This document shows positions 1 through 64,000 of a DNA stretch of 64,000 bases, piece by piece. The position numbers were made by a program, and so were the translations under genes. Position 1 is the stretch's first letter. Every line of letters starts with the position of its first letter. Source of the stretch: a virus; IMG/VR virus record IMGVR_UViG_3300017917_003859, positions 1 through 64,000 of that record; one strand, 5' to 3'. The notes beneath the pieces are model-generated. The model had not been told where the DNA came from. It ran no database searches and saw only the letters and a program-made list of their open reading frames with translations.

Positions 1-2
1 AT

Positions 3-368
3 ATGAAAACTGATATTTTAAAAAAATTAATTAAAGAAGCAGTAAAGGAAGCTATTGCTGAAGAATTAAAGGATATTCTTTTAGAAGCAGTAAAATCTAA
101 TAAACAACCCATAACTGAATCTAATATTTCAGATATGAAAACATTAAATTTTACCACTAAATCTATTCCCCACCAAACCCCTAAATCTAATATGGATACT
201 AAAAAAGCATACATGGATATATTGGGAGAAATGGCTCAAGGACCTAAATCAGGTTTTGATGGAGAATTTAAAGTAAGAGGATCTGTTAATACTATGTCTG
301 AAGGAAGTTCATTGCCTGATGGGCAATTAGGACTAGATCAAATAATGAATTTAATTAATGGAAAATAA
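3..368 (+). CDS. hypothetical protein with N-terminal LKKLIKE amphipathic tag
   Basis: ORF at window edge; N-terminus MKTDILKKLIKEAVKEA resembles the tag on many genes downstream. Confidence 0.6.
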   Translation: MKTDILKKLIKEAVKEAIAEELKDILLEAVKSNKQPITESNISDMKTLNFTTKSIPHQTPKSNMDTKKAYMDILGEMAQGPKSGFDGEFKVRGSVNTMSEGSSLPDGQLGLDQIMNLINGK

Positions 369-772
369 TGGCATTTAATGCTAGAAAAATATATCCTTTA
401 GATACTAAACCTAGTGTAGCTGTTGGTATTGGATTACCATTTAATGGACCTGCTGTATTTAACTCTACATATTTAACTAAAGACGCTATAAAATCTAATT
501 TAATCAATTATTTTCTTACAGATAGATATGAGCGTTATTTAAATAATAATTTTGGTGCTAATTTAAAAGCTTTTATCTTTGAACAAATAAATAATGATAA
601 TATATCTTTTTTAAAAGAAGATATTCAAAATAAAATAAACCAATATTTTTCTAATATAAATGTAACTGATTTAGAAGTATTATCATATCCTGATAGTAAT
701 GAAATTAATATTAAACTATCTTATAGTATACCTAATACTAATATATCTGATAAAATAGAAATTACTTTTTAA
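368..772 (+). CDS. baseplate wedge protein, T4 gp25/GPW-like
   Basis: IKSNLINYFLT..ERY.NNNFGANL..FIFE motif; 134 aa; directly upstream of the gp6-like gene. Confidence 0.85.
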   Translation: MAFNARKIYPLDTKPSVAVGIGLPFNGPAVFNSTYLTKDAIKSNLINYFLTDRYERYLNNNFGANLKAFIFEQINNDNISFLKEDIQNKINQYFSNINVTDLEVLSYPDSNEINIKLSYSIPNTNISDKIEITF

Positions 773-775
773 TAA

Positions 776-2632
776 ATGGCTGATAGAAAAGATATAAAAT
801 ATTTAAATAGAGATTTTAATTCCTTTAGAACGGCATTAATAGACTATACAAAAACTTATTTCCCCACTACATACAATGATTTTAGTCCTGCATCCCCAGG
901 TATGATGGTAATGGAGATGGCAGCGTATGTTGGTGATGTTTTATCATTTTATTTAGATAATCAAGTACAAGAGACTTATTTACAATATGCTAGACAAACT
1001 AATAATTTGTTTGAATTAGCATACATGTTTAATTACACACCTAAAGTAACGGGCGCGGCTACTGTAACATTATCTGTATATCAATTATTGCCTTCAAAAC
1101 TAAGTGGTAGTACTTATATACCTGATTTTGATTATGCTTTAAGAGTAGGTAAAAATTCTACTGTAACTTCTACTTTAGTAGGGACCCCTTCATTTTTAAC
1201 CCAAAACGAAGTAGATTTTACAGTTTCAAGCTCAACTAATCCCACAGAAATAACTGTATACCAAATATCTTCAGGAAACCCTACATTTTTCTTATTAAAA
1301 AAAGAAGTTGAAGCTATTTCTGCTACTATAAATACTACTACTTTTTCTTTTGGAAGCCCACAGCAATTTCCTACGGTTACTGTTAATAATGATAGAATAA
1401 TTGGTGTATTAGATATAATAGATAATGAAGGAAATGAATGGTATGAGGTAGATCATTTAGCTCAAGATACTGTTTATACTTCTATAAAAAACACTAACCC
1501 TAATGATCCTAATAATTATCAAAATGTTGGTGATGCTCCATATTTATTAAAACTTCAACAAGTTCAAAGACGTTTTGCTACTAGATTTTTAAATTCTGGT
1601 TCATTACAATTACAATTTGGAGCAGGTACTACTAATGATTTTGATGAAACTATAGTTCCTAACCCATTTAATGTTGGGTTAGGTTTAACTTATGGACAGA
1701 GTAAATTAACTACTGCTTATAGTCCTACTAATTTTATTTTTACTAATACTTATGGTATTGCTCCTTCTAATACTACTTTAACAGTTAGATATTTAACAGG
1801 TGGTGGAGCATCAGCTAATATTCCTTCAAATACTTTAACTCAAATATCTGGAGATATTAGATTTTTAATAAATAATTTAAATTCAACAACTGCAAATACT
1901 ATATTTGCTTCTCTAGTTGTTAATAATTTAGAAGCAGCAGATGGAGGAAGTGACGGAGATTCAATTGAAGAAATTAGACAAAATACTATTTCAAATTATA
2001 GCACTCAATTAAGAACAGTTACTCAAGATGATTATTTAATTAGAGCTTTAAGTATGCCTTCACAATATGGAGATATAGCTAAAGCATATATTGAACCTAC
2101 TAAACTTGAAAATTTAAATATAGGTGAAATTCCATCAGTATTAGACTTATATATTTTAACTTATAATATAAATGGAAATTTAAATACAGCTTCATCTACA
2201 GTCAAACAAAATTTATCTACTTATTTATCTCAATATAGAGTAATAGGTGACTCTATTAGAATAAAAGATGCATTTATTATTAATATAGGAGCTAACTTTG
2301 ATATTATAGTTTTACCTGATTATAATAATAATGATGTGCTTAATAATTGTATACTAGCATTACAAGATTATTTTAATACTAGTAAATGGCAAATTAATCA
2401 GCCTATAATTTTAAAAGATCTTTATATTTTATTAGATAGAATAGAAGGAGTTCAAACAGTTAAAAATATTGAAATTATAAATAAAGTTGGAACTAGTTTA
2501 GGATATTCTCAATATGCTTATCCTATTAAAGGAGCTACTTATAATAATGTGGTATATCCTTCATTAGATCCTTCTATATTTGAATTAAGATATCCAAATC
2601 AAGATATTCAAGGAAGAGTAGTACCATTATAA
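776..2632 (+). CDS. baseplate wedge subunit, T4 gp6 / baseplate J-like
   Basis: YLNRDF...YNDF...AYVGDVLSFYLD N-terminus; LQFGAG; GG.DGDSIEEIR; R.VT..DY motifs. Confidence 0.9.
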   Translation: MADRKDIKYLNRDFNSFRTALIDYTKTYFPTTYNDFSPASPGMMVMEMAAYVGDVLSFYLDNQVQETYLQYARQTNNLFELAYMFNYTPKVTGAATVTLSVYQLLPSKLSGSTYIPDFDYALRVGKNSTVTSTLVGTPSFLTQNEVDFTVSSSTNPTEITVYQISSGNPTFFLLKKEVEAISATINTTTFSFGSPQQFPTVTVNNDRIIGVLDIIDNEGNEWYEVDHLAQDTVYTSIKNTNPNDPNNYQNVGDAPYLLKLQQVQRRFATRFLNSGSLQLQFGAGTTNDFDETIVPNPFNVGLGLTYGQSKLTTAYSPTNFIFTNTYGIAPSNTTLTVRYLTGGGASANIPSNTLTQISGDIRFLINNLNSTTANTIFASLVVNNLEAADGGSDGDSIEEIRQNTISNYSTQLRTVTQDDYLIRALSMPSQYGDIAKAYIEPTKLENLNIGEIPSVLDLYILTYNINGNLNTASSTVKQNLSTYLSQYRVIGDSIRIKDAFIINIGANFDIIVLPDYNNNDVLNNCILALQDYFNTSKWQINQPIILKDLYILLDRIEGVQTVKNIEIINKVGTSLGYSQYAYPIKGATYNNVVYPSLDPSIFELRYPNQDIQGRVVPL

Positions 2633-2646
2633 TAACTTACTAATAC

Positions 2647-3780
2647 ATGGCAATTTATAAAATATTCCCATACAAAGACACAACATTGTACTCTTTATAC
2701 CCAAATAAAAATACTGGGTTAGACTCTATATTAGAAATATATAATCAAACTCATTATAATAACCCAATTTTTATTTCTGCTGCTGAAGTCGCTAGAGCAT
2801 TAGTTGAATTTGATACTGAAGATATAATAGATGTTATAGATAATTTAATATCTAGTTCTTCATGGGAAGCTAATATTAAATTATTTAATGCTTTTACAAC
2901 TGGTATAAATAATAACACAACATTATTTCTATATCCTTTAGCCCAAGATTGGAATAATGGAACAGGAAAATCCACATATATCCCAGATGTAGAGGATGGT
3001 GCTAGTTGGACTTGGAATACATATAATGGAGGAACAACTTGGAATACTGCCTCTTTTGGACCATATATAACTGCTTCTTTTATTTCTTCAAACCCAGGAG
3101 GAGGAGTTTGGTATACAGGTTCATCAACAGGATTAAAATATGAAGTAACTCAATCTTTTGGGCTTAGATCTCCTAAAGATCTTAATATAAATATTACCGA
3201 TATAGTATCATCTTGGTACTCTGGAAGTATTGATAATTATGGAGTTATATTAAAACTAGATTCTTCTGTAGAATACAACCAAAGCTCTTCAGTTGACCCT
3301 GACTTTAAACTATTTTCAGTTGATACAAATACTATATATCCTCCTCAACTTGAGTTTAAATGGAATGATTATAATTTTATTACTTCTAGCGCTATCAATT
3401 TTATAACTTCATCTGATATGATAGTGGCTTTATCTAATAATAAAGGAATGTATAATCAAAATAGTATAGAAAAATTTAGATTAAATGTTCGTCCTCAATA
3501 TCCTCCTAGAGTATTTCAAACTAGTTCATTTTATATAACTAATTATTATTTACCTACATCTTCATATTATGCTATAAAAGATTTAGATACTAATGAATTT
3601 GTTGTAGATTTTGATAATAATTACACTAAAATAAGCGCTGACACTCAAGGAAATTACTTTAAAATATTTATGAATGGATTACAACCAGAACGATACTATA
3701 CTATGTTGGTAAAAACAATAATAAATGGAGAAACATTAATATTGGATAATGAAAATTATTTTAAAGTTGTAAATGGATAA
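2647..3780 (+). CDS. putative virion/baseplate protein
   Basis: Baseplate cluster context; beta-rich W/G/S/T composition. Confidence 0.55.
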   Translation: MAIYKIFPYKDTTLYSLYPNKNTGLDSILEIYNQTHYNNPIFISAAEVARALVEFDTEDIIDVIDNLISSSSWEANIKLFNAFTTGINNNTTLFLYPLAQDWNNGTGKSTYIPDVEDGASWTWNTYNGGTTWNTASFGPYITASFISSNPGGGVWYTGSSTGLKYEVTQSFGLRSPKDLNINITDIVSSWYSGSIDNYGVILKLDSSVEYNQSSSVDPDFKLFSVDTNTIYPPQLEFKWNDYNFITSSAINFITSSDMIVALSNNKGMYNQNSIEKFRLNVRPQYPPRVFQTSSFYITNYYLPTSSYYAIKDLDTNEFVVDFDNNYTKISADTQGNYFKIFMNGLQPERYYTMLVKTIINGETLILDNENYFKVVNG

Positions 3781-4120
3781 ATTAATTTTAAATAAAACAG
3801 TATACGAAAAGAACCAATATTCTAATGTTATAAATACTACTTTTTCTCAATTGGTTCCTCCTCCAGCAGTGACGTCTTCTATAACTGTAGAAGATCAAAT
3901 TGCATCTTTTTTTAATCAATATCAAAGTTTATTTTATGATATTCCTAAAACTGGAGAAGTAAATTCTCATGAATATCTAGTTAAACAAAGTAGTGAATAT
4001 ATTAATTATAATTTTATAGATGAAGATGTGCAAGCTCTTTTAGATGAAATTACTTCTTTAAGAGAAGAAAATTTGACTTTACAAAAACAAATTATAGATT
4101 TAAGTACCTCAAATAAATAG
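3773..4120 (+). CDS. hypothetical protein with C-terminal coiled coil
   Basis: Overlaps neighbours in operon fashion; LLDEITSLREENLTLQKQI heptads. Confidence 0.6.
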   Translation: MDKLILNKTVYEKNQYSNVINTTFSQLVPPPAVTSSITVEDQIASFFNQYQSLFYDIPKTGEVNSHEYLVKQSSEYINYNFIDEDVQALLDEITSLREENLTLQKQIIDLSTSNK

Positions 4121-7100
4121 TGAGTATTATATCCAACATACAATCCGTTAATGCTGATAATTTGGAATTCCAAAACTACCAGCAAAGTGATAGTAATTTA
4201 ATTTCTAATTTTACTATTAATAATATACCTTTTACTTCAAGTATTGATAAAATTGAATATTATGTTTTTGATGCTAATCAGAATTTAATTAATACTGAGT
4301 ATGATTATAAAAATTATTCATTAATAGATAATGATGTAACTATTGATCCTCAAACTGATTTAACTTCTATAGGATTTGAAGAAGGACAATATTATACATT
4401 ATATCATTTTATAACTCTTTTATTAAATTCTTCTCCTACCAACACTTATTTCATTTCAGAAATTAGTTCAGATAGAACAGAATTAAGATTATCATCTAAT
4501 ATTTTAGATTCTGCTTCTATAGTAAATGGATATAACGATTTTATAACTCAATATAGTAATGAAAATTATTTTTTTGATTTTTATTTAAATTTTGGAAATA
4601 ATAATTTAATTATTGCAAATAATATTTTATTAAGTGGTAATACTATTTTAATAAAATTATATGAACCTCTTCCACCTCAATTAGATTTAAAATCTGAATT
4701 GTGGGTAGTAAATAAAATATCTGATTCTATAGCATATTTTATAGAATTAATTTCTGTATTTGAAAATATAGATGGAGTTATAAATTTAAAAGGACCTAAT
4801 TTAAATATTCCTCTTAAAGATAAAATTAATAATTCCACAGAATATATTAATTATACAACATTACAAACATCATCGTTATCTTCTTTATCTAACCAATTAA
4901 ATAATATTTTATTAAATAAATCTATTAGGTTAAATATAGATTATTCTGATTATTCTAATTTTATTCATTTTTCATCTGCTGAAACTAGATTAGAAAATTT
5001 TTACTATAAATTATCTTTAATTGAACAATACAATCAGCAATATTTAAGTTCTTCTACATATTTTACTACTTCTAGTCAAAATGTGTATTTTAATAAAATT
5101 AAAGAAATTGAAGAAGGTTTTGATGGATATGAATATTATCTATACTATTCTTCAGGTAGCACTGCTTGGCCTAAATCTAATTCTATTCAACCATATATAA
5201 ATTATTCAACTACCTCTTCTCAAGCCACAACTTGGTTAGCAGGACAGTTATCGTCAGCATCATTGTATGATTCTGAAAATAAAGATGCATTAATAAATGC
5301 TATTCCTTTATACTTGTTAGAAGATTCACAAAATGCTCCGTATGAATTATTTATAGAAATGTTAGGTCAACATTTTGATACTATATATTTGTATCTTAAT
5401 GAAATTACTAATAAATACAATTCTGATAATAGAATAGATCATGGGTCTTCTATAGATTTAATTTCTGATATATTAAAAGATTTTGGAGTTAAAATATACC
5501 AGAATAATTTTTCTACAGATGATCTTTATACTTCATTTTTAGGTATAACTAATAATTTAAGTTTTTTACCTCCTACTGGAAGTGAATTAATAACTAATTA
5601 TGTGACTGCTTCTAATAATATTATTCCTTTAGAAAATGTAAATGCAGAAACATATAAAAGAATATATCATAATTTACCATTATTATTTAAAAAGAAAGGT
5701 ACTGTTGAAGGATTAAGATTATTAATTAATTTATATGGTATTCCTGATACTATATTGAGAATAAATGAATTTGGAGGTAAAAATAAAAATAATTCAAATG
5801 ATTGGGATCAATTTCAAAATCAATTCAATTATGAATTTTTTACTACTAGTTCTGGATATTTAAAAAAGGATATAATAGATTTTAATTCAATTCCTGGAAA
5901 TGTTTATTCTACTGAATCATTTTCTGTTGAATTTAGATTTAAAACAACAGGTATACCTGTTACTTCTAGTTTTAGTCAATCTTTAGCTTATTTTACTCCT
6001 GATTTTAATTTTAATTTAGTATTAGAATATACAGGAAGTGGCTATTCTTCTGGATCATATGATGGTTCTATCCCTGATTTATATAATCAATATGGTACTT
6101 TAAAATTAATAGATAATAATAATACCTCGGCTAGTGTATATTTACCTTTCTTTGATAATGAATGGTGGTCTATATTAGCTACTTTTAATAACTATACTTG
6201 TAGTTTATATGCTAAAAACAAAATATATACGGGGTATGATGGTAATGAAATAGGATTTCAAGGATCTAGTAGTTTTATAGGTACTGATTTTTGGATTCCT
6301 AATAGTCAAAGTTTTTATCTTTCTTATTTTTCTAATAAAACTATAGCTGGAAAAAATTATACTCCTTTTTCTGGATCTTTTCAAGAATTAAGATTTTACA
6401 TAAATTCATTAAGTGAAAGTGTATTTAATGATTATGTTATGAATCCTTATTCTATTGAATCTAATCAATTAACTAGTTCTTTAAATTCATTAATATTTAG
6501 AGCCCCTTTAGGTACATTCTTAGATACCAGTAGTTCTATTAGAAATTCATTACACCCAGCTTATCCTGCTACTCAATCTTTTATATCTGCTAGTACTAGT
6601 GAATATGTTTTAAGCGGTTCTTATTCTTTTGTGCCTAATATAGAATTGATATATTTAGATCAATTCCCTAATGGTATTAAAAATGTAATATCTAATAAAA
6701 TAAGAATTGAAAATAATATTTTACCTGAAGGAGATACTTTATCACAATATATTTCTATTCAACAAAAATTTCCTGTAAGTGAAAGTTATACTAGAGATGT
6801 TAATTATGTTGAAGTAGGATTTTCTCCTCAAAATGAAATAAATACAGATATTATTTCTCAATTAGGATATTTCGATATCGGAGATTATATAGGTGATCCT
6901 AGACAATTAATAAATACTAGTACTAGTTATTATCCTGATTTTAATAAAATACGAGATTATTATTTTGAAAAATATCAATCTAATTATAATTTAACTGATT
7001 ATATAAGATTAATTAAATATTTTGATAATTCTTTATTTAAACTAATTAAAGATTTTACTCCAGCTCGAACTAGCTTAGCTTCAGGAGTAATAATTAAACA

Positions 7101-7623
7101 GCATTTGTTAGAAAGAAATAGATATTCTCCCCCACAAATGTCTTATACTACTCATGATTATTCATCATCTGTAGCTTCTTATCCTTATAATTATTCTACT
7201 TCTAGTGTTTTATATAAGGTTAAAGGAGAAACAGGGGGGGTAATGCCTAATTTGAATGGTAGTATTAGTAGTAGTTTAAACTACCCTGGAGCTGTAAATG
7301 TTACTCAAAGTTGGATAAGATCCTTTGGAGGTCCAACAGGTATTTCTTACATTACTCAAAGTAGCCAATATGAATTTTTTAATGGGGAGTTTAGTGGATC
7401 TTCTATTCAAGTATCTGCTGAATCATTAAATGATGGAGCTACTTTATTTAATAATATTAATGCTTTTAAATATACTCCTGTTTTGTATAAAGCTGATTCA
7501 ACAGATATTGATGTATTTTTAAATTCAACCACAGCCCCAAATCAAGGAGAAATATTTATTTATATATCTTCAATTCAATTAACTATAGATTCTGGAGGAC
7601 CATCTTCACCATCTCCATTATAA
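4120..7623 (+). CDS. large baseplate/virion protein with probable LamG/ConA-like domain
   Basis: 1167 aa, GTG start; KKGT..GLR.LI..YGIP baseplate-like motif; SVEFRFK...WWS...FSGSFQELRFY LamG-like pattern. Confidence 0.65.
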   Translation: MSIISNIQSVNADNLEFQNYQQSDSNLISNFTINNIPFTSSIDKIEYYVFDANQNLINTEYDYKNYSLIDNDVTIDPQTDLTSIGFEEGQYYTLYHFITLLLNSSPTNTYFISEISSDRTELRLSSNILDSASIVNGYNDFITQYSNENYFFDFYLNFGNNNLIIANNILLSGNTILIKLYEPLPPQLDLKSELWVVNKISDSIAYFIELISVFENIDGVINLKGPNLNIPLKDKINNSTEYINYTTLQTSSLSSLSNQLNNILLNKSIRLNIDYSDYSNFIHFSSAETRLENFYYKLSLIEQYNQQYLSSSTYFTTSSQNVYFNKIKEIEEGFDGYEYYLYYSSGSTAWPKSNSIQPYINYSTTSSQATTWLAGQLSSASLYDSENKDALINAIPLYLLEDSQNAPYELFIEMLGQHFDTIYLYLNEITNKYNSDNRIDHGSSIDLISDILKDFGVKIYQNNFSTDDLYTSFLGITNNLSFLPPTGSELITNYVTASNNIIPLENVNAETYKRIYHNLPLLFKKKGTVEGLRLLINLYGIPDTILRINEFGGKNKNNSNDWDQFQNQFNYEFFTTSSGYLKKDIIDFNSIPGNVYSTESFSVEFRFKTTGIPVTSSFSQSLAYFTPDFNFNLVLEYTGSGYSSGSYDGSIPDLYNQYGTLKLIDNNNTSASVYLPFFDNEWWSILATFNNYTCSLYAKNKIYTGYDGNEIGFQGSSSFIGTDFWIPNSQSFYLSYFSNKTIAGKNYTPFSGSFQELRFYINSLSESVFNDYVMNPYSIESNQLTSSLNSLIFRAPLGTFLDTSSSIRNSLHPAYPATQSFISASTSEYVLSGSYSFVPNIELIYLDQFPNGIKNVISNKIRIENNILPEGDTLSQYISIQQKFPVSESYTRDVNYVEVGFSPQNEINTDIISQLGYFDIGDYIGDPRQLINTSTSYYPDFNKIRDYYFEKYQSNYNLTDYIRLIKYFDNSLFKLIKDFTPARTSLASGVIIKQHLLERNRYSPPQMSYTTHDYSSSVASYPYNYSTSSVLYKVKGETGGVMPNLNGSISSSLNYPGAVNVTQSWIRSFGGPTGISYITQSSQYEFFNGEFSGSSIQVSAESLNDGATLFNNINAFKYTPVLYKADSTDIDVFLNSTTAPNQGEIFIYISSIQLTIDSGGPSSPSPL

Positions 7624-7635
7624 TAAATTAGAATA

Positions 7636-9861
7636 ATGAATTATTATTTATCATATATAAAAATTAATAAGATTGATGTTCAAGGAGCAAATGTATCTAC
7701 TTATTTAAAAGAAGTTTTAGATATTAAATTAAATTATACTGATATTTCTCCAATAACTTTTGAAATATCTACTATAATTGAATATTCAACATATTATTTA
7801 GTTTTGATTAAATTTCAAGGATATGGGGCTTTAAATACTTTAGCTAGTAGTTCTAATAACCATATTCGAGACTACTCTCTTTCAGCTGTAGGACAAAATG
7901 CCTATGGTCCTGGATCTGGAGAAATATTATTGCCTTTAGGTTCTAAAACATATGGTCCTATTGATTTACAAAATGTGATAACTGATGCTCAATCATATTT
8001 TAATAATATTACTGGAGAATACACATTTGGGAATGTACCTAACACATTGCTAAAAATTACAGCATCTTTAGATGTATCATGTCCTGTTAATTCATCATAT
8101 AGAAGTTCTATATATAATTTTACTAAAGGAATAGATTTAATAACTAGTTCTGCCACCTCTATCACTGCAGGTACTACAGCATCTATAACTTTTAAAGGAA
8201 CTATTCTTTCTCAACAATATGGAGATGTAATAGGATTAAAATTATACCATAATGGAAATTATAATACTCAGCAATTAGCCATTCAGGGTTCTACTATTTT
8301 GATGACAGGTATCTCTCTTCAAAATACCGGAGTAAGTGGCTCAGGAGATACTTTAATAATAACTACTCCTGGACTATCTTCAGATAATCCACTATATGGT
8401 AATTATACAGAATTCCCTATTAATTCAAAATACACACTATTACCTCCAGATCCATACATTCCAGTTATAGAATTTAATTCAATATTATCAGGCTCATTTA
8501 CTAAATCTACTGTAAGTCAATATGGATATGAATTAAAACGCTCTGTTTATCCTAGATATTTAGGAAGTAGATATACTACAGATGGATTTAATACCAATTC
8601 TATATCTCAATCTATATTAGTTCAATCTTCAACCAAAATGTATTTAAATCCGATGATGAATGATTTGGTTCCGGCTAATGATTGGAATACTACTATCTTC
8701 GAATTTAATGGAGGAAAACCTTGTATTGAATTACCATTAACTAGTAGAATTGATATATCTCAAATTATCAATACAGATAATACATCCTCAGTTTCTACTT
8801 TATCTCCATTAGATCAATCTTTTAATTTTATTATTCAAAATAAATTAGCATTAAATAGTATCCCTAATATATCTCAATATATTACAGACTATATAATCCC
8901 ATCAGATACTAAAATTATATCTAACAATGTTTCTCCAACTCCAGTATTTATAGGAACATCATACCCTCAAGATTGGTCATATGTTACTAGTTCAACTTCA
9001 AATGGGTCTGGTCCTAATTATTTTTTAAAAAATGATGGAAGTTTTTATAGAATTAAAAAATATGTTCCTGGAGATAATTTTACTGCTTCTTTTACTGTAT
9101 TTGAAGGTACTATAAATACCAATAATTGTATAATGCAAGCAACAAATGGTAATAATGCAAATATAGATTTTTTTACTACTTGGACTAAAGGAACTGTAAT
9201 AGAAAAAATCCCATACTATAATACTCAGTTTCTTATAGACAATTCAACATTCAATCTCTACTCAGGATGGTATGCTTTTAAAGATGATAAAAATCAATAT
9301 TACCCAAAAGGATTTATAACTGGATCAGATATTAGTAGATCTATAGCTGAAGGAAAAAATAATGGAGAAAGATGGTTTGTAAGTTTATATAGTAATAATT
9401 TTATATCTCCTGTTAATGTAAATGAAATTAGTAAATATCCTAACAATTTTACTTCCTCATTAGACATAACCCAATACCCATTTCAATTTAACGCAGCTTA
9501 TGAAATAGATAATATAATACCCGCAAATGTATATCATAAACTTGATAGTCCTAATGTCTCTACATATGTAACTGAACCTATGTATACTTTTACTTTTAAA
9601 AATATACCATCTGGAAAAAGTATTGTAGAACCTCCATTTTCAACAGGTTTCCCTCCTGCCCCTCCGGGTTCATATTATTCTGGAGGAACTGGAAATAATG
9701 GGTTTGTAATTTGGAAAACCACTCCTAATTCAAATACTTTACTATTTAATAATATATATTTACAAAATTTAGGCCCTGGCAATTTAATCTCAGACAATAC
9801 TCACCCAATAATTAAAGAAAATTTAAATTATATAACAAAAACATTTGGAAATAGAACTTAG
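7636..9861 (+). CDS. putative virion structural protein
   Basis: 741 aa, S/T/N/I-rich, in the baseplate cluster. Confidence 0.5.
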   Translation: MNYYLSYIKINKIDVQGANVSTYLKEVLDIKLNYTDISPITFEISTIIEYSTYYLVLIKFQGYGALNTLASSSNNHIRDYSLSAVGQNAYGPGSGEILLPLGSKTYGPIDLQNVITDAQSYFNNITGEYTFGNVPNTLLKITASLDVSCPVNSSYRSSIYNFTKGIDLITSSATSITAGTTASITFKGTILSQQYGDVIGLKLYHNGNYNTQQLAIQGSTILMTGISLQNTGVSGSGDTLIITTPGLSSDNPLYGNYTEFPINSKYTLLPPDPYIPVIEFNSILSGSFTKSTVSQYGYELKRSVYPRYLGSRYTTDGFNTNSISQSILVQSSTKMYLNPMMNDLVPANDWNTTIFEFNGGKPCIELPLTSRIDISQIINTDNTSSVSTLSPLDQSFNFIIQNKLALNSIPNISQYITDYIIPSDTKIISNNVSPTPVFIGTSYPQDWSYVTSSTSNGSGPNYFLKNDGSFYRIKKYVPGDNFTASFTVFEGTINTNNCIMQATNGNNANIDFFTTWTKGTVIEKIPYYNTQFLIDNSTFNLYSGWYAFKDDKNQYYPKGFITGSDISRSIAEGKNNGERWFVSLYSNNFISPVNVNEISKYPNNFTSSLDITQYPFQFNAAYEIDNIIPANVYHKLDSPNVSTYVTEPMYTFTFKNIPSGKSIVEPPFSTGFPPAPPGSYYSGGTGNNGFVIWKTTPNSNTLLFNNIYLQNLGPGNLISDNTHPIIKENLNYITKTFGNRT

Positions 9862-9868
9862 ATTTATT

Positions 9869-9883
9869 AATATGTATAATAAA
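9869..9883 (+). promoter_or_regulatory. putative late promoter, variant AATATGTATAATAAA
   Basis: One-mismatch copy of the recurrent ATATTTATAATAAA motif, 11 nt before the ATG. Confidence 0.55.
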
Positions 9884-9894
9884 TATTAAAAACA

Positions 9895-10551
9895 ATGGGA
9901 TATCTTAACAATTCTGTATTAACAATAGACGCTATTTTAACTACTAAAGGTCGTGAACTTTTAGCAAAAGGTGATGGTTCATTTAAAATTACTCAATTTT
10001 CATTAGCTGATGATGAAATTGATTATACTTTATATAATCCTAACCATCCATCTGGATCAGCATATTACGGTCAAGCAATCGAAAACATGCCATTATTAGA
10101 AGCATTTCCTGAAGAAACTCAGGTAATGAAATATAAATTAGTTACCTTACCTAGAGGTACAGCCAAGATGCCTATCTTAGATTTAGGGTATGGTGCTGTT
10201 GTATTGAAACAAGGAGCTTCATTAGCTATTACTCCCCAAACTCTTAATTATTTAGGTAGTAACCAAACATTTGAATCATCAGGATATACTGCAACTATTT
10301 CAGATGTTCGTTTATTCAACACATTTAATGGAGTAGGTATTCAAACTCCTGAAGCTCAAGCTTTAAATACAACTACTACATTAGGTACAAATGTATCTAA
10401 AACTGTTGTAGGTACTACTATTAACTTAACAGCTACTACTATTAATACATTATTTGGTTCAAATACCGAATTATATGCTTCATTAACTGTAGTAGGAAGA
10501 GATAGTGGTGCTCGTTCAATCATTCCTGTAACAATTAAAAAAACCCAATAA
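9895..10551 (+). CDS. virion protein with tail-collar-like N-terminus
   Basis: DAILTTKGRELLA...ITQFSLADDEIDY motif typical of large-myophage baseplate/collar proteins. Confidence 0.6.
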   Translation: MGYLNNSVLTIDAILTTKGRELLAKGDGSFKITQFSLADDEIDYTLYNPNHPSGSAYYGQAIENMPLLEAFPEETQVMKYKLVTLPRGTAKMPILDLGYGAVVLKQGASLAITPQTLNYLGSNQTFESSGYTATISDVRLFNTFNGVGIQTPEAQALNTTTTLGTNVSKTVVGTTINLTATTINTLFGSNTELYASLTVVGRDSGARSIIPVTIKKTQ

Positions 10552-10570
10552 TTAATATAAATTAAAAAAC

Positions 10571-11608
10571 ATGTCATTTAGTAGATTAGATCCTCAAGAC
10601 TTTTTAATATCAGCTGACGCTATCACTTCAGCAATATGGACCAATTATGTTCCTACATTAACTGCTAATAGTATGTATACTTCTTCTACTCAAGCAGCAA
10701 GTACTGCTGGAGCTTATTATTTAAGTGTATATAATACTAGTTCAACTTTATCTACTGCAGAAATACAGTTTGATATTACTTATGGAAATAAAATAGGTAG
10801 TGGTAGTTTATGGTACGATTCTTCAGTACCTGGAGCTTCACCAACTAAAACTATATATGGTCAATATAGAAGTTTAGTTTTAGGAGATGAAAATGCTGAT
10901 TTTATTTTTGGTAATTACACTTCTTCACAATTTTTTGTTATTTCTGTTGAGAGAAATCGTTATAAAGAATCATTATTCCCAGGTTCATTAAGTTTAACTT
11001 TAGGATCAGGAAGTAATAGAATTACTTTAACTGATGATTCAAGAATTACTAATTCTAATGTATTTAAAGATGCGGGTCGAGTATATAATTTAGTAAGTGG
11101 TTCATCAGGAACCGTTTATACTGGAGTAAATTCTCGTGGATGGGCTGGAGGAGTAACAGCAGCCTCAGGATCATATGGTTGGTTTTTACCAGACATTGCT
11201 ACATTAATATTTAACCCAGAAGCATTATCTGCAGCTGTAGCTGATGGAGGAATTGAATTGTCAGCTAATACTGGATCTAATGTTATAAATACTAACCCAG
11301 CAATTTTGTATTCTTCACTAAAAACAGGGAGTAATTTTACTTTAAATTCCCAAGAAACTATAACTTCAGATTATGTATTTGTTAGAGCTAGAAATGCCGA
11401 ATACAATTACTCAGAAAATCCAAGTTTTATTTCTGGAAGTAATGGAACAGTATTGTATGATACATTTATAAATAATCCTCAAACTTTTGTAACTACTATA
11501 GGATTGTATAATGATAATAATGAATTATTAGCTGTAGCTAAATTATCAAAACCTCTTAAAAAGGATTTCACTAAAGAAATGCTTGTTAGAGTAAAATTAG
11601 ATTTTTAA
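10571..11608 (+). CDS. virion baseplate/collar protein, paralog of the next gene
   Basis: C-terminal TTIGLYND.NELLAVAKLSKPL domain. Confidence 0.6.
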   Translation: MSFSRLDPQDFLISADAITSAIWTNYVPTLTANSMYTSSTQAASTAGAYYLSVYNTSSTLSTAEIQFDITYGNKIGSGSLWYDSSVPGASPTKTIYGQYRSLVLGDENADFIFGNYTSSQFFVISVERNRYKESLFPGSLSLTLGSGSNRITLTDDSRITNSNVFKDAGRVYNLVSGSSGTVYTGVNSRGWAGGVTAASGSYGWFLPDIATLIFNPEALSAAVADGGIELSANTGSNVINTNPAILYSSLKTGSNFTLNSQETITSDYVFVRARNAEYNYSENPSFISGSNGTVLYDTFINNPQTFVTTIGLYNDNNELLAVAKLSKPLKKDFTKEMLVRVKLDF

Positions 11609-11611
11609 TGA

Positions 11612-12574
11612 ATGACTGCATTCAAACAATTTTCTTCTCAAGATTTAATAGTTACTCCCTTTAAAGTAAATAAAAATTTTACTTTTTTAGGGAGTAGCTC
11701 TCTTATTGCCTCTGATGTACAAATAGATAGATTTATAGGAACCAATTTAACTGGTACTTTTGACCCTCAAACCGATCCTACTACTGGATATATTAATACT
11801 GGTTCCTATCAAAGATTAGTATATAATTCTATTAAAGAATTGTATTATACTAATTTTTTATCTTCAAGTAAAGGAGATATATCTGTTTTAACTATTGAAG
11901 AAAAAGGAGTATTGATTCAAGCTAATAATCTTCAACCTCAATATGATAATTATCTTCAATCAACTTTAGTTCCACATAGATATTTTCCTACTAGTTCTGG
12001 AGCTCAAATAGGAGTAATATCTGTCCCCGTTAAATTATATGGAGAACAAATTAGTCCTAAAACTTTTACTATCAATACGCCAAATGGTAGTTTATTAGAA
12101 GATGGAGAAGGAAATTTATATTTTGATTCAAATCCGTATGTTTCTTCAGGATATGTTACGGATGATTATTTTTTAACTATAACTGGAAGTAAAATAGGTA
12201 ACATAATTTATCCCCATGGTATAGCTGTAATCACACTAGACTCAGTATCTGGATCATCAGGTTTAATCAATTCATTTACAACAGGTTCTGATGTAACTAT
12301 GTCTTTTTCTAGTACTTTCACTATTTATGAAACTCAATATAAATGTACTATTCGTGAAAGTGAATTTAACTTTAGTTTAAACCCAACTCTACTTTCAGGA
12401 AGTCTTAATGAATATATTTATAATTTTGCTACAGGATCATATTTTTCTCCTTACATAACTACTGTTGGATTGTATAATGAAAATCAAGATTTACTAGCTG
12501 TAGCTAAATTAGCTCAACCTCTCCCATCAAGTAGAACTACAGATATGAATATAATTGTTAATTTAGATAGATAA
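11612..12574 (+). CDS. virion baseplate/collar protein, paralog of the previous gene
   Basis: C-terminal TTVGLYNE.QDLLAVAKLAQPL domain. Confidence 0.6.
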   Translation: MTAFKQFSSQDLIVTPFKVNKNFTFLGSSSLIASDVQIDRFIGTNLTGTFDPQTDPTTGYINTGSYQRLVYNSIKELYYTNFLSSSKGDISVLTIEEKGVLIQANNLQPQYDNYLQSTLVPHRYFPTSSGAQIGVISVPVKLYGEQISPKTFTINTPNGSLLEDGEGNLYFDSNPYVSSGYVTDDYFLTITGSKIGNIIYPHGIAVITLDSVSGSSGLINSFTTGSDVTMSFSSTFTIYETQYKCTIRESEFNFSLNPTLLSGSLNEYIYNFATGSYFSPYITTVGLYNENQDLLAVAKLAQPLPSSRTTDMNIIVNLDR

Positions 12575-12580
12575 ATTAAA

Positions 12581-13027
12581 ATGAGTAATTGGTTATATAA
12601 AAATAAAGTTATAGAAAAATTAGAAGATTTTCCCGAAGGTATTTATGGATTTATTTATGTTACTACTCATATTCCTACTGGTAAAAAGTATTTAGGTAAA
12701 AAATCTTTACATCACAATTTAACTAAAAAGCTTACTAAAAAAGAATTAACAGAACAAACGGGTCCTGGTAGAAAAGCTACTTCTAAAAAAGTACAAAAAG
12801 AATCTGATTGGAAAACATATTATGGATCAGAAGAATTTATTAAAAATTTAATCAAAGATAAAAAACAATCTGAATTTACACGTGAAATAATACATTTAGT
12901 TTCCAATAAAAAATTATTAACATATTATGAATGTAAATATCAGTTTACATATAATGTATTAGAATCGTCAGATTGGTTGAATACTAATATTTTAGGAAAA
13001 TTTTTTGCTAAAGATTTTTTAAATTAG
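12581..13027 (+). CDS. GIY-YIG family endonuclease (Seg-like)
   Basis: GFIY-x9-KYLGKK...WKTYYGS...E...N pattern. Confidence 0.75.
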   Translation: MSNWLYKNKVIEKLEDFPEGIYGFIYVTTHIPTGKKYLGKKSLHHNLTKKLTKKELTEQTGPGRKATSKKVQKESDWKTYYGSEEFIKNLIKDKKQSEFTREIIHLVSNKKLLTYYECKYQFTYNVLESSDWLNTNILGKFFAKDFLN

Positions 13028-13055
13028 GACATTTAATTTACTTTTTTTATATTTG
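13024..13055 (+). promoter_or_regulatory. Bacteroidota-type housekeeping promoter, TTAGG-N19-TATATTTG
   Basis: Perfect TAnnTTTG -7 element 5 nt before the primase ATG; 19-nt spacer as at other sites. Confidence 0.55.
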
Positions 13056-13060
13056 TCTAA

Positions 13061-13996
13061 ATGTCTAATTCTCCTTTGATACATTTAATTGATTCAGTAT
13101 TGGGTCAAGGTAAATCTACTGCTCGCGGTAATAGAGCATATCATTGCCCTGAATGTAAACACCATAAATTGAAATTAGAAATTAATTTAGATGATTCATC
13201 TTCAAATTTTCAATCATATCAGTGTTGGGTGTGTGGATTTAAAGGTAAAAAATTATCTTCTTTATTTAGAAAATTATCAGTAGATTCTGATAAATTAAAT
13301 CAATTAAAATTATTAACAAATTCTCAATCATCAGAAAATAAAAATGAAGTTAATAATGTACAAGAAATTTTATTACCTGATGAATTTATACCATTACTCA
13401 GCTCTCCATTAAATAATTTAGTGGCTAAAAAAGCACTACATTACTTAAAAACTCGAAATATAACTAAAGAAGATATAATAAAATACAACATTGGATATTG
13501 TGAATATGGACCTTATTCTAATATGATTGTTATTCCATCATATGATAATAAGGGTAAATTAAATTATTTTTTTGGAAGAAGTTTTGAGCCTGGTTCTTCT
13601 TTAAAGAAAAATCCACCAATTTCTAGAAACATTATTCCTTTTGAATTATTCATTAATTGGAATGTGCCTGTTATATTATGTGAAGGTATGTTTGATGCTA
13701 TGGCTATTAAAAGAAATGCCATACCATTATTAGGAAAAAATATGCAATCTAATTTATTAAAACAACTTATAAAATCTTCTGTACAAAAAATATACATAGC
13801 TTTAGATAAAGATGCTATAAAACAGTCATTAAATTTTTGTGAAAAACTAATGAATGAAGGTAAAGAAGTATATTTAATAGATTTACAAGATAAAGATCCA
13901 AGTGAAATGGGGTTTGAAAAATTTACAATTCTTACCCAAAATACCAAACCATTAACTCTCTCAAATTTAATTGAGAAAAAATTACATATAATATGA
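13061..13996 (+). CDS. DNA primase (zinc finger plus TOPRIM)
   Basis: CPEC...CWVC zinc ribbon; YLKTR.I; CEGMFDA; ALDKDA; KDPSE. Confidence 0.9.
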   Translation: MSNSPLIHLIDSVLGQGKSTARGNRAYHCPECKHHKLKLEINLDDSSSNFQSYQCWVCGFKGKKLSSLFRKLSVDSDKLNQLKLLTNSQSSENKNEVNNVQEILLPDEFIPLLSSPLNNLVAKKALHYLKTRNITKEDIIKYNIGYCEYGPYSNMIVIPSYDNKGKLNYFFGRSFEPGSSLKKNPPISRNIIPFELFINWNVPVILCEGMFDAMAIKRNAIPLLGKNMQSNLLKQLIKSSVQKIYIALDKDAIKQSLNFCEKLMNEGKEVYLIDLQDKDPSEMGFEKFTILTQNTKPLTLSNLIEKKLHII

Positions 13997-14787
13997 TAGA
14001 AAAAAATGTAAATGTCTTTAAAAAAGACATCAAACGTATAGTTGAAATAGATTCTGAATCAAAACGAGTAAATTTACTTGATTTAAGATATTATACTAGA
14101 AATGGTAAATATTACCCTTCTGTAACTAGTATACTACAGTATATGCCTAAAAATAAATTTTTTGAAACTTGGCTTAAAGATGTTGGACATAATGCCGATA
14201 TAATTGCTAGAAAAGCAGCAGATGAAGGTACTCAAGTACATGATAGTATAGAAAAATATCTACAAGGTGAAAAATTAACATTTTTAGATGAAAATGGATA
14301 TTCTAAATATTCTTTAGAAGTTTGGAAAATGTTATTAAAATTCCATGATTTTTGGTCCACTCATAAACCAACATTAGTTGAAAGTGAAATCCATTTATTT
14401 TCAGATAAATACATATATGCTGGTACAGGTGACTTAATTGTAGAAATTAATAAAGAATTATGGTTGTTAGATATTAAAACTTCAAACTCTTTACACACAG
14501 CCTATGATTTACAGATAGCAGCATACGCTCAAGCATGGAATGAATTATATGAAGAAAAAATTAAAAGAATTGGTATTCTTTGGTTAAAATCATCAAAACG
14601 TGGGGAAGATAAAAAAGGTGAAAAAATTCAAGGTAAAGGTTGGGAAATATATGAACCTGTAAAATCTATTGAAGAAAATTTAACTATATTCAATTACATA
14701 TACGAATTATATAAATTAGACCACCCAGACGTAAAACCAACAGCTGAACAATTCCCTACGGAAATACAAATCGGTTCTGATATTTAG
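13993..14787 (+). CDS. PD-(D/E)xK exonuclease
   Basis: YPSVTSIL; GT.VH..IE; YAGTGDL...LLDIKTS; Q.AAYA. Confidence 0.85.
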   Translation: MIEKNVNVFKKDIKRIVEIDSESKRVNLLDLRYYTRNGKYYPSVTSILQYMPKNKFFETWLKDVGHNADIIARKAADEGTQVHDSIEKYLQGEKLTFLDENGYSKYSLEVWKMLLKFHDFWSTHKPTLVESEIHLFSDKYIYAGTGDLIVEINKELWLLDIKTSNSLHTAYDLQIAAYAQAWNELYEEKIKRIGILWLKSSKRGEDKKGEKIQGKGWEIYEPVKSIEENLTIFNYIYELYKLDHPDVKPTAEQFPTEIQIGSDI

Positions 14788-14799
14788 TATATTTATAAT
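14788..14799 (+). promoter_or_regulatory. putative late promoter TATATTTATAAT
   Basis: Copy of the recurrent motif at the start of the tagged-gene cluster. Confidence 0.55.
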
Positions 14800-14822
14800 G
14801 GACTTAGTCTATTTATATTTTC

Positions 14823-15266
14823 ATGAAGAAATTAGTTAACGAATTAATTAAGGATATATTACAAGAAGATTGTGGGTGCCAACATGATTCTATGAATTTT
14901 AAAGAAGCATTAGCATCTTTAACTAAATATATGTTGGATCAAGGTTTAAATATTAAACCACTACCTAAACTTAAATTAATTAATAATGATGTTTCTAATG
15001 CTTCAAATATTTTAGGTAAAACAGCATACTATAATCCATCAGATTGTTCTATTACTTTATATACTTTAAATCGTCATCCTAAAGATATATTACGTTCATA
15101 TGCTCATGAAATGATTCATCGTATTCAAGATAATGAAAATAGATTGAATAATGTTAATACTACTAATACAAATGAAGGTGGTGATTTAGATCAATTAGAA
15201 CGCGAAGCATATGAACATGGAAATATGACTTTTAGAAATTGGGAAGACTCAATCAAAAATGTATAA
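14823..15266 (+). CDS. zincin-like metallopeptidase with N-terminal ILQE tag
   Basis: AHEMIH (HExxH) plus downstream EREAY third ligand. Confidence 0.7.
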   Translation: MKKLVNELIKDILQEDCGCQHDSMNFKEALASLTKYMLDQGLNIKPLPKLKLINNDVSNASNILGKTAYYNPSDCSITLYTLNRHPKDILRSYAHEMIHRIQDNENRLNNVNTTNTNEGGDLDQLEREAYEHGNMTFRNWEDSIKNV

Positions 15267-15792
15267 ACTTACAGATCTATATAAACAACTTAAAGAAGAA
15301 GAACAAGCATCTCAAGTATCACAATATAAAATATTTTGTGATATGGATGGAGTATTATGTGATTTTGATGGTCGTTTTGAACAATTTTCTGGGATGTCTC
15401 CTAAAGAATATGAATCTAGATATGGTACTAAAAAATTTTGGGAATTAATAGATGATAAAGTAGGATATACATTTTGGTCTAAAATGCCATGGATGAAAGA
15501 TGGAAAACAACTTTGGTCTTATATTAGTAAATATAAACCATCTTTACTTTCAGCCCCATCACAAAAATCATCTTCTCGTTACGGAAAACGTTTATGGGTA
15601 CAAGAAAATTTACCTGGGGTTAAATTAATTCTAGCTAAACGTGAAAATAAACAAGATTATTCTAAATCTAACCATATACTTATTGATGATCGAGAAGATA
15701 ATATCAATGAATGGAATAGTCGTGGAGGAATAGGAATATTACATACATCAACTAATAATACTATTGAACAATTAAAACAACTAGGGCTATGA
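15259..15792 (+). CDS. HAD-family 5'(3')-deoxyribonucleotidase-like protein
   Basis: DMDGVLCDF motif I; ILIDDR..NI.EW...GG.GI. Confidence 0.85.
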   Translation: MYKLTDLYKQLKEEEQASQVSQYKIFCDMDGVLCDFDGRFEQFSGMSPKEYESRYGTKKFWELIDDKVGYTFWSKMPWMKDGKQLWSYISKYKPSLLSAPSQKSSSRYGKRLWVQENLPGVKLILAKRENKQDYSKSNHILIDDREDNINEWNSRGGIGILHTSTNNTIEQLKQLGL

Positions 15793-16325
15793 GTAAATAT
15801 AAATATAGATTAATTAAAGAACAGGAAGAACCAATGGATGGAGATAATTCTTTAGAAAGAACATTTTATGACATAGTTATTACTCCTGTAAATGCTTCTA
15901 TTGAAGAAACTATTAAAGCATTAGAAAATATAGAAAATTATGGACCATATATTCCTAATTTAAGAAATGTAGCTGTAGATGTAAATAAAGCAGTAGAAGA
16001 TTATTTTGGTCCTAGTCAAAGATTTGAAAAATTAAAAAAGGAAAAAGAACGTGGAAAACCATTTCCTATTAAAACTAAACAAGCAGTAGATGATTTTATT
16101 AAATCTTTAAAATCAAAACCTAATCTTTTAGTTTGGAAAATTGAAAATGATTCTTTAGTTTTTCCTTCAAAAAAGAATCCTTCTAAAAAAGTAACTCAAA
16201 ACATTATATCTACAGTAATGTCAAATGCTGATATAAAATATGATTTAGATGAAAAAGAATCATTAAATGAAAATAAAATTCGTGAAATTATTAAAAATCT
16301 AATCCATAAAAACTATGACAAATAG
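15789..16325 (+). CDS. hypothetical protein with LIKE and LNE tags
   Basis: N-terminal RLIKE; C-terminal SLNENKIREIIK. Confidence 0.55.
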   Translation: MSKYKYRLIKEQEEPMDGDNSLERTFYDIVITPVNASIEETIKALENIENYGPYIPNLRNVAVDVNKAVEDYFGPSQRFEKLKKEKERGKPFPIKTKQAVDDFIKSLKSKPNLLVWKIENDSLVFPSKKNPSKKVTQNIISTVMSNADIKYDLDEKESLNENKIREIIKNLIHKNYDK

Positions 16326-16884
16326 TGTTCTAAAAAAAGATTTCAAATCAGCTGATATTCAACGTCTCCGTAATTTAGTTCAGGGAAAAACTGAAGAAAA
16401 AACTACTGTAGGTGTAGGTTATAATAAAATACAAGAATTTCATGAAGAAGGAGATATATGGGAAGAAGATGGAAGACAATGGACTATCAAAAATGGCATT
16501 AAACAAAATATTACTAAATTAGATAAAGCTAAAAAATTAATAGTTATGCCTCTTTTTTGTCCAAGTTGTAATAATTTGATGAAAAAGAAAAATGATAAAT
16601 TATTTTATATCCAATACCACAGATGTCTTGATTGTCAGGTTGAATTCGAAACTGAATTACGTAGATTAGGATTGTGGGAAGAATATGAAAAAAATATTAT
16701 AAATACTGATCTTGATTATTTGATTGAAGATTATTCTGTATGGGTGGATGAAGTAATCAATGAGTCAAATGAAAGTTTTATAACTGAAGCCGGAGATGTA
16801 GAGCGCTGGGTAGGAACAACAAAGAAAAAATTATTAGAAAATAAGGAAGAAACCATTAAATATTTACAAAACCTAAAAAAATAA
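16315..16884 (+). CDS. hypothetical zinc-binding protein
   Basis: CPSC...CLDC; GD.WEE.GR.WTIKNG motif. Confidence 0.6.
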   Translation: MTNSVLKKDFKSADIQRLRNLVQGKTEEKTTVGVGYNKIQEFHEEGDIWEEDGRQWTIKNGIKQNITKLDKAKKLIVMPLFCPSCNNLMKKKNDKLFYIQYHRCLDCQVEFETELRRLGLWEEYEKNIINTDLDYLIEDYSVWVDEVINESNESFITEAGDVERWVGTTKKKLLENKEETIKYLQNLKK

Positions 16885-16886
16885 CT

Positions 16887-17504
16887 ATGTACTCTTTACT
16901 CATCACTATTTGTACAGCATTAATAACAGCAATTATAGGACCTATAGTAGTAGAATGGGCTAAAACTAAATTTTCATCTAATAAAAAATCGGATTTACTT
17001 GGTGAATCTATTTATGTTGATGAAAAAATAGATAAACAACTTGAAGTAATAATTAATGAATTAAATTGTGATAGAGTATGTATATCTCAATTTCATAATG
17101 GAGGTCATTTTTATCCAACCGGAAAATCTATTAAAAAATTTAGTATTTTTTATGAACGAACTACAGAATATGCTTCTTCAATAAAAGAAACATTTCAAAA
17201 TATTCCTGTATCTTTATTTCCTAAAGTATTCTATATTTTATATACTAATGGTGAATTAAATATACCTATTTGTAAATACAACACAACAGATTGTGGTATA
17301 TTCCAGGTTAATGGAAAAGATTATAAAACTAAATCTATGTATATGTTAGCCATAAAAGATTTAGATGATAATTTTATAGGTACATTAACTATATCCTTTT
17401 ATAATAAAGAAAGTGTACTTACATTAGAAGAATGGGTACTGTTGAGACAAAAAGTTGGTGCTATTGGTACAATTTTAACAGATTATTTACATAATAAAAG
17501 ATAA
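16887..17504 (+). CDS. single-TM protein with probable GAF-like soluble domain
   Basis: N-terminal hydrophobic helix; DRV.I.QFHNGG and IGTLTISF GAF-like strands. Confidence 0.55.
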   Translation: MYSLLITICTALITAIIGPIVVEWAKTKFSSNKKSDLLGESIYVDEKIDKQLEVIINELNCDRVCISQFHNGGHFYPTGKSIKKFSIFYERTTEYASSIKETFQNIPVSLFPKVFYILYTNGELNIPICKYNTTDCGIFQVNGKDYKTKSMYMLAIKDLDDNFIGTLTISFYNKESVLTLEEWVLLRQKVGAIGTILTDYLHNKR

Positions 17505-17521
17505 ATTTAATTAAATTTCAT

Positions 17522-17536
17522 AATATTTATAATAAA
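17522..17536 (+). promoter_or_regulatory. putative late promoter AATATTTATAATAAA
   Basis: Exact consensus, 8 nt before the ATG. Confidence 0.65.
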
Positions 17537-17544
17537 ATATCAAA

Positions 17545-17907
17545 ATGAATTCAACAAACATGACTAAATCTGATTTTAAAGCATATCTTCGTGAGATGAT
17601 TTTATATGAAGTTAAAAAAAAGAAAAAAAATAAACCCGAAGATGTAGCTCCTCAAGAAGATGTTGATATCAACATAGAAGCACCAGCGGAAGAAACACCA
17701 ACTGATACTACAACTCCTGAAATTTCTACAGAAGTTGATATAGATCCAAAAGTTAAAGCAATTCAAGATGCTTTAAATAAAGCATTAGCCAACGCTAAAG
17801 CATTAGGTGATGAAAAATTAGTAAATCAAATTGGTAATACTATCACTATGTTAGTTAGAACACAAGTAGTAGGACAGCAAGCTGTTGCTGAAAGTATTAA
17901 AAAATAA
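17545..17907 (+). CDS. hypothetical tagged protein
   Basis: FKAYLREMILYE N-terminal helix; acidic Pro-rich linker. Confidence 0.55.
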   Translation: MNSTNMTKSDFKAYLREMILYEVKKKKKNKPEDVAPQEDVDINIEAPAEETPTDTTTPEISTEVDIDPKVKAIQDALNKALANAKALGDEKLVNQIGNTITMLVRTQVVGQQAVAESIKK

Positions 17908-18401
17908 TGGCACTCACTCCTAGAGAATTAGAATTAAAAAATAAATTATACAACCAGTATAAAAAAAATAAATCTAAATTCATAAAAGATTATGGGAAAG
18001 ATGCTGAACAAGTAATGATAGGGAGAGCAATTAAATTAGCAAAAAAGATGGCGGATCAAGATAATAAAAATAAAATTAAAGAAGCTATACGTAAAGCTTT
18101 ATCTAAACCTTTAGAAGAAGAAATTGACTCTAATTTATTTTTCACTCACCAAAAACCAGCAGCTCCTGTATCTCTTCCTAAACCAAAACCTCATAAAACT
18201 GATAAAGAAAATCCAATGGATATCATAATGTTAGATGTTCCATTAATTATACGTTTATTAGAATATGCTAGAGAAGATGCTAAAGAAGATGTAGATTTAC
18301 ATAATGTAGCTGAAAATTTAATTGAATTATCAAAAAACGGACAGGTACTAAATATGACTGATTATTCAAGCATAGTTTCACCTGATGAAAAAATTGATTA
18401 A
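17907..18401 (+). CDS. hypothetical modular protein
   Basis: Internal KIKEAIRKAL..PLEE tag separates two small domains. Confidence 0.55.
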   Translation: MALTPRELELKNKLYNQYKKNKSKFIKDYGKDAEQVMIGRAIKLAKKMADQDNKNKIKEAIRKALSKPLEEEIDSNLFFTHQKPAAPVSLPKPKPHKTDKENPMDIIMLDVPLIIRLLEYAREDAKEDVDLHNVAENLIELSKNGQVLNMTDYSSIVSPDEKID

Positions 18402-18403
18402 AA

Positions 18404-18919
18404 ATGACTAGAAACGAATTAAGAGATAAAATAAAATTATTAGTTAAACAAGTATATAAAATTACTAATACTACTAAATCTACCCAAATAGATTTAGATT
18501 CAGCATCTCCTATATCTTTAGACACAGATCGTTTTCCAGTTTTAATTAAATTTCCTACTCTTAAAGATACTATTATCAAATTATTAACAGATCAATATGA
18601 TTTATTTATAAAAGATATTGAATGGGTAGCACCACGTCCAACTACATTTCGTATTATTTTAGCAAATGATCAACCCTTTTATTTAATTTATACTGATAGA
18701 TCATGGATTGGTAAAGTTGAAGGTAAAAAATATTATTTACTTAATTTAAGTGAAGAACAAAATTGTATTGAATCTATTGCTAGAATATTATCATACGGAG
18801 CTAAAATAGAAAAACCAGCAGAAAAAACACCTGCTCCTGAAACTACAACCCCAGAAACACCGGTTGCTCCTGAAACTCCAGTTGCTCCTGAAACACCTGT
18901 TGAAGAAATTCCTAAATAA
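18404..18919 (+). CDS. hypothetical protein with PETP-repeat tail
   Basis: ELRDKIKLLVKQ N-terminus; C-terminal PETPVA repeats. Confidence 0.55.
   Translation: MTRNELRDKIKLLVKQVYKITNTTKSTQIDLDSASPISLDTDRFPVLIKFPTLKDTIIKLLTDQYDLFIKDIEWVAPRPTTFRIILANDQPFYLIYTDRSWIGKVEGKKYYLLNLSEEQNCIESIARILSYGAKIEKPAEKTPAPETTTPETPVAPETPVAPETPVEEIPK
18851..18904 (+). repeat. three imperfect 18-bp tandem repeats encoding PETPVA
   Basis: ccagaaacaccggttgct / cctgaaactccagttgct / cctgaaacacctgttgaa. Confidence 0.8.
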
Positions 18920-18956
18920 GGAATTTAATGTTAATTAAAGTTATAAAATATTAAAC

Positions 18957-19811
18957 ATGAGTATATTAAAAAAATTTTTAAATTTATTTAATTCAATATT
19001 GAATAAAAATAGTTTTTTAATTGAAAATAATACAAATTTTAAAAAATTAACCCAAACATTAACACCCAAAAATATATCTCCAGATTTAATAGAACTTATA
19101 TTTCTATATTCAGTAGCATACCGTCAAGATAATAAATTATTAAAATATATAAAACATCCTTCTTTAAAATTTAATATTAACTCTAAAACAGGAAATATAA
19201 TTAACCATATTAAAAATGTAGGATTTAATGAAAATTTTATTAAAAAAATACTTAACATTAAACTAAATTCTGGAGGAAAAGGAATAGGTTTTGGAGAAAC
19301 TATTTTAGTTTTATTTTTTAATGGGGAAAAAATTAAAATAGGAGATGTAAAGATTAACAATAAATGTATTGAACTTAAAGCTAATGGAGGTAGATTGTCT
19401 CAAGGTAAAGGTAAAGGTAGAGAAGGTAATATTTCATTTTTATTTAAAAAATTACAAAACAATTACCCTAAAGCCCAATATAAAATTAATTTAATAGACT
19501 ATATACATGAAATCATCACCCTTTACCCAGAATCTGAGTCTATAATTAATCTAGAATTAAATAAAATATACCCAAAAACTGAAAATTATATTATAAATAA
19601 AACAAGCACTAATGAAGATTTACTAATTAAATATGCTGCTAGTTATATAAATTCTCAACCAGATATTGATTTATATATGTTTATTAATGATGATGGGGAT
19701 TATAATTTATATGAATCTAATGAAATGTTATATGCTATTAAAAATAAACATATAATTTTTAGAAATAATATAACTCCTTCTTCTTCATACCCTCAATTAA
19801 AATTAAATTAA
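18957..19811 (+). CDS. putative PD-(D/E)xK restriction-endonuclease-like protein
   Basis: G.GE...GDV-x7-ELK catalytic pattern; extremely AT-rich. Confidence 0.5.
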   Translation: MSILKKFLNLFNSILNKNSFLIENNTNFKKLTQTLTPKNISPDLIELIFLYSVAYRQDNKLLKYIKHPSLKFNINSKTGNIINHIKNVGFNENFIKKILNIKLNSGGKGIGFGETILVLFFNGEKIKIGDVKINNKCIELKANGGRLSQGKGKGREGNISFLFKKLQNNYPKAQYKINLIDYIHEIITLYPESESIINLELNKIYPKTENYIINKTSTNEDLLIKYAASYINSQPDIDLYMFINDDGDYNLYESNEMLYAIKNKHIIFRNNITPSSSYPQLKLN

Positions 19812-19828
19812 TTCATATATTTATATAC

Positions 19829-21256
19829 ATGAAACATGCAGATCTTATAAAACGTTTAATTAAAGAGGCATTATCTACACCTCCTAAAAAAGATAAATGT
19901 AATTGCGGTTGTCATTCATGTGAAAACGTAGGTAATCCTGGCCCTGTCCTTAATGAAAGTCTTAATAATAGAATTATTATGACTGAAAATATGAAATATC
20001 ATGTTAATAATAAATTAGCATTAACTGAAAATACTTTTAGGTATGGTTCTGATGCTTTTTTAAAATTATGGGCTGAAGCACGTTATTTATATTCTCGTAA
20101 CGCTATTCATGTAAATGATTTAGATAAAGAAATAATTATTGAAACCGATTTAGGTGAATATGGTATATATGAAGGACAAAAAGTACCTTTAGACTTACCT
20201 ATGTTAGAGGAAAAAGAAAATAATTATTATATTATTAAATTTGGATTTAATGATGATGGTGAATATAAAGTAGTAAATTCTAAACCTATATATGCTCAAA
20301 ATGAAGAAGAAGCTGCATATAAGCTTAGAGATCAATTCGAATCATATGAAGGTATTTCCATTGAAATAATCTCAATTGAAAGATCAGGTTTAAATGAAGA
20401 TCAAAAAGTACCTTTAGATTTAGTATTATTAGAAGATGAAGACATAATTGGTGGAAAAAAAGATATTGAATATGCTGAAATTATTCCATTTAGAGCTTTA
20501 AGTAATTTAACTAAAACTGTTGGGGAAGAAATTGAAATATTAAAAGCTGAAGAAGAAAAACGAGGTATAGATTTCACTGGAGATTTACAATTATTAGATA
20601 AAGAAGATCAAAAGATAGTTCAAAAACGACTAAGAATGCTAAATCTACTTAAAGATTTAGATAGATTGTTTTCTTTTGAAAATAAGAATATACATTATAA
20701 TACTGTATTAGGTATATTAAAAAAATATAATGCTTTAGATTTATTATCTTCTGTGGGTGCTGGACTTAATGAAATAGAATTAGGTAATAAAGAAGATATT
20801 GAGATGGGAATAATGAGTTCATATACCCCCACCATAAATGATTTATATAAAAAAGCTAAAACTGGTGATAAACAAGCTACTAAAATTTATGATGAATTAA
20901 TACAAGCTATTACTCCTGAAGAAAAACAACAAATATTAAATAAATATTTCCCTGAAAAACTAAACGAATCTACAGATAAAAAACACCCAGCATTAAATAA
21001 ACCTAAACGCGGTGGATCTAAAAAATTCTATGTGTATGTTCGTGACCCTAAAACTAAACGCATTAAAAAAGTTAGCTTTGGAGATACTACAGGTCTTTCA
21101 GCTAAAATAAACAATCCTAAAGCACGCCAAGCATTTGCAAAAAGACATGATTGTGCTAACAAAAAAGATAAAACAAAAGCATCATATTGGTCTTGTAGGC
21201 TTCCAAGGTACGCATCTTTATTAGGTTTAAAGTCAACATTTAGTGGTTATTGGTAA
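19829..21256 (+). CDS. modular hypothetical protein (putative head polyprotein)
   Basis: LIKRLIKE N-terminal tag; modules separated by LNE/LEE; basic C-terminal domain (KKFYVYV..KVSFG..ARQAF..RHDC...YWSC). Confidence 0.6.
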   Translation: MKHADLIKRLIKEALSTPPKKDKCNCGCHSCENVGNPGPVLNESLNNRIIMTENMKYHVNNKLALTENTFRYGSDAFLKLWAEARYLYSRNAIHVNDLDKEIIIETDLGEYGIYEGQKVPLDLPMLEEKENNYYIIKFGFNDDGEYKVVNSKPIYAQNEEEAAYKLRDQFESYEGISIEIISIERSGLNEDQKVPLDLVLLEDEDIIGGKKDIEYAEIIPFRALSNLTKTVGEEIEILKAEEEKRGIDFTGDLQLLDKEDQKIVQKRLRMLNLLKDLDRLFSFENKNIHYNTVLGILKKYNALDLLSSVGAGLNEIELGNKEDIEMGIMSSYTPTINDLYKKAKTGDKQATKIYDELIQAITPEEKQQILNKYFPEKLNESTDKKHPALNKPKRGGSKKFYVYVRDPKTKRIKKVSFGDTTGLSAKINNPKARQAFAKRHDCANKKDKTKASYWSCRLPRYASLLGLKSTFSGYW

Positions 21257-21267
21257 AATAAATTATT

Positions 21268-21633
21268 ATGGAAAATTTTTCAAAACTTATATCTTATCTT
21301 TTGCATTCAAGAACACAAGCTCATGTGTATCATTTGCAAACTCCATCATTTGCTGCTCATAAAGCATTAAATGAATACTACGATGAAATTGTAGATATTA
21401 CTGATGGTTTAGTTGAATCATATCAAGGCAAATATGGTATTATAATGGATTATACTAATTTTACTTTAATGCAGTATCAAAGTTGTGAAGCAATTCAAGA
21501 ATATTTTAGAGCATTGAATACTACTGTTGAAATGTTACGTCAAGATATTCCTGATTCATATTTACAAAATCAAATTGATAGTGTTGTTGAATTAATTCAA
21601 TCTACATTATATAAACTTAAATACTTAAAATAA
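21268..21633 (+). CDS. ferritin/Dps-like four-helix protein
   Basis: H..H.QT.SFA.HKAL..YY..I....D.LVE.YQG diiron-like pattern. Confidence 0.7.
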   Translation: MENFSKLISYLLHSRTQAHVYHLQTPSFAAHKALNEYYDEIVDITDGLVESYQGKYGIIMDYTNFTLMQYQSCEAIQEYFRALNTTVEMLRQDIPDSYLQNQIDSVVELIQSTLYKLKYLK

Positions 21634-22007
21634 TGAATAGTAAACTTAAACAAATAATTAGAGAAGAAATACGTAAAATTTTACGTGAAGGGTCTGAGTC
21701 TAAACTATATAAAATTGAAGGTTTACTTGTATCAGATAATAATAAAAAAACCCAATCTCAATTACTTTCAGATATTCGTGCTATAACTGGTGTTACTACT
21801 GTAGATGCCCAAGAATATACTCCTCGTTTACCTAAACCTGATCGTTCATATAATAGATTAACTGTTAAAATAGATCCATATCCATATTTAAAAAATAGTA
21901 ATTTTGATATAGATACAATTAAAATGATTATTGATAATATTAATAAAATTAAAGGAGTAATTAAGTTTAAAGTTGACAATCCACAATTGATTAATATAGG
22001 GATATAA
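21633..22007 (+). CDS. hypothetical tagged protein
   Basis: LKQIIREEIRKILRE tag; SDIRAI.GVT.V domain. Confidence 0.55.
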   Translation: MNSKLKQIIREEIRKILREGSESKLYKIEGLLVSDNNKKTQSQLLSDIRAITGVTTVDAQEYTPRLPKPDRSYNRLTVKIDPYPYLKNSNFDIDTIKMIIDNINKIKGVIKFKVDNPQLINIGI

Positions 22008-22870
22008 TGAATCTTATTGATATACTTAAACAACTCCTCCAAGAAAAAGCAGATCGTTGTAAACGTATTGCTGATCGCAAATACGATAAACCATCTGCTT
22101 ATAAGTCAGGAGCAATTGTTAGATGTCGTAAAGGAAATATTTGGAAAGATATAAAAGAAGATAAAGAAGAATTTCAAAATAAAGCTTTAGATAAAATAAA
22201 TAAAGTTGGTGGATTTAATAATTTACCTGATATTGATAAATTAGCTTTACTTGGTGGTTCTGGTGATGCATTGTTAAAAAATTTAAATTTAGGAAAAATT
22301 TTTAAAGAAAACGGAGGCACATTCGGTAAATTAGAAATAAAAATTAAAGTTAAAGATAAAAACAATCAACCAATTAAACATAGATTTAGTCAAGAATTTG
22401 CTGGTAAAGAAGGTTATTTATTTCCTTATATTAATTATGATGATGAAAATCAACCTTATGTTATAGTAAGATTTGATGAATTTGCTAGTGACCCTAATCT
22501 TAAAGGTGGTGGAAATTACAAAGAATTACCAATAATGTTAGGTAATATGTATCCAATTGATTACGATAAAATAAAAAGTGATTTTGTCCAATATCAAAAT
22601 AAAGTAGATTTTGAAAGAAATGAATTTTTAAAATCATTTGGGCTTGATGATTTAGATGAAGGTGAATCACTTCGCTCCTGGTTTAAACGTCAAGGTCCTA
22701 AAGGTAAAGAAGGTGGATGGGTAGATTGTAATGCACCTGATGGAAAAGGTGGATATAAAGCATGTGGTCGTAAAGAAGGCGAAAAACGAGCTAAATATCC
22801 TTCATGTCGTCCTACACCTTCACAATGTAAATCGCCTGGCAAAGGCAAAAAATGGGGTAAAACAAAATAA
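22007..22870 (+). CDS. modular hypothetical protein with basic Cys-containing terminal modules
   Basis: MNLIDILKQLLQE tag; PSAY.SGA.V.CRK and WF...WVDC...CGR...YP.CRP modules. Confidence 0.6.
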   Translation: MNLIDILKQLLQEKADRCKRIADRKYDKPSAYKSGAIVRCRKGNIWKDIKEDKEEFQNKALDKINKVGGFNNLPDIDKLALLGGSGDALLKNLNLGKIFKENGGTFGKLEIKIKVKDKNNQPIKHRFSQEFAGKEGYLFPYINYDDENQPYVIVRFDEFASDPNLKGGGNYKELPIMLGNMYPIDYDKIKSDFVQYQNKVDFERNEFLKSFGLDDLDEGESLRSWFKRQGPKGKEGGWVDCNAPDGKGGYKACGRKEGEKRAKYPSCRPTPSQCKSPGKGKKWGKTK

Positions 22871-23181
22871 TGTTTAGTTCAGAAAATACATTAATAATGA
22901 TATTTGGAGTTTTATTAGCTTTAAGTTTTATTATTTTTATTGTATGGTATACTAATTCATTATTTGCAACTAAAACCCAAGATGTATTAGTTAGATTTAT
23001 ACTTTTAATATTTGCTGCTTTAGTTGGTGTCTTTATTGTTGATAAAACTATAGCATTTAAAATAAATTTATTAAGTCAAGAACAAAACTCACAATTATTT
23101 GATTTAATTAAGACCTTAACCTTAATGATTTTTTCTTATTATTTCGGAACCCAAAAAACAGAAAATAAACCCATAAATTAA
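22870..23181 (+). CDS. three-TM membrane protein, holin candidate
   Basis: Three hydrophobic segments, YYFG end; adjacent to the endolysin. Confidence 0.55.
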   Translation: MFSSENTLIMIFGVLLALSFIIFIVWYTNSLFATKTQDVLVRFILLIFAALVGVFIVDKTIAFKINLLSQEQNSQLFDLIKTLTLMIFSYYFGTQKTENKPIN

Positions 23182-23187
23182 ATACAC

Positions 23188-23658
23188 ATGCAATTATCAG
23201 AACATTTAGTATTAACAGAAGTTATTAAATCAGATACCGCAAAAAGATTAGGTATTGATAATAACCCAACCTCAGAACATTTAGCTAATTTAAAATTATT
23301 AGCTGAAAAAGTATTTGAACCCATTAGAAATCATTTCAAAAAACCAATTAATGTTTCTTCAGGTTATAGAAGTAAAGCATTAAATGATGCCGTTCCTGGA
23401 TCCTCAGCTACATCACAGCATTGTTCTGGTGAAGCCTTAGATTTAGATCAAGATAATATGAATACTGGAATTACTAATAAGATGGTATTTGACTATATTA
23501 AAGATAATTTAGTTTTTGATCAACTTATCTGGGAATTTGGAACTGATTCTAATCCAGATTGGGTACACGTATCATATGAATCTACGGGAAAACAACGTAA
23601 ACAAATTTTGAAAGCTATAAGAGTTAATGGTAAACCTGTATATAAACCTTGGGCTTAA
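23188..23658 (+). CDS. endolysin, peptidase M15A family
   Basis: SSGYRS..LN....S..SQH..GEA.D...WVHVSY. Confidence 0.88.
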   Translation: MQLSEHLVLTEVIKSDTAKRLGIDNNPTSEHLANLKLLAEKVFEPIRNHFKKPINVSSGYRSKALNDAVPGSSATSQHCSGEALDLDQDNMNTGITNKMVFDYIKDNLVFDQLIWEFGTDSNPDWVHVSYESTGKQRKQILKAIRVNGKPVYKPWA

Positions 23659-23692
23659 ATAAAACTTTACTTACACAATTTAAAAATATAAA

Positions 23693-23974
23693 ATGAAATT
23701 ACCTATTTCTTTTAAAGACTTTGCAAAGGATCCGGTTAAAGGTCTTTTATTTATTGTCTTACTTGCTGTTGGATACTTATATTATGATAATAAAGCAAGT
23801 TATCAAACACAAGCCGCGGAATATAAGGAACAATATTCTGAATGTGGTTCTAAAGTAGAAGCTCTTGAAAAAAAGCTTGATGAAAGAACCGAAAAACTTA
23901 GAAGAGCAGACAGTATCATGGCTATTACAGTAGCTAGATTACAAGTATTAAACGATATAAATAAAATAAAATGA
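23693..23974 (+). CDS. inner-membrane coiled-coil protein, i-spanin candidate
   Basis: One N-terminal TM followed by a coiled coil; follows the endolysin. Confidence 0.5.
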   Translation: MKLPISFKDFAKDPVKGLLFIVLLAVGYLYYDNKASYQTQAAEYKEQYSECGSKVEALEKKLDERTEKLRRADSIMAITVARLQVLNDINKIK

Positions 23975-24333
23975 AAAAATTTATTATTATTAGTCTAGTT
24001 TTGGCATCTTGCCAAAATAAACCAGTACAAGTTGAAACTACATTCATTATAACTGATAGCCTTATTACAGTTGAGCCAGCTCCATCAGATACTATATCAT
24101 TTAAAATCTCAAATCTTTTACAAAGCACAGAAAATGCTGATAAAAAGGTAAAAGAAATTAAAGCTATTAAACAAGAAAATGTAAGTTTAAAAAAAGAACT
24201 TGTTGAAACTAAAGCTGAGCTTGAAGAAGCTAAAGCTATTCTTGCCGATACAACTTCAGAACCTATTAAGAAAAAGAAAAAAAGTTTTATACAAAAAGTA
24301 ATATCAACAATTAAAAAAGATACAACACAATGA
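23971..24333 (+). CDS. lipoprotein, o-spanin candidate
   Basis: MKKFIIISLVLASC lipobox; overlaps the previous gene by 4 nt; coiled coil. Confidence 0.6.
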   Translation: MKKFIIISLVLASCQNKPVQVETTFIITDSLITVEPAPSDTISFKISNLLQSTENADKKVKEIKAIKQENVSLKKELVETKAELEEAKAILADTTSEPIKKKKKSFIQKVISTIKKDTTQ

Positions 24334-24587
24334 AAAAATTTTGGTCAATGTTTGATGATAACAATACAGTAAATGAAAAAGCTGTTATTGGATTTGGTGC
24401 ATTCGTAGTCATGATTATGTTTGCAATAGTAGATGTTACTACTGGTATTTTAAATAAACCTTTACTTGTTAATGAGTTTATATTTGATTCATTTAAATTA
24501 TTAACAATTGCATGTTTTGGCATTGCATCTGTGGACAAATGGATTAATAAGAAACATAACTCAGAATCAGAAACGGAAGAAAAATGA
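24330..24587 (+). CDS. two-TM membrane protein, holin/antiholin candidate
   Basis: Two hydrophobic helices and a charged C-terminus; in the lysis cluster. Confidence 0.5.
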   Translation: MKKFWSMFDDNNTVNEKAVIGFGAFVVMIMFAIVDVTTGILNKPLLVNEFIFDSFKLLTIACFGIASVDKWINKKHNSESETEEK

Positions 24588-25357
24588 TTAAATTATTAGA
24601 TATATTATTTGAATTAGAACTTACAGATCACTATAAAGATCGAAAAGTTGATAGAATTGATAATATAAAAAAAGTCATAGTTCCTAAAGAAGCTTTGGGT
24701 GATTTTACTTTAGAACAAATTCAACAACCTCTTATAAAAGAAATTCAAAAAGGAATTTTTACTAAATTAAAAACATTAGAAGCTCAAGATGTTCCTTTAT
24801 CTCAAGGATATAATATTACTTATAAATTTTTTACTCCTGTACTAGAAGCTAATAATACTCGATATCCTATTACTATTGTATCTGATGCCGGGAAAGGAAA
24901 ATTTTATTATGTTATAATTCATAATAATTTTCTCATAACATTGGTATTGTCTGGTTCTGATGATCTTTATAAAGATACAATTAATCATTTAGAAAGAAAA
25001 AAGAAAGACATTCCTGTAAAAGTACTTGAATTTGAAGAATCAACATATCCAATCAATTTAAATAAATTAATGGGTATAGAAATAGCTAAACCCGAAAAAA
25101 TTAAAGAAAAAGATTTACCATACAAAATTAGAACAGACTATAGGATAGGAGCAGACTTCAAACATGATACATATGGTACTGGTAAAATAATAACTACATC
25201 CTCAGGCAATAGAGGTTTAGCGGATTCTAGAGGAATGTTAAATTGGGTTGAAGTAGATTTTGGAAAACCTTACATTTCTGGTGGAAAAATGCTTAAAACT
25301 AGAAAAATACCTAATGTATATTCAACTATATATTTTGATAAACAATTGAAAAGCTAA
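24584..25357 (+). CDS. hypothetical protein with MIKLLDILFE tag
   Basis: Tag followed by TDHY..R..DR; C-terminal H..YG.G.I...V.F SH3-like strands. Confidence 0.55.
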   Translation: MIKLLDILFELELTDHYKDRKVDRIDNIKKVIVPKEALGDFTLEQIQQPLIKEIQKGIFTKLKTLEAQDVPLSQGYNITYKFFTPVLEANNTRYPITIVSDAGKGKFYYVIIHNNFLITLVLSGSDDLYKDTINHLERKKKDIPVKVLEFEESTYPINLNKLMGIEIAKPEKIKEKDLPYKIRTDYRIGADFKHDTYGTGKIITTSSGNRGLADSRGMLNWVEVDFGKPYISGGKMLKTRKIPNVYSTIYFDKQLKS

Positions 25358-25358
25358 A

Positions 25359-25640
25359 ATGAAAAAAGAATTTAACATAACTGAGTGGATACTCAAAAAT
25401 AAATTAAACGAGCATAATGAAGAAGGTGAATATCCTCCTTATATGTATTCTCCAATAGGCTTTAGCTGTGCTGTTTGTAAATATCATTATATGGAAGATG
25501 GTAAACATATGTGTTCAAATAAAAAATATCAAGAATACAAAGGTACTTCTGAATTAGTAGATGATGAAGGAAATCAAATTAAAGATCCTTCAAAATGGTG
25601 TTCTAATTGGTTTTTGCCTAAAGAAGAAGAAAATGATTAA
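25359..25640 (+). CDS. small four-Cys metal-binding protein with HiPIP-like spacing
   Basis: CAVC...C...WCSNWF after a KLNE tag. Confidence 0.45.
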   Translation: MKKEFNITEWILKNKLNEHNEEGEYPPYMYSPIGFSCAVCKYHYMEDGKHMCSNKKYQEYKGTSELVDDEGNQIKDPSKWCSNWFLPKEEEND

Positions 25641-26229
25641 ACTTATAGATATATTAAAAGAAATTTTTGTATCTGGTAAAGAACCTATAGGACAAGGTTC
25701 ACAACATGTTGTTTACCCTTACTCAAAAGATCCTAACAAAGTAATAAAAACATTTGATCCAAGTGAAGGAGAATCTATAAACATTGAACAAATAGATACG
25801 TTTCAACAATATCCTAATATATTTCCTATAGTTTATAAAGTAACAGACAAATACGCTGTTTTAGAAAAACTAGATGTAGACCAGGCAGTTGCAGAATTAG
25901 AAAAACTAAATGTAGAATTTTCTAATATAAAACAAAAAAGTAATGAAAAAAGAAAATATTCAATTCTTTTAGATGATATAATGGAAGATGATAATTTACA
26001 ATATGATGATTTCATATATAAATTGTATTATTTAATAAAAAATAATCCTTCTTCTTTAAAATCTGAATTAAATACCTTGTATTCATTAACTCAAAATCCT
26101 AACTTGCTTAAAAAATGGATAGACTTTTTACTTCAAATTGTATCAATTTTTGGTAAAAAAGATTTAGATATCCATGCTGAGCAATTTGGCTACACACCAG
26201 AAGGACAAATAAAATTATTAGACATTTAA
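25633..26229 (+). CDS. protein-kinase-like fold protein with MIKLIDILKE tag (start revised from 25561)
   Basis: IGQGSQHVVY Gly-loop; VIK lysine; DIH.EQ catalytic-loop-like; IKLLD; second Met avoids a large overlap. Confidence 0.65.
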   Translation: MIKLIDILKEIFVSGKEPIGQGSQHVVYPYSKDPNKVIKTFDPSEGESINIEQIDTFQQYPNIFPIVYKVTDKYAVLEKLDVDQAVAELEKLNVEFSNIKQKSNEKRKYSILLDDIMEDDNLQYDDFIYKLYYLIKNNPSSLKSELNTLYSLTQNPNLLKKWIDFLLQIVSIFGKKDLDIHAEQFGYTPEGQIKLLDI

Positions 26230-26489
26230 TGACCCCATACACTGACATAGAAGTTACAGACAAATATATCATTCGTGAATTTAACGAAAATATAGATCCA
26301 ATTGAACTTATGTGGCATCGTGATAATGAAGATCGTACATTAGAAATTATAGGAGAAACAGATTGGAAATTCCAATTTGATGATAAATTGCCAATTTTGT
26401 TAGAAAATCATATATTTATAAAAAAACACGAATGGCATCGTGTTATTAAAGGTACAGGAACACTTAAATTAAAAATATATAAAAAATGA
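26229..26489 (+). CDS. small cupin-like protein
   Basis: WHRD.E.R...W.FQ.D...I.K..WHRVIKG.G.L.L. Confidence 0.6.
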   Translation: MTPYTDIEVTDKYIIREFNENIDPIELMWHRDNEDRTLEIIGETDWKFQFDDKLPILLENHIFIKKHEWHRVIKGTGTLKLKIYKK

Positions 26490-27448
26490 ATAATTCAAAA
26501 CTAATACAACTAATCCGCGAATCAATCAATGATTATATTCGTGAAATTGATGAAGCAGGTAATGTTGCTGCTTTAGAAGCAAAAATGGGTAAAACTAAAG
26601 AAGCTATTGATCTTCGTGAAAAGAAAATGAACATGGATGGCTTAGATGAAGCATACCATGATATGCTTGATAAAGGTAAAATGAAAGAACTTAGCAATGA
26701 AGTTAAAGCATTGAAAAAAAGTTTAGCTAAATATGAAAAACAATTAGATAAACTTAAATCAAAATCTGAAAAAAGCGAAAAAGTAGAAGATACTGAAGAA
26801 AAAGAAATTGTTGATGAAGTAAATATCGATGAAAATTTTCCTGAAAATGGTCCACAATTAGAAGAAATTGCTTTAGAAGATATTAAAATAAATGAATCAT
26901 TTCTTTATATGCAAAAACTAGCAGGTGTTCTTTCAGAAAAAGAATATAACGAAAAACTAGAAGAAGCTCGTTTTAAAAAAGGAACAGATATTGGTAAAAA
27001 AGGTAAAGGATTTGCTAAAGTAGCTAAAGCTGCTGCTAAAGAATACGGTTCAAAAGAAGCTGGACAAAAAGTTGCTGGTGCTATTTTAAAAAAAGTAGTT
27101 AAAAATAAACCTAAAAGCTTAAAAGAAGAAGTATTAGCTTTATTTGAAAATGAAGTTGGTGGTGATAATGATAAAGCATTAGGAATATTATTTCATCCAA
27201 ATGATGATATGGAAGAAGCAAATGAGACACCATATGTTTGGGATCATAACGCTTATGAAAATCTTGTTAAAAGTATGGGATATGAAGATTATGAAGATGT
27301 AGCAGGAGAAATGACACATTATTTTGCACCTGGAGATAATGATGAGATGAGAGTAATGAGAAATTTGATAGGTAATCCTAATTTACAACCAACTGATCTT
27401 ACTATAGGAATGTATAAAAAAGCTATAAGAAGTGAGTACCCTGATTAA
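26486..27448 (+). CDS. modular hypothetical protein with scaffold-like motifs
   Basis: LIQLIRES tag; EVNIDE and ESF..MQKLAG motifs shared with the scaffold. Confidence 0.6.
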   Translation: MNNSKLIQLIRESINDYIREIDEAGNVAALEAKMGKTKEAIDLREKKMNMDGLDEAYHDMLDKGKMKELSNEVKALKKSLAKYEKQLDKLKSKSEKSEKVEDTEEKEIVDEVNIDENFPENGPQLEEIALEDIKINESFLYMQKLAGVLSEKEYNEKLEEARFKKGTDIGKKGKGFAKVAKAAAKEYGSKEAGQKVAGAILKKVVKNKPKSLKEEVLALFENEVGGDNDKALGILFHPNDDMEEANETPYVWDHNAYENLVKSMGYEDYEDVAGEMTHYFAPGDNDEMRVMRNLIGNPNLQPTDLTIGMYKKAIRSEYPD

Positions 27449-27464
27449 TATTTAAATTTTTATA

Positions 27465-27544
27465 GAACACATTCATTGCGTGTTCGAATATAACAAAATT
27501 AAAGGAGTAGTGGCCTAATCTTAAAGATTGGGCCTCTTTAATTT
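27465..27544 (+). other. structured intergenic RNA: hairpin, possible pseudoknot and terminator-like hairpin
   Basis: GAACAC/GTGTTC stem (27465-27485); GGCCTAATCT/AGATTGGGCC stem (27512-27534) followed by TCTTTAATTT. Confidence 0.55.
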
Positions 27545-27573
27545 GGTTTACTTAATAAAATAACTTATATTTA
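27542..27573 (+). promoter_or_regulatory. Bacteroidota-type promoter TTTGG-N19-TATATTTA
   Basis: -33/-7-like elements with a 19-nt spacer upstream of denV. Confidence 0.6.
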
Positions 27574-27588
27574 TCAAAAATAAAAGTT

Positions 27589-28062
27589 ATGAATATATTT
27601 TATATTAATGAAGATCCAATCATTGCTGCTCGTGAACTAGCCGATGATCATATCCGTAAAATGCAAATCGAAAGTGCACAAATGTGTTGTACAGCACATT
27701 GGGAAACAGGTGGAACAGCTCCATACAAACGTGCCCATAAAAACCACCCCTCAACAATTTGGACAAGACAATCTATCCAACATTATAGATGGCTTATATC
27801 TCATGGTTTAGAAATATGCAATGAATTTGAAAAACGTTATGGTAAACCCCATAAAACTAAAGAAATATTGGAGTGGTGTAAAACAAATGAACCAAATATC
27901 CCTGATAATGGCTTTACTCCTCCACCTCAATGTATGCCTGATGAATTTAAAATGAATGATGTTATAAAAGCATATAAAAATTTTTATATTAATGATAAAG
28001 TAAAAATTAAAAAATTAGATTGGAAAAAATTAAATAATAAACCTGAATGGGTGTTGGTCTGA
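27589..28062 (+). CDS. denV: pyrimidine-dimer DNA glycosylase / endonuclease V family protein
   Basis: MNIF....DP...A....D.H..KM..E.AQM...H.NHP...W...RYGK.H..PQCMPD. Confidence 0.8.
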   Translation: MNIFYINEDPIIAARELADDHIRKMQIESAQMCCTAHWETGGTAPYKRAHKNHPSTIWTRQSIQHYRWLISHGLEICNEFEKRYGKPHKTKEILEWCKTNEPNIPDNGFTPPPQCMPDEFKMNDVIKAYKNFYINDKVKIKKLDWKKLNNKPEWVLV

Positions 28063-28073
28063 TGGGATTTTAC

Positions 28074-28088
28074 AATATGTATAATAAA
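28074..28088 (+). promoter_or_regulatory. putative late promoter, variant AATATGTATAATAAA
   Basis: Identical to the 9869 variant; 5 nt before the ATG. Confidence 0.55.
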
Positions 28089-28093
28089 ATAGT

Positions 28094-28711
28094 ATGACTA
28101 AAATTTATATATTGGAAAAAAATGAAGTTCCATTTTATGTTGGAAAGGCAAAAGATGTTACTAGAAGAAAACACAAACATTATACTACATATGGAAATAA
28201 TATTAAATTAGAAATAATTGATGAAGTTGAAGACTGGAAATATTGGGAAGAATTTTATATTGAATTATTTAAAAGTTGGGGATTTAAATTAAAAAATAAA
28301 AACAGTGGTGGTGGGGGTCCTTCAAGTTATACTGAAGAACAAAAACAAAAAATGAGAAAACCAAGACCTGGTTCTGGAGAAAAAATAAGTAAAACATTAA
28401 AAGAAAAAAATCATTCACAATATTATACTGAAGAAGTTAGACAAAAAATAAGTAAAAATAATAAAGGAAAACCAAAACCATTTACTGAAAAACATCAACA
28501 AAACATGTTATTAGCTAAACGTAAACAAGCTACACCTGTACTTATGTTTGATTTAAATAATAATTTTATTAGAGAATGGGAAAGTAAAGGACAAGCTGCT
28601 CTTTGGATAAAAGAACAAACAAATAAAACAAGTAATTTGACTTCTCAAATAAAAGATTGTATATTGGGTAGACAAAAAACAGCATTTGGATATAAATGGA
28701 AATATAAATAA
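28094..28711 (+). CDS. free-standing GIY-YIG homing endonuclease with NUMOD-like repeats
   Basis: IYIL...YVGK...R...H...E..YI...N..GG; TEE.K.K NUMOD3-like; TAFGYKWKY NUMOD1-like. Confidence 0.8.
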   Translation: MTKIYILEKNEVPFYVGKAKDVTRRKHKHYTTYGNNIKLEIIDEVEDWKYWEEFYIELFKSWGFKLKNKNSGGGGPSSYTEEQKQKMRKPRPGSGEKISKTLKEKNHSQYYTEEVRQKISKNNKGKPKPFTEKHQQNMLLAKRKQATPVLMFDLNNNFIREWESKGQAALWIKEQTNKTSNLTSQIKDCILGRQKTAFGYKWKYK

Positions 28712-28712
28712 T

Positions 28713-30020
28713 ATGAAATACACAAAGAAAATCGTAATTGTAGGAAGTGGAGTAGCTGGTATTAGTGCTGCTTTAAAATTAGTAGACAATAATTATCCTG
28801 GAGAACTTATTACTATAATTGATAAAGGTAAAGATCCTTACACTCGTAAACCTGAAGAAGTAATGACAGGTTTTGCAGGAGCTGGAGGATTCTCAGACGG
28901 CAAATTAACATATCATACCGCAATTGGGGGTCAATTATCAAAATATTGTGGCGAAGAAAAAGCATATAATTTGATGGACCAAGCTATTGAAATGTGGAAA
29001 CGTTTTCACCCTGATCCCTCTAAAATTATGTACTCAAACCCAGAATCAGAACCAGACTTTATTAAACCATACTTTGGTCTTCGTTTATTCCCAGTATACC
29101 ACATTGGTACAGATTATTTACACGAAATAGGAAAACGTTGGTATGATTATTTAGTTGATAAAGGTGTTAAATTTAGTTGGAATGTAGAAGTATCTGATAT
29201 TCTTTTTAAAGAAAATTTAGTATGTTTAAAACATACATCTAAAGAAGATTGGATTTTTTACGATGAACTTATCTTTGCTGTAGGCAAATCAGGTATTGAC
29301 TTTGCCCAAAAACTATCAGACGATTATAAACTACCAACCGAACCTAAATCAGTTCAAATTGGAGTGAGATTTGAAAGCCCACAAAAATATTTTCAAAAAT
29401 TAATAGATGTATCTTATGATTTTAAATTATATCAAAAATTTGATAATGTATCATTACGTTCATTCTGTACTAACAATAATGCAGCTTATGTAGCTGTTGA
29501 AGAAACTTATGGAGATATTAGCTATAATGGTCATGCTAAGAAAGGTGAAGAATTTAGAAACGATATGACCAACTTTGGTATTCTAATGGAAATTAAAGGT
29601 ATTGAAAATCCATTTGAGTGGTCACGTGATGTAGTTAAATTATGTCAAGCTAATAAAACAGGATTATATTATTCACCTAATATGACTCGTAAACCAGGTT
29701 TAACATCAGAAGGAACAACTGTATCATCTTGGGAAATATCTGAGTATTCATTAAATAATGTTAGGAGTGCTATGGGTGGTTATTTTAAATATATTGAAGA
29801 TTTCATTGATCAAATGAATAAAGTATTTGAATTTGGTGATGACTATGGAATCTATATACCTGAGGTAAAATACTTAAGTCCTGAACCATTAGTAAATTAT
29901 AATGATCTATCGCTAACTGAATATCCAAATGTGCATTTTGTAGGAGATGCATTAAGTGCTAGAGGTATTACTGTAAGTGGAGCACACGGTATTTATGTAG
30001 CAGAATCTCTTTTAAAATAA
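28713..30020 (+). CDS. FAD-dependent oxidoreductase (start revised from 28686)
   Basis: IVIVGSGVAG Rossmann; G.GGFSDGKL; HIGTD; IGVRFE; RSFC; NGH; VGDA..RGI. Confidence 0.85.
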   Translation: MKYTKKIVIVGSGVAGISAALKLVDNNYPGELITIIDKGKDPYTRKPEEVMTGFAGAGGFSDGKLTYHTAIGGQLSKYCGEEKAYNLMDQAIEMWKRFHPDPSKIMYSNPESEPDFIKPYFGLRLFPVYHIGTDYLHEIGKRWYDYLVDKGVKFSWNVEVSDILFKENLVCLKHTSKEDWIFYDELIFAVGKSGIDFAQKLSDDYKLPTEPKSVQIGVRFESPQKYFQKLIDVSYDFKLYQKFDNVSLRSFCTNNNAAYVAVEETYGDISYNGHAKKGEEFRNDMTNFGILMEIKGIENPFEWSRDVVKLCQANKTGLYYSPNMTRKPGLTSEGTTVSSWEISEYSLNNVRSAMGGYFKYIEDFIDQMNKVFEFGDDYGIYIPEVKYLSPEPLVNYNDLSLTEYPNVHFVGDALSARGITVSGAHGIYVAESLLK

Positions 30021-30106
30021 TAATATTTATTTCCATAACCTAAACATTATGGAAACCCAAGACTACCCAGACTTTATTGAAAATTATTAATTTTGTTTAG
30101 TTTTGT

Positions 30107-30121
30107 AATATTTATAATAAA
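30107..30121 (+). promoter_or_regulatory. putative late promoter AATATTTATAATAAA
   Basis: Exact consensus. Confidence 0.65.
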
Positions 30122-30135
30122 AATAATTAAAAATA

Positions 30136-30975
30136 ATGAACAAACTAAGAAATATTATTCGTGAAATAGTAGAAGCCGAATTAAATGAAATGGCTAGAAT
30201 ATCTACTAACATTACAATTGGAGATACTGAAAAATTAGCAGCTGCTAAAGAATTATACTCTGGCACTTGGATTGGAGATATGATTAAATTTGTTGAAGAA
30301 GCTGGAGAAAAAGGTATTCCCCAACCTGAATTAGCTAAAAAATTAGGAAAATCAGGTATGCAATCTATTAATCCAAAAATTCGTGATTTTGTAGAAGCCA
30401 ACATTTTCACCAAAGGTGAGTTATCTGTACCTAAAAAGGAAAAACCAGAATCAAGTGGTGTTAAAGGACGCCCAACATCAGAAAAAACATTGATTGCTAA
30501 AGCTGTTAATTCTAAATTAGAAGCTGATACTAATTATAAACCTACAGAAGATGAATTAGCGACATTAGGTCCTGAATTTATTGAAAAATTAAGAATGCGT
30601 GTTAAAGGTTTATTAAAACGTGGTCGTCCATTATCTCCTTCTAAAGCTAAAGATGGCATGACTGCTACTCCAAATCCTGTAGATAATGAAAAAGATACAA
30701 ATATGGATGGTGTTGTTGATGATGAAGATTTAGATGAATTTCTTGAAGAATCAAAATCATTAAATGAATCATTAAAAAATGACGATTTGATATATAATAG
30801 AATGTTAACAATTGATCAAGAACAGTTGGTATCATCAATATTAAATTTTGCTGAAACAAATCCTAAAATTAAATTAGTAGATTATTTAAATTCTGAATGG
30901 GGTTATGATGATGAAGATAAATCATTAAATGAATCATTTATTCGTATGCAAAAAATTGCAGGAATAGTTAAATAA
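30136..30975 (+). CDS. tagged winged-HTH / AT-hook-like DNA-binding protein
   Basis: LRNIIRE tag; GI.Q.ELAK.LGKS HTH; KGRP and KRGRP motifs; C-terminal RMQKIAGI. Confidence 0.6.
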   Translation: MNKLRNIIREIVEAELNEMARISTNITIGDTEKLAAAKELYSGTWIGDMIKFVEEAGEKGIPQPELAKKLGKSGMQSINPKIRDFVEANIFTKGELSVPKKEKPESSGVKGRPTSEKTLIAKAVNSKLEADTNYKPTEDELATLGPEFIEKLRMRVKGLLKRGRPLSPSKAKDGMTATPNPVDNEKDTNMDGVVDDEDLDEFLEESKSLNESLKNDDLIYNRMLTIDQEQLVSSILNFAETNPKIKLVDYLNSEWGYDDEDKSLNESFIRMQKIAGIVK

Positions 30976-30997
30976 ATATTTAATATAATTTTTTAAG

Positions 30998-31023
30998 AAG
31001 GCTTGGATTACCAAGCCTTTTTT
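30998..31023 (+). terminator. intrinsic terminator
   Basis: AAGGCTTGG-atta-CCAAGCCTT followed by a T tract. Confidence 0.85.
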
Positions 31024-31051
31024 GTTATTTTTACATTATAAATTATACAAT

Positions 31052-31273
31052 ATGGAATCTATCAAAAAAATTAAATCCCCAGACGGTACCATTCGTTATA
31101 TTAAAAATAGTAAACTCCATAACCCTGACGGGCCAGCACTAATTCATCCTGATGGTAAAGAGGAATATTATTTAAATGGTATTTTTTACACTAAAGATCA
31201 ACATAAAAAAGTTAAAAAAGATAGCACTGGGTTACCATTCTATAAAACATCTAGTGGAAAAATGAGACATTAA
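31052..31273 (+). CDS. small protein with LHN.DGPA repeat unit (start revised from 31022)
   Basis: LHNPDGPALIHPDGKEEYYLNG; preceded by CTTGG-N19-TATTTTTA (31002-31033). Confidence 0.6.
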   Translation: MESIKKIKSPDGTIRYIKNSKLHNPDGPALIHPDGKEEYYLNGIFYTKDQHKKVKKDSTGLPFYKTSSGKMRH

Positions 31274-31297
31274 AATTAATAATAAAATAAATAAATT

Positions 31298-31828
31298 ATG
31301 CGTATAGGTTTTACTGGAACTATGTCATGTGGGAAAACCACACTTGTTAACTCACTCAAAGAACTCCCAGAATTTAAAAATTATGATTTTGCTACAGAAC
31401 GTAGTAAATACTTACGTGATTTAGGTATTCCATTGAATACCGATAGTACTTTAAAAGGTCAAACAATATTCCTTGCTGAACGAGCTAGTGAATTAATTAA
31501 ACATAATATATTAACTGATAGAACAGTTATAGATGTTATAGCATTTACATTAAATGCCCAATCAATAGATAAAATTGATAAAAATAATTTTGAATACTTT
31601 GCATCATCGTTCATACCAGAATATGATTGGATATTTTATGTAAGCCCAGCTGGGGTAGAACTAGAAGACAATAATGTTCGTACTACTGATTCTGATTATA
31701 GAACTCAAATAGATACTACTATAAAATATTTATGTTCTCAATATCTTTATAAAATTAAAAATTTTGGAATTATATCGGGAACTACTGAGAATAGAATAAA
31801 TCAAATAAAATCTTATTTAAATTTATAA
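31298..31828 (+). CDS. NadR/AAA_28-like P-loop nucleotide kinase
   Basis: RIGFTGTMSCGKTTL Walker A; TDR..ID; EDN.VR. Confidence 0.8.
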   Translation: MRIGFTGTMSCGKTTLVNSLKELPEFKNYDFATERSKYLRDLGIPLNTDSTLKGQTIFLAERASELIKHNILTDRTVIDVIAFTLNAQSIDKIDKNNFEYFASSFIPEYDWIFYVSPAGVELEDNNVRTTDSDYRTQIDTTIKYLCSQYLYKIKNFGIISGTTENRINQIKSYLNL

Positions 31829-31841
31829 TATTTATAATAAA
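31827..31841 (+). promoter_or_regulatory. putative late promoter AATATTTATAATAAA
   Basis: Exact consensus, 8 nt before the ATG. Confidence 0.65.
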
Positions 31842-31849
31842 ACCTTATA

Positions 31850-32722
31850 ATGAAACGTAAAGATTTATATCAATACATCCGCCAAGAAATAATCAATGAA
31901 TTATCTGAAACTACATACGCTGGCAAAGACTCAGTACAAAAAATTCAGAAAGACCCTAAATTTAATACATTAAAGTCTGATGCTAAAGCTAATGCTATTA
32001 GTGATTTAAAAGCAGGAGGTGATGTAGAGTTAGAAGAAATGGCTCGTACCCCAAATAATATCAAACTTGGAGACCCAGCCAAAATAGCACTAGCACGAAA
32101 ATTATATGCTGGTACTTGGAAAGAAGATTTATTAAATGTTGTAGAAAAAGCAGGTGAAGAAGGAATTTCTCAACTAGAATTAGCTAAAGCTGTAGGTAAA
32201 TCTAGCCAACCAGCAATTAATCCATCTGTAAATGAATTTCTTAAAATCGGAGCGTTTGCTCTAGTAAAATCATCAATATCACCTACAGTAGAACCTACTC
32301 CAATTGAAGAACCAGAATTGGAATTGGAACCAGAAATTGAGCCTGAAAAAGTAGAACCGGCCGATGAAGATGAAGAAGATGTTGAAGTAAAAGATGATTG
32401 GGAAAAATCGGAAGAGGAAGAAGAACCAGCAGAAGAAGAACCTAAAACAGCTGATATAAAAGCAGATGATAAAGAAATTGAAAAAATCTCAGGTGGTTCA
32501 ACTTATGCCCAAAAGTTATCTTCTGAAGATGAAGAAAAATATAATAAACTTAAGAAAGGTATAGAAAATAAAGTTAATAAGTTATCACAAATGTCTAAAG
32601 ACAATCGTGAAGCTTCTGATGATCTTAAGATTTTAAAACAACTAATTGCTAGAGATGATGTTAAAAAATTATTTAAAGCAAAGGGTGTAAGTTTAAAAGA
32701 CCTTACTTCAAGCATTTTCTAA
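31850..32722 (+). CDS. tagged winged-HTH protein, paralog of 30136..30975
   Basis: Shared EMAR...LY.GTW...VE.AGE.GI.Q.ELAK..GKS...INP domain. Confidence 0.6.
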   Translation: MKRKDLYQYIRQEIINELSETTYAGKDSVQKIQKDPKFNTLKSDAKANAISDLKAGGDVELEEMARTPNNIKLGDPAKIALARKLYAGTWKEDLLNVVEKAGEEGISQLELAKAVGKSSQPAINPSVNEFLKIGAFALVKSSISPTVEPTPIEEPELELEPEIEPEKVEPADEDEEDVEVKDDWEKSEEEEEPAEEEPKTADIKADDKEIEKISGGSTYAQKLSSEDEEKYNKLKKGIENKVNKLSQMSKDNREASDDLKILKQLIARDDVKKLFKAKGVSLKDLTSSIF

Positions 32723-32723
32723 T

Positions 32724-33326
32724 ATGAAATGGGTAAAAGATAATTTTTTATTTATTATTATATTAGTTCTAATCGTAATTATATTAATGCAACGATGCGG
32801 AAATGGTATTGATTTAGCTAATTTATTTAATAATAAACCATCTGCTGATACTATTATAAAAACAGATACTACATTTGTTACAATTACTAAAGAAATCCCA
32901 ACATATATTCCTAAATGGAATACTAAAGTAGAACATGATATAATTTTTGATACAATTACCAAAATAGATACAACATATGTTTTAGGAGATTATTTTGCAA
33001 CTTATGTGTATAATGATACTATAAAAAAGGATACAATTACTATTTATATTAATGATTCTATTCATAAAAATAAAATTAAAAATAGAAATGTAAAGTATAA
33101 ATTATTATATTCTACTATATCTACTACAAATACTATAATTCAAAATAAACATGAATTTTATGTAGGTCCTAAATTAGTAGGAAGTAATAAGGGAATTAAT
33201 TTTTTTGGTCCTGAGGTGCTTTGGAGAACTAAAAATAAACAAGTATATAGTTTAGGAATTGGAATAGACGGGAATTTACAACCAAATTTAAGTTTAAGTA
33301 CCTATTGGAAAATAGGTAAAAAATAA
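32724..33326 (+). CDS. membrane-anchored protein with DT-rich stalk and C-terminal beta strands
   Basis: N-terminal TM ending in QRC; seven D-(T/S)-(I/T) tripeptides; amphipathic strands ending YWKIGKK. Confidence 0.6.
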   Translation: MKWVKDNFLFIIILVLIVIILMQRCGNGIDLANLFNNKPSADTIIKTDTTFVTITKEIPTYIPKWNTKVEHDIIFDTITKIDTTYVLGDYFATYVYNDTIKKDTITIYINDSIHKNKIKNRNVKYKLLYSTISTTNTIIQNKHEFYVGPKLVGSNKGINFFGPEVLWRTKNKQVYSLGIGIDGNLQPNLSLSTYWKIGKK

Positions 33327-34897
33327 TGTCACAAGATCTTAAACAAATAATAAGAGAAGAGTATATTAAATGTGCTCAAGACCCTGCGCATTTTATGCGC
33401 AAATACTGTTACATCCAACATCCTCAACGTGGACGAGTAATATTTAATTTATACCCATTCCAGGGTAAAGTATTAAATTTATGGAAAGATAATCCATACT
33501 CTATAGTACTTAAATCTCGCCAGTTAGGTATATCAACTTTAGCAGCAGGTTATTCTTTATGGTTAATGATATTCCATAAAGATAAAAACGTATTGTGTTT
33601 AGCTACTAAACAAGAAACAGCCAAGAATATGGTTACTAAGGTAAAATTCATGTATGATAATTTACCTTCATGGCTAAAAGTACCTGCAGACGAAAACAAT
33701 AAACTTACATTAAGATTATCAAATGGATCCCAAATCAAAGCAGTATCAGCAGCAGGTGATGCAGGTCGATCTGAAGCAGTATCTTTACTTATAATAGATG
33801 AGGCTGCGTTTATTGACAATATTGGAGAAATATGGGCTTCTGCTCAACAAACTTTAGCAACTGGTGGTGGTGCAATTGTATTATCTACACCTTATGGTAC
33901 TGGTAATTGGTTTCACCAAACATGGGTTAAAGCTGAAACCAGTGAAAATGATTTTCTTCCTATTAAATTACCTTGGTTTGTACATCCTGAACGAGATGAT
34001 GCTTGGAGAAAACGACAAGATGAACTATTGGGTGATCCTAGATTAGCGGCTCAAGAATGTGATTGTAACTTTACCACTTCAGGAGATACAGTTTATTATC
34101 CTGAACATTTAGAATATTATCTTACTACACACATTTGTGAACCAGTAGAACGTAGAGGAGTAGACAAAAATCTTTGGATTTGGGAATCTCCAGACTATAC
34201 TAGAAATTACATGGTTGTAGCTGACGTAGCTAGGGGTGATGGAAAAGATTTTTCTGCATTTCATGTATTTGATTTAGAAACTAATGCTCAAGTAGCAGAA
34301 TATAAAGGACAAATAACCCCTAAAGAATTCGGTTATATGTTAGTAGGTATTGCTACAGAATATAATGAAGCGTTATTAGTACCTGAAAATGCCAATATAG
34401 GATGGGCTACAATTGATGCTATACAAGAAAGAGGATATAGAAATTTATATTATTCACCTAAAAGTGACTCCTCAACTTCAGATTCGTATTTTAACAAATA
34501 TGAAGATCATTCCAAAATGACCCCAGGTTTTACTATGTCTTTAAGAACTCGTCCATTAGTAATAAATAAAGGAAGAGAATATTTAGGAGACCATAGTGTT
34601 ATTATTCGTTCAAAACGTTTAATAGAAGAAATGAAAGTATTTGTTTGGAAAAATGGTAGAGCAGAAGCACAATCAGGATATAATGATGATTTAGTTATGC
34701 CTTTTAGTGTGGCTATGTATTTACGAGATACTTCACTTAAATTTAAATCTCAAGGAATTGAATTAGCAAAAGCAACAATAAATAATATATCAAGACCTTC
34801 TCAATATCAAGGAGCTTATTTTTCTTCAGGTAAAGATAACCCATATCATATACCTACAGGAAATAATCAAAATGAAGATATTAGATGGTTATTTTAA
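33326..34897 (+). CDS. terminase large subunit, T4 gp17-like
   Basis: EYIKC..DP..F; KSRQLGIST Walker A; LIIDEAAF Walker B; STP.G; ADVARG.G.D; NDDLVM. Confidence 0.95.
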   Translation: MSQDLKQIIREEYIKCAQDPAHFMRKYCYIQHPQRGRVIFNLYPFQGKVLNLWKDNPYSIVLKSRQLGISTLAAGYSLWLMIFHKDKNVLCLATKQETAKNMVTKVKFMYDNLPSWLKVPADENNKLTLRLSNGSQIKAVSAAGDAGRSEAVSLLIIDEAAFIDNIGEIWASAQQTLATGGGAIVLSTPYGTGNWFHQTWVKAETSENDFLPIKLPWFVHPERDDAWRKRQDELLGDPRLAAQECDCNFTTSGDTVYYPEHLEYYLTTHICEPVERRGVDKNLWIWESPDYTRNYMVVADVARGDGKDFSAFHVFDLETNAQVAEYKGQITPKEFGYMLVGIATEYNEALLVPENANIGWATIDAIQERGYRNLYYSPKSDSSTSDSYFNKYEDHSKMTPGFTMSLRTRPLVINKGREYLGDHSVIIRSKRLIEEMKVFVWKNGRAEAQSGYNDDLVMPFSVAMYLRDTSLKFKSQGIELAKATINNISRPSQYQGAYFSSGKDNPYHIPTGNNQNEDIRWLF

Positions 34898-34907
34898 ATA
34901 AAAAACA

Positions 34908-36767
34908 ATGGCGGATACGAATATATTTAATAGATTAAAACGATTATTTTCCACAGATGTTATTATCAGAAATGATGGTGGAAATCAGGTTAAGGTAATG
35001 GATGTTAATTCCATTCAACGTAGTGGTGAATATCAAACTAATTCTTTAAATGATAGATTTACTAGAATTTATTCTCAAAACGCTACATCTCTTTATGGTC
35101 AACAATTAAATGTTAACTACCAGTATTTAAGAGCCCAATTATATTCAGATTATGATGTTATGGATACAGACGCTATTGTAGCATCTGCTTTAGATATTAT
35201 TTCTGATGAATGTACTTTAAAAAACGAAATGGGAGAAATACTCCAAATTCGTAGTTCTGATGAAGATCTTCAAAAAATTCTTTATAATTTATTTTATGAT
35301 GTTTTAAATATTGAATTTAATCTTTGGTCATGGACTAGACAAATGTGTAAATATGGTGACTTTTTCTTAAAACTAGAAATAGCAGAAAAATTTGGTGTAT
35401 ATAATGTAATACCTTATACTGCATACCATATAATGCGTCAAGAAAACTATGACCCAAATTTACCCGCAGCAGTAAGATTTAGATTTAGTCCTGATGGTTA
35501 TGTAGGTGGTACAGGACAATATTTTGTTCCTAATCAATATTCCAAAACAGAAAACGGAATATATTTTGATAATTACGAAATGGCTCATTTCCGTTTATTA
35601 ACTGATGTAAACTATTTACCATATGGCCGTTCTTATATAGAACCAGCTCGTAAATTATTTAAACAATACACATTAATGGAGGATGCTATGTTAATTCATA
35701 GAATATCTAGAGCACCAGAAAAACGTGTTTTTTATATCAATGTAGGTTCTATTCCTCCTAATGAAGTGGAGAATTTCATGCAAAAAACTATTAATACCAT
35801 GAAAAAAACTCCATACATAGATCAACAAACTGGTGAATATAATCTTAAGTATAACATGCAAAATATGTTAGAAGATTTTTATATTCCTGTTCGTGGTAAT
35901 GACACAACTACTAAAATTGAAACTACTAAAGGTTTAGAGTATAATGGTATTGAAGATGTTAATTATTTAAGAGATAAATTGTTTGCTGCACTTAAAATAC
36001 CTAAAGCTTTTATGGGTTATGAGAAAGATTTAAGTGGTAAAGCAACATTAGCTGCTGAAGATATTCGTTTTGCTCGCACTATTGATAGAATCCAGCGTAT
36101 TATGTTGTCTGAGTTGTATAAAATTGCTTTAGTACATTTGTATACTCAAGGATATAAAGGAGAATCTTTAACAAATTTTGAACTTTCATTAACTACTCCA
36201 TCAATTATATACGATCAAGAACGTATTGCTTTAATGAAAGAAAAGGTTGATTTAGCCAAAAACATAATGGAGGCCCAATTATTACCCACAGATTGGATTT
36301 ATCACAATATCTTCCACTTCAGTGAAGATCAATTCGATGAATACAGAGATTTAATTTTACAAGATTCTAAACGTAAATTCCGTTTATCTCAAATAGTTGA
36401 AGAAGGAAATGATCCATTAGAAACTGGCCGTTCATATGGTACTCCACATGATTTAGCATCATTGTATGGTAAAGGTAGAACTATGTCAGATCCAGGAAAT
36501 GTTCCTGATGGGTATAATGGAGATGTTAAATTAGGTAGACCTTTTGAAAAAGTATCTAATATTAATACACAACAAAACGCATTTGGTAGAGATAGATTAG
36601 GTAAAAAAGATATGAAAATAGATGATCAACCTGATTATAATTCTAAATCATTAAATGAAAATTATTTAAAAAATAAACAATTTTTAAATGAAATTGAAAA
36701 AAAATTGGTTTTTACTACAGATAAATCAAAAGAATCATTACTTGATGAAAATCAATTGAAAGACTAA
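34908..36767 (+). CDS. portal protein, T4 gp20-like
   Basis: LMEDAMLIHRISRAPEKRVFYINVG; LEDFY.P.RG; IET..G; ALKIPK. Confidence 0.95.
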   Translation: MADTNIFNRLKRLFSTDVIIRNDGGNQVKVMDVNSIQRSGEYQTNSLNDRFTRIYSQNATSLYGQQLNVNYQYLRAQLYSDYDVMDTDAIVASALDIISDECTLKNEMGEILQIRSSDEDLQKILYNLFYDVLNIEFNLWSWTRQMCKYGDFFLKLEIAEKFGVYNVIPYTAYHIMRQENYDPNLPAAVRFRFSPDGYVGGTGQYFVPNQYSKTENGIYFDNYEMAHFRLLTDVNYLPYGRSYIEPARKLFKQYTLMEDAMLIHRISRAPEKRVFYINVGSIPPNEVENFMQKTINTMKKTPYIDQQTGEYNLKYNMQNMLEDFYIPVRGNDTTTKIETTKGLEYNGIEDVNYLRDKLFAALKIPKAFMGYEKDLSGKATLAAEDIRFARTIDRIQRIMLSELYKIALVHLYTQGYKGESLTNFELSLTTPSIIYDQERIALMKEKVDLAKNIMEAQLLPTDWIYHNIFHFSEDQFDEYRDLILQDSKRKFRLSQIVEEGNDPLETGRSYGTPHDLASLYGKGRTMSDPGNVPDGYNGDVKLGRPFEKVSNINTQQNAFGRDRLGKKDMKIDDQPDYNSKSLNENYLKNKQFLNEIEKKLVFTTDKSKESLLDENQLKD

Positions 36768-36777
36768 TATATTCCTA

Positions 36778-36792
36778 TATATTTATAATAAA
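36778..36792 (+). promoter_or_regulatory. putative late promoter TATATTTATAATAAA
   Basis: Consensus copy between the portal and the next gene. Confidence 0.65.
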
Positions 36793-36802
36793 ACCTGTAT
36801 AG

Positions 36803-37663
36803 ATGTTAATAAAACATTCAAAATTTAAAAACACCAGTATATTATTTGAGTTACTAGTAAGACAAATAACAACTGATACTTTATCTGGTAAAAATTCAGA
36901 AGCAACTGATATACTAAAAAAATATTTTAGTAAAACTGAATTGGGTCGTGAATATAAATTATATGAAACTTTACTTAAACGTACTAATTTATCTGAAGGT
37001 AAAGCTGAAATAATAATCAATACTGTACTTGAAGGTGCTAAACAATTAAATAAATCAGCACTTAAACGACAAAAATATAATTTAATTAAAGAAATTAAAA
37101 ATCATTATGATTTAGAAAAATTCTTTAAAACTAAATTACCCCACTATAAGACACAGGCTGCTATATATAATTTATTAGAATCAATAGACCGCAAACCTTT
37201 ACTTACTGAACAAATTATTTCAAATAAAATAACAATTTTAGAACATTTAACTTCAACCTCAACTGAAAAAAATAAAGAAAAAGCTCCTGAAGTAATAAAT
37301 GAATTTACTAAATTTGATAAGGGAACTCGCAATTTAGCTTATAAAATTTTATTAGAAAAATTTAATGAAAAATATTCTAATTTTACTAACAATCAAAAAT
37401 TAATTTTAAAAGAATTTATCAATAGTGTAGATAATAATGCTAAATTAAAAGAATTTTATAATATTAAAATTAATGAAATAAAGAAAGATTTAATTTTATT
37501 AAATAAAACTACTTCTAATAAAGTTACTAAAATTAAAATTAATGAAATAGTTAATTTATTAGTTGAATTAAATAAAACTGATAAAGTAAGTAATGATCAT
37601 ATGATTAATTTACTTCAATATTGTGATTTAATTGAAGAATTAAAAAAAATAAATGGAAAGTAA
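36803..37663 (+). CDS. conserved head-module protein, unknown function
   Basis: IKHSK.KNT.ILFELLVRQ N-terminus; located between portal and protease. Confidence 0.6.
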   Translation: MLIKHSKFKNTSILFELLVRQITTDTLSGKNSEATDILKKYFSKTELGREYKLYETLLKRTNLSEGKAEIIINTVLEGAKQLNKSALKRQKYNLIKEIKNHYDLEKFFKTKLPHYKTQAAIYNLLESIDRKPLLTEQIISNKITILEHLTSTSTEKNKEKAPEVINEFTKFDKGTRNLAYKILLEKFNEKYSNFTNNQKLILKEFINSVDNNAKLKEFYNIKINEIKKDLILLNKTTSNKVTKIKINEIVNLLVELNKTDKVSNDHMINLLQYCDLIEELKKINGK

Positions 37664-38441
37664 TAACCCAAATACCCCTAAATTTACCGTTGATCCTGAA
37701 ACTGGAAAAGTAGATTATGGTATTTATCATAATTTAATTAAAGTTTGGAAAGAATTTCTTATTTTTTATAGAGATACTTTTTTAAAAAACGAAAATGTTT
37801 TAGATAAAAATGATCCTAAATTTAATGAGATATTTAATGATTCTAAAAAACTTTATAATAAATTTATTAGTCATTTAAAATCTAATTATCCAAAAGATTA
37901 CGAAAATATAAAACTTATCATCAGTAAACAAATTAAAGAAATTATACAAGCTTCTTTAAAAGAAATGAGTGCTACAGGTGCAGGTTCAGGAGCAGCAACT
38001 TTCACTCCAGGCACTGGTGCTCAATATGCTACACCGTATGCTTTTAATCCAAATAAAAAAGCAAAAGGAGCTCAAAATATTTACTATTATAAACTGGGAT
38101 GGAAACCAGTACCTGCTGAAGAATTACATAAACAATCTAAAGTTATAGACCATAAAGATTTATGGAAGAAAAAATTAAAAGAATCTAGTGAATCTTCTCA
38201 ATCATATTTAAATACATTAAATTTACAAGATCCATCTTTAAAACAGTTTGTAGAAACTCGAGTTACGGATTTTGATAAAATAGAAGATAAATTAAATACT
38301 TTACTCCCATTGTTAAAAGATGCTAAAAAAGAAACAATGGAATATTATAAAAATAATCCTGAATTTAAAATAAAATATGGGACTGATTTAGCATTAGATT
38401 ATTTAAATGACCTAATAACATTATTTAAAGAGAAAAAATGA
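37653..38441 (+). CDS. modular hypothetical head-module protein
   Basis: Modules separated by SLKE|MSATG...YATPYAF and KLKE. Confidence 0.55.
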   Translation: MESNNPNTPKFTVDPETGKVDYGIYHNLIKVWKEFLIFYRDTFLKNENVLDKNDPKFNEIFNDSKKLYNKFISHLKSNYPKDYENIKLIISKQIKEIIQASLKEMSATGAGSGAATFTPGTGAQYATPYAFNPNKKAKGAQNIYYYKLGWKPVPAEELHKQSKVIDHKDLWKKKLKESSESSQSYLNTLNLQDPSLKQFVETRVTDFDKIEDKLNTLLPLLKDAKKETMEYYKNNPEFKIKYGTDLALDYLNDLITLFKEKK

Positions 38442-40075
38442 AAACATTACAAGAACACTACAACGCTATCAAATCCGGAAAAGGCGGAAATAAAACTCAA
38501 TTTTTAAAACACGCACGTCAACTTTTCCCAGAATATATCAATCAATATTTTGATTTTGATACAGCAACTAACGTATTAAAATCTAAACAAATTATTAGTG
38601 AAGCAGCAGCTGGTGGTGTTGTTTCTAAAGGATTTGATATTTTTGATTGGAAAAAGATTTTAGCTGAAGAAGTAAAATCAATAGAAAAAGAAACATCTAA
38701 AGAAGTTACAGATAAGCAATCACATTCATATGATAATAAAGATATGAAAAATGCTGACAATATTAACTTTAATGAAATCATGAAAGGTTTTTATTGTGAA
38801 TTACGCAATGAAAAAAATGCTGGTAAAACAGGTGATGAATTAAAAGATATTGTAGTTAAAAATTTAGCTAAAGATCCTTTATATTATACTAAAAATGGTG
38901 AATTTGGAACTGAAGGTGTAGGATACACTGATGAAGCTCCAGGTTTAGGTAAGCCCAAAGAACCAAAAGGCAAACATAAATCCTCAGGATATGGTGATCT
39001 AGATACTGATAAAAAAGAAGAGAAAGTAAAGTCAAATGTTCAAGACTCATTAGGTGATAAAGAAGCAAAAACTTCAATGCCTAAAAAAGTTAAAGAAATG
39101 CCTGTAGCTCCTCAAAACGCTTCTGGTGTTAAAAAAATGGCTATGCCTGGCAAAGAAAAAAAAATTAAATTAAAGGAAGGATTTGAATATTCATTTAGTG
39201 AATATGATTTTGAGATTCCTGATAATATGAAAGAATATATTAAAACTAAAATTAAAACCAAATTTCCTGATATATCTGATAAAAGTATTGACTCATATAT
39301 AGAAAATACTGAAAACTACTATTATTCTGAAGCTCGAAAAGAAAATAAACGAGGCAGAGAATATCCATCTGTAAGCGCTGATGATATAGTAGATTTGATT
39401 ATTGCTTATATTGAAGATATAGAATTAAAGGAAGGTATAGGAATGTTTCATGACCCTATAGGATATAAAAAACCTGAATTAAGTGATATAGATAAAATGT
39501 TCACTAAAGAGTATAAAGGTAATGGCATGTATGTGATTTATAAAAATGATAAAGAAGTCAAAACTATTGAAGGTGAAGGTAATGCTAATGCTTGGATAAA
39601 TAATGAAAAAAGAAAATTAAAAGAATCACTTAACGAAAATATCAATAAAAAATATACTCATTTTGCTATCCGTAAATCAGATGGTAAAATAGTAGAAGGA
39701 TGGGAAACAGTAAGTGATGTTGAAAGCTTAAAATATTATGCTAAGATGGATCTTAAAGATATATTTCCTGATTCTAAATTATCTGAATTTGTTATTGTTT
39801 CTAAAAAAGGATTAGAAAAAAAAGGAATTGATCCATTTGATTACAAAAATTGGTATTGGTATAAAAGTGGTGATTCTGTAAATGAAAATGAAGATGTTTA
39901 TCAACAACTTGAAGATCTTCAAAATGAATTAACAAAAGAAAAAGATCCTGAACGTAAAGCTGAACTTGAAAAAAAGATCAAAGCTTTAGAAGCAGGATTA
40001 AAAGAAAATATAAATGTTGGAGAATCAAAACTTCGTTCTATAATTCGTAATATTATTAAAGAAGAATTAAAATAA
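38438..40075 (+). CDS. putative internal head polyprotein
   Basis: Starts MKTLQE; modules separated by LKE/LNE; ends KLRSIIRNIIKEELK; abuts the protease gene. Confidence 0.6.
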   Translation: MKTLQEHYNAIKSGKGGNKTQFLKHARQLFPEYINQYFDFDTATNVLKSKQIISEAAAGGVVSKGFDIFDWKKILAEEVKSIEKETSKEVTDKQSHSYDNKDMKNADNINFNEIMKGFYCELRNEKNAGKTGDELKDIVVKNLAKDPLYYTKNGEFGTEGVGYTDEAPGLGKPKEPKGKHKSSGYGDLDTDKKEEKVKSNVQDSLGDKEAKTSMPKKVKEMPVAPQNASGVKKMAMPGKEKKIKLKEGFEYSFSEYDFEIPDNMKEYIKTKIKTKFPDISDKSIDSYIENTENYYYSEARKENKRGREYPSVSADDIVDLIIAYIEDIELKEGIGMFHDPIGYKKPELSDIDKMFTKEYKGNGMYVIYKNDKEVKTIEGEGNANAWINNEKRKLKESLNENINKKYTHFAIRKSDGKIVEGWETVSDVESLKYYAKMDLKDIFPDSKLSEFVIVSKKGLEKKGIDPFDYKNWYWYKSGDSVNENEDVYQQLEDLQNELTKEKDPERKAELEKKIKALEAGLKENINVGESKLRSIIRNIIKEELK

Positions 40076-40076
40076 T

Positions 40077-40682
40077 ATGAAATCATTACTTATAGAAACC
40101 CGCCAATTTAATGTATCACCAATGGCACTTACCGAAGGTAAAAGTGTTGGTGGTAATCCATTAGTTGAAGGTATTTTAGCTACTTGTGAAGTAAAAAACG
40201 GAAACGGTAGATATTATGCTAAAGATTTGTGGGAACGTGAAATTGATAAATACATGACTTTAGTTAAAGAAAGACGTGCTTGTGGTGAATTAGATCATCC
40301 TGATTCTCAAGTAATTAACTTAAAAAATGTATCACACAATATCAATAGTATTTGGTGGGATGGTGATAATATTATGGGTAAAATCGAAATTTTACCTACC
40401 CCATCAGGAAATATATTAAAAGCATTAATCGAATCGGGTATTAAAGTTGGTGTATCAAGTCGTGGGATGGGTAGCCTAAAACAAGTAGGTGAAGTATTAG
40501 AAGTACAAGATGACTTTGAATTATTATGTTGGGATTTTGTAAGTACACCTTCAAATCAAGGATCATGGATGACTTCTATTCATGAAGGAATGTCTACTCC
40601 AATTAATTCAAATCCATATTCTAGAGTTAATTCAATAATAACCGAGATTCTATGTGCAAATGGATCTTGTCCTATAATTTAA
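40077..40682 (+). CDS. prohead core protease, T4 gp21-like
   Basis: N.NGR.Y; GELDHP; SH; LPTP.G; GVSSRGMGS; DFV..PS. Confidence 0.95.
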   Translation: MKSLLIETRQFNVSPMALTEGKSVGGNPLVEGILATCEVKNGNGRYYAKDLWEREIDKYMTLVKERRACGELDHPDSQVINLKNVSHNINSIWWDGDNIMGKIEILPTPSGNILKALIESGIKVGVSSRGMGSLKQVGEVLEVQDDFELLCWDFVSTPSNQGSWMTSIHEGMSTPINSNPYSRVNSIITEILCANGSCPII

Positions 40683-40710
40683 CCACTCTTAAAATAGTAT
40701 TTTAAGATCG

Positions 40711-40741
40711 AGGCGCTTCAAAAAGAAGCGCCTTTCTTTTT
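40711..40741 (+). terminator. intrinsic terminator
   Basis: AGGCGCTTC-aaaaa-GAAGCGCCT followed by TTCTTTTT. Confidence 0.85.
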
Positions 40742-40885
40742 CTATTCTTGCGACTTTGAATAGATACATACATACGTATATTAGAATGTGCCCAATTCTA
40801 TGAGGCATTGTGAATTATAAATTTTATTACGCTTGAATTTATTTCGTATTAAGCGTATTTCCAACAATTAAAAATTAAGGAAAAA

Positions 40886-41920
40886 ATGGCAACAAACAGA
40901 GATTTGCTTAAAGAAGCAATCGCAGATGCTAAAACTGTTAAAGAAACAGCTATAGCTAATGCAAAAGCTGCTTTAGAAGAAGCCTTCACTCCTTATCTCA
41001 AAGAAAAATTAGCAGCTAAATTATCAGAAATGGAAGAAGCTGAAAATGAAGAGATGATGAATGAAGAAACTTATGAAGCAGAAATGGATGAAGTTAAAAA
41101 ACCTTCAACTATGGACGAAGAAATTTCTTTGGATGAACTTTTAGCCGAATTAGAAGAAGAAGACACTATGGATGAAACCGGTCTTTATGAAGCTAAGAAG
41201 GAAGAAAAAGAAGAAGAAGAAATGTCTATTGAAGATATGTCTGAAGATGATTTAAAATCATTTATTGAAGATGTTATTAAAGACATGGTGGCTGCTGGGG
41301 AACTAGAAGCTGGTCATGAAGGTGAAGAGGGTGAAGAAGCAGAAGAAGAAGCTGAAATGGAACCTGCTGAAGGTGAAGAAGAAGCTGAAGAGTCTGAAGA
41401 AGAATTAGATGAAGAAGTTAATATTGATGAACTTCTATCTGAAGATTTAGAAGAAGAAATGGATGAAGTTAATTTAGATGAACTTTTAGCTGAGCTAGAA
41501 GAAACTGATTCTAAAAAAGAAGAAAAAGAACTTGATGAAGCTAAAGAAGAAGAATCAATGAAAAAAGATCTTGAAGAAGCTTATACTACAATCAAAACTC
41601 TTAAATCTGAACTTCAAGAAATTAACTTGTTAAATGCTAAACTTCTTTACACTAACAAGATTTTCCGTAATAAATCTTTAACCGAATCACAAAAAATTAA
41701 AGTTTTAACAGCATTCGATAAAGCTACATCTAAAAAAGAAGCTCAGTTGGTTTATGAAACTTTATTAGAGAATTTTAAAACATCAACTACTAAAAATCCT
41801 ATTAAAGAATCATTAAATCCAGCATCTAAAATTTTAGGAAATGTTCAAGCAAAACCAATTATCGAATCAAATGATGCGTTCGCTCGTATGCGCGAATTAG
41901 CTGGGTTACATAAAAAATAA
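40886..41920 (+). CDS. prohead scaffold protein, T4 gp22 analogue
   Basis: Highly acidic coiled coil between protease and capsid genes; three (L/I)DELL repeats; C-terminal RMRELAGL. Confidence 0.85.
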   Translation: MATNRDLLKEAIADAKTVKETAIANAKAALEEAFTPYLKEKLAAKLSEMEEAENEEMMNEETYEAEMDEVKKPSTMDEEISLDELLAELEEEDTMDETGLYEAKKEEKEEEEMSIEDMSEDDLKSFIEDVIKDMVAAGELEAGHEGEEGEEAEEEAEMEPAEGEEEAEESEEELDEEVNIDELLSEDLEEEMDEVNLDELLAELEETDSKKEEKELDEAKEEESMKKDLEEAYTTIKTLKSELQEINLLNAKLLYTNKIFRNKSLTESQKIKVLTAFDKATSKKEAQLVYETLLENFKTSTTKNPIKESLNPASKILGNVQAKPIIESNDAFARMRELAGLHKK

Positions 41921-41961
41921 TAAAAACAATTAAAAACTAAAAACAAAAACAATTAAAAACA

Positions 41962-43677
41962 ATGAGTTCAATTCAAACATTATTAGAATCAGCTAACCCA
42001 TGGAAATCACTTCAAAGTGATGCTGCTAAGTTAGCTACTAAATGGTCTAAAACAGGATTATTAGAGCATTTAGGAAATGACGTGGATAAAAATAACATGT
42101 CAATCTTATTAGAAAACCAAGCAAAACAGTTAGTAGTAGAAGCTAGCTCAACTGGTGCTGGTGCAACTGCAGGTACTTTTACTGTAGGTCAATCTGAAAA
42201 CTGGGCAGGTATTGCTTTACCATTAGTACGTAAAGTATTTGGTCAAATCGCTGCAAAAGAATTTGTTAGCGTTCAACCAATGAACTTACCTTCAGGTCTA
42301 GTGTTTTTCTTAGATTTCCAATACGGAACTAGCAAAAACCCATTCTCTTCAGGTGATTCACTTTATGGTACTCGTAGCGCAACTGGTCAGTTTCCATTCT
42401 CTACTACTGATACAACTGGTGGTTTATATGGTGCAGGTCGTTTTGCTTATTCAACTAACCAATTCTCAGCTTCAGTATTTATTACTGGTTCTGCTAACGG
42501 TGGTACTTTACCAGTTGTTGGTCCTGGAACAGGTTCAATTGTAACAGCTTCTTGGTCTGACTTAAACTTTGACGCTAATTACTCTGCTTCAGTAATTGCT
42601 AATGGAATTTACAAAGTTACTGTTCCTACAGCTTCTGGAGTATTATCTAACTTTGATCCAGATGGAGTTCGTGCGTTTGTTTTAACTACTGGTTCTTGGG
42701 CTACTGTAGCTAATTCTTTACCAGCATTTACATCTTACAACTACACTAACAACTCAATTACATTCTTTTTCACAGCTTCAGCTACATTAGCTGCTACTAT
42801 AGCTGGTGATAAAGCTGTAATTTATTACAATAAGATTACTGCTGATAACAATCGTGGTGATTTTGAAGATACAAGTTCTCCTTCATTCTCAGTTCCAAAT
42901 GCTGCTAGCGCTACAGCAATTTCTATCCCAGAAATCAATATCAAGATGCAATCTCAAGCTATCACTGCTAAAACTAAAAAGTTAAAAGCTGTATGGACTC
43001 CTGAATTTGCTCAAGATTTAAACGCTTATCAGAACATTGATGCTGAAGCTGAATTAACTAACATCATGAGTGAATATATTTCAATGGAAATTGATCTTGA
43101 AATTCTTGATATGTTAATCGAAGATGCTTCTGCAGCTACTGAATATTGGACAGTTCAAAATAACATCGCTTTAGGTGCTAGTGGTATTACTAATAGTAAC
43201 TTAGGTTTCTATAACACTCAAGGTGGTTGGTTCCAAACTCTTGGTACTAAAATGCAAAAAGTAAGTAACAAGATTCACCAATTAACTCTTCGTGGTGGTG
43301 CAAATTTCTTAGTATGTTCTCCAACAGTTGCTACTGTATTAGAATCAATCCCAGGATTTGCTGCTAACACTAATGGTGATGCTGCTAACATGGAATATGC
43401 AATGGGTGTTCAGAAAGTAGGTCAAATCAATAACCGTTACACAGTTTATAAGAACCCTTATATGACTGAAAACGTAATTTTGATGGGCTTCCGCGGTAAA
43501 CAATTCCTTGAATCAGGTGCTGTTTTCGCTCCATACATTCCGTTAATTATGACTCCTCTAGTGTACGATCCAAATACCTTCACTCCACGTAAAGGTTTAA
43601 TGACTCGTTACGCTAAGAAGATGTTACGTCCAGAATTTTATGGACGCATCTACGTGTCAGGTCTAAATACACTTTAA
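41962..43677 (+). CDS. major capsid protein, T4 gp23-like
   Basis: LLENQ; VSVQPM..PSGL.F; AKT.KLKA.WT.E.AQDL.A; EID.EI; APYIPL; F.P..G..TRY. Confidence 0.97.
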   Translation: MSSIQTLLESANPWKSLQSDAAKLATKWSKTGLLEHLGNDVDKNNMSILLENQAKQLVVEASSTGAGATAGTFTVGQSENWAGIALPLVRKVFGQIAAKEFVSVQPMNLPSGLVFFLDFQYGTSKNPFSSGDSLYGTRSATGQFPFSTTDTTGGLYGAGRFAYSTNQFSASVFITGSANGGTLPVVGPGTGSIVTASWSDLNFDANYSASVIANGIYKVTVPTASGVLSNFDPDGVRAFVLTTGSWATVANSLPAFTSYNYTNNSITFFFTASATLAATIAGDKAVIYYNKITADNNRGDFEDTSSPSFSVPNAASATAISIPEINIKMQSQAITAKTKKLKAVWTPEFAQDLNAYQNIDAEAELTNIMSEYISMEIDLEILDMLIEDASAATEYWTVQNNIALGASGITNSNLGFYNTQGGWFQTLGTKMQKVSNKIHQLTLRGGANFLVCSPTVATVLESIPGFAANTNGDAANMEYAMGVQKVGQINNRYTVYKNPYMTENVILMGFRGKQFLESGAVFAPYIPLIMTPLVYDPNTFTPRKGLMTRYAKKMLRPEFYGRIYVSGLNTL

Positions 43678-43698
43678 TATTTAAATAAAGTGAAGAAG

Positions 43699-43724
43699 AG
43701 AGCCGCATTTTTGCGGCTCTTTTT
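43699..43724 (+). terminator. intrinsic terminator after the capsid gene
   Basis: AGAGCCGCA-tttt-TGCGGCTCT followed by TTTT. Confidence 0.9.
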
Positions 43725-43757
43725 AATATTTATAATAGACCCGAAGATTCAAGGCTT

Positions 43758-44339
43758 ATGAAACAATGTAAAAGATGCAGTGTAGAAAAACAATTAACAG
43801 AATTCTGTAATAGAAAAGGTGAAATAGATGGTAAACATCGATATTGTAAATCTTGTTTAAAAAAAGAAAATGATCAATGGTATCATACTACTAAACAAAA
43901 TAGATCAAATTATTATAAAGAATATCGCAAACAAAATAAAGAATATTTTAATAAATATTGCTATATTCACTATCATACAAATAAAGATTTATATAGAGAA
44001 TGGAATAAAAATAAATACCATTCAGACCCAATATTTAGAATAAAACATGTAACTTCTGCTCGCATATTTGAAGCTCTTAAAACTTATCAAACATTCAAAC
44101 GAGATCGTACTATAGAATATTTAGGATGTACTATAGAAAAATACACACAATATCTTGAATCTAAATTTACCTCAGAAATGAATTGGGAAAATTATGGAGT
44201 ATATTGGGAAATAGATCATATTAAACCTATAGATTCTTTTGATTTAAACATAGAAAAAAATTTATATGTTTGTTTTCATTATACCAATACTCAACCTTTA
44301 GAAAAAAGTCAAAATCGAAAAAAAAGTAATAATATATAA
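43758..44339 (+). CDS. HNH homing endonuclease with N-terminal zinc finger
   Basis: CKRC...CKSC; LGC....HL-like; M.W.NYG..W.IDHI.P...CFHYTN.QPL....N..K. Confidence 0.85.
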   Translation: MKQCKRCSVEKQLTEFCNRKGEIDGKHRYCKSCLKKENDQWYHTTKQNRSNYYKEYRKQNKEYFNKYCYIHYHTNKDLYREWNKNKYHSDPIFRIKHVTSARIFEALKTYQTFKRDRTIEYLGCTIEKYTQYLESKFTSEMNWENYGVYWEIDHIKPIDSFDLNIEKNLYVCFHYTNTQPLEKSQNRKKSNNI

Positions 44340-44350
44340 TTTATAGAATT

Positions 44351-44380
44351 AGCCGAGCAAAAGCTCGGCTTTTTCTTTTT
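44351..44380 (+). terminator. intrinsic terminator
   Basis: AGCCGAGC-aaaa-GCTCGGCT followed by TTTTCTTTTT. Confidence 0.9.
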
Positions 44381-44383
44381 AAA

Positions 44384-44421
44384 TTTGGTTGTTAAATTAG
44401 TCTATCTATATTTATAATAAA
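44384..44421 (+). promoter_or_regulatory. overlapping host-type (TTTGG-N18-TATATTTA) and late-type (TATATTTATAATAAA) promoter
   Basis: Both motifs coincide upstream of phoH. Confidence 0.55.
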
Positions 44422-44430
44422 TTAATTACT

Positions 44431-45111
44431 ATGGTTGATAATAATGATGAGGTTTTTAAAAATAAAAAGAAACCAAAAAACCCAATTAAGTTCAAATTAG
44501 AACTTAATGAAGAACAAAAAGAAGCAAAACAAACTATTTTAGATAACCCAGTAGTATTACTTAAAGGAATGGCAGGTAGCGGTAAAACATTGTTAGCTTG
44601 TCAAGTTGCTTTAGATATGGTTTTTAAACAAGAATTAGAAAAAATAGTAATAACTCGTCCAACTGTATCTAAAGAAGAAATAGGATTTTTACCAGGTGAT
44701 TTAAAGGAAAAAATGGACCCTTGGTTAGCTCCAATTTATGCTAATTTATATCTATTATATGATAAAGATAAAATAGATAAAATGGTATTAGAAAACAAAA
44801 TAGAAATAGTTCCATTTGCATTTATGAGAGGTAGAACATTTCCAAATTGTTTTGTAATAATAGATGAATGTCAAAACATTACTCATTCACAAACTGAAAT
44901 GATTTTAGGTCGTTTAGGTAAAGGAGGTAAAATGGTATTTTGTGGTGATTTATCTCAAGTAGATTTAAAAAGTAAAAAAGACTCAGGAATTAGTTTTTTT
45001 ACTCGATTAGAAGAACGAATTAAAGGAGTAAAAATTGTTATTCTTAAGAAAAATCATCGTCATGAAATTGTTGAGGAAATTCTTAAAACATACGAAGAAT
45101 TTAGAGACTAA
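44431..45111 (+). CDS. phoH: PhoH-like ATPase
   Basis: GMAGSGKT; ITRP; GFLPGDL.EK..PW; FMRGRTF; DECQN; GD..Q.D; HR. Confidence 0.95.
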   Translation: MVDNNDEVFKNKKKPKNPIKFKLELNEEQKEAKQTILDNPVVLLKGMAGSGKTLLACQVALDMVFKQELEKIVITRPTVSKEEIGFLPGDLKEKMDPWLAPIYANLYLLYDKDKIDKMVLENKIEIVPFAFMRGRTFPNCFVIIDECQNITHSQTEMILGRLGKGGKMVFCGDLSQVDLKSKKDSGISFFTRLEERIKGVKIVILKKNHRHEIVEEILKTYEEFRD

Positions 45112-45136
45112 ATTAATTTGAAATTTTATTAAATAT

Positions 45137-45167
45137 AAAAGGATAACAGATGTTGTCCTTTTTATTT
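45137..45167 (+). terminator. intrinsic terminator
   Basis: AAAAGGATAACA/TGTTGTCCTTTT stem with T-rich tail. Confidence 0.75.
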
Positions 45168-45210
45168 ACCTAAATAAAATATACATTTTACTAATTTTAT
45201 TACCTAAATA

Positions 45211-45242
45211 TTTGGCGTATTCAACTAAATTATATATTTTTA
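45211..45242 (+). promoter_or_regulatory. Bacteroidota-type promoter TTTGG-N19-TATTTTTA
   Basis: Same architecture as the sites at 27542, 31002 and 13024; upstream of the T9SS cargo genes. Confidence 0.6.
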
Positions 45243-45282
45243 GTATTAAATTAATTTATAGTTATAAACAAAACAAAGTAAA

Positions 45283-47997
45283 ATGAAAAAATTATTTTTA
45301 AGTTTGATTATTGTATTGAGTTTCTCAATCTTTAATCTAAAAGCAGGTCATGGTATGCCTTTAGTAAATCCTTCATTCACTGTAGGAACAACTGGATTAA
45401 CCTTTACTGCAAGTTCAAATGCTGCTACTTGCGGTGGTGGCCCATATTGGTTACAAGTAGAATTACGTTGTACTTCTAGTCAATTAACCGGAACACCTCC
45501 TTCAACCATGCAAACCAACTTATTAAACTGGACAGGCCCAGGAGTAAATTATAATAGCTTTCCTTGGTTTAATTCTTTATTGAATGTTCCTAATTATACA
45601 TTCCCTACTTGGACTGATAATTGTACTACAGAGCCTTACAACTCCGTCTTTATATCTTTCACTGGATTATGTCCCGGACAAACATATTTCTTTTCAGCTC
45701 GTGAGTGGGTGAGTGGTACTAATTCTGTTGGTCCTTGGACAACACCTTCTTCTTTTGTAGTACCAGGTACATTTGTTCCATTAAATTTTAATGTAACTGC
45801 TTCACCTAGTATATTTTGTTCACCTGGATCTTCAACTTTAACTATAAGTAGTATAACTGGAGGATGCGGCCAGACAAACATTCAATGGTTACCTGGTGGT
45901 TCTACTTTAAATCCTATAGTTGTATCACCTGCTTCAACAACTAACTATACTGCTTTAGTTACTACTCCTTGTAATACTTTATCCAAAGTAATAACAGTAA
46001 CTGTAGTTCCAAACGTCAGTGCTGCCTTTACTCCCTTAAATACAAATACTTGCGCAGGAATTCCAGTACAATATAATCATACAGGAACAGCAGGTGTATC
46101 TCATATTTGGAGTGTTTTTCCTATTGGAGCTACTATTAGTAGTAATACAATTTCAAACCCATCAATAACCTTTAACAACCCAGGACTATACACTATTTCT
46201 CATACAGTATCTGTAGGAACTTGTAGTAATGTAGTTACAACAACTGCTAATATAACAGGAATAGGCGCATCATTTACATCTAGTAATCCAAATCAATGTT
46301 TACAAAATAATAGTTTTACATTTAATTCAACAGCTACTGTTGGTACACAGTCTTATACTTTTTCACCATCTATAGGTTCTCCACCATCAAGTAATACTCC
46401 AAATTATGGCCCTGTCAGCTTTACATCTCCAGGAACATATACTGTAACTTACTCAAATACTAATTCTGGATGTACTTCTTCAACGTATTCTGTGATTAAT
46501 ATTTATCCTACCCCAACACTAGCTGTCTCTAATAGTGGACCTGTTTGTGAAGGAAATAATATTAATTTAACTTTAACAACAACAGCTACTAGCTATAGTT
46601 GGACAGGTCCTAATGGTTTTACTTCTACATTACAAAATCCATCTATAACATCTACATCAGTAGCGAATTCAGGTACATACCAAATTAATGTAGCTAGTGT
46701 TAATAATTGTACTAATACTAGTAATACTAATGTTGTTATTAATCCTCCTCCTCAAATAACAGTAACTACTCCAACAGCATGCTCCGGAGGTTCTTTTTCT
46801 ATAAATTCTTTTGGAGGTATAAACTATACTTGGACTGGTCCTAATAGTTATACATCTAATTCACAAAATTTATTTTTTACAAATGCTAATTCAAATTTAA
46901 ATGGATTGTATACTGTGGTTGGCACTGATGTTAATGGTTGTATAGGAACCAATACTGTTTTAGTTAATGTTAATCCGTCATTCACTATAAGCATAAACAA
47001 CAATAGTCCAATATGTGCTGGTTCTGTATTACAACTTAACAGCCCTCCAGGATTTATATATAATTGGTCTGGTCCGAATGGATTTAGCTCAACACAGCAA
47101 ACACCACAACTAAGCAATGTATCATCACAAACTACAGGACAGTATTCGTTAAATGTTCAAGATAATAATGGATGTCAAGGTAGTGCTGTAACTAATGTTA
47201 TTGTTAATCCTTCACCTCAACTCAGTATTACCAACTCCAAAGATAAAATATGTACTCCAGCATGTGTTGATTTTACATTAAATGCTAGTTCTAGTTTAGC
47301 ATCTTTAATTTGGGAATTTATCAGTGGTGTATCTACAAATACAAATACTTCAACTCAATGTTATACTAAAGGAGGAATATACACATCAACAGCAACTGCT
47401 ACTGATGTAAATGGATGTATTAGTGTTATAACTCATAGTGTGGAAGTATATGATACACCAACTGCTGATTTTATTTTCTCACCTTTAAAACCTATCGAGA
47501 ATGAATATGTACAATTTTCTAATGCCTCTTACGGAGCACCATTAACTAGTATGATAAATGGATGGTATATAAATAATGAACTTACTTCATTTGCTAACAG
47601 TCCTCAAATAGCATTCCAATATCCTGGAGACTATCTTGTGACTTTAATAGTTTTAACTACTCATGGTTGTAGTGATACTATTTCTAAAATAGTAAATATA
47701 AAAGAAAATTATTATTTATGGGTACCAAATTCATTTACCCCAAATAATGATGGATTAAATGATACATTCCAGCCAAAAGGTCAAGGAATTGCTAAGTACG
47801 AGTTGATGGTGTTTGATCGTTGGGGTGAAATGATTTTTAAAACTAAGGAATTTAATCAAGGGTGGGATGGTAAACATCATAGAGGTATAGATTATGGTAT
47901 TTATTGTAAAGATGATGTATATACTTGGTTAATAAAAGTAACTGATGTTTTTGGTAAATCACATGAATTAAAAGGACATGTTACATTAATAAAATAA
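45283..47997 (+). CDS. secreted Ig/PKD-repeat protein with type B T9SS sorting domain (gliding-motility-associated C-terminal domain, CHU_C/TIGR04131)
   Basis: Sec signal peptide; Y.W(T/S)GPN repeats; PKD strands; C-terminal VPNSFTPNNDGLND.F...FDRWGE.IF......GWDG...VY......KGHVTLIK. Confidence 0.92.
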   Translation: MKKLFLSLIIVLSFSIFNLKAGHGMPLVNPSFTVGTTGLTFTASSNAATCGGGPYWLQVELRCTSSQLTGTPPSTMQTNLLNWTGPGVNYNSFPWFNSLLNVPNYTFPTWTDNCTTEPYNSVFISFTGLCPGQTYFFSAREWVSGTNSVGPWTTPSSFVVPGTFVPLNFNVTASPSIFCSPGSSTLTISSITGGCGQTNIQWLPGGSTLNPIVVSPASTTNYTALVTTPCNTLSKVITVTVVPNVSAAFTPLNTNTCAGIPVQYNHTGTAGVSHIWSVFPIGATISSNTISNPSITFNNPGLYTISHTVSVGTCSNVVTTTANITGIGASFTSSNPNQCLQNNSFTFNSTATVGTQSYTFSPSIGSPPSSNTPNYGPVSFTSPGTYTVTYSNTNSGCTSSTYSVINIYPTPTLAVSNSGPVCEGNNINLTLTTTATSYSWTGPNGFTSTLQNPSITSTSVANSGTYQINVASVNNCTNTSNTNVVINPPPQITVTTPTACSGGSFSINSFGGINYTWTGPNSYTSNSQNLFFTNANSNLNGLYTVVGTDVNGCIGTNTVLVNVNPSFTISINNNSPICAGSVLQLNSPPGFIYNWSGPNGFSSTQQTPQLSNVSSQTTGQYSLNVQDNNGCQGSAVTNVIVNPSPQLSITNSKDKICTPACVDFTLNASSSLASLIWEFISGVSTNTNTSTQCYTKGGIYTSTATATDVNGCISVITHSVEVYDTPTADFIFSPLKPIENEYVQFSNASYGAPLTSMINGWYINNELTSFANSPQIAFQYPGDYLVTLIVLTTHGCSDTISKIVNIKENYYLWVPNSFTPNNDGLNDTFQPKGQGIAKYELMVFDRWGEMIFKTKEFNQGWDGKHHRGIDYGIYCKDDVYTWLIKVTDVFGKSHELKGHVTLIK

Positions 47998-47999
47998 AA

Positions 48000-49280
48000 A
48001 TGAGAAAAATATTATTAATTATATTTTTATTTGTACTTAATATAAGTAAATCCCAAATGTGTAATACAGCTCCTACTAATATGGGAGCTATTACACCCCT
48101 AACGGCTTGGACAAACGTAGCTGCTAATTTAGGAGCTAAAAGATATTGGACTTTCAATGCTACAGCAGGATGTACTTATGATTTTAGTTCTTGTAATGGT
48201 ACAAATACAAATGATACTTATTTAAGATTATATTCTGGTATAAGTCCATTAACAGCAATATTACAAACTTCAAATGATGATTTTGGAGTTTGGTGTACAG
48301 GAAGTACAAAAGCCTCATTATCTTGGGCGTGTACAGTAAGTGGAGCTTATTCTATTTTATTAACAAATTATTCTTGTGCTAACTTATCTCAAAATTCAAT
48401 ATTTAGTTATAAAGTAACTTGCCCAGTTATTCCTTCTAATAATAATTGTTCAGGAGCAATTGCTATAGGTATTCCTTATACAAGCCCAGTGACCTCAAAC
48501 AATGGAGCTACAGACGATGTGCCAACAAGCATCTCAGGTTGTGGCACACAGGGATCTAATATTTGGTATAAAGTTGTAGGTAATAACAATCAATTAACCG
48601 CTACTACATGTAATGCATCTACAAACTTTGATACTGAAGTGAGAGTATATACTGGAACTTGTTCTTCTCTTAATTCTATGGTTGAAATAGGATGTAACGA
48701 TGATGATGGAGCATGCGCTGCTGGAATTTTAAAATCAACAGTAACATGGTGTTCTTTATCAGGAACTACTTATTATATTTCAGTAGGATATTTTGCTTCT
48801 GGAGCAGGATATGGTAATTTTGTTCTATCAGTTACTAATGGAGCTGTTTGTTCTGTCTTACCTATAGAACTAATTCAATTTGAAGGTCAAAATAAAGATA
48901 TATATAATTATATTAGTTGGGTAACTGCTAATGAAATAAATAATAATTATTTTATTTTAGAAAGAAGTATAGATGGAGAAAATTGGTCTATAATTAATAC
49001 TCAAACTGGAGCTGGAACCTCTAATGCTCCTAAAATGTATGAACATAAAGATTATTATTTTGATAAAAACAATATTAATTATTATAAATTAAGTCAAGTA
49101 GATTTTAATAATCAAAAAACATATTTTAATGTTATAGCAATTGATTTTAAAAAACAATCTACTTGTGAAATATATGAATATTATGATTTATTAGGTAAAA
49201 AAATTAATATACAAGAAGTTATTCCTGGAATTTATCTGAGAAAATGTAATGATAAAATTGAAAAATTTATAAAAAATTAA
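48000..49280 (+). CDS. secreted Cys-rich protein with type A-like T9SS C-terminus
   Basis: Signal peptide then Q; two DT....Y.G...NDD..C domains; LPIEL..F...W.TA.E.NN.YF..ERS.DG...YY.L.QVDF domain; short YDLLGK...GIY tail. Confidence 0.8.
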   Translation: MRKILLIIFLFVLNISKSQMCNTAPTNMGAITPLTAWTNVAANLGAKRYWTFNATAGCTYDFSSCNGTNTNDTYLRLYSGISPLTAILQTSNDDFGVWCTGSTKASLSWACTVSGAYSILLTNYSCANLSQNSIFSYKVTCPVIPSNNNCSGAIAIGIPYTSPVTSNNGATDDVPTSISGCGTQGSNIWYKVVGNNNQLTATTCNASTNFDTEVRVYTGTCSSLNSMVEIGCNDDDGACAAGILKSTVTWCSLSGTTYYISVGYFASGAGYGNFVLSVTNGAVCSVLPIELIQFEGQNKDIYNYISWVTANEINNNYFILERSIDGENWSIINTQTGAGTSNAPKMYEHKDYYFDKNNINYYKLSQVDFNNQKTYFNVIAIDFKKQSTCEIYEYYDLLGKKINIQEVIPGIYLRKCNDKIEKFIKN

Positions 49281-49304
49281 ATAAAAATATATACTATTAT
49301 TTTG

Positions 49305-49334
49305 AATCCCTCTATCAATTAGAGGGATTTTTTT
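49305..49334 (+). terminator. intrinsic terminator
   Basis: AATCCCTCTA-tcaat-TAGAGGGATT followed by TTTTT. Confidence 0.88.
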
Positions 49335-49343
49335 ATTGTTTTA

Positions 49344-49358
49344 AATATTTATAATAAA
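49344..49358 (+). promoter_or_regulatory. putative late promoter AATATTTATAATAAA
   Basis: Exact consensus directly after the terminator. Confidence 0.65.
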
Positions 49359-49365
49359 ACATAAT

Positions 49366-49746
49366 ATGTCAGCAGGTAGGTATTCATTTGTTATAGAACA
49401 AGGTTCAACATTAAATTTAGAACTCCAATATAAAGATGCTAGTGGAAATCCAATAGATTTAACAGATTATAATGGTAGAATGCAAATTCGTCCTTCAATT
49501 GCTTCTAGTACAATTTATATATCTTTAAGTAGTTCTTTACAAGCAGATGGAACAGGATTAAATTTTAGTGGATCAAATGGATCAACTCCTCCTACTTCTG
49601 GTTCAATAGGAGTATATATTTCTGCTATTTCTTCTTCATTGTTAGATTTTGATCAAGCGGTATATGATTTGGAAATATATTCTGGAAGTTATGTATCAAG
49701 AATTTTAGAAGGACAAATTAAATTATCTAAAGAAGTAACTCGATAA
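49366..49746 (+). CDS. small virion / fibre-attachment Ig-like protein
   Basis: IEQG.T....Y.D..G.P.DLT.Y..RMQIR...YDLE......RILEG pattern common before fibre genes. Confidence 0.65.
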   Translation: MSAGRYSFVIEQGSTLNLELQYKDASGNPIDLTDYNGRMQIRPSIASSTIYISLSSSLQADGTGLNFSGSNGSTPPTSGSIGVYISAISSSLLDFDQAVYDLEIYSGSYVSRILEGQIKLSKEVTR

Positions 49747-52700
49747 TGTCAGATTGTATAGGTCCAATTAATATTACTCCTAACAACAATCAAATCAATT
49801 TACAGGATGTTAATAGAACAATCACAGTAATTGATAATAATTGTTGTACTCAGGTTGAAATAACACAACCCATTACTAATGTTATACAAGTACTTACAGG
49901 TCCTATGGGTCCTAAAGGGGAATTCCCCACCTCAGGATCTTTTAATCTTACTGGATCGATTAATGTAAGTGGAAGTATATCTGCTAATAATTTCAATGGA
50001 GGAACATTTAGTGGATCTTTTATAGGTAATTTTAGTGGTTCAGTTTCTTCTAATTTACAAGATGTAACTAATAATGGAAATGTAACTACATTACCTATTA
50101 CTGCTTCTAGTTTTTATGGAAATGGATTGCAAATTGTAGGAAATGCTATTATAACTGGTTCTTTAACTGTAAGTGGTTCAAATACTTTTAGAAATATAGG
50201 TCCCGCTGAATTTACAGGATCATTAGGTGTAAGTGGTTCAATAAATTTTAATAATAATTCAACTCTAATACCTGATTTATTTGGAGGTCCTGGTACTGTA
50301 GATTTAGTAGCAGGGCCCGGGGGATGGGCAGAATTAACTTCAAACAACACTCAATCTTTTATTTGGGTTGATGATAATGGAGCTTATGTAGGTACAAATT
50401 GGGATATTGGAAATTATTTATGGACATTTAATAATAGTGGTTCATTAATAGCTCCAGGTAGAATAGAAGCACCATCATTTACAGGTTCATTAGAAGGTAC
50501 TGCAAGTTATGCTATAACTGCATCCTATGCTTTAAATGTTCCCTTAACTTCATCTTATGCTATACAAGCATTAAGTAGTTCATATGCTGCAACTGCTTCA
50601 CTTGCCCCAGATTATTTACCTTTAACAGGTGGAACAATAAATGGAAATGTAATAGTTAATGGTACGGCATCTATTACTTATTTAAATGTTACTTATGAAT
50701 CTGCCTCTATTATTTATTCTTCTGGTTCAAATCAATTAGGTGATACAATAGATGATATTCAAACATTAATTGGAAAAGTTATTGTAAGTGGTAGTTTTGA
50801 AGTAACTGGAAGTACAAATATTCCTAATTTAACTGGTAGTTTATTTGGAACTGCTAGCTACTCAAATAACTCAGCTACTGCTTCAAATATATTAGGTGGA
50901 AAAGCACCCCATGTTCCCTTCTTTATCACTGATACTAGTTTAGCAACAAGCTCAATTTATCAATCTGGATCTAACACTATAATTATAAACCAAGATAATG
51001 CCACATCAGCAAATCCAGAAGCATTATATGTTTGGCAACCAAGTACAAGCTCATTTAATGTAATAAGTGGTAAAGGTAACTTAAATAACTATCTACAGCT
51101 TAATATTCAAAACACAAACCAAGGAACTGATGCCTCATCAGATGTAGTTGCAACCGCCAATAATGGTAGTGAAGTAGATAACTACATTGATATGGGTATT
51201 AATAATGAGAATTTTGCTGGATTTTTAGGAGGTCCAAATGATTCTTATGTGTATACTCATGGTCATAATTTTTGGATTGGAAATGTAAATGATGGATATA
51301 AATTATATTTCTTTAATAGCTCTAGTTTACAACCAATCATAACATTAAATGCTTTAGATGCTGAAGTTACTGGTTCTTTATTTGGTACTGCCTCTTGGGC
51401 TCAAAATGCTGTAACAGCATCAAATGTAAATACTGCATCTTATGCTTTAACAGCATCTTATGCCTTAAATGTACCAACAACTGCTTCATATGCAATAAGT
51501 TCTTCATATTCTATAACTGCTTCATATGCTTTAAATGCTTTAACTTCATCATATTCTATAAGTGCTTCACATGCTAATATATCTAATGATGCTTTAACAG
51601 CTACCAGTGCATCACATGCTTTAGTAGCAGATAATGCTTTAACAGCAAATTATGCTACAACAGCAGGTAATGGTGGAGTAACACAACTTATAGCAGGATC
51701 GGGTATTACATTATTACCTCCTGGAGGTCAAGGAGCAGTTACAATAGTATCAACTGGAGGTGGAGGTGTTACTATTATATCTGGCTCATTAATAACTGGT
51801 TCATTTATTAATACTACTAGTTATACTTTTAATCATAATTTAAATACTAGAACACCTATTATAACTGTATTTGATTCTAATTATAATCAAATTATACCTG
51901 AAAATATACAGTTAGTAGATAGTTCAAGTGCAATTATAACTTTTCCAACACAAGAAAGTGGATTTGCTATAGGATCAACCGGAGGCACAACCGGTACTGC
52001 TTTATCATCATCATATGCTTTATTTTCAACTTACGCTACTACAGCATCTTTCTATCAAGAAACAGATCCAATATTTACAGCTAAGAGTGCATCTTTAGCA
52101 ACAACAGGATCTAATATATTTAGAGGTAATCAAACGGTAACCGGAAGTCTATTCACAAGTGGCTCAAACACCTTAGTAGGAAACACAGTTTTAAGTGGCA
52201 GTATTAATATAAGTGGTTCTCAAACATTTAATGGTACCTCAGCTTTTTATGGTAACCATACATTGAGTGGTAGCAATACAATTACTGGAAATACTATTTT
52301 AAGTGGTAGTATTGAGGTAAGTGGTTCATCTAATTTTCATAATTCAAGTTTTATAGTAACAGGTTCAACTTCATTTTCTGGAAGTTTTAATGTTAAGGGA
52401 ACTTCTACATTCTCAGATACATCAATGACATTAACTGGTTCACTATTAGTAAGTGGATCTCAAATATTTAATGGTATAATAACAGTAACCGGATCTCAGT
52501 TTTTTAGTGGTTCTTCAAATATTAATGGAGCAGCTTCAATTACAGGCTCATTAAATGTAAGAGACGGAGACATTAATATAGTAAGTGGATCATCATTTAC
52601 AAGATGGGGTAATAAGTTATTTAACTACGGACAATTCTCAGATACTACAATACAAACAGGCTCAGCAAACACTGCGTATGCAATGAGATTTAATACAACA

Positions 52701-53075
52701 GATTTTGGATTAGGAGTAAGTTTAGTAAGTGGAAGTAGAATAACTGTAGAAAATACTGGAATATATAATTTACAATTTTCAGCTCAATTAGCTAACACTG
52801 CCAATACAACTATAGCAGTTGACATATGGTTTGCAATAACTGGAAGTAATGTACCTAATTCAAATACTCAAGTAAATATAACTAAAACCGCAGGTTCAAC
52901 TGGTAGAAACGTAGCAGCATGGAATTTTGCAACTCCTTTAAGTGCAAGCCAATATATAGAAATATATTGGAGTTGTGATGCCTCTACAGCACAAATACAA
53001 TCCGCCCCAACTGCAAGTACACCAACAAGACCAGCAATTCCATCAATAATAGCAACATTAACACAGATAGCATAA
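49746..53075 (+). CDS. tail fibre protein with ASYA and (T/S)GS repeats
   Basis: 1109 aa; GPMGPKG collagen-like triplets; dense TASYA and SGS repeats; HNLNT..P...V.D module. Confidence 0.75.
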   Translation: MSDCIGPINITPNNNQINLQDVNRTITVIDNNCCTQVEITQPITNVIQVLTGPMGPKGEFPTSGSFNLTGSINVSGSISANNFNGGTFSGSFIGNFSGSVSSNLQDVTNNGNVTTLPITASSFYGNGLQIVGNAIITGSLTVSGSNTFRNIGPAEFTGSLGVSGSINFNNNSTLIPDLFGGPGTVDLVAGPGGWAELTSNNTQSFIWVDDNGAYVGTNWDIGNYLWTFNNSGSLIAPGRIEAPSFTGSLEGTASYAITASYALNVPLTSSYAIQALSSSYAATASLAPDYLPLTGGTINGNVIVNGTASITYLNVTYESASIIYSSGSNQLGDTIDDIQTLIGKVIVSGSFEVTGSTNIPNLTGSLFGTASYSNNSATASNILGGKAPHVPFFITDTSLATSSIYQSGSNTIIINQDNATSANPEALYVWQPSTSSFNVISGKGNLNNYLQLNIQNTNQGTDASSDVVATANNGSEVDNYIDMGINNENFAGFLGGPNDSYVYTHGHNFWIGNVNDGYKLYFFNSSSLQPIITLNALDAEVTGSLFGTASWAQNAVTASNVNTASYALTASYALNVPTTASYAISSSYSITASYALNALTSSYSISASHANISNDALTATSASHALVADNALTANYATTAGNGGVTQLIAGSGITLLPPGGQGAVTIVSTGGGGVTIISGSLITGSFINTTSYTFNHNLNTRTPIITVFDSNYNQIIPENIQLVDSSSAIITFPTQESGFAIGSTGGTTGTALSSSYALFSTYATTASFYQETDPIFTAKSASLATTGSNIFRGNQTVTGSLFTSGSNTLVGNTVLSGSINISGSQTFNGTSAFYGNHTLSGSNTITGNTILSGSIEVSGSSNFHNSSFIVTGSTSFSGSFNVKGTSTFSDTSMTLTGSLLVSGSQIFNGIITVTGSQFFSGSSNINGAASITGSLNVRDGDINIVSGSSFTRWGNKLFNYGQFSDTTIQTGSANTAYAMRFNTTDFGLGVSLVSGSRITVENTGIYNLQFSAQLANTANTTIAVDIWFAITGSNVPNSNTQVNITKTAGSTGRNVAAWNFATPLSASQYIEIYWSCDASTAQIQSAPTASTPTRPAIPSIIATLTQIA

Positions 53076-53076
53076 T

Positions 53077-53808
53077 ATGAAAATATTTCAACCTATAATA
53101 TCAGGATCATTAAGCGTTTCAGGTTCAGTTACAGCAATTGACTTTACTGGAAGTTTACGTGGTACTGCTTCTTATGCTATAACAGCCTCTTATGCTTTAA
53201 ATGGTGGAGGAGGTGGAGCATCATTCCCTTATACGGGTAGCGCAATTATAACTGGTAGTTTAATTGTAACTGGATCTACTACATCAACTTTAGGATTTAC
53301 AGGAAGTTTATATGGAACAGCAAGTTGGGCTAATAATTCAACTAGTGCTTCTTACGCTTTAAGCAGCTCTTATTCATTAACATCTTCATACGCATTAGTA
53401 GCAGATTCAGTTTTAGGTAGTGTTACTAGTGCTAGTTATGCTGCAACATCATCTTATAGTAATAATTTTACAGTAAATAGTACTATAACTATTGATCAAA
53501 CACTAACTGATTACGCCAGTGTGAATTCTAGTATAGTTGGTTCTAATAATCTATTTACACAAGCCACTGGCTCAAGAACCTCAGCTCATGGGAAATACAC
53601 TATATATAAAGGTGCAAATGCGAGAGCTGGAGAATTTATAACTGTATGGAATGGAACTACAGTAACATATACAGATGTTTCAACAACAGATATAGGAAAT
53701 ACAAGTGATATTACATTTCAATCATCAATTGTTGGAGGAAATATACAAATAGACATAGTTGCAGGCTCATCAGGTTGGACAATAAAAATGCTAACAATGT
53801 TTATTTAA
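53077..53808 (+). CDS. short fibre protein with ASYA repeats
   Basis: FTGSL.GTASYA and FPYTGSA.I.GS modules shared with neighbours. Confidence 0.7.
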   Translation: MKIFQPIISGSLSVSGSVTAIDFTGSLRGTASYAITASYALNGGGGGASFPYTGSAIITGSLIVTGSTTSTLGFTGSLYGTASWANNSTSASYALSSSYSLTSSYALVADSVLGSVTSASYAATSSYSNNFTVNSTITIDQTLTDYASVNSSIVGSNNLFTQATGSRTSAHGKYTIYKGANARAGEFITVWNGTTVTYTDVSTTDIGNTSDITFQSSIVGGNIQIDIVAGSSGWTIKMLTMFI

Positions 53809-53809
53809 G

Positions 53810-53846
53810 CATATTTATAATAAATTAGTTGGATAGGGAAAACTAA
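53810..53846 (+). promoter_or_regulatory. late-type promoter followed by a 5'-UTR hairpin
   Basis: CATATTTATAATAAA then TTAGTT-ggatagggaa-AACTAA, ending 2 nt before the ATG. Confidence 0.55.
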
Positions 53847-53848
53847 AC

Positions 53849-56497
53849 ATGGCAAACGAATTTATAGCTCGTAATGGGCTCATAGCACAAAATAATTCAG
53901 TAGTATCTGGATCATTAACAGTAACTGGAGGTATTACTGGTTCATTATTAGGAACAGCATCATATACTTCACAAGCATTAAGTGCTTCATTCACCTCTAC
54001 TGCTTCTTATGTTAATCCACTATCACAATCAGTTTTAATAACTGGTAGTATAAATTTAACTGGATCAATAAATGCGTATGTAACTGGAGGAGATTATGTA
54101 AATATAGGTAACTATGCAAATCCAACTAATTTAAGAACATTAACGGTTGGGCAAAATACGGCTTACATGAGCTTTGGTAGTTTGGTTGGTGCTACAAGTT
54201 ATGGAGCTATTTACATTAACCAAGCAACACCAAGCGTATCTAATTATACCATAACATCTGATGGGCTTATCAGTGTTTTAAACGCATCAACAATAGCCTA
54301 CATAAGAATATTAAATAACAATCGTATTGCTATATCAAATACAGACCAGTCATTTACACCCGCAGCAGCAACAAGTGGGGCTGTTACAACTTTTACATTC
54401 ACCAAACCTAACAACACAGGACAGACAGCATCAACGGCTATTAACGGTATACTTTATACTTTAGGTAATAGACAATGGGCAACTGGAAATATTACAACGC
54501 AAAAAGAATTTGAACTTACAAGCCCTACTTATTTATTTACAGGTGCTAGTACAATAACGTCAGCATATTCATTTTATGTTAATGCCCCCGTAGCAGGAAC
54601 TAATGCCACAATAACCACAGCGTATGCTGCGGGATTCAATGGTCGTGTTCGTATTGAGGGTATTGTTAACTTAGGTGATGGTCGGATTTTTTCCGATGCA
54701 GGAATGGATTTTAACGCAGGTTCAAATTCAATAAGATTCTTCGTTGGTGGTGCTGGAGTTGGTGCATTTACAACAACTAGATTAACAGTAACGCCGTTTA
54801 CATCAAATACAGGTGCAGTAAATAATATATCATTTACAATTCCAGCAAATACAGGTCAAACAGCCTCTACGCCTATTATAGGAGTAAATTGGGCTTTAGG
54901 TTCAAGACAGTGGGCAACTGGTAACATCACAACTCAACAAGAATACCTACTAACAGCACCAACTTATTCTTTTGTAGGAGCTAGTACAATCACTAATTCA
55001 TATACATTTTACGTAGAAGCAGCTTTAGCAGGAACAAATGCCACAATAACTAATAACTATGCAGCTGGGTTTAACGGAAGAGTAAGAGTATTAGCAGGAG
55101 GAGCAGATATCACAGGTCCATTAATTGTTACTGGTAACTTAAATGTATCTAATTCAGTAACAGCCTCAATCGTATCAGCCTCAGCATTTACCGGTTCATT
55201 GTTTGGAACGGCAACAAGTGCATCATTTGCTTCAACAGCATCATTTGCTTCAACAGCATCATATTCTGAAACAGCTTCTTATGCAGTTGTATTCCCATAC
55301 ACAGGATCTGCAAATATAAGTGGTAGTATAAATTTAGAAGGAAACTATATACAGAATATTAACACTAATATTGGTGGAAATTATTATCATATAGAAGGAA
55401 ATAATAATACGAATGGAACTCAAACCGCCTTTTCTGCTTCAATAAATGCAGGTATAGTTACTGTAGATACTACATATGGAGACGTTACTGGATTCTTCAC
55501 TAACAATAATTATTTATTTATATATGATGCCTTTCAAGACAACATATATGGTAAAATTACTCGTCAATATGACTCAGCCAGTTACAATGGAACAAACACT
55601 CTCATCAACTTATTTGATGTAACAGTTACTACTACAGCAGCATATATTATAGATGCTAGTTCTATTGGTACAGGTGGTGATAAAACAATTCCTGCAGATT
55701 ATACTCATATTGAAGGATATAATAATATAACTGTTGGAAATTATAGTCATATAAAAGGTTATAGTAGTGTAGCTGTTGGAAATTATTCACACGCTGAAGG
55801 CCAAGGTGCATTAGCAATAGGAGATTATTCACATGCTGAAGGTGTAGGATCTGTTGCAATAGGAGAAGGTTCTCATGCTGAAGGAGGTTCCAAATCTGTA
55901 GGAAACTATTCACATGCTGAAGGTAGAATTAATCAAGCAATAGGAGATTATTCACACGCTGAAGGATTAAATACAAAAACAATTGGAACTTTTTCACATA
56001 CTGAAGGTGAAGGTACAATTGCATCAGGATCTGCTCAACATGTATCAGGAAAATATAATACTCATGGAGACACTACTTCTTTATTTATTATAGGAAATGG
56101 AGTAGATAACTTAAATAGATCAGATATAGTTAGAGTTACAACAACAGACGTGCAAGTAACTGGCTCTGTAATAGCCACAGCATTTACAGGATCTTTATAT
56201 GGTACAGCTTCTTGGGCTGAACACGCCTCAACTGCTTCATATGTTAATGGAATGATTACTAAAGTTAATGCGGTAACAGCAGCTTCTTTTGGTGGTACAC
56301 CATTAACAGCAAGTGTAACATTTACAACACCTTTTCCTAATGCAAACTACGGAATTACAATTACAGGAGAAGATGCTCGTACGTGGACAATACAATCAAA
56401 AGCTATAACTGGATTTGTGATTAATTCAAATAGTAGTGTTGCTCTAACTGGAAATACTTACTGGCAAGCTACAGGTTATGGTGAATTTAATAGTTAA
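53849..56497 (+). CDS. tail fibre/adhesin with internal duplication and YadA-head-like SHAEG repeats
   Basis: Two ~100-aa copies (NTGQTAST...RQWATGNITTQ...AAGFNGRVR); about eight G.YSHAEG-type repeats. Confidence 0.75.
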   Translation: MANEFIARNGLIAQNNSVVSGSLTVTGGITGSLLGTASYTSQALSASFTSTASYVNPLSQSVLITGSINLTGSINAYVTGGDYVNIGNYANPTNLRTLTVGQNTAYMSFGSLVGATSYGAIYINQATPSVSNYTITSDGLISVLNASTIAYIRILNNNRIAISNTDQSFTPAAATSGAVTTFTFTKPNNTGQTASTAINGILYTLGNRQWATGNITTQKEFELTSPTYLFTGASTITSAYSFYVNAPVAGTNATITTAYAAGFNGRVRIEGIVNLGDGRIFSDAGMDFNAGSNSIRFFVGGAGVGAFTTTRLTVTPFTSNTGAVNNISFTIPANTGQTASTPIIGVNWALGSRQWATGNITTQQEYLLTAPTYSFVGASTITNSYTFYVEAALAGTNATITNNYAAGFNGRVRVLAGGADITGPLIVTGNLNVSNSVTASIVSASAFTGSLFGTATSASFASTASFASTASYSETASYAVVFPYTGSANISGSINLEGNYIQNINTNIGGNYYHIEGNNNTNGTQTAFSASINAGIVTVDTTYGDVTGFFTNNNYLFIYDAFQDNIYGKITRQYDSASYNGTNTLINLFDVTVTTTAAYIIDASSIGTGGDKTIPADYTHIEGYNNITVGNYSHIKGYSSVAVGNYSHAEGQGALAIGDYSHAEGVGSVAIGEGSHAEGGSKSVGNYSHAEGRINQAIGDYSHAEGLNTKTIGTFSHTEGEGTIASGSAQHVSGKYNTHGDTTSLFIIGNGVDNLNRSDIVRVTTTDVQVTGSVIATAFTGSLYGTASWAEHASTASYVNGMITKVNAVTAASFGGTPLTASVTFTTPFPNANYGITITGEDARTWTIQSKAITGFVINSNSSVALTGNTYWQATGYGEFNS
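55220..55262 (+). repeat. perfect 18-bp tandem repeat encoding ASFAST
   Basis: gcatcatttgcttcaaca twice plus a partial third copy. Confidence 0.85.
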
Positions 56498-56501
56498 TTA
56501 A

Positions 56502-56515
56502 AATATTTATAAATA
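56502..56515 (+). promoter_or_regulatory. putative late promoter AATATTTATAAATA
   Basis: Motif copy 6 nt before the ATG. Confidence 0.55.
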
Positions 56516-56521
56516 AAGAAG

Positions 56522-58744
56522 ATGTCAATTTTTTATAATGATAGTGCAAGTTTTAAATCTTTAGAGATTACAAATGATTTTATTTATACCAATACAGAGT
56601 CTTTTTCTATAAATGGACCATTACAACTTAATCCAACTAAAGATCCAGGTACATCTAATATTTCAGCTTCTTATTTATTTGTATCATCTTCAGTAGACAA
56701 TACAGAGTATAATTTACATTATAGAAATAATGGAACACTTTGGGAAACTCATTGGCTAGAAGAAAAAACAGATACAGGTATAGTTTGGGGAGGAATACTA
56801 ACATTTACAGGAACTACAATGTCAATTACTCCTGGAGTAGGATTAATTATAAATCATAATGCATCTACTAGTTCACATGGAGATACAGTTCCAACTTATG
56901 TTAAGTTTGGCCCTATAACAGCTAGTGCAACTTATATAACATCATCACAAGTAACATATTTACTAATTGATACTGATGGAACTTTAATACAACAACCTAC
57001 AATATTTACTCCACAACAGTTTAATGAAAAACTACCATTAGGATATATCTTTTGTTTAACAACTTCTAGTATTAGTAGTTATGCAGATGCAAGAACAACT
57101 ACCTATGGACAAGACGAACAACAAACCCAATTTATTAGAGCATTTGGTCCATTAAAAGTAAATGGATATGATATAACACCACAAAGTGGATCTTTAAAAA
57201 TATCTATAGCTTCTGGACGAACTTATCGTTATGGTGGATTTTATACACAAAATCCAGACAATCCTTCTATATATGACTCCACAACAGTACCAACAGGAAG
57301 TTTAGTAAGAATTCAAAGAGATCCTGCAATTGTAGGAGGATTTAAAGCAATTACTAATGGAGGACTACCTTTTACAGTAATAGATCCTACAATGTGGGAT
57401 GATGGAAGTGGTACATTACAATCTGTAGGAGCAAGTGAATGGACAATTCAAAGATTATTTCAAGGAGTTGTAAATAACATTACTTACGTATATTATGGTC
57501 AAAATACTTATGACAGTTTAAATGCTGCTATACAAAGTATAACAACAGAAGCGTTTGAAGAAGCGCAAACTAGTATATTAGCTTTACCATTTATAGGGTA
57601 TGTTATTTGTAAAGGTAATACAACAAATTTAGCAGACACCACTGAGAATAAAATAATTAATTCTGGATTATTTAGAAATACAGCAGGCTCAAGTGGAGGG
57701 GGAGGTGTTGCAACAACAACATTAAATGATCTATCAGATGTAACCATTACATCACCATCAACGGGTCAAGCTTTAGTTTATAATGCAGGTATTTGGGTAA
57801 ATTCAAACCCAACATCAGCTTCATATGCCTCAACAGCTTCTTATATATTAGAAGCAGTAAGTGCATCTTATGCTACTTTAGCACAAACCGCTAACACAGC
57901 ATCTTTTGTACAAACAGCTCAAACTGCCTCATACGTGCTACAAGCAGTATCAAGTTCGTATGCAACAACATCAAGTTATGCATCAAGTGGAAATGGAATA
58001 TTTAGTGGATCGTTTAGTGGATCATTTGAAGGAAATGGTTCTGGATTAACAGGAATTATTGCAACCGCAGCACCTGCAGGACCAGATACATCAATTCAAT
58101 TTAACAGTGGTGGTACTACAGCTGGAAGTGCAGACCTTACTTTTAATGACACGACAAACAAGTTAACATTAACCGGATCATTGTATATAACTGGCTCAGT
58201 AGACGCTACAATATTTACTAATACATTAAAAATATCTGGATCTAGCGGCGCTTCCGGTAATTATATAACAACTCAGTTTTTAGGTAGCGATGTTACCAAT
58301 AGTACAACAGGATTAGTAACTGCAATGACAACTACAGGAGTAGGTCCTGGATTGTATCAATTTAAGTATGTAGTAAGATATCAGTCAGCTGCAACTACAA
58401 CTGGTATAGGCTTAGCAGTAGATCACACGCAAGCTGCTAATTACTTTGTATCTTCGTTTTGGTTTATTTCAACCGGTGGTGCTGCAGCAACTGGTGTAGC
58501 CGATCAAGTAGCTACGACTAATGCTGGTCAAATGGCTGAAGGTAAATCAGAACGTGTTAAAGGTACTGTTTCATCTACAACAGCGGGTGTTGATACAATA
58601 AACGCTGACATGTTAGCAGTAATGGAAGGTTTAATAGATGTATCGACGAGCGGAGATTTAATTTTAGAATTTAGATCAGAGGTGGCTGCTTCTCAAGTAA
58701 CTATTAAATCAGGAACTAGTCTTATATTAACTAAAATGTCATAA
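56522..58744 (+). CDS. tail fibre/virion protein
   Basis: LNDLSDV.I..P..GQ.L.YN...W.N fibre motif; ASYA repeats; G.DT.IQFN..G motif. Confidence 0.7.
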   Translation: MSIFYNDSASFKSLEITNDFIYTNTESFSINGPLQLNPTKDPGTSNISASYLFVSSSVDNTEYNLHYRNNGTLWETHWLEEKTDTGIVWGGILTFTGTTMSITPGVGLIINHNASTSSHGDTVPTYVKFGPITASATYITSSQVTYLLIDTDGTLIQQPTIFTPQQFNEKLPLGYIFCLTTSSISSYADARTTTYGQDEQQTQFIRAFGPLKVNGYDITPQSGSLKISIASGRTYRYGGFYTQNPDNPSIYDSTTVPTGSLVRIQRDPAIVGGFKAITNGGLPFTVIDPTMWDDGSGTLQSVGASEWTIQRLFQGVVNNITYVYYGQNTYDSLNAAIQSITTEAFEEAQTSILALPFIGYVICKGNTTNLADTTENKIINSGLFRNTAGSSGGGGVATTTLNDLSDVTITSPSTGQALVYNAGIWVNSNPTSASYASTASYILEAVSASYATLAQTANTASFVQTAQTASYVLQAVSSSYATTSSYASSGNGIFSGSFSGSFEGNGSGLTGIIATAAPAGPDTSIQFNSGGTTAGSADLTFNDTTNKLTLTGSLYITGSVDATIFTNTLKISGSSGASGNYITTQFLGSDVTNSTTGLVTAMTTTGVGPGLYQFKYVVRYQSAATTTGIGLAVDHTQAANYFVSSFWFISTGGAAATGVADQVATTNAGQMAEGKSERVKGTVSSTTAGVDTINADMLAVMEGLIDVSTSGDLILEFRSEVAASQVTIKSGTSLILTKMS

Positions 58745-58813
58745 TAGTTAATTAGAATACTCTTAGACTAAAAGTCTACATATTTGTAATAAAAATATAT
58801 TATATTTATAAAC

Positions 58814-59023
58814 ATGAAAACACTAATTTATTTTAATGCACCCGATAAACCTGAAAATATGGGTATTAGTCAATTAACAGACGATGTTCAAACCTTTTTA
58901 GACGAACGTTCAGACATTCTTATCAATCCAGTAATTACAGGAAATATTCTTGAATTTGAAAATGTTGAAGGTATAAAAGGATATGCTGTAATGGCTGATA
59001 CTCCTGATGATTTCCAAAACTAA
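58814..59023 (+). CDS. hypothetical protein
   Basis: Short ORF preceded by TATATTTATA (58801-58810). Confidence 0.5.
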   Translation: MKTLIYFNAPDKPENMGISQLTDDVQTFLDERSDILINPVITGNILEFENVEGIKGYAVMADTPDDFQN

Positions 59024-59048
59024 TTAAGACAATTAGAATTAATTTTGG

Positions 59049-59063
59049 TATATTTATAATAAA
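59049..59063 (+). promoter_or_regulatory. putative late promoter TATATTTATAATAAA
   Basis: Consensus copy upstream of the neck genes. Confidence 0.65.
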
Positions 59064-59072
59064 ATATACTCT

Positions 59073-60209
59073 ATGAATATTCCTATCTACCCCGGCTCAA
59101 GTTCATTTTTCCCAGGAAATACTCCTTTTGGGTTTTATGATAATGATTATGAATTTCAAGTAGATGCTGATAAAGTAACTACTTTTTGTGCTAGAAGATT
59201 GGGATACCCAATCATGGAAGTTGAATTGCAAGATTTAAACTTTTATGCTGCTTTTGAAGAAGCTATTACTACATATGGAAATGAAGTATACGCTTATCAA
59301 TTAAGAGATAATTTATTAAATGTTGATGGAGCATCTACATCTATAAATTTAAGTCAAGCAGCTATTACTCCTACTTTAAATGTAATAGTACGATTATCAC
59401 AACAATATGCTGAAGAAGCAGGTTCAGGAGGAAATGTAAATTGGTATAGTGGTTCAATTGCAACTACGGCAGGAATACAAGATTATGATTTATCTGTTTG
59501 GGCATCAAGCAATAATATAACTGGTGGAATTGAAATTAAAAGAGTATTTTGGCAACCACCTCCAGCAGTTAATCAAGTATACAATTTAAGTGTATTTTCA
59601 GGTCTTGGAGGAGTACCAGCAGTGGGTGCTTATGGATTATTTGGTTCAACTGGATTCTTAATGTATCCTACAAGTTTGTTAGTTCAATCTGCTCAAGCAG
59701 TTGAAATGCAAAACCAAATTTCTTTAGCTAATTATACTTTTGAATTAATAAATAATAAATTAAGAATATTTCCTATTCCTGATTCTAATGATAATTATAT
59801 TTGGTTTCAATATATTAAAGTAGATGAAAGAAAAAATTCAGCTATTACACCAAATGTTACTTCCTCTATTACTAATCCTTCAAATGCTGGATATCATAAT
59901 CCAACATATTCTAGAATTAATTCAATAGGAAGACAATGGATATTTGAATATACTTTAGCTTTATGTAAAGAAATGTTAGGGTATGTCCGTGGAAAATATT
60001 CTCAAGTCCCAATACCAGGAGCTGAAGTTACTTTAAATCAAGGTGATTTAATTTCTGCTGCTAATAATGAAAAAACTGCTTTAATTGAAAGACTAAGAAT
60101 ATATTTAGATGATACTTCAAGACAAAAATTATTAGAAAGAAAAGCAGCTGAATCTGATGCTCGCCAGAAAGAAATAGGACAAGTTCCAATGCAAATTTAT
60201 ATAGGATAA
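59073..60209 (+). CDS. neck protein, T4 gp13-like
   Basis: RRLGYP...VEL; W...Y.LAL.K..LG..RGKY...P.PG..V.LNG-like; ends IYIG. Confidence 0.85.
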   Translation: MNIPIYPGSSSFFPGNTPFGFYDNDYEFQVDADKVTTFCARRLGYPIMEVELQDLNFYAAFEEAITTYGNEVYAYQLRDNLLNVDGASTSINLSQAAITPTLNVIVRLSQQYAEEAGSGGNVNWYSGSIATTAGIQDYDLSVWASSNNITGGIEIKRVFWQPPPAVNQVYNLSVFSGLGGVPAVGAYGLFGSTGFLMYPTSLLVQSAQAVEMQNQISLANYTFELINNKLRIFPIPDSNDNYIWFQYIKVDERKNSAITPNVTSSITNPSNAGYHNPTYSRINSIGRQWIFEYTLALCKEMLGYVRGKYSQVPIPGAEVTLNQGDLISAANNEKTALIERLRIYLDDTSRQKLLERKAAESDARQKEIGQVPMQIYIG

Positions 60210-60210
60210 C

Positions 60211-60720
60211 ATGGCATTATTTGGTTCAAATAGAGATGTTTCTTTTGTAAGAAAAATGAATAGAGAATTATTAGGAAATATAATCTCTCAACAATGTGTC
60301 TTATATAAAGTAAATTTAGAAAAAACAGTCTCTAACATATATGGTGAATCTGTAGATAAAAGATTTTACACTGAACCTACTTTACTCAATTGTAGAATAA
60401 CTAGAACAGACCCAGAATTTAATCAAACTGATATAGGCCCAGATTATACCAGAAATATCACATTTTCATTTCTTAAAGATGATTTAATAACATCCAACGC
60501 ATACCCAGAACCTGGAGATATAATTATGTACTATGAAGGATATTATGAAATTGAACAATCATATGACAACCAATTATTTGTAGGAAAAGACCCAGACTAT
60601 CCTTATGCTATAAATCCTATAAATCCTGGATTAGAGAATTTTGGATACTCAGTATCTATAAATTGTCTAGCTCATTATGTTCCTGCTGATAAAGTGAATA
60701 TCACCCTTGAAAGAGATTAA
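60211..60720 (+). CDS. neck / head-closure protein, T4 gp14-like
   Basis: N.YGE; P.PGDII...YYEI; position between gp13 and gp15. Confidence 0.7.
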   Translation: MALFGSNRDVSFVRKMNRELLGNIISQQCVLYKVNLEKTVSNIYGESVDKRFYTEPTLLNCRITRTDPEFNQTDIGPDYTRNITFSFLKDDLITSNAYPEPGDIIMYYEGYYEIEQSYDNQLFVGKDPDYPYAINPINPGLENFGYSVSINCLAHYVPADKVNITLERD

Positions 60721-60722
60721 TT

Positions 60723-61598
60723 ATGGCAAACAAAAAACCAACACCTAAAACTCAAAGAGAAATAAGTATTTCTCAACAAGATCCATATAATCAGAGTGGT
60801 CCTGGGTTTCAACCTGTTGGAAACCCAAATGATTTCAATACGAATAACAGAGGAAATCAATTATCTTTTAAAGATGATACTGTAAAACCTTTTACTTTAG
60901 GTATTAAAGATATAGATGAAGCTATATATTATTATTTTAATGAAATAATAAAACCATCTATAATTCAAAATGGTCAAAGAATAAATGTTCCTGTAATATA
61001 TGGAGATCCTGAAAAATGGAAATCAATTCAAAAAGATGGATATTATAGAGATAAAAATGGAGCAATTATGTCTCCTTTATTAGTATTTAAAAGAAATAAT
61101 ATTACTAAAAATAGAAGTATAGGAAATAAATTAGACGCAAACAATCCAAATTTATATAGTTCTTTAGTAAAACAATATTCTAAAAAGAATTTTTACACTC
61201 CATTTGATATTTTAAATAATGTAAAACCACTAACAGAACAATATGCAGTAATAATTCCTGATTATGTAACTATAAATTATAGTTGTGTTATATATACTTA
61301 CTATATAGAACAAAATAATAAAATAATAGAAGCTATAAATTATGCTTCAGATTCATATTGGGGAGACCCAGCAAGATTTAAATTTAATGCTAGAATTGAT
61401 TCATTTAATACTGTAGTTGAAATTTCAGATGGAAAAAATAGATCTGTTAAAAGTACATTTGATATTAAATTAAATGGGTATCTTATTCCTGATCTTATTC
61501 AAAAAGATGTGAGTGCTGTAAAAAAGATTCCTACCATCAATACTATAAATTTTGGTATAGAAATTACAAATAACATAAATGATATAAATAATAAATAA
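60723..61598 (+). CDS. tail terminator / sheath stabiliser, T4 gp15-like
   Basis: VPVIYG..EKW; P.....Y...I...Y.EQ.N.IIE; F...L.GYL. Confidence 0.75.
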   Translation: MANKKPTPKTQREISISQQDPYNQSGPGFQPVGNPNDFNTNNRGNQLSFKDDTVKPFTLGIKDIDEAIYYYFNEIIKPSIIQNGQRINVPVIYGDPEKWKSIQKDGYYRDKNGAIMSPLLVFKRNNITKNRSIGNKLDANNPNLYSSLVKQYSKKNFYTPFDILNNVKPLTEQYAVIIPDYVTINYSCVIYTYYIEQNNKIIEAINYASDSYWGDPARFKFNARIDSFNTVVEISDGKNRSVKSTFDIKLNGYLIPDLIQKDVSAVKKIPTINTINFGIEITNNINDINNK

Positions 61599-61600
61599 AC

Positions 61601-62395
61601 ATGTTATATTCTCATCCAGGTCATTGGCAATTATTTTTAAAACGTCCTGATAATATTGGGCTTCCCTTAATGGAAGTAAAATCCAAATATTTAAAAGAAG
61701 AATCATTTTACTATTCTCAATTTAATTGGAATAATCCTTTAGGAGGAGGAACACCTCCCACTATCTCTACCCCACCATCAACACCTACAGAACAATCTAT
61801 ATTTTTAGAAACTTTTGGAAATGATGGAACTACTCCAAATCCTAACTTACTAACAAATGCTGTCGGAACTGATTTTATAAATCCTCCTTTATCATGGACT
61901 ACAATATCATTAGATAGTATAAATGGGGTATATGCTAATAATGGTGATTATACAAATAACTGGAGTGTTATAGATGCTGCAGGTATAGTTGCCTATTGTG
62001 GATTACCTGCTTCAAATGATCCTTCTGAAATTCCAGGAGCATCTGGAGGAAGTGCTTTATTTATGTCTGATGTTTCTGACACTCAGGCATATATAACTTT
62101 ACCCGCTATAAATACTTTAGGTAAAACAAATATTAAATTACAATTTAAAGCTGTACAATTAAATCCAATAGCAATATATTATAGCACAAATAATATTTCA
62201 TGGACACTTATAAACGCATCATATTCCATCTCAGGTACAATACAAAGTGGTAATAATTGGGGATACGATTCTATAAATTTACCAGCCGGAACAGCTAATA
62301 AAGCAACATTATATATTAAATTCCAACAACTACCAGGAACAGGTGGTAATAATTGGCAATTATTTGATGATATACAAGTTTTAGCAACTTTTTAA
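61601..62395 (+). CDS. hypothetical virion protein: short N-terminal module plus beta-sandwich
   Basis: W..FLKR.DN.GL...E...KYLKE leader, Pro/Thr linker, C-terminal L.IKF...W..DDI.V. Confidence 0.5.
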   Translation: MLYSHPGHWQLFLKRPDNIGLPLMEVKSKYLKEESFYYSQFNWNNPLGGGTPPTISTPPSTPTEQSIFLETFGNDGTTPNPNLLTNAVGTDFINPPLSWTTISLDSINGVYANNGDYTNNWSVIDAAGIVAYCGLPASNDPSEIPGASGGSALFMSDVSDTQAYITLPAINTLGKTNIKLQFKAVQLNPIAIYYSTNNISWTLINASYSISGTIQSGNNWGYDSINLPAGTANKATLYIKFQQLPGTGGNNWQLFDDIQVLATF

Positions 62396-62437
62396 TTTAA
62401 ACTTGATTTTTTAAAAAAATATATTATAATAAAGATT

Positions 62438-62689
62438 ATGGAAAAAAAATTTTTAACTCTCGAAGAATTAAATGGTTTAAAAAAGATTAATGAAGATAAT
62501 CAAAATCTTGTTGTATCTTATGGTCAAATTGAATACCAAATCCAATTATTAAAAGTTCAAAAACAAAATTTAAATGAACAATTAAAGATTAATAAAAATT
62601 CTGAAATAGAATTTTTTAAAGAACTTGAAACTAAATATGGAATTATGAATATTAATTTAGAGACAGGAGAGATCACCCCAGTTAATTAA
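62438..62689 (+). CDS. small coiled-coil protein
   Basis: L..EEL..L...GQIE...KYG..NINLETGEI pattern; upstream of the sheath gene. Confidence 0.6.
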   Translation: MEKKFLTLEELNGLKKINEDNQNLVVSYGQIEYQIQLLKVQKQNLNEQLKINKNSEIEFFKELETKYGIMNINLETGEITPVN

Positions 62690-62747
62690 TTTTGAGCCCT
62701 TTCTAGATATTTATTGACAACAATAAACAATTAAATATTTTAGAAAA

Positions 62748-64000
62748 ATGGCAGAAACTTTAATATCCCCTGGTGTATTAGCTAGAGAAATCGACCGTTC
62801 TCAAGTAGCAGCACAACCAGTGCAGGTAGGAGCAGCAATCATAGGCCCTACAGTAAAAGGTCCTGTAGAGTTACCTACAGTAGTAACTTCTTATAGTGAT
62901 TATGTAAACAAATTTGGTGATGTATTAGTAAGTGGTAGTGATACTTATTCTTATTTTACATCTATTGCTGCTTACAATTATTTTAACAATGGTGGCGATT
63001 CATTACTAATAGCAAGAGTAGTAACCGGATCGTACACTTCAGCAACTAGTACTGCAATTAGCGCTAGTACTCAAGCTTCTTCACAACCAGCATTTACCTT
63101 AAAAACAATCTCTAAAGGTATTATAATGAATAGCTCTAGCTCAATTGATTCAGCAGGTGCTTTAGCTAGTGGTTCAAAAGATAATATTCGTTGGGAAATT
63201 ATTAATCCAAACACTTCATCTGGAACATTTGATTTATTAGTTCGTCAAGGTAATGATGTTACAAATAGTAAAATAGTATTAGAACAATTTACTGGATTAT
63301 CATTAGATCCTAAATCTCCAAACTTTGTTTCTAAAGTTGTTGGTGATTATGTTTACAACTATAATCCATCTACTCAACAAATTGAATTAACAGGTAGTTA
63401 CAAAAATAATTCAAATTATATATATGTTAGCTCAGTTAATTTATTAACTCCAGATTATTTAGATAATAACGGTGTAGCTAAAGTTCAATATACTTCATCT
63501 ATTCCTTTAGCAGCAAGTGGTTCATTCAGTGGCGCTACTGGTGATCTTAAAGGTGGAGCTGCTTTCTATAACAACATTACTATAGCAGGTAATACTCAAG
63601 GTTTAGATGCTGGTTGTTATACTAACATGATTAATTTATTAGCTAATAAAGATGATTATAGATTTAATGTATTGATCACTCCAGGTTTAATTGATTCATT
63701 ACATACAAGTGCTATAAGTACTATCATTACTAACACTCAACAACGTGGTGATAACATTTTTGTAGTTGACCCAGTAGTTTATGGTCAAGCATCTTCAGCT
63801 GTAATTTCTCAAGCCTCTTCTCGTGATACTTCATATGCAGCAGAATATTGGCCATGGTGTCAAATTCAAGACCCTGCAACCGGTAAAAATGTTTGGGTTC
63901 CAGCTTCTACAATGATTGTAGGTGTTTATGCTTATAATGATTCAGTAGCAGAACCTTGGTTTGCACCTGCAGGTATTAATCGTGGTGGATTAGGAACAGT
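62748..64000 (+). CDS. tail sheath protein, T4 gp18-like (3'-truncated by window end; absent from the ORF track)
   Basis: ATG 62748 reads MAETLISPGVLAREID...GPTVKGP...FG; the same frame reads EPWFAPAGINRGG at 63951; preceded by GATATTTATT. Confidence 0.93.
   Translation, partial: MAETLISPGVLAREIDRSQVAAQPVQVGAAIIGPTVKGPVELPTVVTSYSDYVNKFGDVLVSGSDTYSYFTSIAAYNYFNNGGDSLLIARVVTGSYTSATSTAISASTQASSQPAFTLKTISKGIIMNSSSSIDSAGALASGSKDNIRWEIINPNTSSGTFDLLVRQGNDVTNSKIVLEQFTGLSLDPKSPNFVSKVVGDYVYNYNPSTQQIELTGSYKNNSNYIYVSSVNLLTPDYLDNNGVAKVQYTSSIPLAASGSFSGATGDLKGGAAFYNNITIAGNTQGLDAGCYTNMINLLANKDDYRFNVLITPGLIDSLHTSAISTIITNTQQRGDNIFVVDPVVYGQASSAVISQASSRDTSYAAEYWPWCQIQDPATGKNVWVPASTMIVGVYAYNDSVAEPWFAPAGINRGGLGT

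Follow-up and report, generated by a model that had tools for sequence, protein, structure and literature searches.

The window analysed here is a stretch of 64,000 nucleotides (positions 1 to 64,000 of the record IMGVR_UViG_3300017917_003859) from an uncultured T4-related phage whose host group is the Flavobacteria. Within the T4 superfamily, the phage belongs to a remote branch, alongside immuto, Mel-JY01 and RM378. Its head module is of the T4 type, with a protease, a portal (Portal_T4 match in a Pfam search, E = 1.6e-67), an acidic scaffold and a capsid protein that bears a propeptide. These genes were assigned from Pfam matches, except the scaffold, which was recognised by position and composition and gave no match in a Pfam search. 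The main features of the module are as follows, proteins being designated throughout by the first position of their gene:

38438..40075, plus strand: large protein of the head module, encoded between the portal and the protease, read from the sequence, with a hydrophobic-x-Glu motif spanning residues 4-6 and a C-terminal tag-like helix
40077..40682, plus strand: T4-type prohead protease (Peptidase_S77, E = 1.7e-29), with Leu-Ile-Glu at residues 5-7
40886..41920, plus strand: acidic scaffold-like protein, directly 5' of the capsid gene
41962..43677, plus strand: major capsid protein (Pfam Gp23, E = 1.6e-74), whose propeptide of about 66 residues is conserved in the N-terminal alignment

The Leu-Ile-Glu near the N-terminus of the protease is also found in T4 gp21, where it ends at residue 9. 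The N-terminus of 38438 is kept in the immuto orthologue. GroES/GroEL and a ClpP-like protease are encoded as well.

At least 15 proteins with unrelated bodies in this genome start with one of three short peptides, hereafter called tags. The long tag is an amphipathic N-terminal peptide of 20 residues that ends in hydrophobic-x-Glu. An iterated profile with a cut-off of 10 bits, run on 80 related loci in addition to immuto and the present genome, returned 95 matches, of which 92 are N-terminal, while five shuffled proteomes gave none. In this local data set, the long tag is borne by 26 families of bodies. The hydrophobic-x-Glu motif occupies tag positions 18-20 in 57 of the 81 unique long tags here and in 62 out of 69 from databases; about 30% of the long tags do not carry it at their end. 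An exhaustive tag search yielded 652 cluster representatives, and the tag peptide was found in lineages that differ widely in base composition. A translated search of a phage collection with a 24-residue tag gave no match, this query being too short or filtered out. Some database proteins display two or three in-frame tags and may be polyproteins or merged gene calls. In the window, the long tag and its weaker variants were found at these positions:

21633..21692, plus strand: long tag of protein 21633-22007 (31 bits, iterated profile), kept in orthologues
26486..26545, plus strand: long tag of protein 26486-27448 (16.7 bits, iterated profile)
30136..30189, plus strand: long-type tag of 18 residues, protein 30136-30975 (23.6 bits, iterated profile)
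31850..31909, plus strand: long tag of protein 31850-32722 (26 bits, iterated profile), kept in orthologues
37905..37964, plus strand: tag-like helix located inside 37653-38441, a protein of the head module (10.9 bits, iterated long-tag profile)
3..368, plus strand: weak long-tag candidate adjoining baseplate genes, under the cut-off (immuto orthologue, 11 bits)
19829..21256, plus strand: weak candidate in which the long tag is reduced to its first half, under the cut-off, this half tag being kept in an orthologue

The family of 26486 is plentiful in databases, and the bodies of 30136 (after the Glu) and 31850 are paralogous. In relatives, the family of 37653 starts with the helix that is internal in 37653, and the counterparts of the C-terminal helix of 38438 score 8-10 bits there and are followed by hydrophobic-x-Glu. 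In AF2 models, the tag helix is detached and the junction has low confidence; for 21633, the tag forms a helix over residues 2-20, junction residues 20-22 have a pLDDT < 50 and the body is compact. The N-terminus of the terminase was also considered, with 12 bits in the first profile. This N-terminus does not vary among any of the terminase orthologues, and the iterated profile no longer retrieved it; we therefore attribute it to the terminase fold and rejected it as a tag.

The short tag comprises 10 residues, hydrophobic at positions 4, 7 and 8, acidic at position 6 and ending in Glu at position 10. Its profile gave 23 matches of at least 8 bits, all at the start Met, and none in shuffles. 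It was found on at least 10 different bodies and every copy ends in (L/I)-x-E. Three proteins of the window are concerned:

24584..24613, plus strand: short tag of protein 24584-25357 (16.8 bits; none of at least 8 bits in shuffles)
25633..25662, plus strand: short tag of protein 25633-26229, with a kinase-like body (15.4 bits)
22007..22045, plus strand: borderline variant tag of protein 22007-22870, under the cut-off

The third tag, which was absent from the list drawn up in an earlier note on this DNA, reproduces the conserved peptide found at the scaffold C-terminus; it is followed by Ile-x-Glu and stands at the N-terminus of other proteins. The peptide of the scaffold itself is retained in relatives whose capsid proteins are as low as 35-41% identical. 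Using a profile built from 25 scaffold C-termini only, we found 51 matches in all, and 26 of these copies lie in non-scaffold proteins, including 16 at the N-terminus and 9 at the C-terminus; shuffles gave none. The following copies concern the window:

41846..41917, plus strand: C-terminal peptide of the scaffold, from which the third tag class stems, kept in every scaffold homologue examined, including those of Mel-JY01 and RM378
26891..26938, plus strand: internal scaffold-type peptide in 26486-27448, then hydrophobic-x-Glu, seen in the sequence and below the strict profile cut-off
30928..30972, plus strand: scaffold-type peptide at the C-terminus of 30136-30975 (13 bits, scaffold-C-termini-only profile)

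With an N-terminal tag and an internal scaffold-type peptide, 26486-27448 has what looks like a polyprotein layout.

The earlier note had proposed that about 20 unrelated proteins carry tags of two types, mostly N-terminal, and it suggested motif enrichment as a check. Sharing was confirmed far above chance: a loose long-tag pattern has 11 N-terminal matches vs. 0.6-0.9 in shuffles, a loose short-tag pattern 5 vs. < 0.02, and shuffles contain no profile match at the cut-offs used. Its list of members was retained in part. For the short type, 24584 and 25633 were recovered by the profile and 22007 is borderline, while 14823 and 15259 do not exceed background. Among the long-type N-termini, 21633, 26486, 30136 and 31850 are sound and 3 and 19829 borderline, 17545 being at background level. 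One of the two proposed internal copies stands (37653, 10.9 bits) and the other does not rise above background (17907); of the C-terminal ones, 38438 is borderline and 15789 is not above background. The borderline members (22007, 3, 19829 and the C-terminus of 38438) draw their support from orthologues. Eight further tagged genes lie beyond the window (82056, 94154, 99725, 106662, 122765, 123350, 124341 and 124603). The figure of about 20 proteins is an extrapolation, as is the statement that any domain fused to a tag becomes cargo. The use of a bare (I/L)-x-E as tag marker had to be abandoned: in this K/E/I/L-rich proteome, the motif is common near the N-terminus but not specific to it, and it does not discriminate once the strong tags are removed. 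This frequency, together with the five listed examples that are at background, is what a chance resemblance in a Lys/Glu/Ile/Leu-rich proteome would predict. Such an explanation is already refuted for the core set and hardly conceivable overall, given 95, 23 and 51 profile matches vs. 0 in shuffles and the 652 representatives from the exhaustive search.

We then considered the regions upstream of the tagged genes, where an AT-only element is often present:

30106..30121, plus strand: AT-only upstream element, one example, others being found near 14788, 17523, 19816, 26411, 31828 and 36778

This element precedes 8 out of 16 tagged genes vs. 20 out of 198 untagged genes (P = 2e-4). It is common to tail and baseplate genes and to tagged genes, and some non-structural genes also have it upstream. 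Since searches with the late and sigma factors of HTVC008M and RM378 returned no homologue of a late sigma factor, a role as late promoter is something that we infer. An AT-rich element in front of many tagged genes would also be expected if the similarity between tags lay at the DNA or RNA level, with the tag region serving as a hot spot of recombination, as an operator of translation or as a leader optimised for expression, and the peptide being incidental. However, tag codons differ synonymously while the residues are kept, and selection therefore acts on the peptide. Moreover, the peptide recurs across lineages of differing base composition, and copies are also C-terminal and internal. An origin of the similarity in the nucleic acid is thus highly improbable.

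The tags are exchanged between homologous bodies while the hydrophobic-x-Glu junction stays in place. All members of the 82056 family have hydrophobic-x-Glu at the junction with the body, and upstream of this junction we found the short tag in 79 proteins, the long tag in 3, the scaffold peptide in 2, and otherwise another helix or a whole extra domain. Likewise, the orthologues of 22007 carry differing helices, each ending in hydrophobic-x-Glu at one same junction. The tag also co-occurs with the S77 protease. Among 30 viral records picked solely for the tag, which are mostly fragments with a summed estimated completeness of about 10 genomes, 17 encode an S77 protease; this proportion reaches 10 out of 11 for the records that are at least 40% complete, and none of the tag-picked viral records is a complete genome with tags but without S77. 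This co-occurrence could reflect shared ancestry inside one clade.

The peptides are amphipathic and heptad-like, as would also suit docking helices for a target other than the capsid, by coiled-coil self-association or by binding to a cytoplasmic phage complex, a chaperonin or a ClpP-like protease. The chaperonin and ClpP-like protease encoded by this phage, the location of some tagged genes among replication genes and the often acidic bodies are in line with this alternative. It is nevertheless rather unlikely, because one class of tag is the scaffold's own C-terminal peptide, the helices are present on head-module proteins, the hydrophobic-x-Glu junction is constant across tag swaps and the tag co-occurs with the S77 protease. 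The reading that we regard as probable is that the tags are capsid-targeting sequences of the T4 kind, on an enlarged scale. The capsid addressing and clipping in the manner of T4 that had been proposed earlier fits the S77 protease and its co-occurrence with the tag, the hydrophobic-x-Glu ends, the T4 layout of the short tag, the class that copies the scaffold, the swappable tags, the helices on head-module proteins, the detached helices in the AF2 models and the upstream element that tagged genes have in common with tail genes, although several of the members listed for it are statistically unsupported.

In T4, the proteins IPI, IPII, IPIII and Alt carry a targeting sequence that is removed by the prohead protease gp21; targeting depends on residues 4 and 7 of this sequence, processing on residues 8 and 10. 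As in T4, a short N-terminal peptide (10-19 residues) is all that proteins with unrelated bodies have in common, it ends in (L/I)-x-E and the protease belongs to family S77. The 10-residue tag even has the T4 layout (hydrophobic at 4, 7 and 8; Glu at 10). Because the idea is already established for the internal proteins of T-even phages, capsid targeting here would be an extension of a known system rather than a new principle. The differences concern scale and diversity: T4 has a handful of tagged proteins, whereas this genome has at least 15 and the clade hundreds of tagged families; three tag classes are interchangeable here; and one of them, as read from the sequence alone, is derived from the scaffold C-terminus and is also a C-terminal or internal element. 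In addition, tagged bodies are often acidic while T4 internal proteins are basic, which argues against a reading of the T4 type. The long tags whose end lacks hydrophobic-x-Glu, the presence of the upstream element before some non-structural genes and the ClpP-like protease also weigh against it.

With regard to the candidate cargo, most tagged bodies stayed unnamed in sequence searches of Pfam, PHROGs, PADLOC and PDB. Among those that could be recognised are an Acb1-like phosphodiesterase (2H fold, with both His-x-Thr motifs) and a protein with an ADP-ribosyltransferase fold; the T4-packaged enzyme Alt is also an ADP-ribosyltransferase. The kinase-like body of 25633 is a lead only, and that of 21633 adopts a ferredoxin/ACT-like fold of a generic kind, for which no match with a function was obtained. 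Some of the tagged enzymes are probably anti-defence proteins. Many tagged bodies are strongly acidic, and 26486, 31850 and 38438 resemble the scaffold, being acidic and repetitive with many internal hydrophobic-x-Glu sites. Such proteins would be expected if the tags do target the capsid, yet what they bring there is an accessory core or filler, degraded and expelled at maturation instead of being retained or injected as effectors; in T4, core fragments mostly exit the head. However, the intact folds of the 2H phosphodiesterase, the ADP-ribosyltransferase-like protein and the kinase-like protein are poorly suited to a filler, and we consider this fate for the tagged proteins improbable. We found no virion proteome or N-terminal data for immuto, Mel-JY01 or any relative.

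Under capsid targeting, each tag would dock its protein on the scaffold core or the inner shell during head assembly. The prohead protease would then cut after the Glu of the tag, a specificity assumed from homology with gp21, and the body would be set free inside the head. More speculatively, the freed proteins (Acb1-like, ADP-ribosyltransferase-fold and kinase-like) might enter the host with the DNA. We hold as a tentative and somewhat doubtful proposal that this aquatic T4-like clade loads dozens of enzymes via three interchangeable tags, and that these enzymes, among them an Acb1-like nuclease acting on cyclic-nucleotide signals, are injected with the DNA and disarm defences before phage expression.

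Protein cargo is also known from the giant phages phiKZ, 201phi2-1 and SPN3US, many of whose head proteins are cut after Glu by a protease related to gp21 and which eject large amounts of protein into the host. Processing after Glu and protein cargo would be common to both, ejection being a proposal for the present phage. In contrast, the propeptides of giant phages are long and protein-specific, with the site (S/A/G)-x-E, and no short mobile tag is shared. Another parallel is offered by the cargo-loading peptides of encapsulins and by the C-terminal shell-binding helices of the scaffolding proteins of P22 and phi29, where a short terminal peptide, related to a scaffold anchor on an HK97-fold shell, suffices to address cargo to the interior. 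At the level of sequence, the third tag class looks alike, and its action would resemble that of the cargo peptide of an encapsulin, since it is a copy of the putative shell- or core-binding C-terminus of the scaffold. Encapsulins, which are not viral, keep their peptides, whereas the tags are proposed to be clipped off by a protease.

The scaffold-derived tag suggests that a cargo signal can evolve from a scaffold in a simple way, parallel to encapsulins, and provides a defined peptide for a search for binding partners. As natural, exchangeable addresses that come with a putative release site of their own, the three tags might also serve to load foreign proteins into phage heads. Moreover, the Flavobacterium phage immuto is cultured (on Flavobacterium sp. 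LMO8) and has the same tags, so the idea is directly testable. Its tagged proteins lie at record positions 102294, 102880, 111184, 111675, 113188, 81525, 123355 and 123578, and its protease gene at 124660-125241. If the tags work as in T4, the head carries a large and fast-changing set of proteins. Beside early genes, injected proteins would then be one of the main fields on which the phage-host arms race is fought, and the delivery of ready-made enzymes of the anti-CBASS type would represent a new timing of counter-defence.

Unrelated proteins of this phage begin with one of two peptides ending in hydrophobic-x-Glu, a long tag of 20 residues or a short tag of 10 residues. With loose patterns, the long tag gave 11 N-terminal matches against 0.6-0.9 in shuffles, and the short tag 5 against <0.02; both types lie far above shuffled counts. 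We then seeded a long-tag profile from seven clear cases and iterated it on the genome itself, its relative Flavobacterium phage immuto and 80 related loci, retained at 74-88% identity from IMG/VR, where a related terminase occurs on >600 contigs. At ≥10 bits, this profile matched 95 proteins, and five shuffled proteomes gave no match; 92 of the matches lie at the N-terminus, and of the three internal matches two begin with Met. The short-tag profile (≥8 bits) found 23 proteins, all at the start Met, and none in shuffles. The genes concerned, named by start position (those beyond 64 kb lying outside the window), are:

Long tag, significant, window: 21633, 26486, 30136, 31850
Short tag, significant, window: 24584, 25633
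Internal copy, significant, window: 37653, a head-module protein
Borderline, window, backed by orthologues: 22007, 3, 19829
Borderline, window: C-terminal helix of 38438 (8-10 bits in relatives)
Not above background, window: 14823, 15259, 17545, internal site of 17907, C-terminus of 15789
Long tag, outside the window: 94154, 99725, 122765, 124341, 124603
Short tag, outside the window: 82056, 106662
Third class (see below), outside the window: 123350

The core of the shared-tag list drawn up in the earlier note is therefore real by profiles against shuffles, and five of its entries are not supported by them. Nor can the bare (I/L)-x-E site near the N-terminus serve as the mark of a tag: with the strong tags set aside, it is only weakly enriched in the first 25 residues and no more frequent there than in internal windows. 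The tag-like N-terminal helix of the terminase was read as part of the enzyme, being invariant in all terminase orthologues and dropping out of the iterated profile. The 147-residue protein at 14823-15266, whose N-terminal helix is tag-like without being significant, has a His-Glu-x-x-His metallopeptidase-type signature. Outside the window, four small tagged genes are adjacent at 122765-124947 (long tag on three, scaffold-type tag on the other), an arrangement reminiscent of where T-even phages encode their internal proteins.

The viral record (155,027 bp, completeness about 95%, the window being its first 64 kb) has a GC content of 24-35% and nearly all its genes on the plus strand. Its T4-type head module comprises:

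33326-34897, large terminase
34908-36767, portal
between portal and protease, three unnamed proteins
40077-40682, Peptidase_S77 prohead protease (the family of T4 gp21)
40886-41920, acidic scaffold-like protein, directly upstream of the capsid gene
41962-43677, Gp23-type capsid protein

The closest named phages by capsid protein are immuto (57% identity), Microcystis phage Mel-JY01 (50%) and Rhodothermus phage RM378 (35%). A short inverted repeat (40828-40856) lies inside the 200-nt gap separating the protease and scaffold genes, and two proteins encoded within 45283-49280 have signal-peptide-like N-termini. GroES- and GroEL-like proteins are encoded at 96732-99454 of the record, outside the window, and immuto likewise encodes both.

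A third tag class, missed in the earlier note, comes from the scaffold-like protein. One conserved peptide ends its homologues in this genome, immuto, Mel-JY01 and RM378, as well as in 10 of 11 more distant records (capsid proteins 41-67% identical), the eleventh, L218, having a different end; it was not found in Pelagibacter phage HTVC008M. A profile built solely from the C-terminal 24 residues of 25 scaffold homologues (cut-off ≥10 bits) found the peptide in non-scaffold proteins 16 times at the N-terminus, 9 times at the C-terminus and once internally, and never in shuffles. Ile-x-Glu comes next after the N-terminal copies. In the window, the peptide forms the C-terminus of 30136 and is internal in 26486; outside it, 123350 begins with it.

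These tags behave as swappable modules. In the local data alone, the long tag is found on 26 families of bodies (the protein part after the Glu of the tag), and homologous bodies bear differing tags: the 124341 body has the scaffold peptide in one relative and the 21633 body the short tag in another. In the 82056 family (182 database proteins), the residue at which the body starts is constant and hydrophobic-x-Glu always directly precedes it. Upstream of this junction, the listed members have the short tag (79), the long tag (3) or the scaffold peptide (2), and others have different short helices (about two dozen) or a whole extra domain (2). In immuto, the module encoded here by the separate gene 18404 is part of an 841-residue protein, where an internal tag precedes it. 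The long tag is repeated in frame two or three times in 35 of 134 database representatives, some copies being at the extreme C-terminus; such proteins may be genuine polyproteins, or they may reflect merged gene calls or the truncation of genes at contig ends.

The conserved object might instead have been a repeat in the DNA or an operator in the RNA. The tag residues are kept while synonymous codons differ (four for Leu, four for Arg, three for Ile), and the same peptide is present in lineages of clearly different composition. Therefore, both alternatives are excluded, and the peptide is the object under selection.

We scanned IMG/VR for exact matches to an eight-residue core of the long tag and obtained at least 119 stretches; of 95 matches examined, 89 had the core at the N-terminus. 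When 1.84 billion representatives were searched exhaustively with a profile, 652 clusters matched (E ≤0.001), with the tag N-terminal in 108 of the best 134 representatives. In the records sampled, the tags are associated with the S77 protease. Among 30 tag-selected IMG/VR records, mostly fragments rated 5-60% complete, 17 encode Peptidase_S77, as do 10 of the 11 rated ≥40% complete. Since the completeness of the 30 records sums to about 10 genome equivalents, 17 is the maximum to be expected if all were S77 phages whose tags are linked to the head module. Their capsid proteins place these records in the window's own broad clade.

We compared the tags with the T4 rule. T4 gp21 cleaves after (L/I)-x-E, and the targeting peptides of the T4 internal proteins are N-terminal and 10-19 residues long; in the ten-residue peptide, targeting depends on residues 4 and 7 and processing on residues 8 and 10 (PMC9026906; peptide quoted in PMC8442874). 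The short tag likewise has ten residues, hydrophobic at 4, 7 and 8, acidic at 6 and Glu at 10. Among unique long tags, positions 18-20 read hydrophobic-x-Glu in 57 of the 81 local ones and in 62 of the 69 from databases. Residues 5-7 of the protease are Leu-Ile-Glu; in gp21, a Leu-Ile-Glu ends at residue 9 (PMC9026906). The propeptide of the capsid protein, about 66 residues long, is conserved and has the layout of that of T4 gp23, and tag-type helices also occur on the head-module proteins between portal and protease. In AF2 models of two tagged proteins, the tag forms a helix detached from the compact body, with a junction of low confidence between the two (21633: helix at residues 2-20, pLDDT <50 at 20-22, body >90; 82056: residues 1-10 of low confidence, first strand from residue 16).

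An AT-only element is found 4-30 nt before tail, baseplate and fibre genes, and likewise before many tagged ones, some of which stand alone among replication genes. Of the tagged genes, 8 of 16 have it, compared with 20 of the 198 that are untagged (odds ratio 8.9, P = 2e-4). Late expression of the tagged genes is plausible, although the element stands before a few non-structural genes as well, and searches with the late or sigma factors of HTVC008M and RM378 found no late sigma factor. The scaffold and capsid genes lack the element, and an A-rich repeat precedes both. The small genes at 126-155 kb, none of them tagged, are marked by a different element, containing G+C and a fixed downstream box (about 25 copies before small ORFs, 126870-154940), which looks like a promoter class of its own, probably an early one. 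A ClpP-like protease gene (127028-127750; Pfam CLP_protease, E = 5.8e-26) opens this region, whose small genes are probably early. The family-B DNA polymerase is divided between two ORFs (92383-94131 and 94820-95701), separated by a tagged gene (94154-94795) that has its own upstream element. Three paralogous ORFs with near-alike N-termini resemble GIY-YIG homing endonucleases (28094-28711 in the window; 91625-92347 and 107308-108006 in the record), one directly preceding the split polymerase.

Finally, we looked at the candidate cargo:

106662 body: 2H phosphoesterase with both His-x-Thr motifs; match to Pfam Acb1 (anti-CBASS) above its cut-off
82056 body: predicted ADP-ribosyltransferase fold, nearest Tpt1/KptA and DarT (Foldseek E about 1e-4 to 1e-3)
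25633 body: kinase-like, a lead only
30136 and 31850 bodies: paralogues starting right after the Glu, helix-turn-helix-like by eye
21633 body: predicted generic ferredoxin/ACT-like fold

Most remaining tagged bodies had no match. Five bodies are basic (pI ≥8.5) and several others very acidic.

The cargo-addressing system proposed in the earlier note agrees with this indirect evidence, which fits T4-type targeting. The concept itself is already in the T4 literature. T-even internal proteins are described there as diverse defence proteins with the targeting sequence as their sole common part (PMC3012670; PMC9026906), and the finding is therefore a variant of an established T4 concept. The evidence is best read as a T4-type capsid-targeting system on a larger scale, working through three interchangeable tags of which one comes from the scaffold C-terminus. 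The tag would dock the protein to the core or shell, the protease would cleave it after the Glu, and the freed body would stay in the head. More speculatively, the tagged proteins might be injected into the host and act there against its defences.

Follow-up and report, generated by a model that had tools for sequence, protein, structure and literature searches.

A two-gene phage cassette encoding likely cargo of the host type IX secretion system

The stretch of viral DNA analysed here (the window, 64,000 nucleotides) belongs to a 155-kb phage genome and carries two tandem open reading frames on the plus strand, P0001 (904 amino acids) and P0002 (426 amino acids), which are separated by 2 nt (Table 1). 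The two genes are coupled and bracketed by two hairpin terminators, and the cassette that they form is real. Its upstream neighbours are the genes for the major head protein, an HNH/endoVII protein and PhoH; conserved structural genes follow downstream. The original prediction described a 4.2-kb unit between two terminators, and both borders do fold into stable hairpins with a U-tract. By RNA folding, the upstream hairpin reaches -14 kcal/mol (z -5.4, with 0 of 200 shuffles equally good) and the downstream one, at 49298-49340, reaches -15.7 kcal/mol (z -4.8). A consensus terminator scan called the downstream hairpin only.

Table 1. Features of the cassette and their positions in the window
Feature	Position	Strand	Basis
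Upstream hairpin and U-tract; terminator of the phoH transcript and 5' border of the cassette	45130..45168	+	RNA fold
AT-rich spacer with duplicated word TTACCTAAATA; CCTAAATA starts at 45169 and 45203	45169..45282	+	
P0001, 904 aa: signal peptide, N-terminal region of ~240 aa, Ig/PKD-like repeats, type B T9SS sorting domain	45283..47997	+	
Type B T9SS C-terminal sorting domain (CHU_C / TIGR04131), residues 814-904	47722..47994	+	HMM
P0002, 426 aa: signal peptide, Gln19, two PPC/collagen-binding-like domains, FN3 'LPIEL' domain, short tail	48000..49280	+	
Two Cys-rich beta-sandwiches resembling PPC / ColG collagen-binding domains, residues 22-140 and 142-280	48063..48839	+	AF2 model
FN3-fold 'LPIEL' domain, residues 285-388	48852..49163	+	Structure search
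Tail of ~37 residues, three short strands, end G-I-Y ... K-x-x-K; candidate minimal sorting signal	49164..49277	+	
Downstream intrinsic terminator; 3' border of the cassette	49304..49330	+	Consensus scan: 11-bp stem and T-run

Does the cassette have a promoter of its own? A host-type promoter had been proposed, and the search did not confirm it. The 171-nt spacer contains no exact match to the Bacteroidota -33/-7 consensus (TTTG-N17-21-TAnnTTTG) and has a single -7 box with one mismatch. Neither TAnnTTTG nor the T4-type TATAAATA is enriched in the intergenic DNA of the phage, and sigma-70-like promoter matches occur at chance level only. The duplicated word CCTAAATA is found in seven copies genome-wide, two of them in the cassette spacer, and does not recur as an upstream motif in the phage genome.

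Comparison with related phages identifies the cassette as an inserted, self-contained unit, which the relatives lack at the corresponding site. The phoH gene directly abuts the next structural gene (g126) in 47 of the 64 related loci that hold both, and none of 80 related phages has cassette homologues at this position, which bears out the claim of an insertion behind phoH. A megablast search of the cassette against GenBank phages gave no match, and tblastn found partial C-terminal matches only, in four huge uncultured phages. Gene pairs of the P0001/P0002 type are also present in another phage, rated 100% complete by CheckV, and in a number of phage contigs from metagenomes, with either gene coming first.

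The larger protein, P0001, begins with a leader that consists of MKK, a hydrophobic stretch and LKA, and cleavage probably takes place after LKA, near residue 21. The N-terminal region of ~240 amino acids that follows has no family match; the subsequent repeats match PKD/Ig families and carry Cys pairs at regular spacing. At the extreme C-terminus, P0001 has a genuine type B sorting domain, as had been read from the sequence. Over residues 814-903, it scores above the curated cut-offs of both PF13585 (1.4e-14, 54.4 bits against a cut-off of 27, model positions 3-84 of 86) and TIGR04131 (7.9e-13, 48.4 bits against a cut-off of 35, model positions 3-84 of 85). This is the sole domain of its type in the phage genome, and the homologues of P0001 are 'gliding motility-associated C-terminal domain' proteins.

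Signal peptides were called among the 157 phage ORFs by a simple hydrophobicity heuristic, and P0001 and P0002 are the only two with leaders of the signal-peptidase-I type. A third leader match among these ORFs is of the lipoprotein type. Cys makes up 2.5% of P0001 and 4.0% of P0002, compared with a genome median of 0.83%. Judged by sequence, the predicted signal peptides of both proteins obey the Bacteroidota Gln rule. In P0002, Gln19 directly follows the leader and is invariant in 18 of 18 homologues; the alignment of 18 sequences of this type has 56 invariant columns, eight of which are Cys. Thus, the description of the pair as Cys-rich proteins with signal peptides stands for both members, while their assignment to the Ig/PKD type applies to P0001 and fails for P0002.

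P0002 has no Pfam or NCBIfam match even at E<=10, and PHROGs contains no family for either protein. In the AF2 model of P0002 (pLDDT 88.8), the N-terminal domains belong to the PPC / collagen-binding-domain type rather than to Ig/PKD. A P0002 domain aligns with the ColG collagen-binding domain 1nqd with a VIA-align Z of 11.1 (106 aligned residues, rmsd 2.4) and with PliG (4dzg) with a Z of 11.0, and Foldseek matches P0002 to the tandem ColG collagen-binding domains in 5iku at 4.3e-9. The bacterial relatives of the N-terminus are proteins of 1000-2400 amino acids that end in CHU_C or Por_Secre_tail.

The C-terminal part of P0002 is made up of the originally described LPIEL domain, which has an FN3 fold, and a short tail, and no Pfam or NCBIfam model matches this module. 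The FN3 domain has Z scores of 10-11 to many other FN3 domains, and in other bacteria a full type A sorting domain comes directly after the same FN3 domain. In the AF2 model the tail strands span residues 393-395, 410-416 and 419-425. Tail length is constant across more than 100 proteins. The short form has 52-62 residues after the YYRLxQxD motif, compared with 94-107 in relatives with a full C-terminal domain (CTD).

Is the tail related to type A sorting domains? PF18962 has no match in the phage genome at E<=1, and TIGR04183, a model proposed for checking the cassette, is reached by only one of 18 module members (E 0.12); P0002 reaches neither model. When a tail-only profile was compared with a profile of the type A CTD alone by hhalign, a weak alignment was obtained (E 2.5e-4, probability 43%; reversed control E 0.44), which pairs a DxxGxxV strand and a GxY strand across a 16-residue gap. 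An earlier comparison of the tail with type A at E 4e-15 was discarded; it included the shared FN3 strand, which inflated the value. In the ESM Atlas, Por_Secre_tail proteins make up 24 of the 30 nearest clusters and other clusters are 100% viral, a result that serves as a lead only. Fold searches with the C-terminal module returned generic FN3 folds only, with no solved T9SS CTD among the top rows, an outcome that leaves room for kinship of the module with these CTDs. With regard to type C (ChiA type, cl41395), P0002 has no NCBIfam match, in a library for which the presence of a type C model is unconfirmed.

The label 'type A-like' for the tail is weakly supported. In type A proteins such as RgpB and HBP35 (PMC10202324), an Ig-like domain precedes the CTD; P0002 likewise has a beta-sandwich ahead of its C-terminal strands, whose G-x-Y and terminal Lys residues are putative counterparts of the type A motifs. 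In contrast to the seven-strand Ig-like sandwich of ~70-100 residues that forms a type A CTD, the P0002 tail comprises three strands in ~37 residues; the PNP strand and the middle hairpin are missing, and the family HMMs do not recognise it. How short can a sorting signal be? In Flavobacterium johnsoniae, secretion generally requires longer CTD regions. The final 22 residues of the HBP35 CTD are enough to secrete GFP (PMC10202324).

The short-tail module is found both in phages and in bacteria. It is carried by 77 of the best 80 viral loci and by at least 77 viral contigs. The 64 distinct viral proteins from these loci include 60 with a signal peptide and 58 with Gln at the cleavage site. A type B partner lies beside the short-tail gene in three of the best 80 viral loci and so is not a constant companion. 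Among bacteria, the full-length module occurs in 41 of 101 genomes of the family Crocinitomicaceae (up to 20 copies per genome) and in one genome out of a phylum-wide sample of 401. The bacterial full-length copies lie on large chromosomal contigs, at the C-terminal end of proteins that have signal peptides. The short tail had at one point been suspected of being phage-specific, as matches in five bacterial genomes ended at about 100-132 of 140 profile positions; the many full-length chromosomal copies found in the family-wide search overturned this view. The host of the phage is most likely a freshwater member of the Crocinitomicaceae (Flavobacteriales). A tentative proposal, to which we give rather less than an even chance, is that the FN3 'LPxEL' domain and the 37-residue tail constitute a new class of T9SS sorting signal, confined to one lineage and reduced from type A to a minimal form, which Crocinitomicaceae and hundreds of their phages have in common, and that these phages use it to display a swappable set of binding domains (PPC, CUB, MAM) on the cells they infect, in some cases alongside type B cargo.

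For export, type B cargo as a rule depend on a cognate shuttle, and a linked downstream porP/sprF-like gene is usual but not universal. No such partner was visible in the window, and the same holds for the full genome: PorP/SprF (PF11751) has no match at E<=1 in the whole 155 kb, nor any in a related 181-kb phage. [quoted passage not shown] 2025, PMC12618676). Like these orphan substrates, P0001 combines a TIGR04131-type C-terminal domain with a long Ig-repeat protein and has no adjoining porP/sprF; unlike them and SprB, it is encoded by a phage, so any shuttle must be supplied by the host. All 41 host-family genomes that were searched contain 5-30 copies of PorP/SprF genes. Because orphan cargo are documented and the host family holds so many paralogues, the absence of a phage PorP/SprF is less of a problem than it had first seemed.

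Taken together, the evidence points, with moderate confidence, to an accessory ('moron') cassette in a large lytic phage, coding for cargo that is exported via the host Sec and T9SS pathways to the cell surface. From the claim that the phage uses the host T9SS, it is the cargo-type design that is upheld (the type B domain, Gln-rule leaders, T9SS-cargo homologues and the insertion); export through Sec and T9SS is likely on these sequence features. Its insertion site would be a variable spot that follows the capsid gene. During infection, P0001 and P0002 would be made with cleavable Sec signal peptides and would fold with disulfides in the periplasm, after which the host T9SS would carry them across the outer membrane. 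P0001 would travel as 'orphan' cargo by means of its type B domain and one of the many PorP/SprF-type shuttles of the host, and would be kept on the surface as a long adhesin-like fibre of Ig repeats. P0002 would be routed by its FN3 domain and a minimal tail that retains only the last strands of the type A sorting domain, a module that many chromosomal proteins of the host lineage would also use, and would display two collagen-binding-type (PPC) domains. The surface of the infected cell is thus probably re-dressed by the phage. We infer that the proteins would be retained there and may benefit the phage, for example by altering adhesion or by masking or displacing T9SS-delivered receptors. 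The purposes first suggested, namely receptor masking, adhesion, a change in gliding or jamming of the translocon, are guesses among which the present data do not discriminate.

It is also conceivable, though unlikely, that both proteins stop in the periplasm and act on the T9SS or the envelope, either by competing for shuttle or translocon and so lowering the display of host adhesins and receptors (superinfection exclusion by jamming), or with P0002 as a periplasmic binder or inhibitor. Signal peptides on both proteins fit this idea, as do a tail that looks like a truncated version of the type A signal, the lack of a phage PorP/SprF partner for P0001, and a P0002 domain that is as close to the periplasmic lysozyme inhibitor PliG as to the ColG domain. 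Furthermore, phage resistance in Flavobacterium is reported to map to gliding and T9SS genes (10.1101/2020.10.02.323337; PMC9804748). Jamming becomes less likely because the identical short tail ends so many chromosomal proteins of the host family, and the passenger domains look like adhesins, just as those of genuine cargo do.

Might the cassette instead be an assembly chimera, or a passenger of host DNA that was captured recently and does not serve the phage? Its host-like genes and an insertion that is unique among 80 relatives would agree with such an origin, which we nevertheless regard as improbable. P0002-type architectures form a large phage-resident clade with 50-65% identity, whereas the nearest matches in bacterial genomes reach 30-44% and lie in much larger proteins, and independent assemblies place cassette homologues beside homologues of the genes of this phage. 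The ORFs are intact, their invariant columns and Cys are conserved, the terminators are tidy, and the GC content of the cassette (~31-33%) is near that of the adjacent phage genes.

Phage decoration proteins are typically built from Ig-like, PPC and FN3 domains, and the order of capsid, homing-endonuclease-like and short-tail genes resembles the T4 gene order 23 - segD - ... - hoc. In 30 of the best 80 viral loci, no more than 6 kb separates the short-tail gene from the major capsid gene, and the two often flank a homing-endonuclease-like gene; by analogy, this nearness keeps a virion-linked role conceivable. P0001 and P0002 would then be analogues of T4 Hoc, which is likewise modular, rich in Ig-type domains and encoded near the major capsid gene, with the FN3 domain and tail bound to the capsid and the N-terminal domains facing outward. 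We know of no signal peptide or secretion domain in T4 Hoc; by contrast, P0001 and P0002 have signal peptides and secretion-type C-terminal domains, that of P0002 being putative. A virion role is very improbable: Sec leaders with the Gln rule, found across the viral family, and conserved Cys are incompatible with cytoplasmic assembly, giant bacterial proteins encoded on chromosomes terminate in the same module, the 80 closest relatives form their virions although they lack the cassette, and the C-terminus of P0001 is a bona fide secretion domain.

Phage T9SS cargo as such were known before, and it is the short-form tag of P0002 that is uncatalogued. That phages send proteins of their own through the T9SS is, to our knowledge, a proposal drawn from sequence that has never been put to a test. 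Cargo of this kind have been published for a 'Cryophage' (Bellas et al. 2020, Nat Commun, PMC7468147), and ORFs with T9SS sorting domains lie beside crAss-BACON genes (de Jonge et al. 2019, PMC6949934). These cases share with the cassette phage genes with T9SS sorting domains, variable regions and a proposed hijack of host secretion, all of it deduced computationally. In those phages, type A domains are found on glycoside hydrolases and on PA14 or BACON proteins, whereas the cassette couples a type B adhesin-like protein to a protein with an uncatalogued module of FN3 domain and short tail, and its phage has a T4-type head gene and comes from fresh water.

The export of P0001 and P0002 by the host can be approached with two compact and intact test objects that the cassette offers, an orphan type B cargo without a shuttle and a short C-terminal module, so far uncatalogued, that abounds in a single bacterial family and in the phages of that family. 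Should the 142-residue module, or no more than its 37-residue tail, prove able to drive secretion, it would be a new minimal T9SS signal, would improve the annotation of many 'hypothetical' surface proteins, and would provide a host-prediction marker for freshwater phages. The purpose of the two proteins, whether adhesion of infected cells or receptor masking, would bear on the phage-host dynamics of abundant lake Bacteroidota.

Is the two-gene cassette part of the common layout of these phages, or an insertion? The parent IMG/VR virus record is 155,027 bp long (the window covers its initial 64 kb), has a GC content of 28.6% and one tRNA, and is 95% complete by CheckV. The cassette genes, P0001 (the type B cargo) and P0002 (the protein with the FN3 'LPIEL' domain), lie 2 nt apart on the + strand between phoH and a conserved 126-aa gene, with large structural-type ORFs beyond it. 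With the 126-aa gene as a probe, 80 viral loci at 65-85% identity were fetched. PhoH and the 126-aa gene are both present in 64 of them, and in 47 of these 64 the two adjoin with a gap of no more than 150 nt. Within the ~9 kb searched, none of the 80 loci carries a homologue of P0001 or P0002, the short-tail module (the FN3 domain and tail that end P0002), a type A domain or a CHU_C domain. Thus, the cassette is an insertion 3' of phoH, as the original prediction held. This group of phages has a plasticity zone that spans the capsid gene, phoH and the structural gene after it (window 41962-49746; loci L079-L158), where relatives carry HNH/endonuclease VII-like (homing-endonuclease-like) genes, a pair of 304 and 239 aa, a 450-aa Cys-rich ORF, or nothing.

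Features of the cassette and its surroundings (window coordinates unless residues are stated)
Feature	Position	Strand	Evidence
120-aa lipoprotein-type ORF	23971-24333	+	
Major head protein	41962-43677		PHROGs phrog_138, 2e-68
HNH/endonuclease VII-like gene	43758-44339		PHROGs
PhoH	44431-45111		PHROGs, 2e-67
Upstream hairpin, then U-tract	45130-45168		fold -14 kcal/mol, z -5.4
Repeated word in spacer 5' of P0001	45166-45213		
P0001, 904 aa	45283-47997	+	ORF
P0002, 426 aa	48000-49280	+	ORF
Two PPC / collagenase collagen-binding-domain type beta-sandwiches	P0002 residues 22-140, 142-280		AlphaFold2 model
FN3 'LPxEL ... YYRLxQxD' domain	P0002 residues 285-388 (48852-49163)		Z 10-11
Downstream hairpin, then U-tract	49298-49340		fold -15.7 kcal/mol, z -4.8
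Conserved 126-aa gene	49366-49746		phrog_1084

The predicted arrangement of a two-gene unit between terminators is borne out by a hairpin and U-tract on both sides, of which only the downstream hairpin, not the upstream one, satisfies the GC rule of a consensus terminator scan. A host-type promoter had also been proposed upstream of P0001; scans of the spacer and genome-wide motif counts gave it no backing. The word TTACCTAAATA occurs twice in this spacer, 34 nt apart, and CCTAAATA has just seven occurrences across the whole phage genome.

Both proteins had been described as Cys-rich with signal peptides, and this description holds. In a hydrophobicity scan, exported-looking N-termini are found in 3 of 157 phage ORFs: P0001, P0002 and one small lipoprotein. 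P0001 has 23 Cys (2.5%) and P0002 has 17 (4.0%, rank 4 of the 157), against a genome median of 0.83%. The lipoprotein, a 120-aa ORF elsewhere in the window, begins with a leader of lipoprotein type (MKKFIIISLVLAS-C) and has a tail rich in Lys and Glu; it may act on the envelope, as a candidate for superinfection exclusion, for instance.

Apart from its location in a phage, P0001 has nothing unusual for a type B cargo. Its residues 814-903 cover nearly the whole of two models of the type B sorting domain predicted for one of the proteins, CHU_C PF13585 (54.4 bits, cut-off 27) and TIGR04131 (48.4 bits, cut-off 35), and there are PKD/Ig matches besides. Relatives annotated 'gliding motility-associated C-terminal domain' are found on bacterial chromosomes at 30-45% identity; a small number with 58-71% identity lie on contigs 75-180 kb long. 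No PorP/SprF gene was found in the phage genome, in line with the absence of this partner noted originally. This lack is softened because F. johnsoniae has documented orphan type B substrates that use a single host shuttle in common (PMC12618676), and because all 41 searched genomes of the probable host family have 5-30 PorP/SprF paralogues each.

P0002 has no Pfam or NCBIfam match even at E<=10, and no model of either collection detects its FN3 domain. An AlphaFold2 model (alignment of 72 sequences, pLDDT 88.8) has four parts: the signal peptide, two beta-sandwiches, the FN3 domain and three short terminal strands. The sandwiches resemble 1nqd (VIA-align Z 11.1) and the tandem ColG CBD 5iku (Foldseek 4e-9), with a likeness to PliG (Z 11.0) level with the ColG-type score. 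Eight Cys and Gln19, directly after the leader, are invariant in 18 homologues; the Gln agrees with the 'Q-rule' of signal peptidase I substrates in Bacteroidota. In MAGs of freshwater Flavobacteriales and Crocinitomicaceae, relatives of the N-terminal domains (30-44% identity) stand at the start of 1000-2400-aa proteins whose C-terminus is CHU_C or Por_Secre_tail.

Is the tail of P0002 a type A signal? In a bacterial long form, a complete type A sorting domain, beginning with PNP, comes after the 'LPxEL' FN3 domain, with 94-107 residues after the YYRLxQxD motif. The short form, seen in P0002 and more than 100 relatives of 252-694 aa, has just 52-62. Profiles built from the tail alone and from the CTD alone align at E 2.5e-4 and 43% probability (reversed control 0.44), matching up the DxxGxxV and GxY strands on either side of a 16-residue deletion. 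Of 18 module members, just one is reached by TIGR04183 (E 0.12). By profile comparison, the tail is thus plausibly a cut-down type A signal, yet by the family models it is not a type A member; of the predicted LPIEL domain with a short type A-like tail, domain and tail stand and the type A kinship is weak. Such a minimal tail could work, since the final 22 residues of the HBP35 CTD, which comprise motifs D and E, are reported to be enough for GFP secretion (review PMC10202324).

How widespread is such cargo in phages? An IMG/VR search with the module gave 364 relatives, and the module ends a protein in 77 of the best 80 loci (L161-L240), a ranking biased towards the short form, as the tail is part of the query model. 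In these 80 loci, a simple hydrophobicity heuristic, also used for P0001 and P0002, calls signal peptides in 60 of 64 distinct full-length proteins, with Gln at the predicted cleavage site in 58. Sixty of the 80 have further genes in common with this phage. In 30 of the 80, a capsid-gene homologue lies within 6 kb of the short-tail gene, often with an HNH-like (homing-endonuclease-like) gene between them, a possible sign of co-transfer with the nuclease or of a preferred late-expressed site. The type B/P0002-type pair recurs in a 181.6-kb phage (L001; 1225 and 427 aa; CheckV 100% complete) and, in either gene order, in several metagenomic phage contigs; P0002-type genes also occur alone. The ESM Atlas independently gives purely viral clusters in which this module follows CUB, MAM or unassigned passengers, and bacterial Por_Secre_tail clusters as well. 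By tblastn, type B CTD-like and LPIEL-module-like C-termini occur at several sites per genome in huge uncultured phages of 460-640 kb (GenBank LR756502, LR745206, LR756500 and LR756504).

Of 101 genomes from the family to which the Crocinitomicaceae MAG with locus L008 belongs, 41 have the full-length module (up to 20 copies per genome), as does 1 of 401 in an even phylum-wide sample; the module is thus a marker of the likely host lineage. Six regions were fetched from the family's genomes, and the contigs behind four of the regions measure 0.36-1.49 Mb. The module forms the C-terminus in four of the six, mostly on proteins with signal-peptide-like N-termini; the regions from the two largest contigs gave no motif match. 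FN3 'LPxEL ... YYRLxQxD' matches occur in 96 of 101 host-family genomes (G001-G105; up to ~30 each) and in 33 of 401 phylum-wide. One genome, with ~20 short-tail genes, has four large ones in tandem on one contig (L077, G080:C40:14000-29052), which suggests an expanding surface-protein family. That many chromosomal proteins end in the module speaks against its being built to stop secretion.

Phage-encoded T9SS cargo was reported earlier for 'Cryophage' (PMC7468147), and T9SS cargo has been noted near crAss-BACON genes in phage (PMC6949934). New here are the pairing of type B and short-tail proteins as a terminator-bounded insertion, the recognition of FN3-plus-short-tail as a distinct, constant-length, uncatalogued C-terminal module, and its confinement, in the genomes sampled, to a single family of bacteria and the phages of that family.

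What might the cassette proteins do? The weightiest alternative to display on the cell surface is that they act in the periplasm or on the T9SS itself. Less weight falls to a Hoc-like role in the virion, against which speak the signal peptides and the module copies on bacterial chromosomes. Passenger DNA or an assembly chimera is the weakest reading, against which stand a phage-resident clade and independent assemblies. The sequence features favour export of P0001 and P0002 by Sec, followed by handling by the host T9SS, which would place new adhesin-like proteins on the surface of the infected cell. Two publications (10.1101/2020.10.02.323337; PMC9804748) are reported to connect the resistance of Flavobacterium to phages with genes for gliding and the T9SS, which would make receptor-related roles of the phage cargo reasonable.
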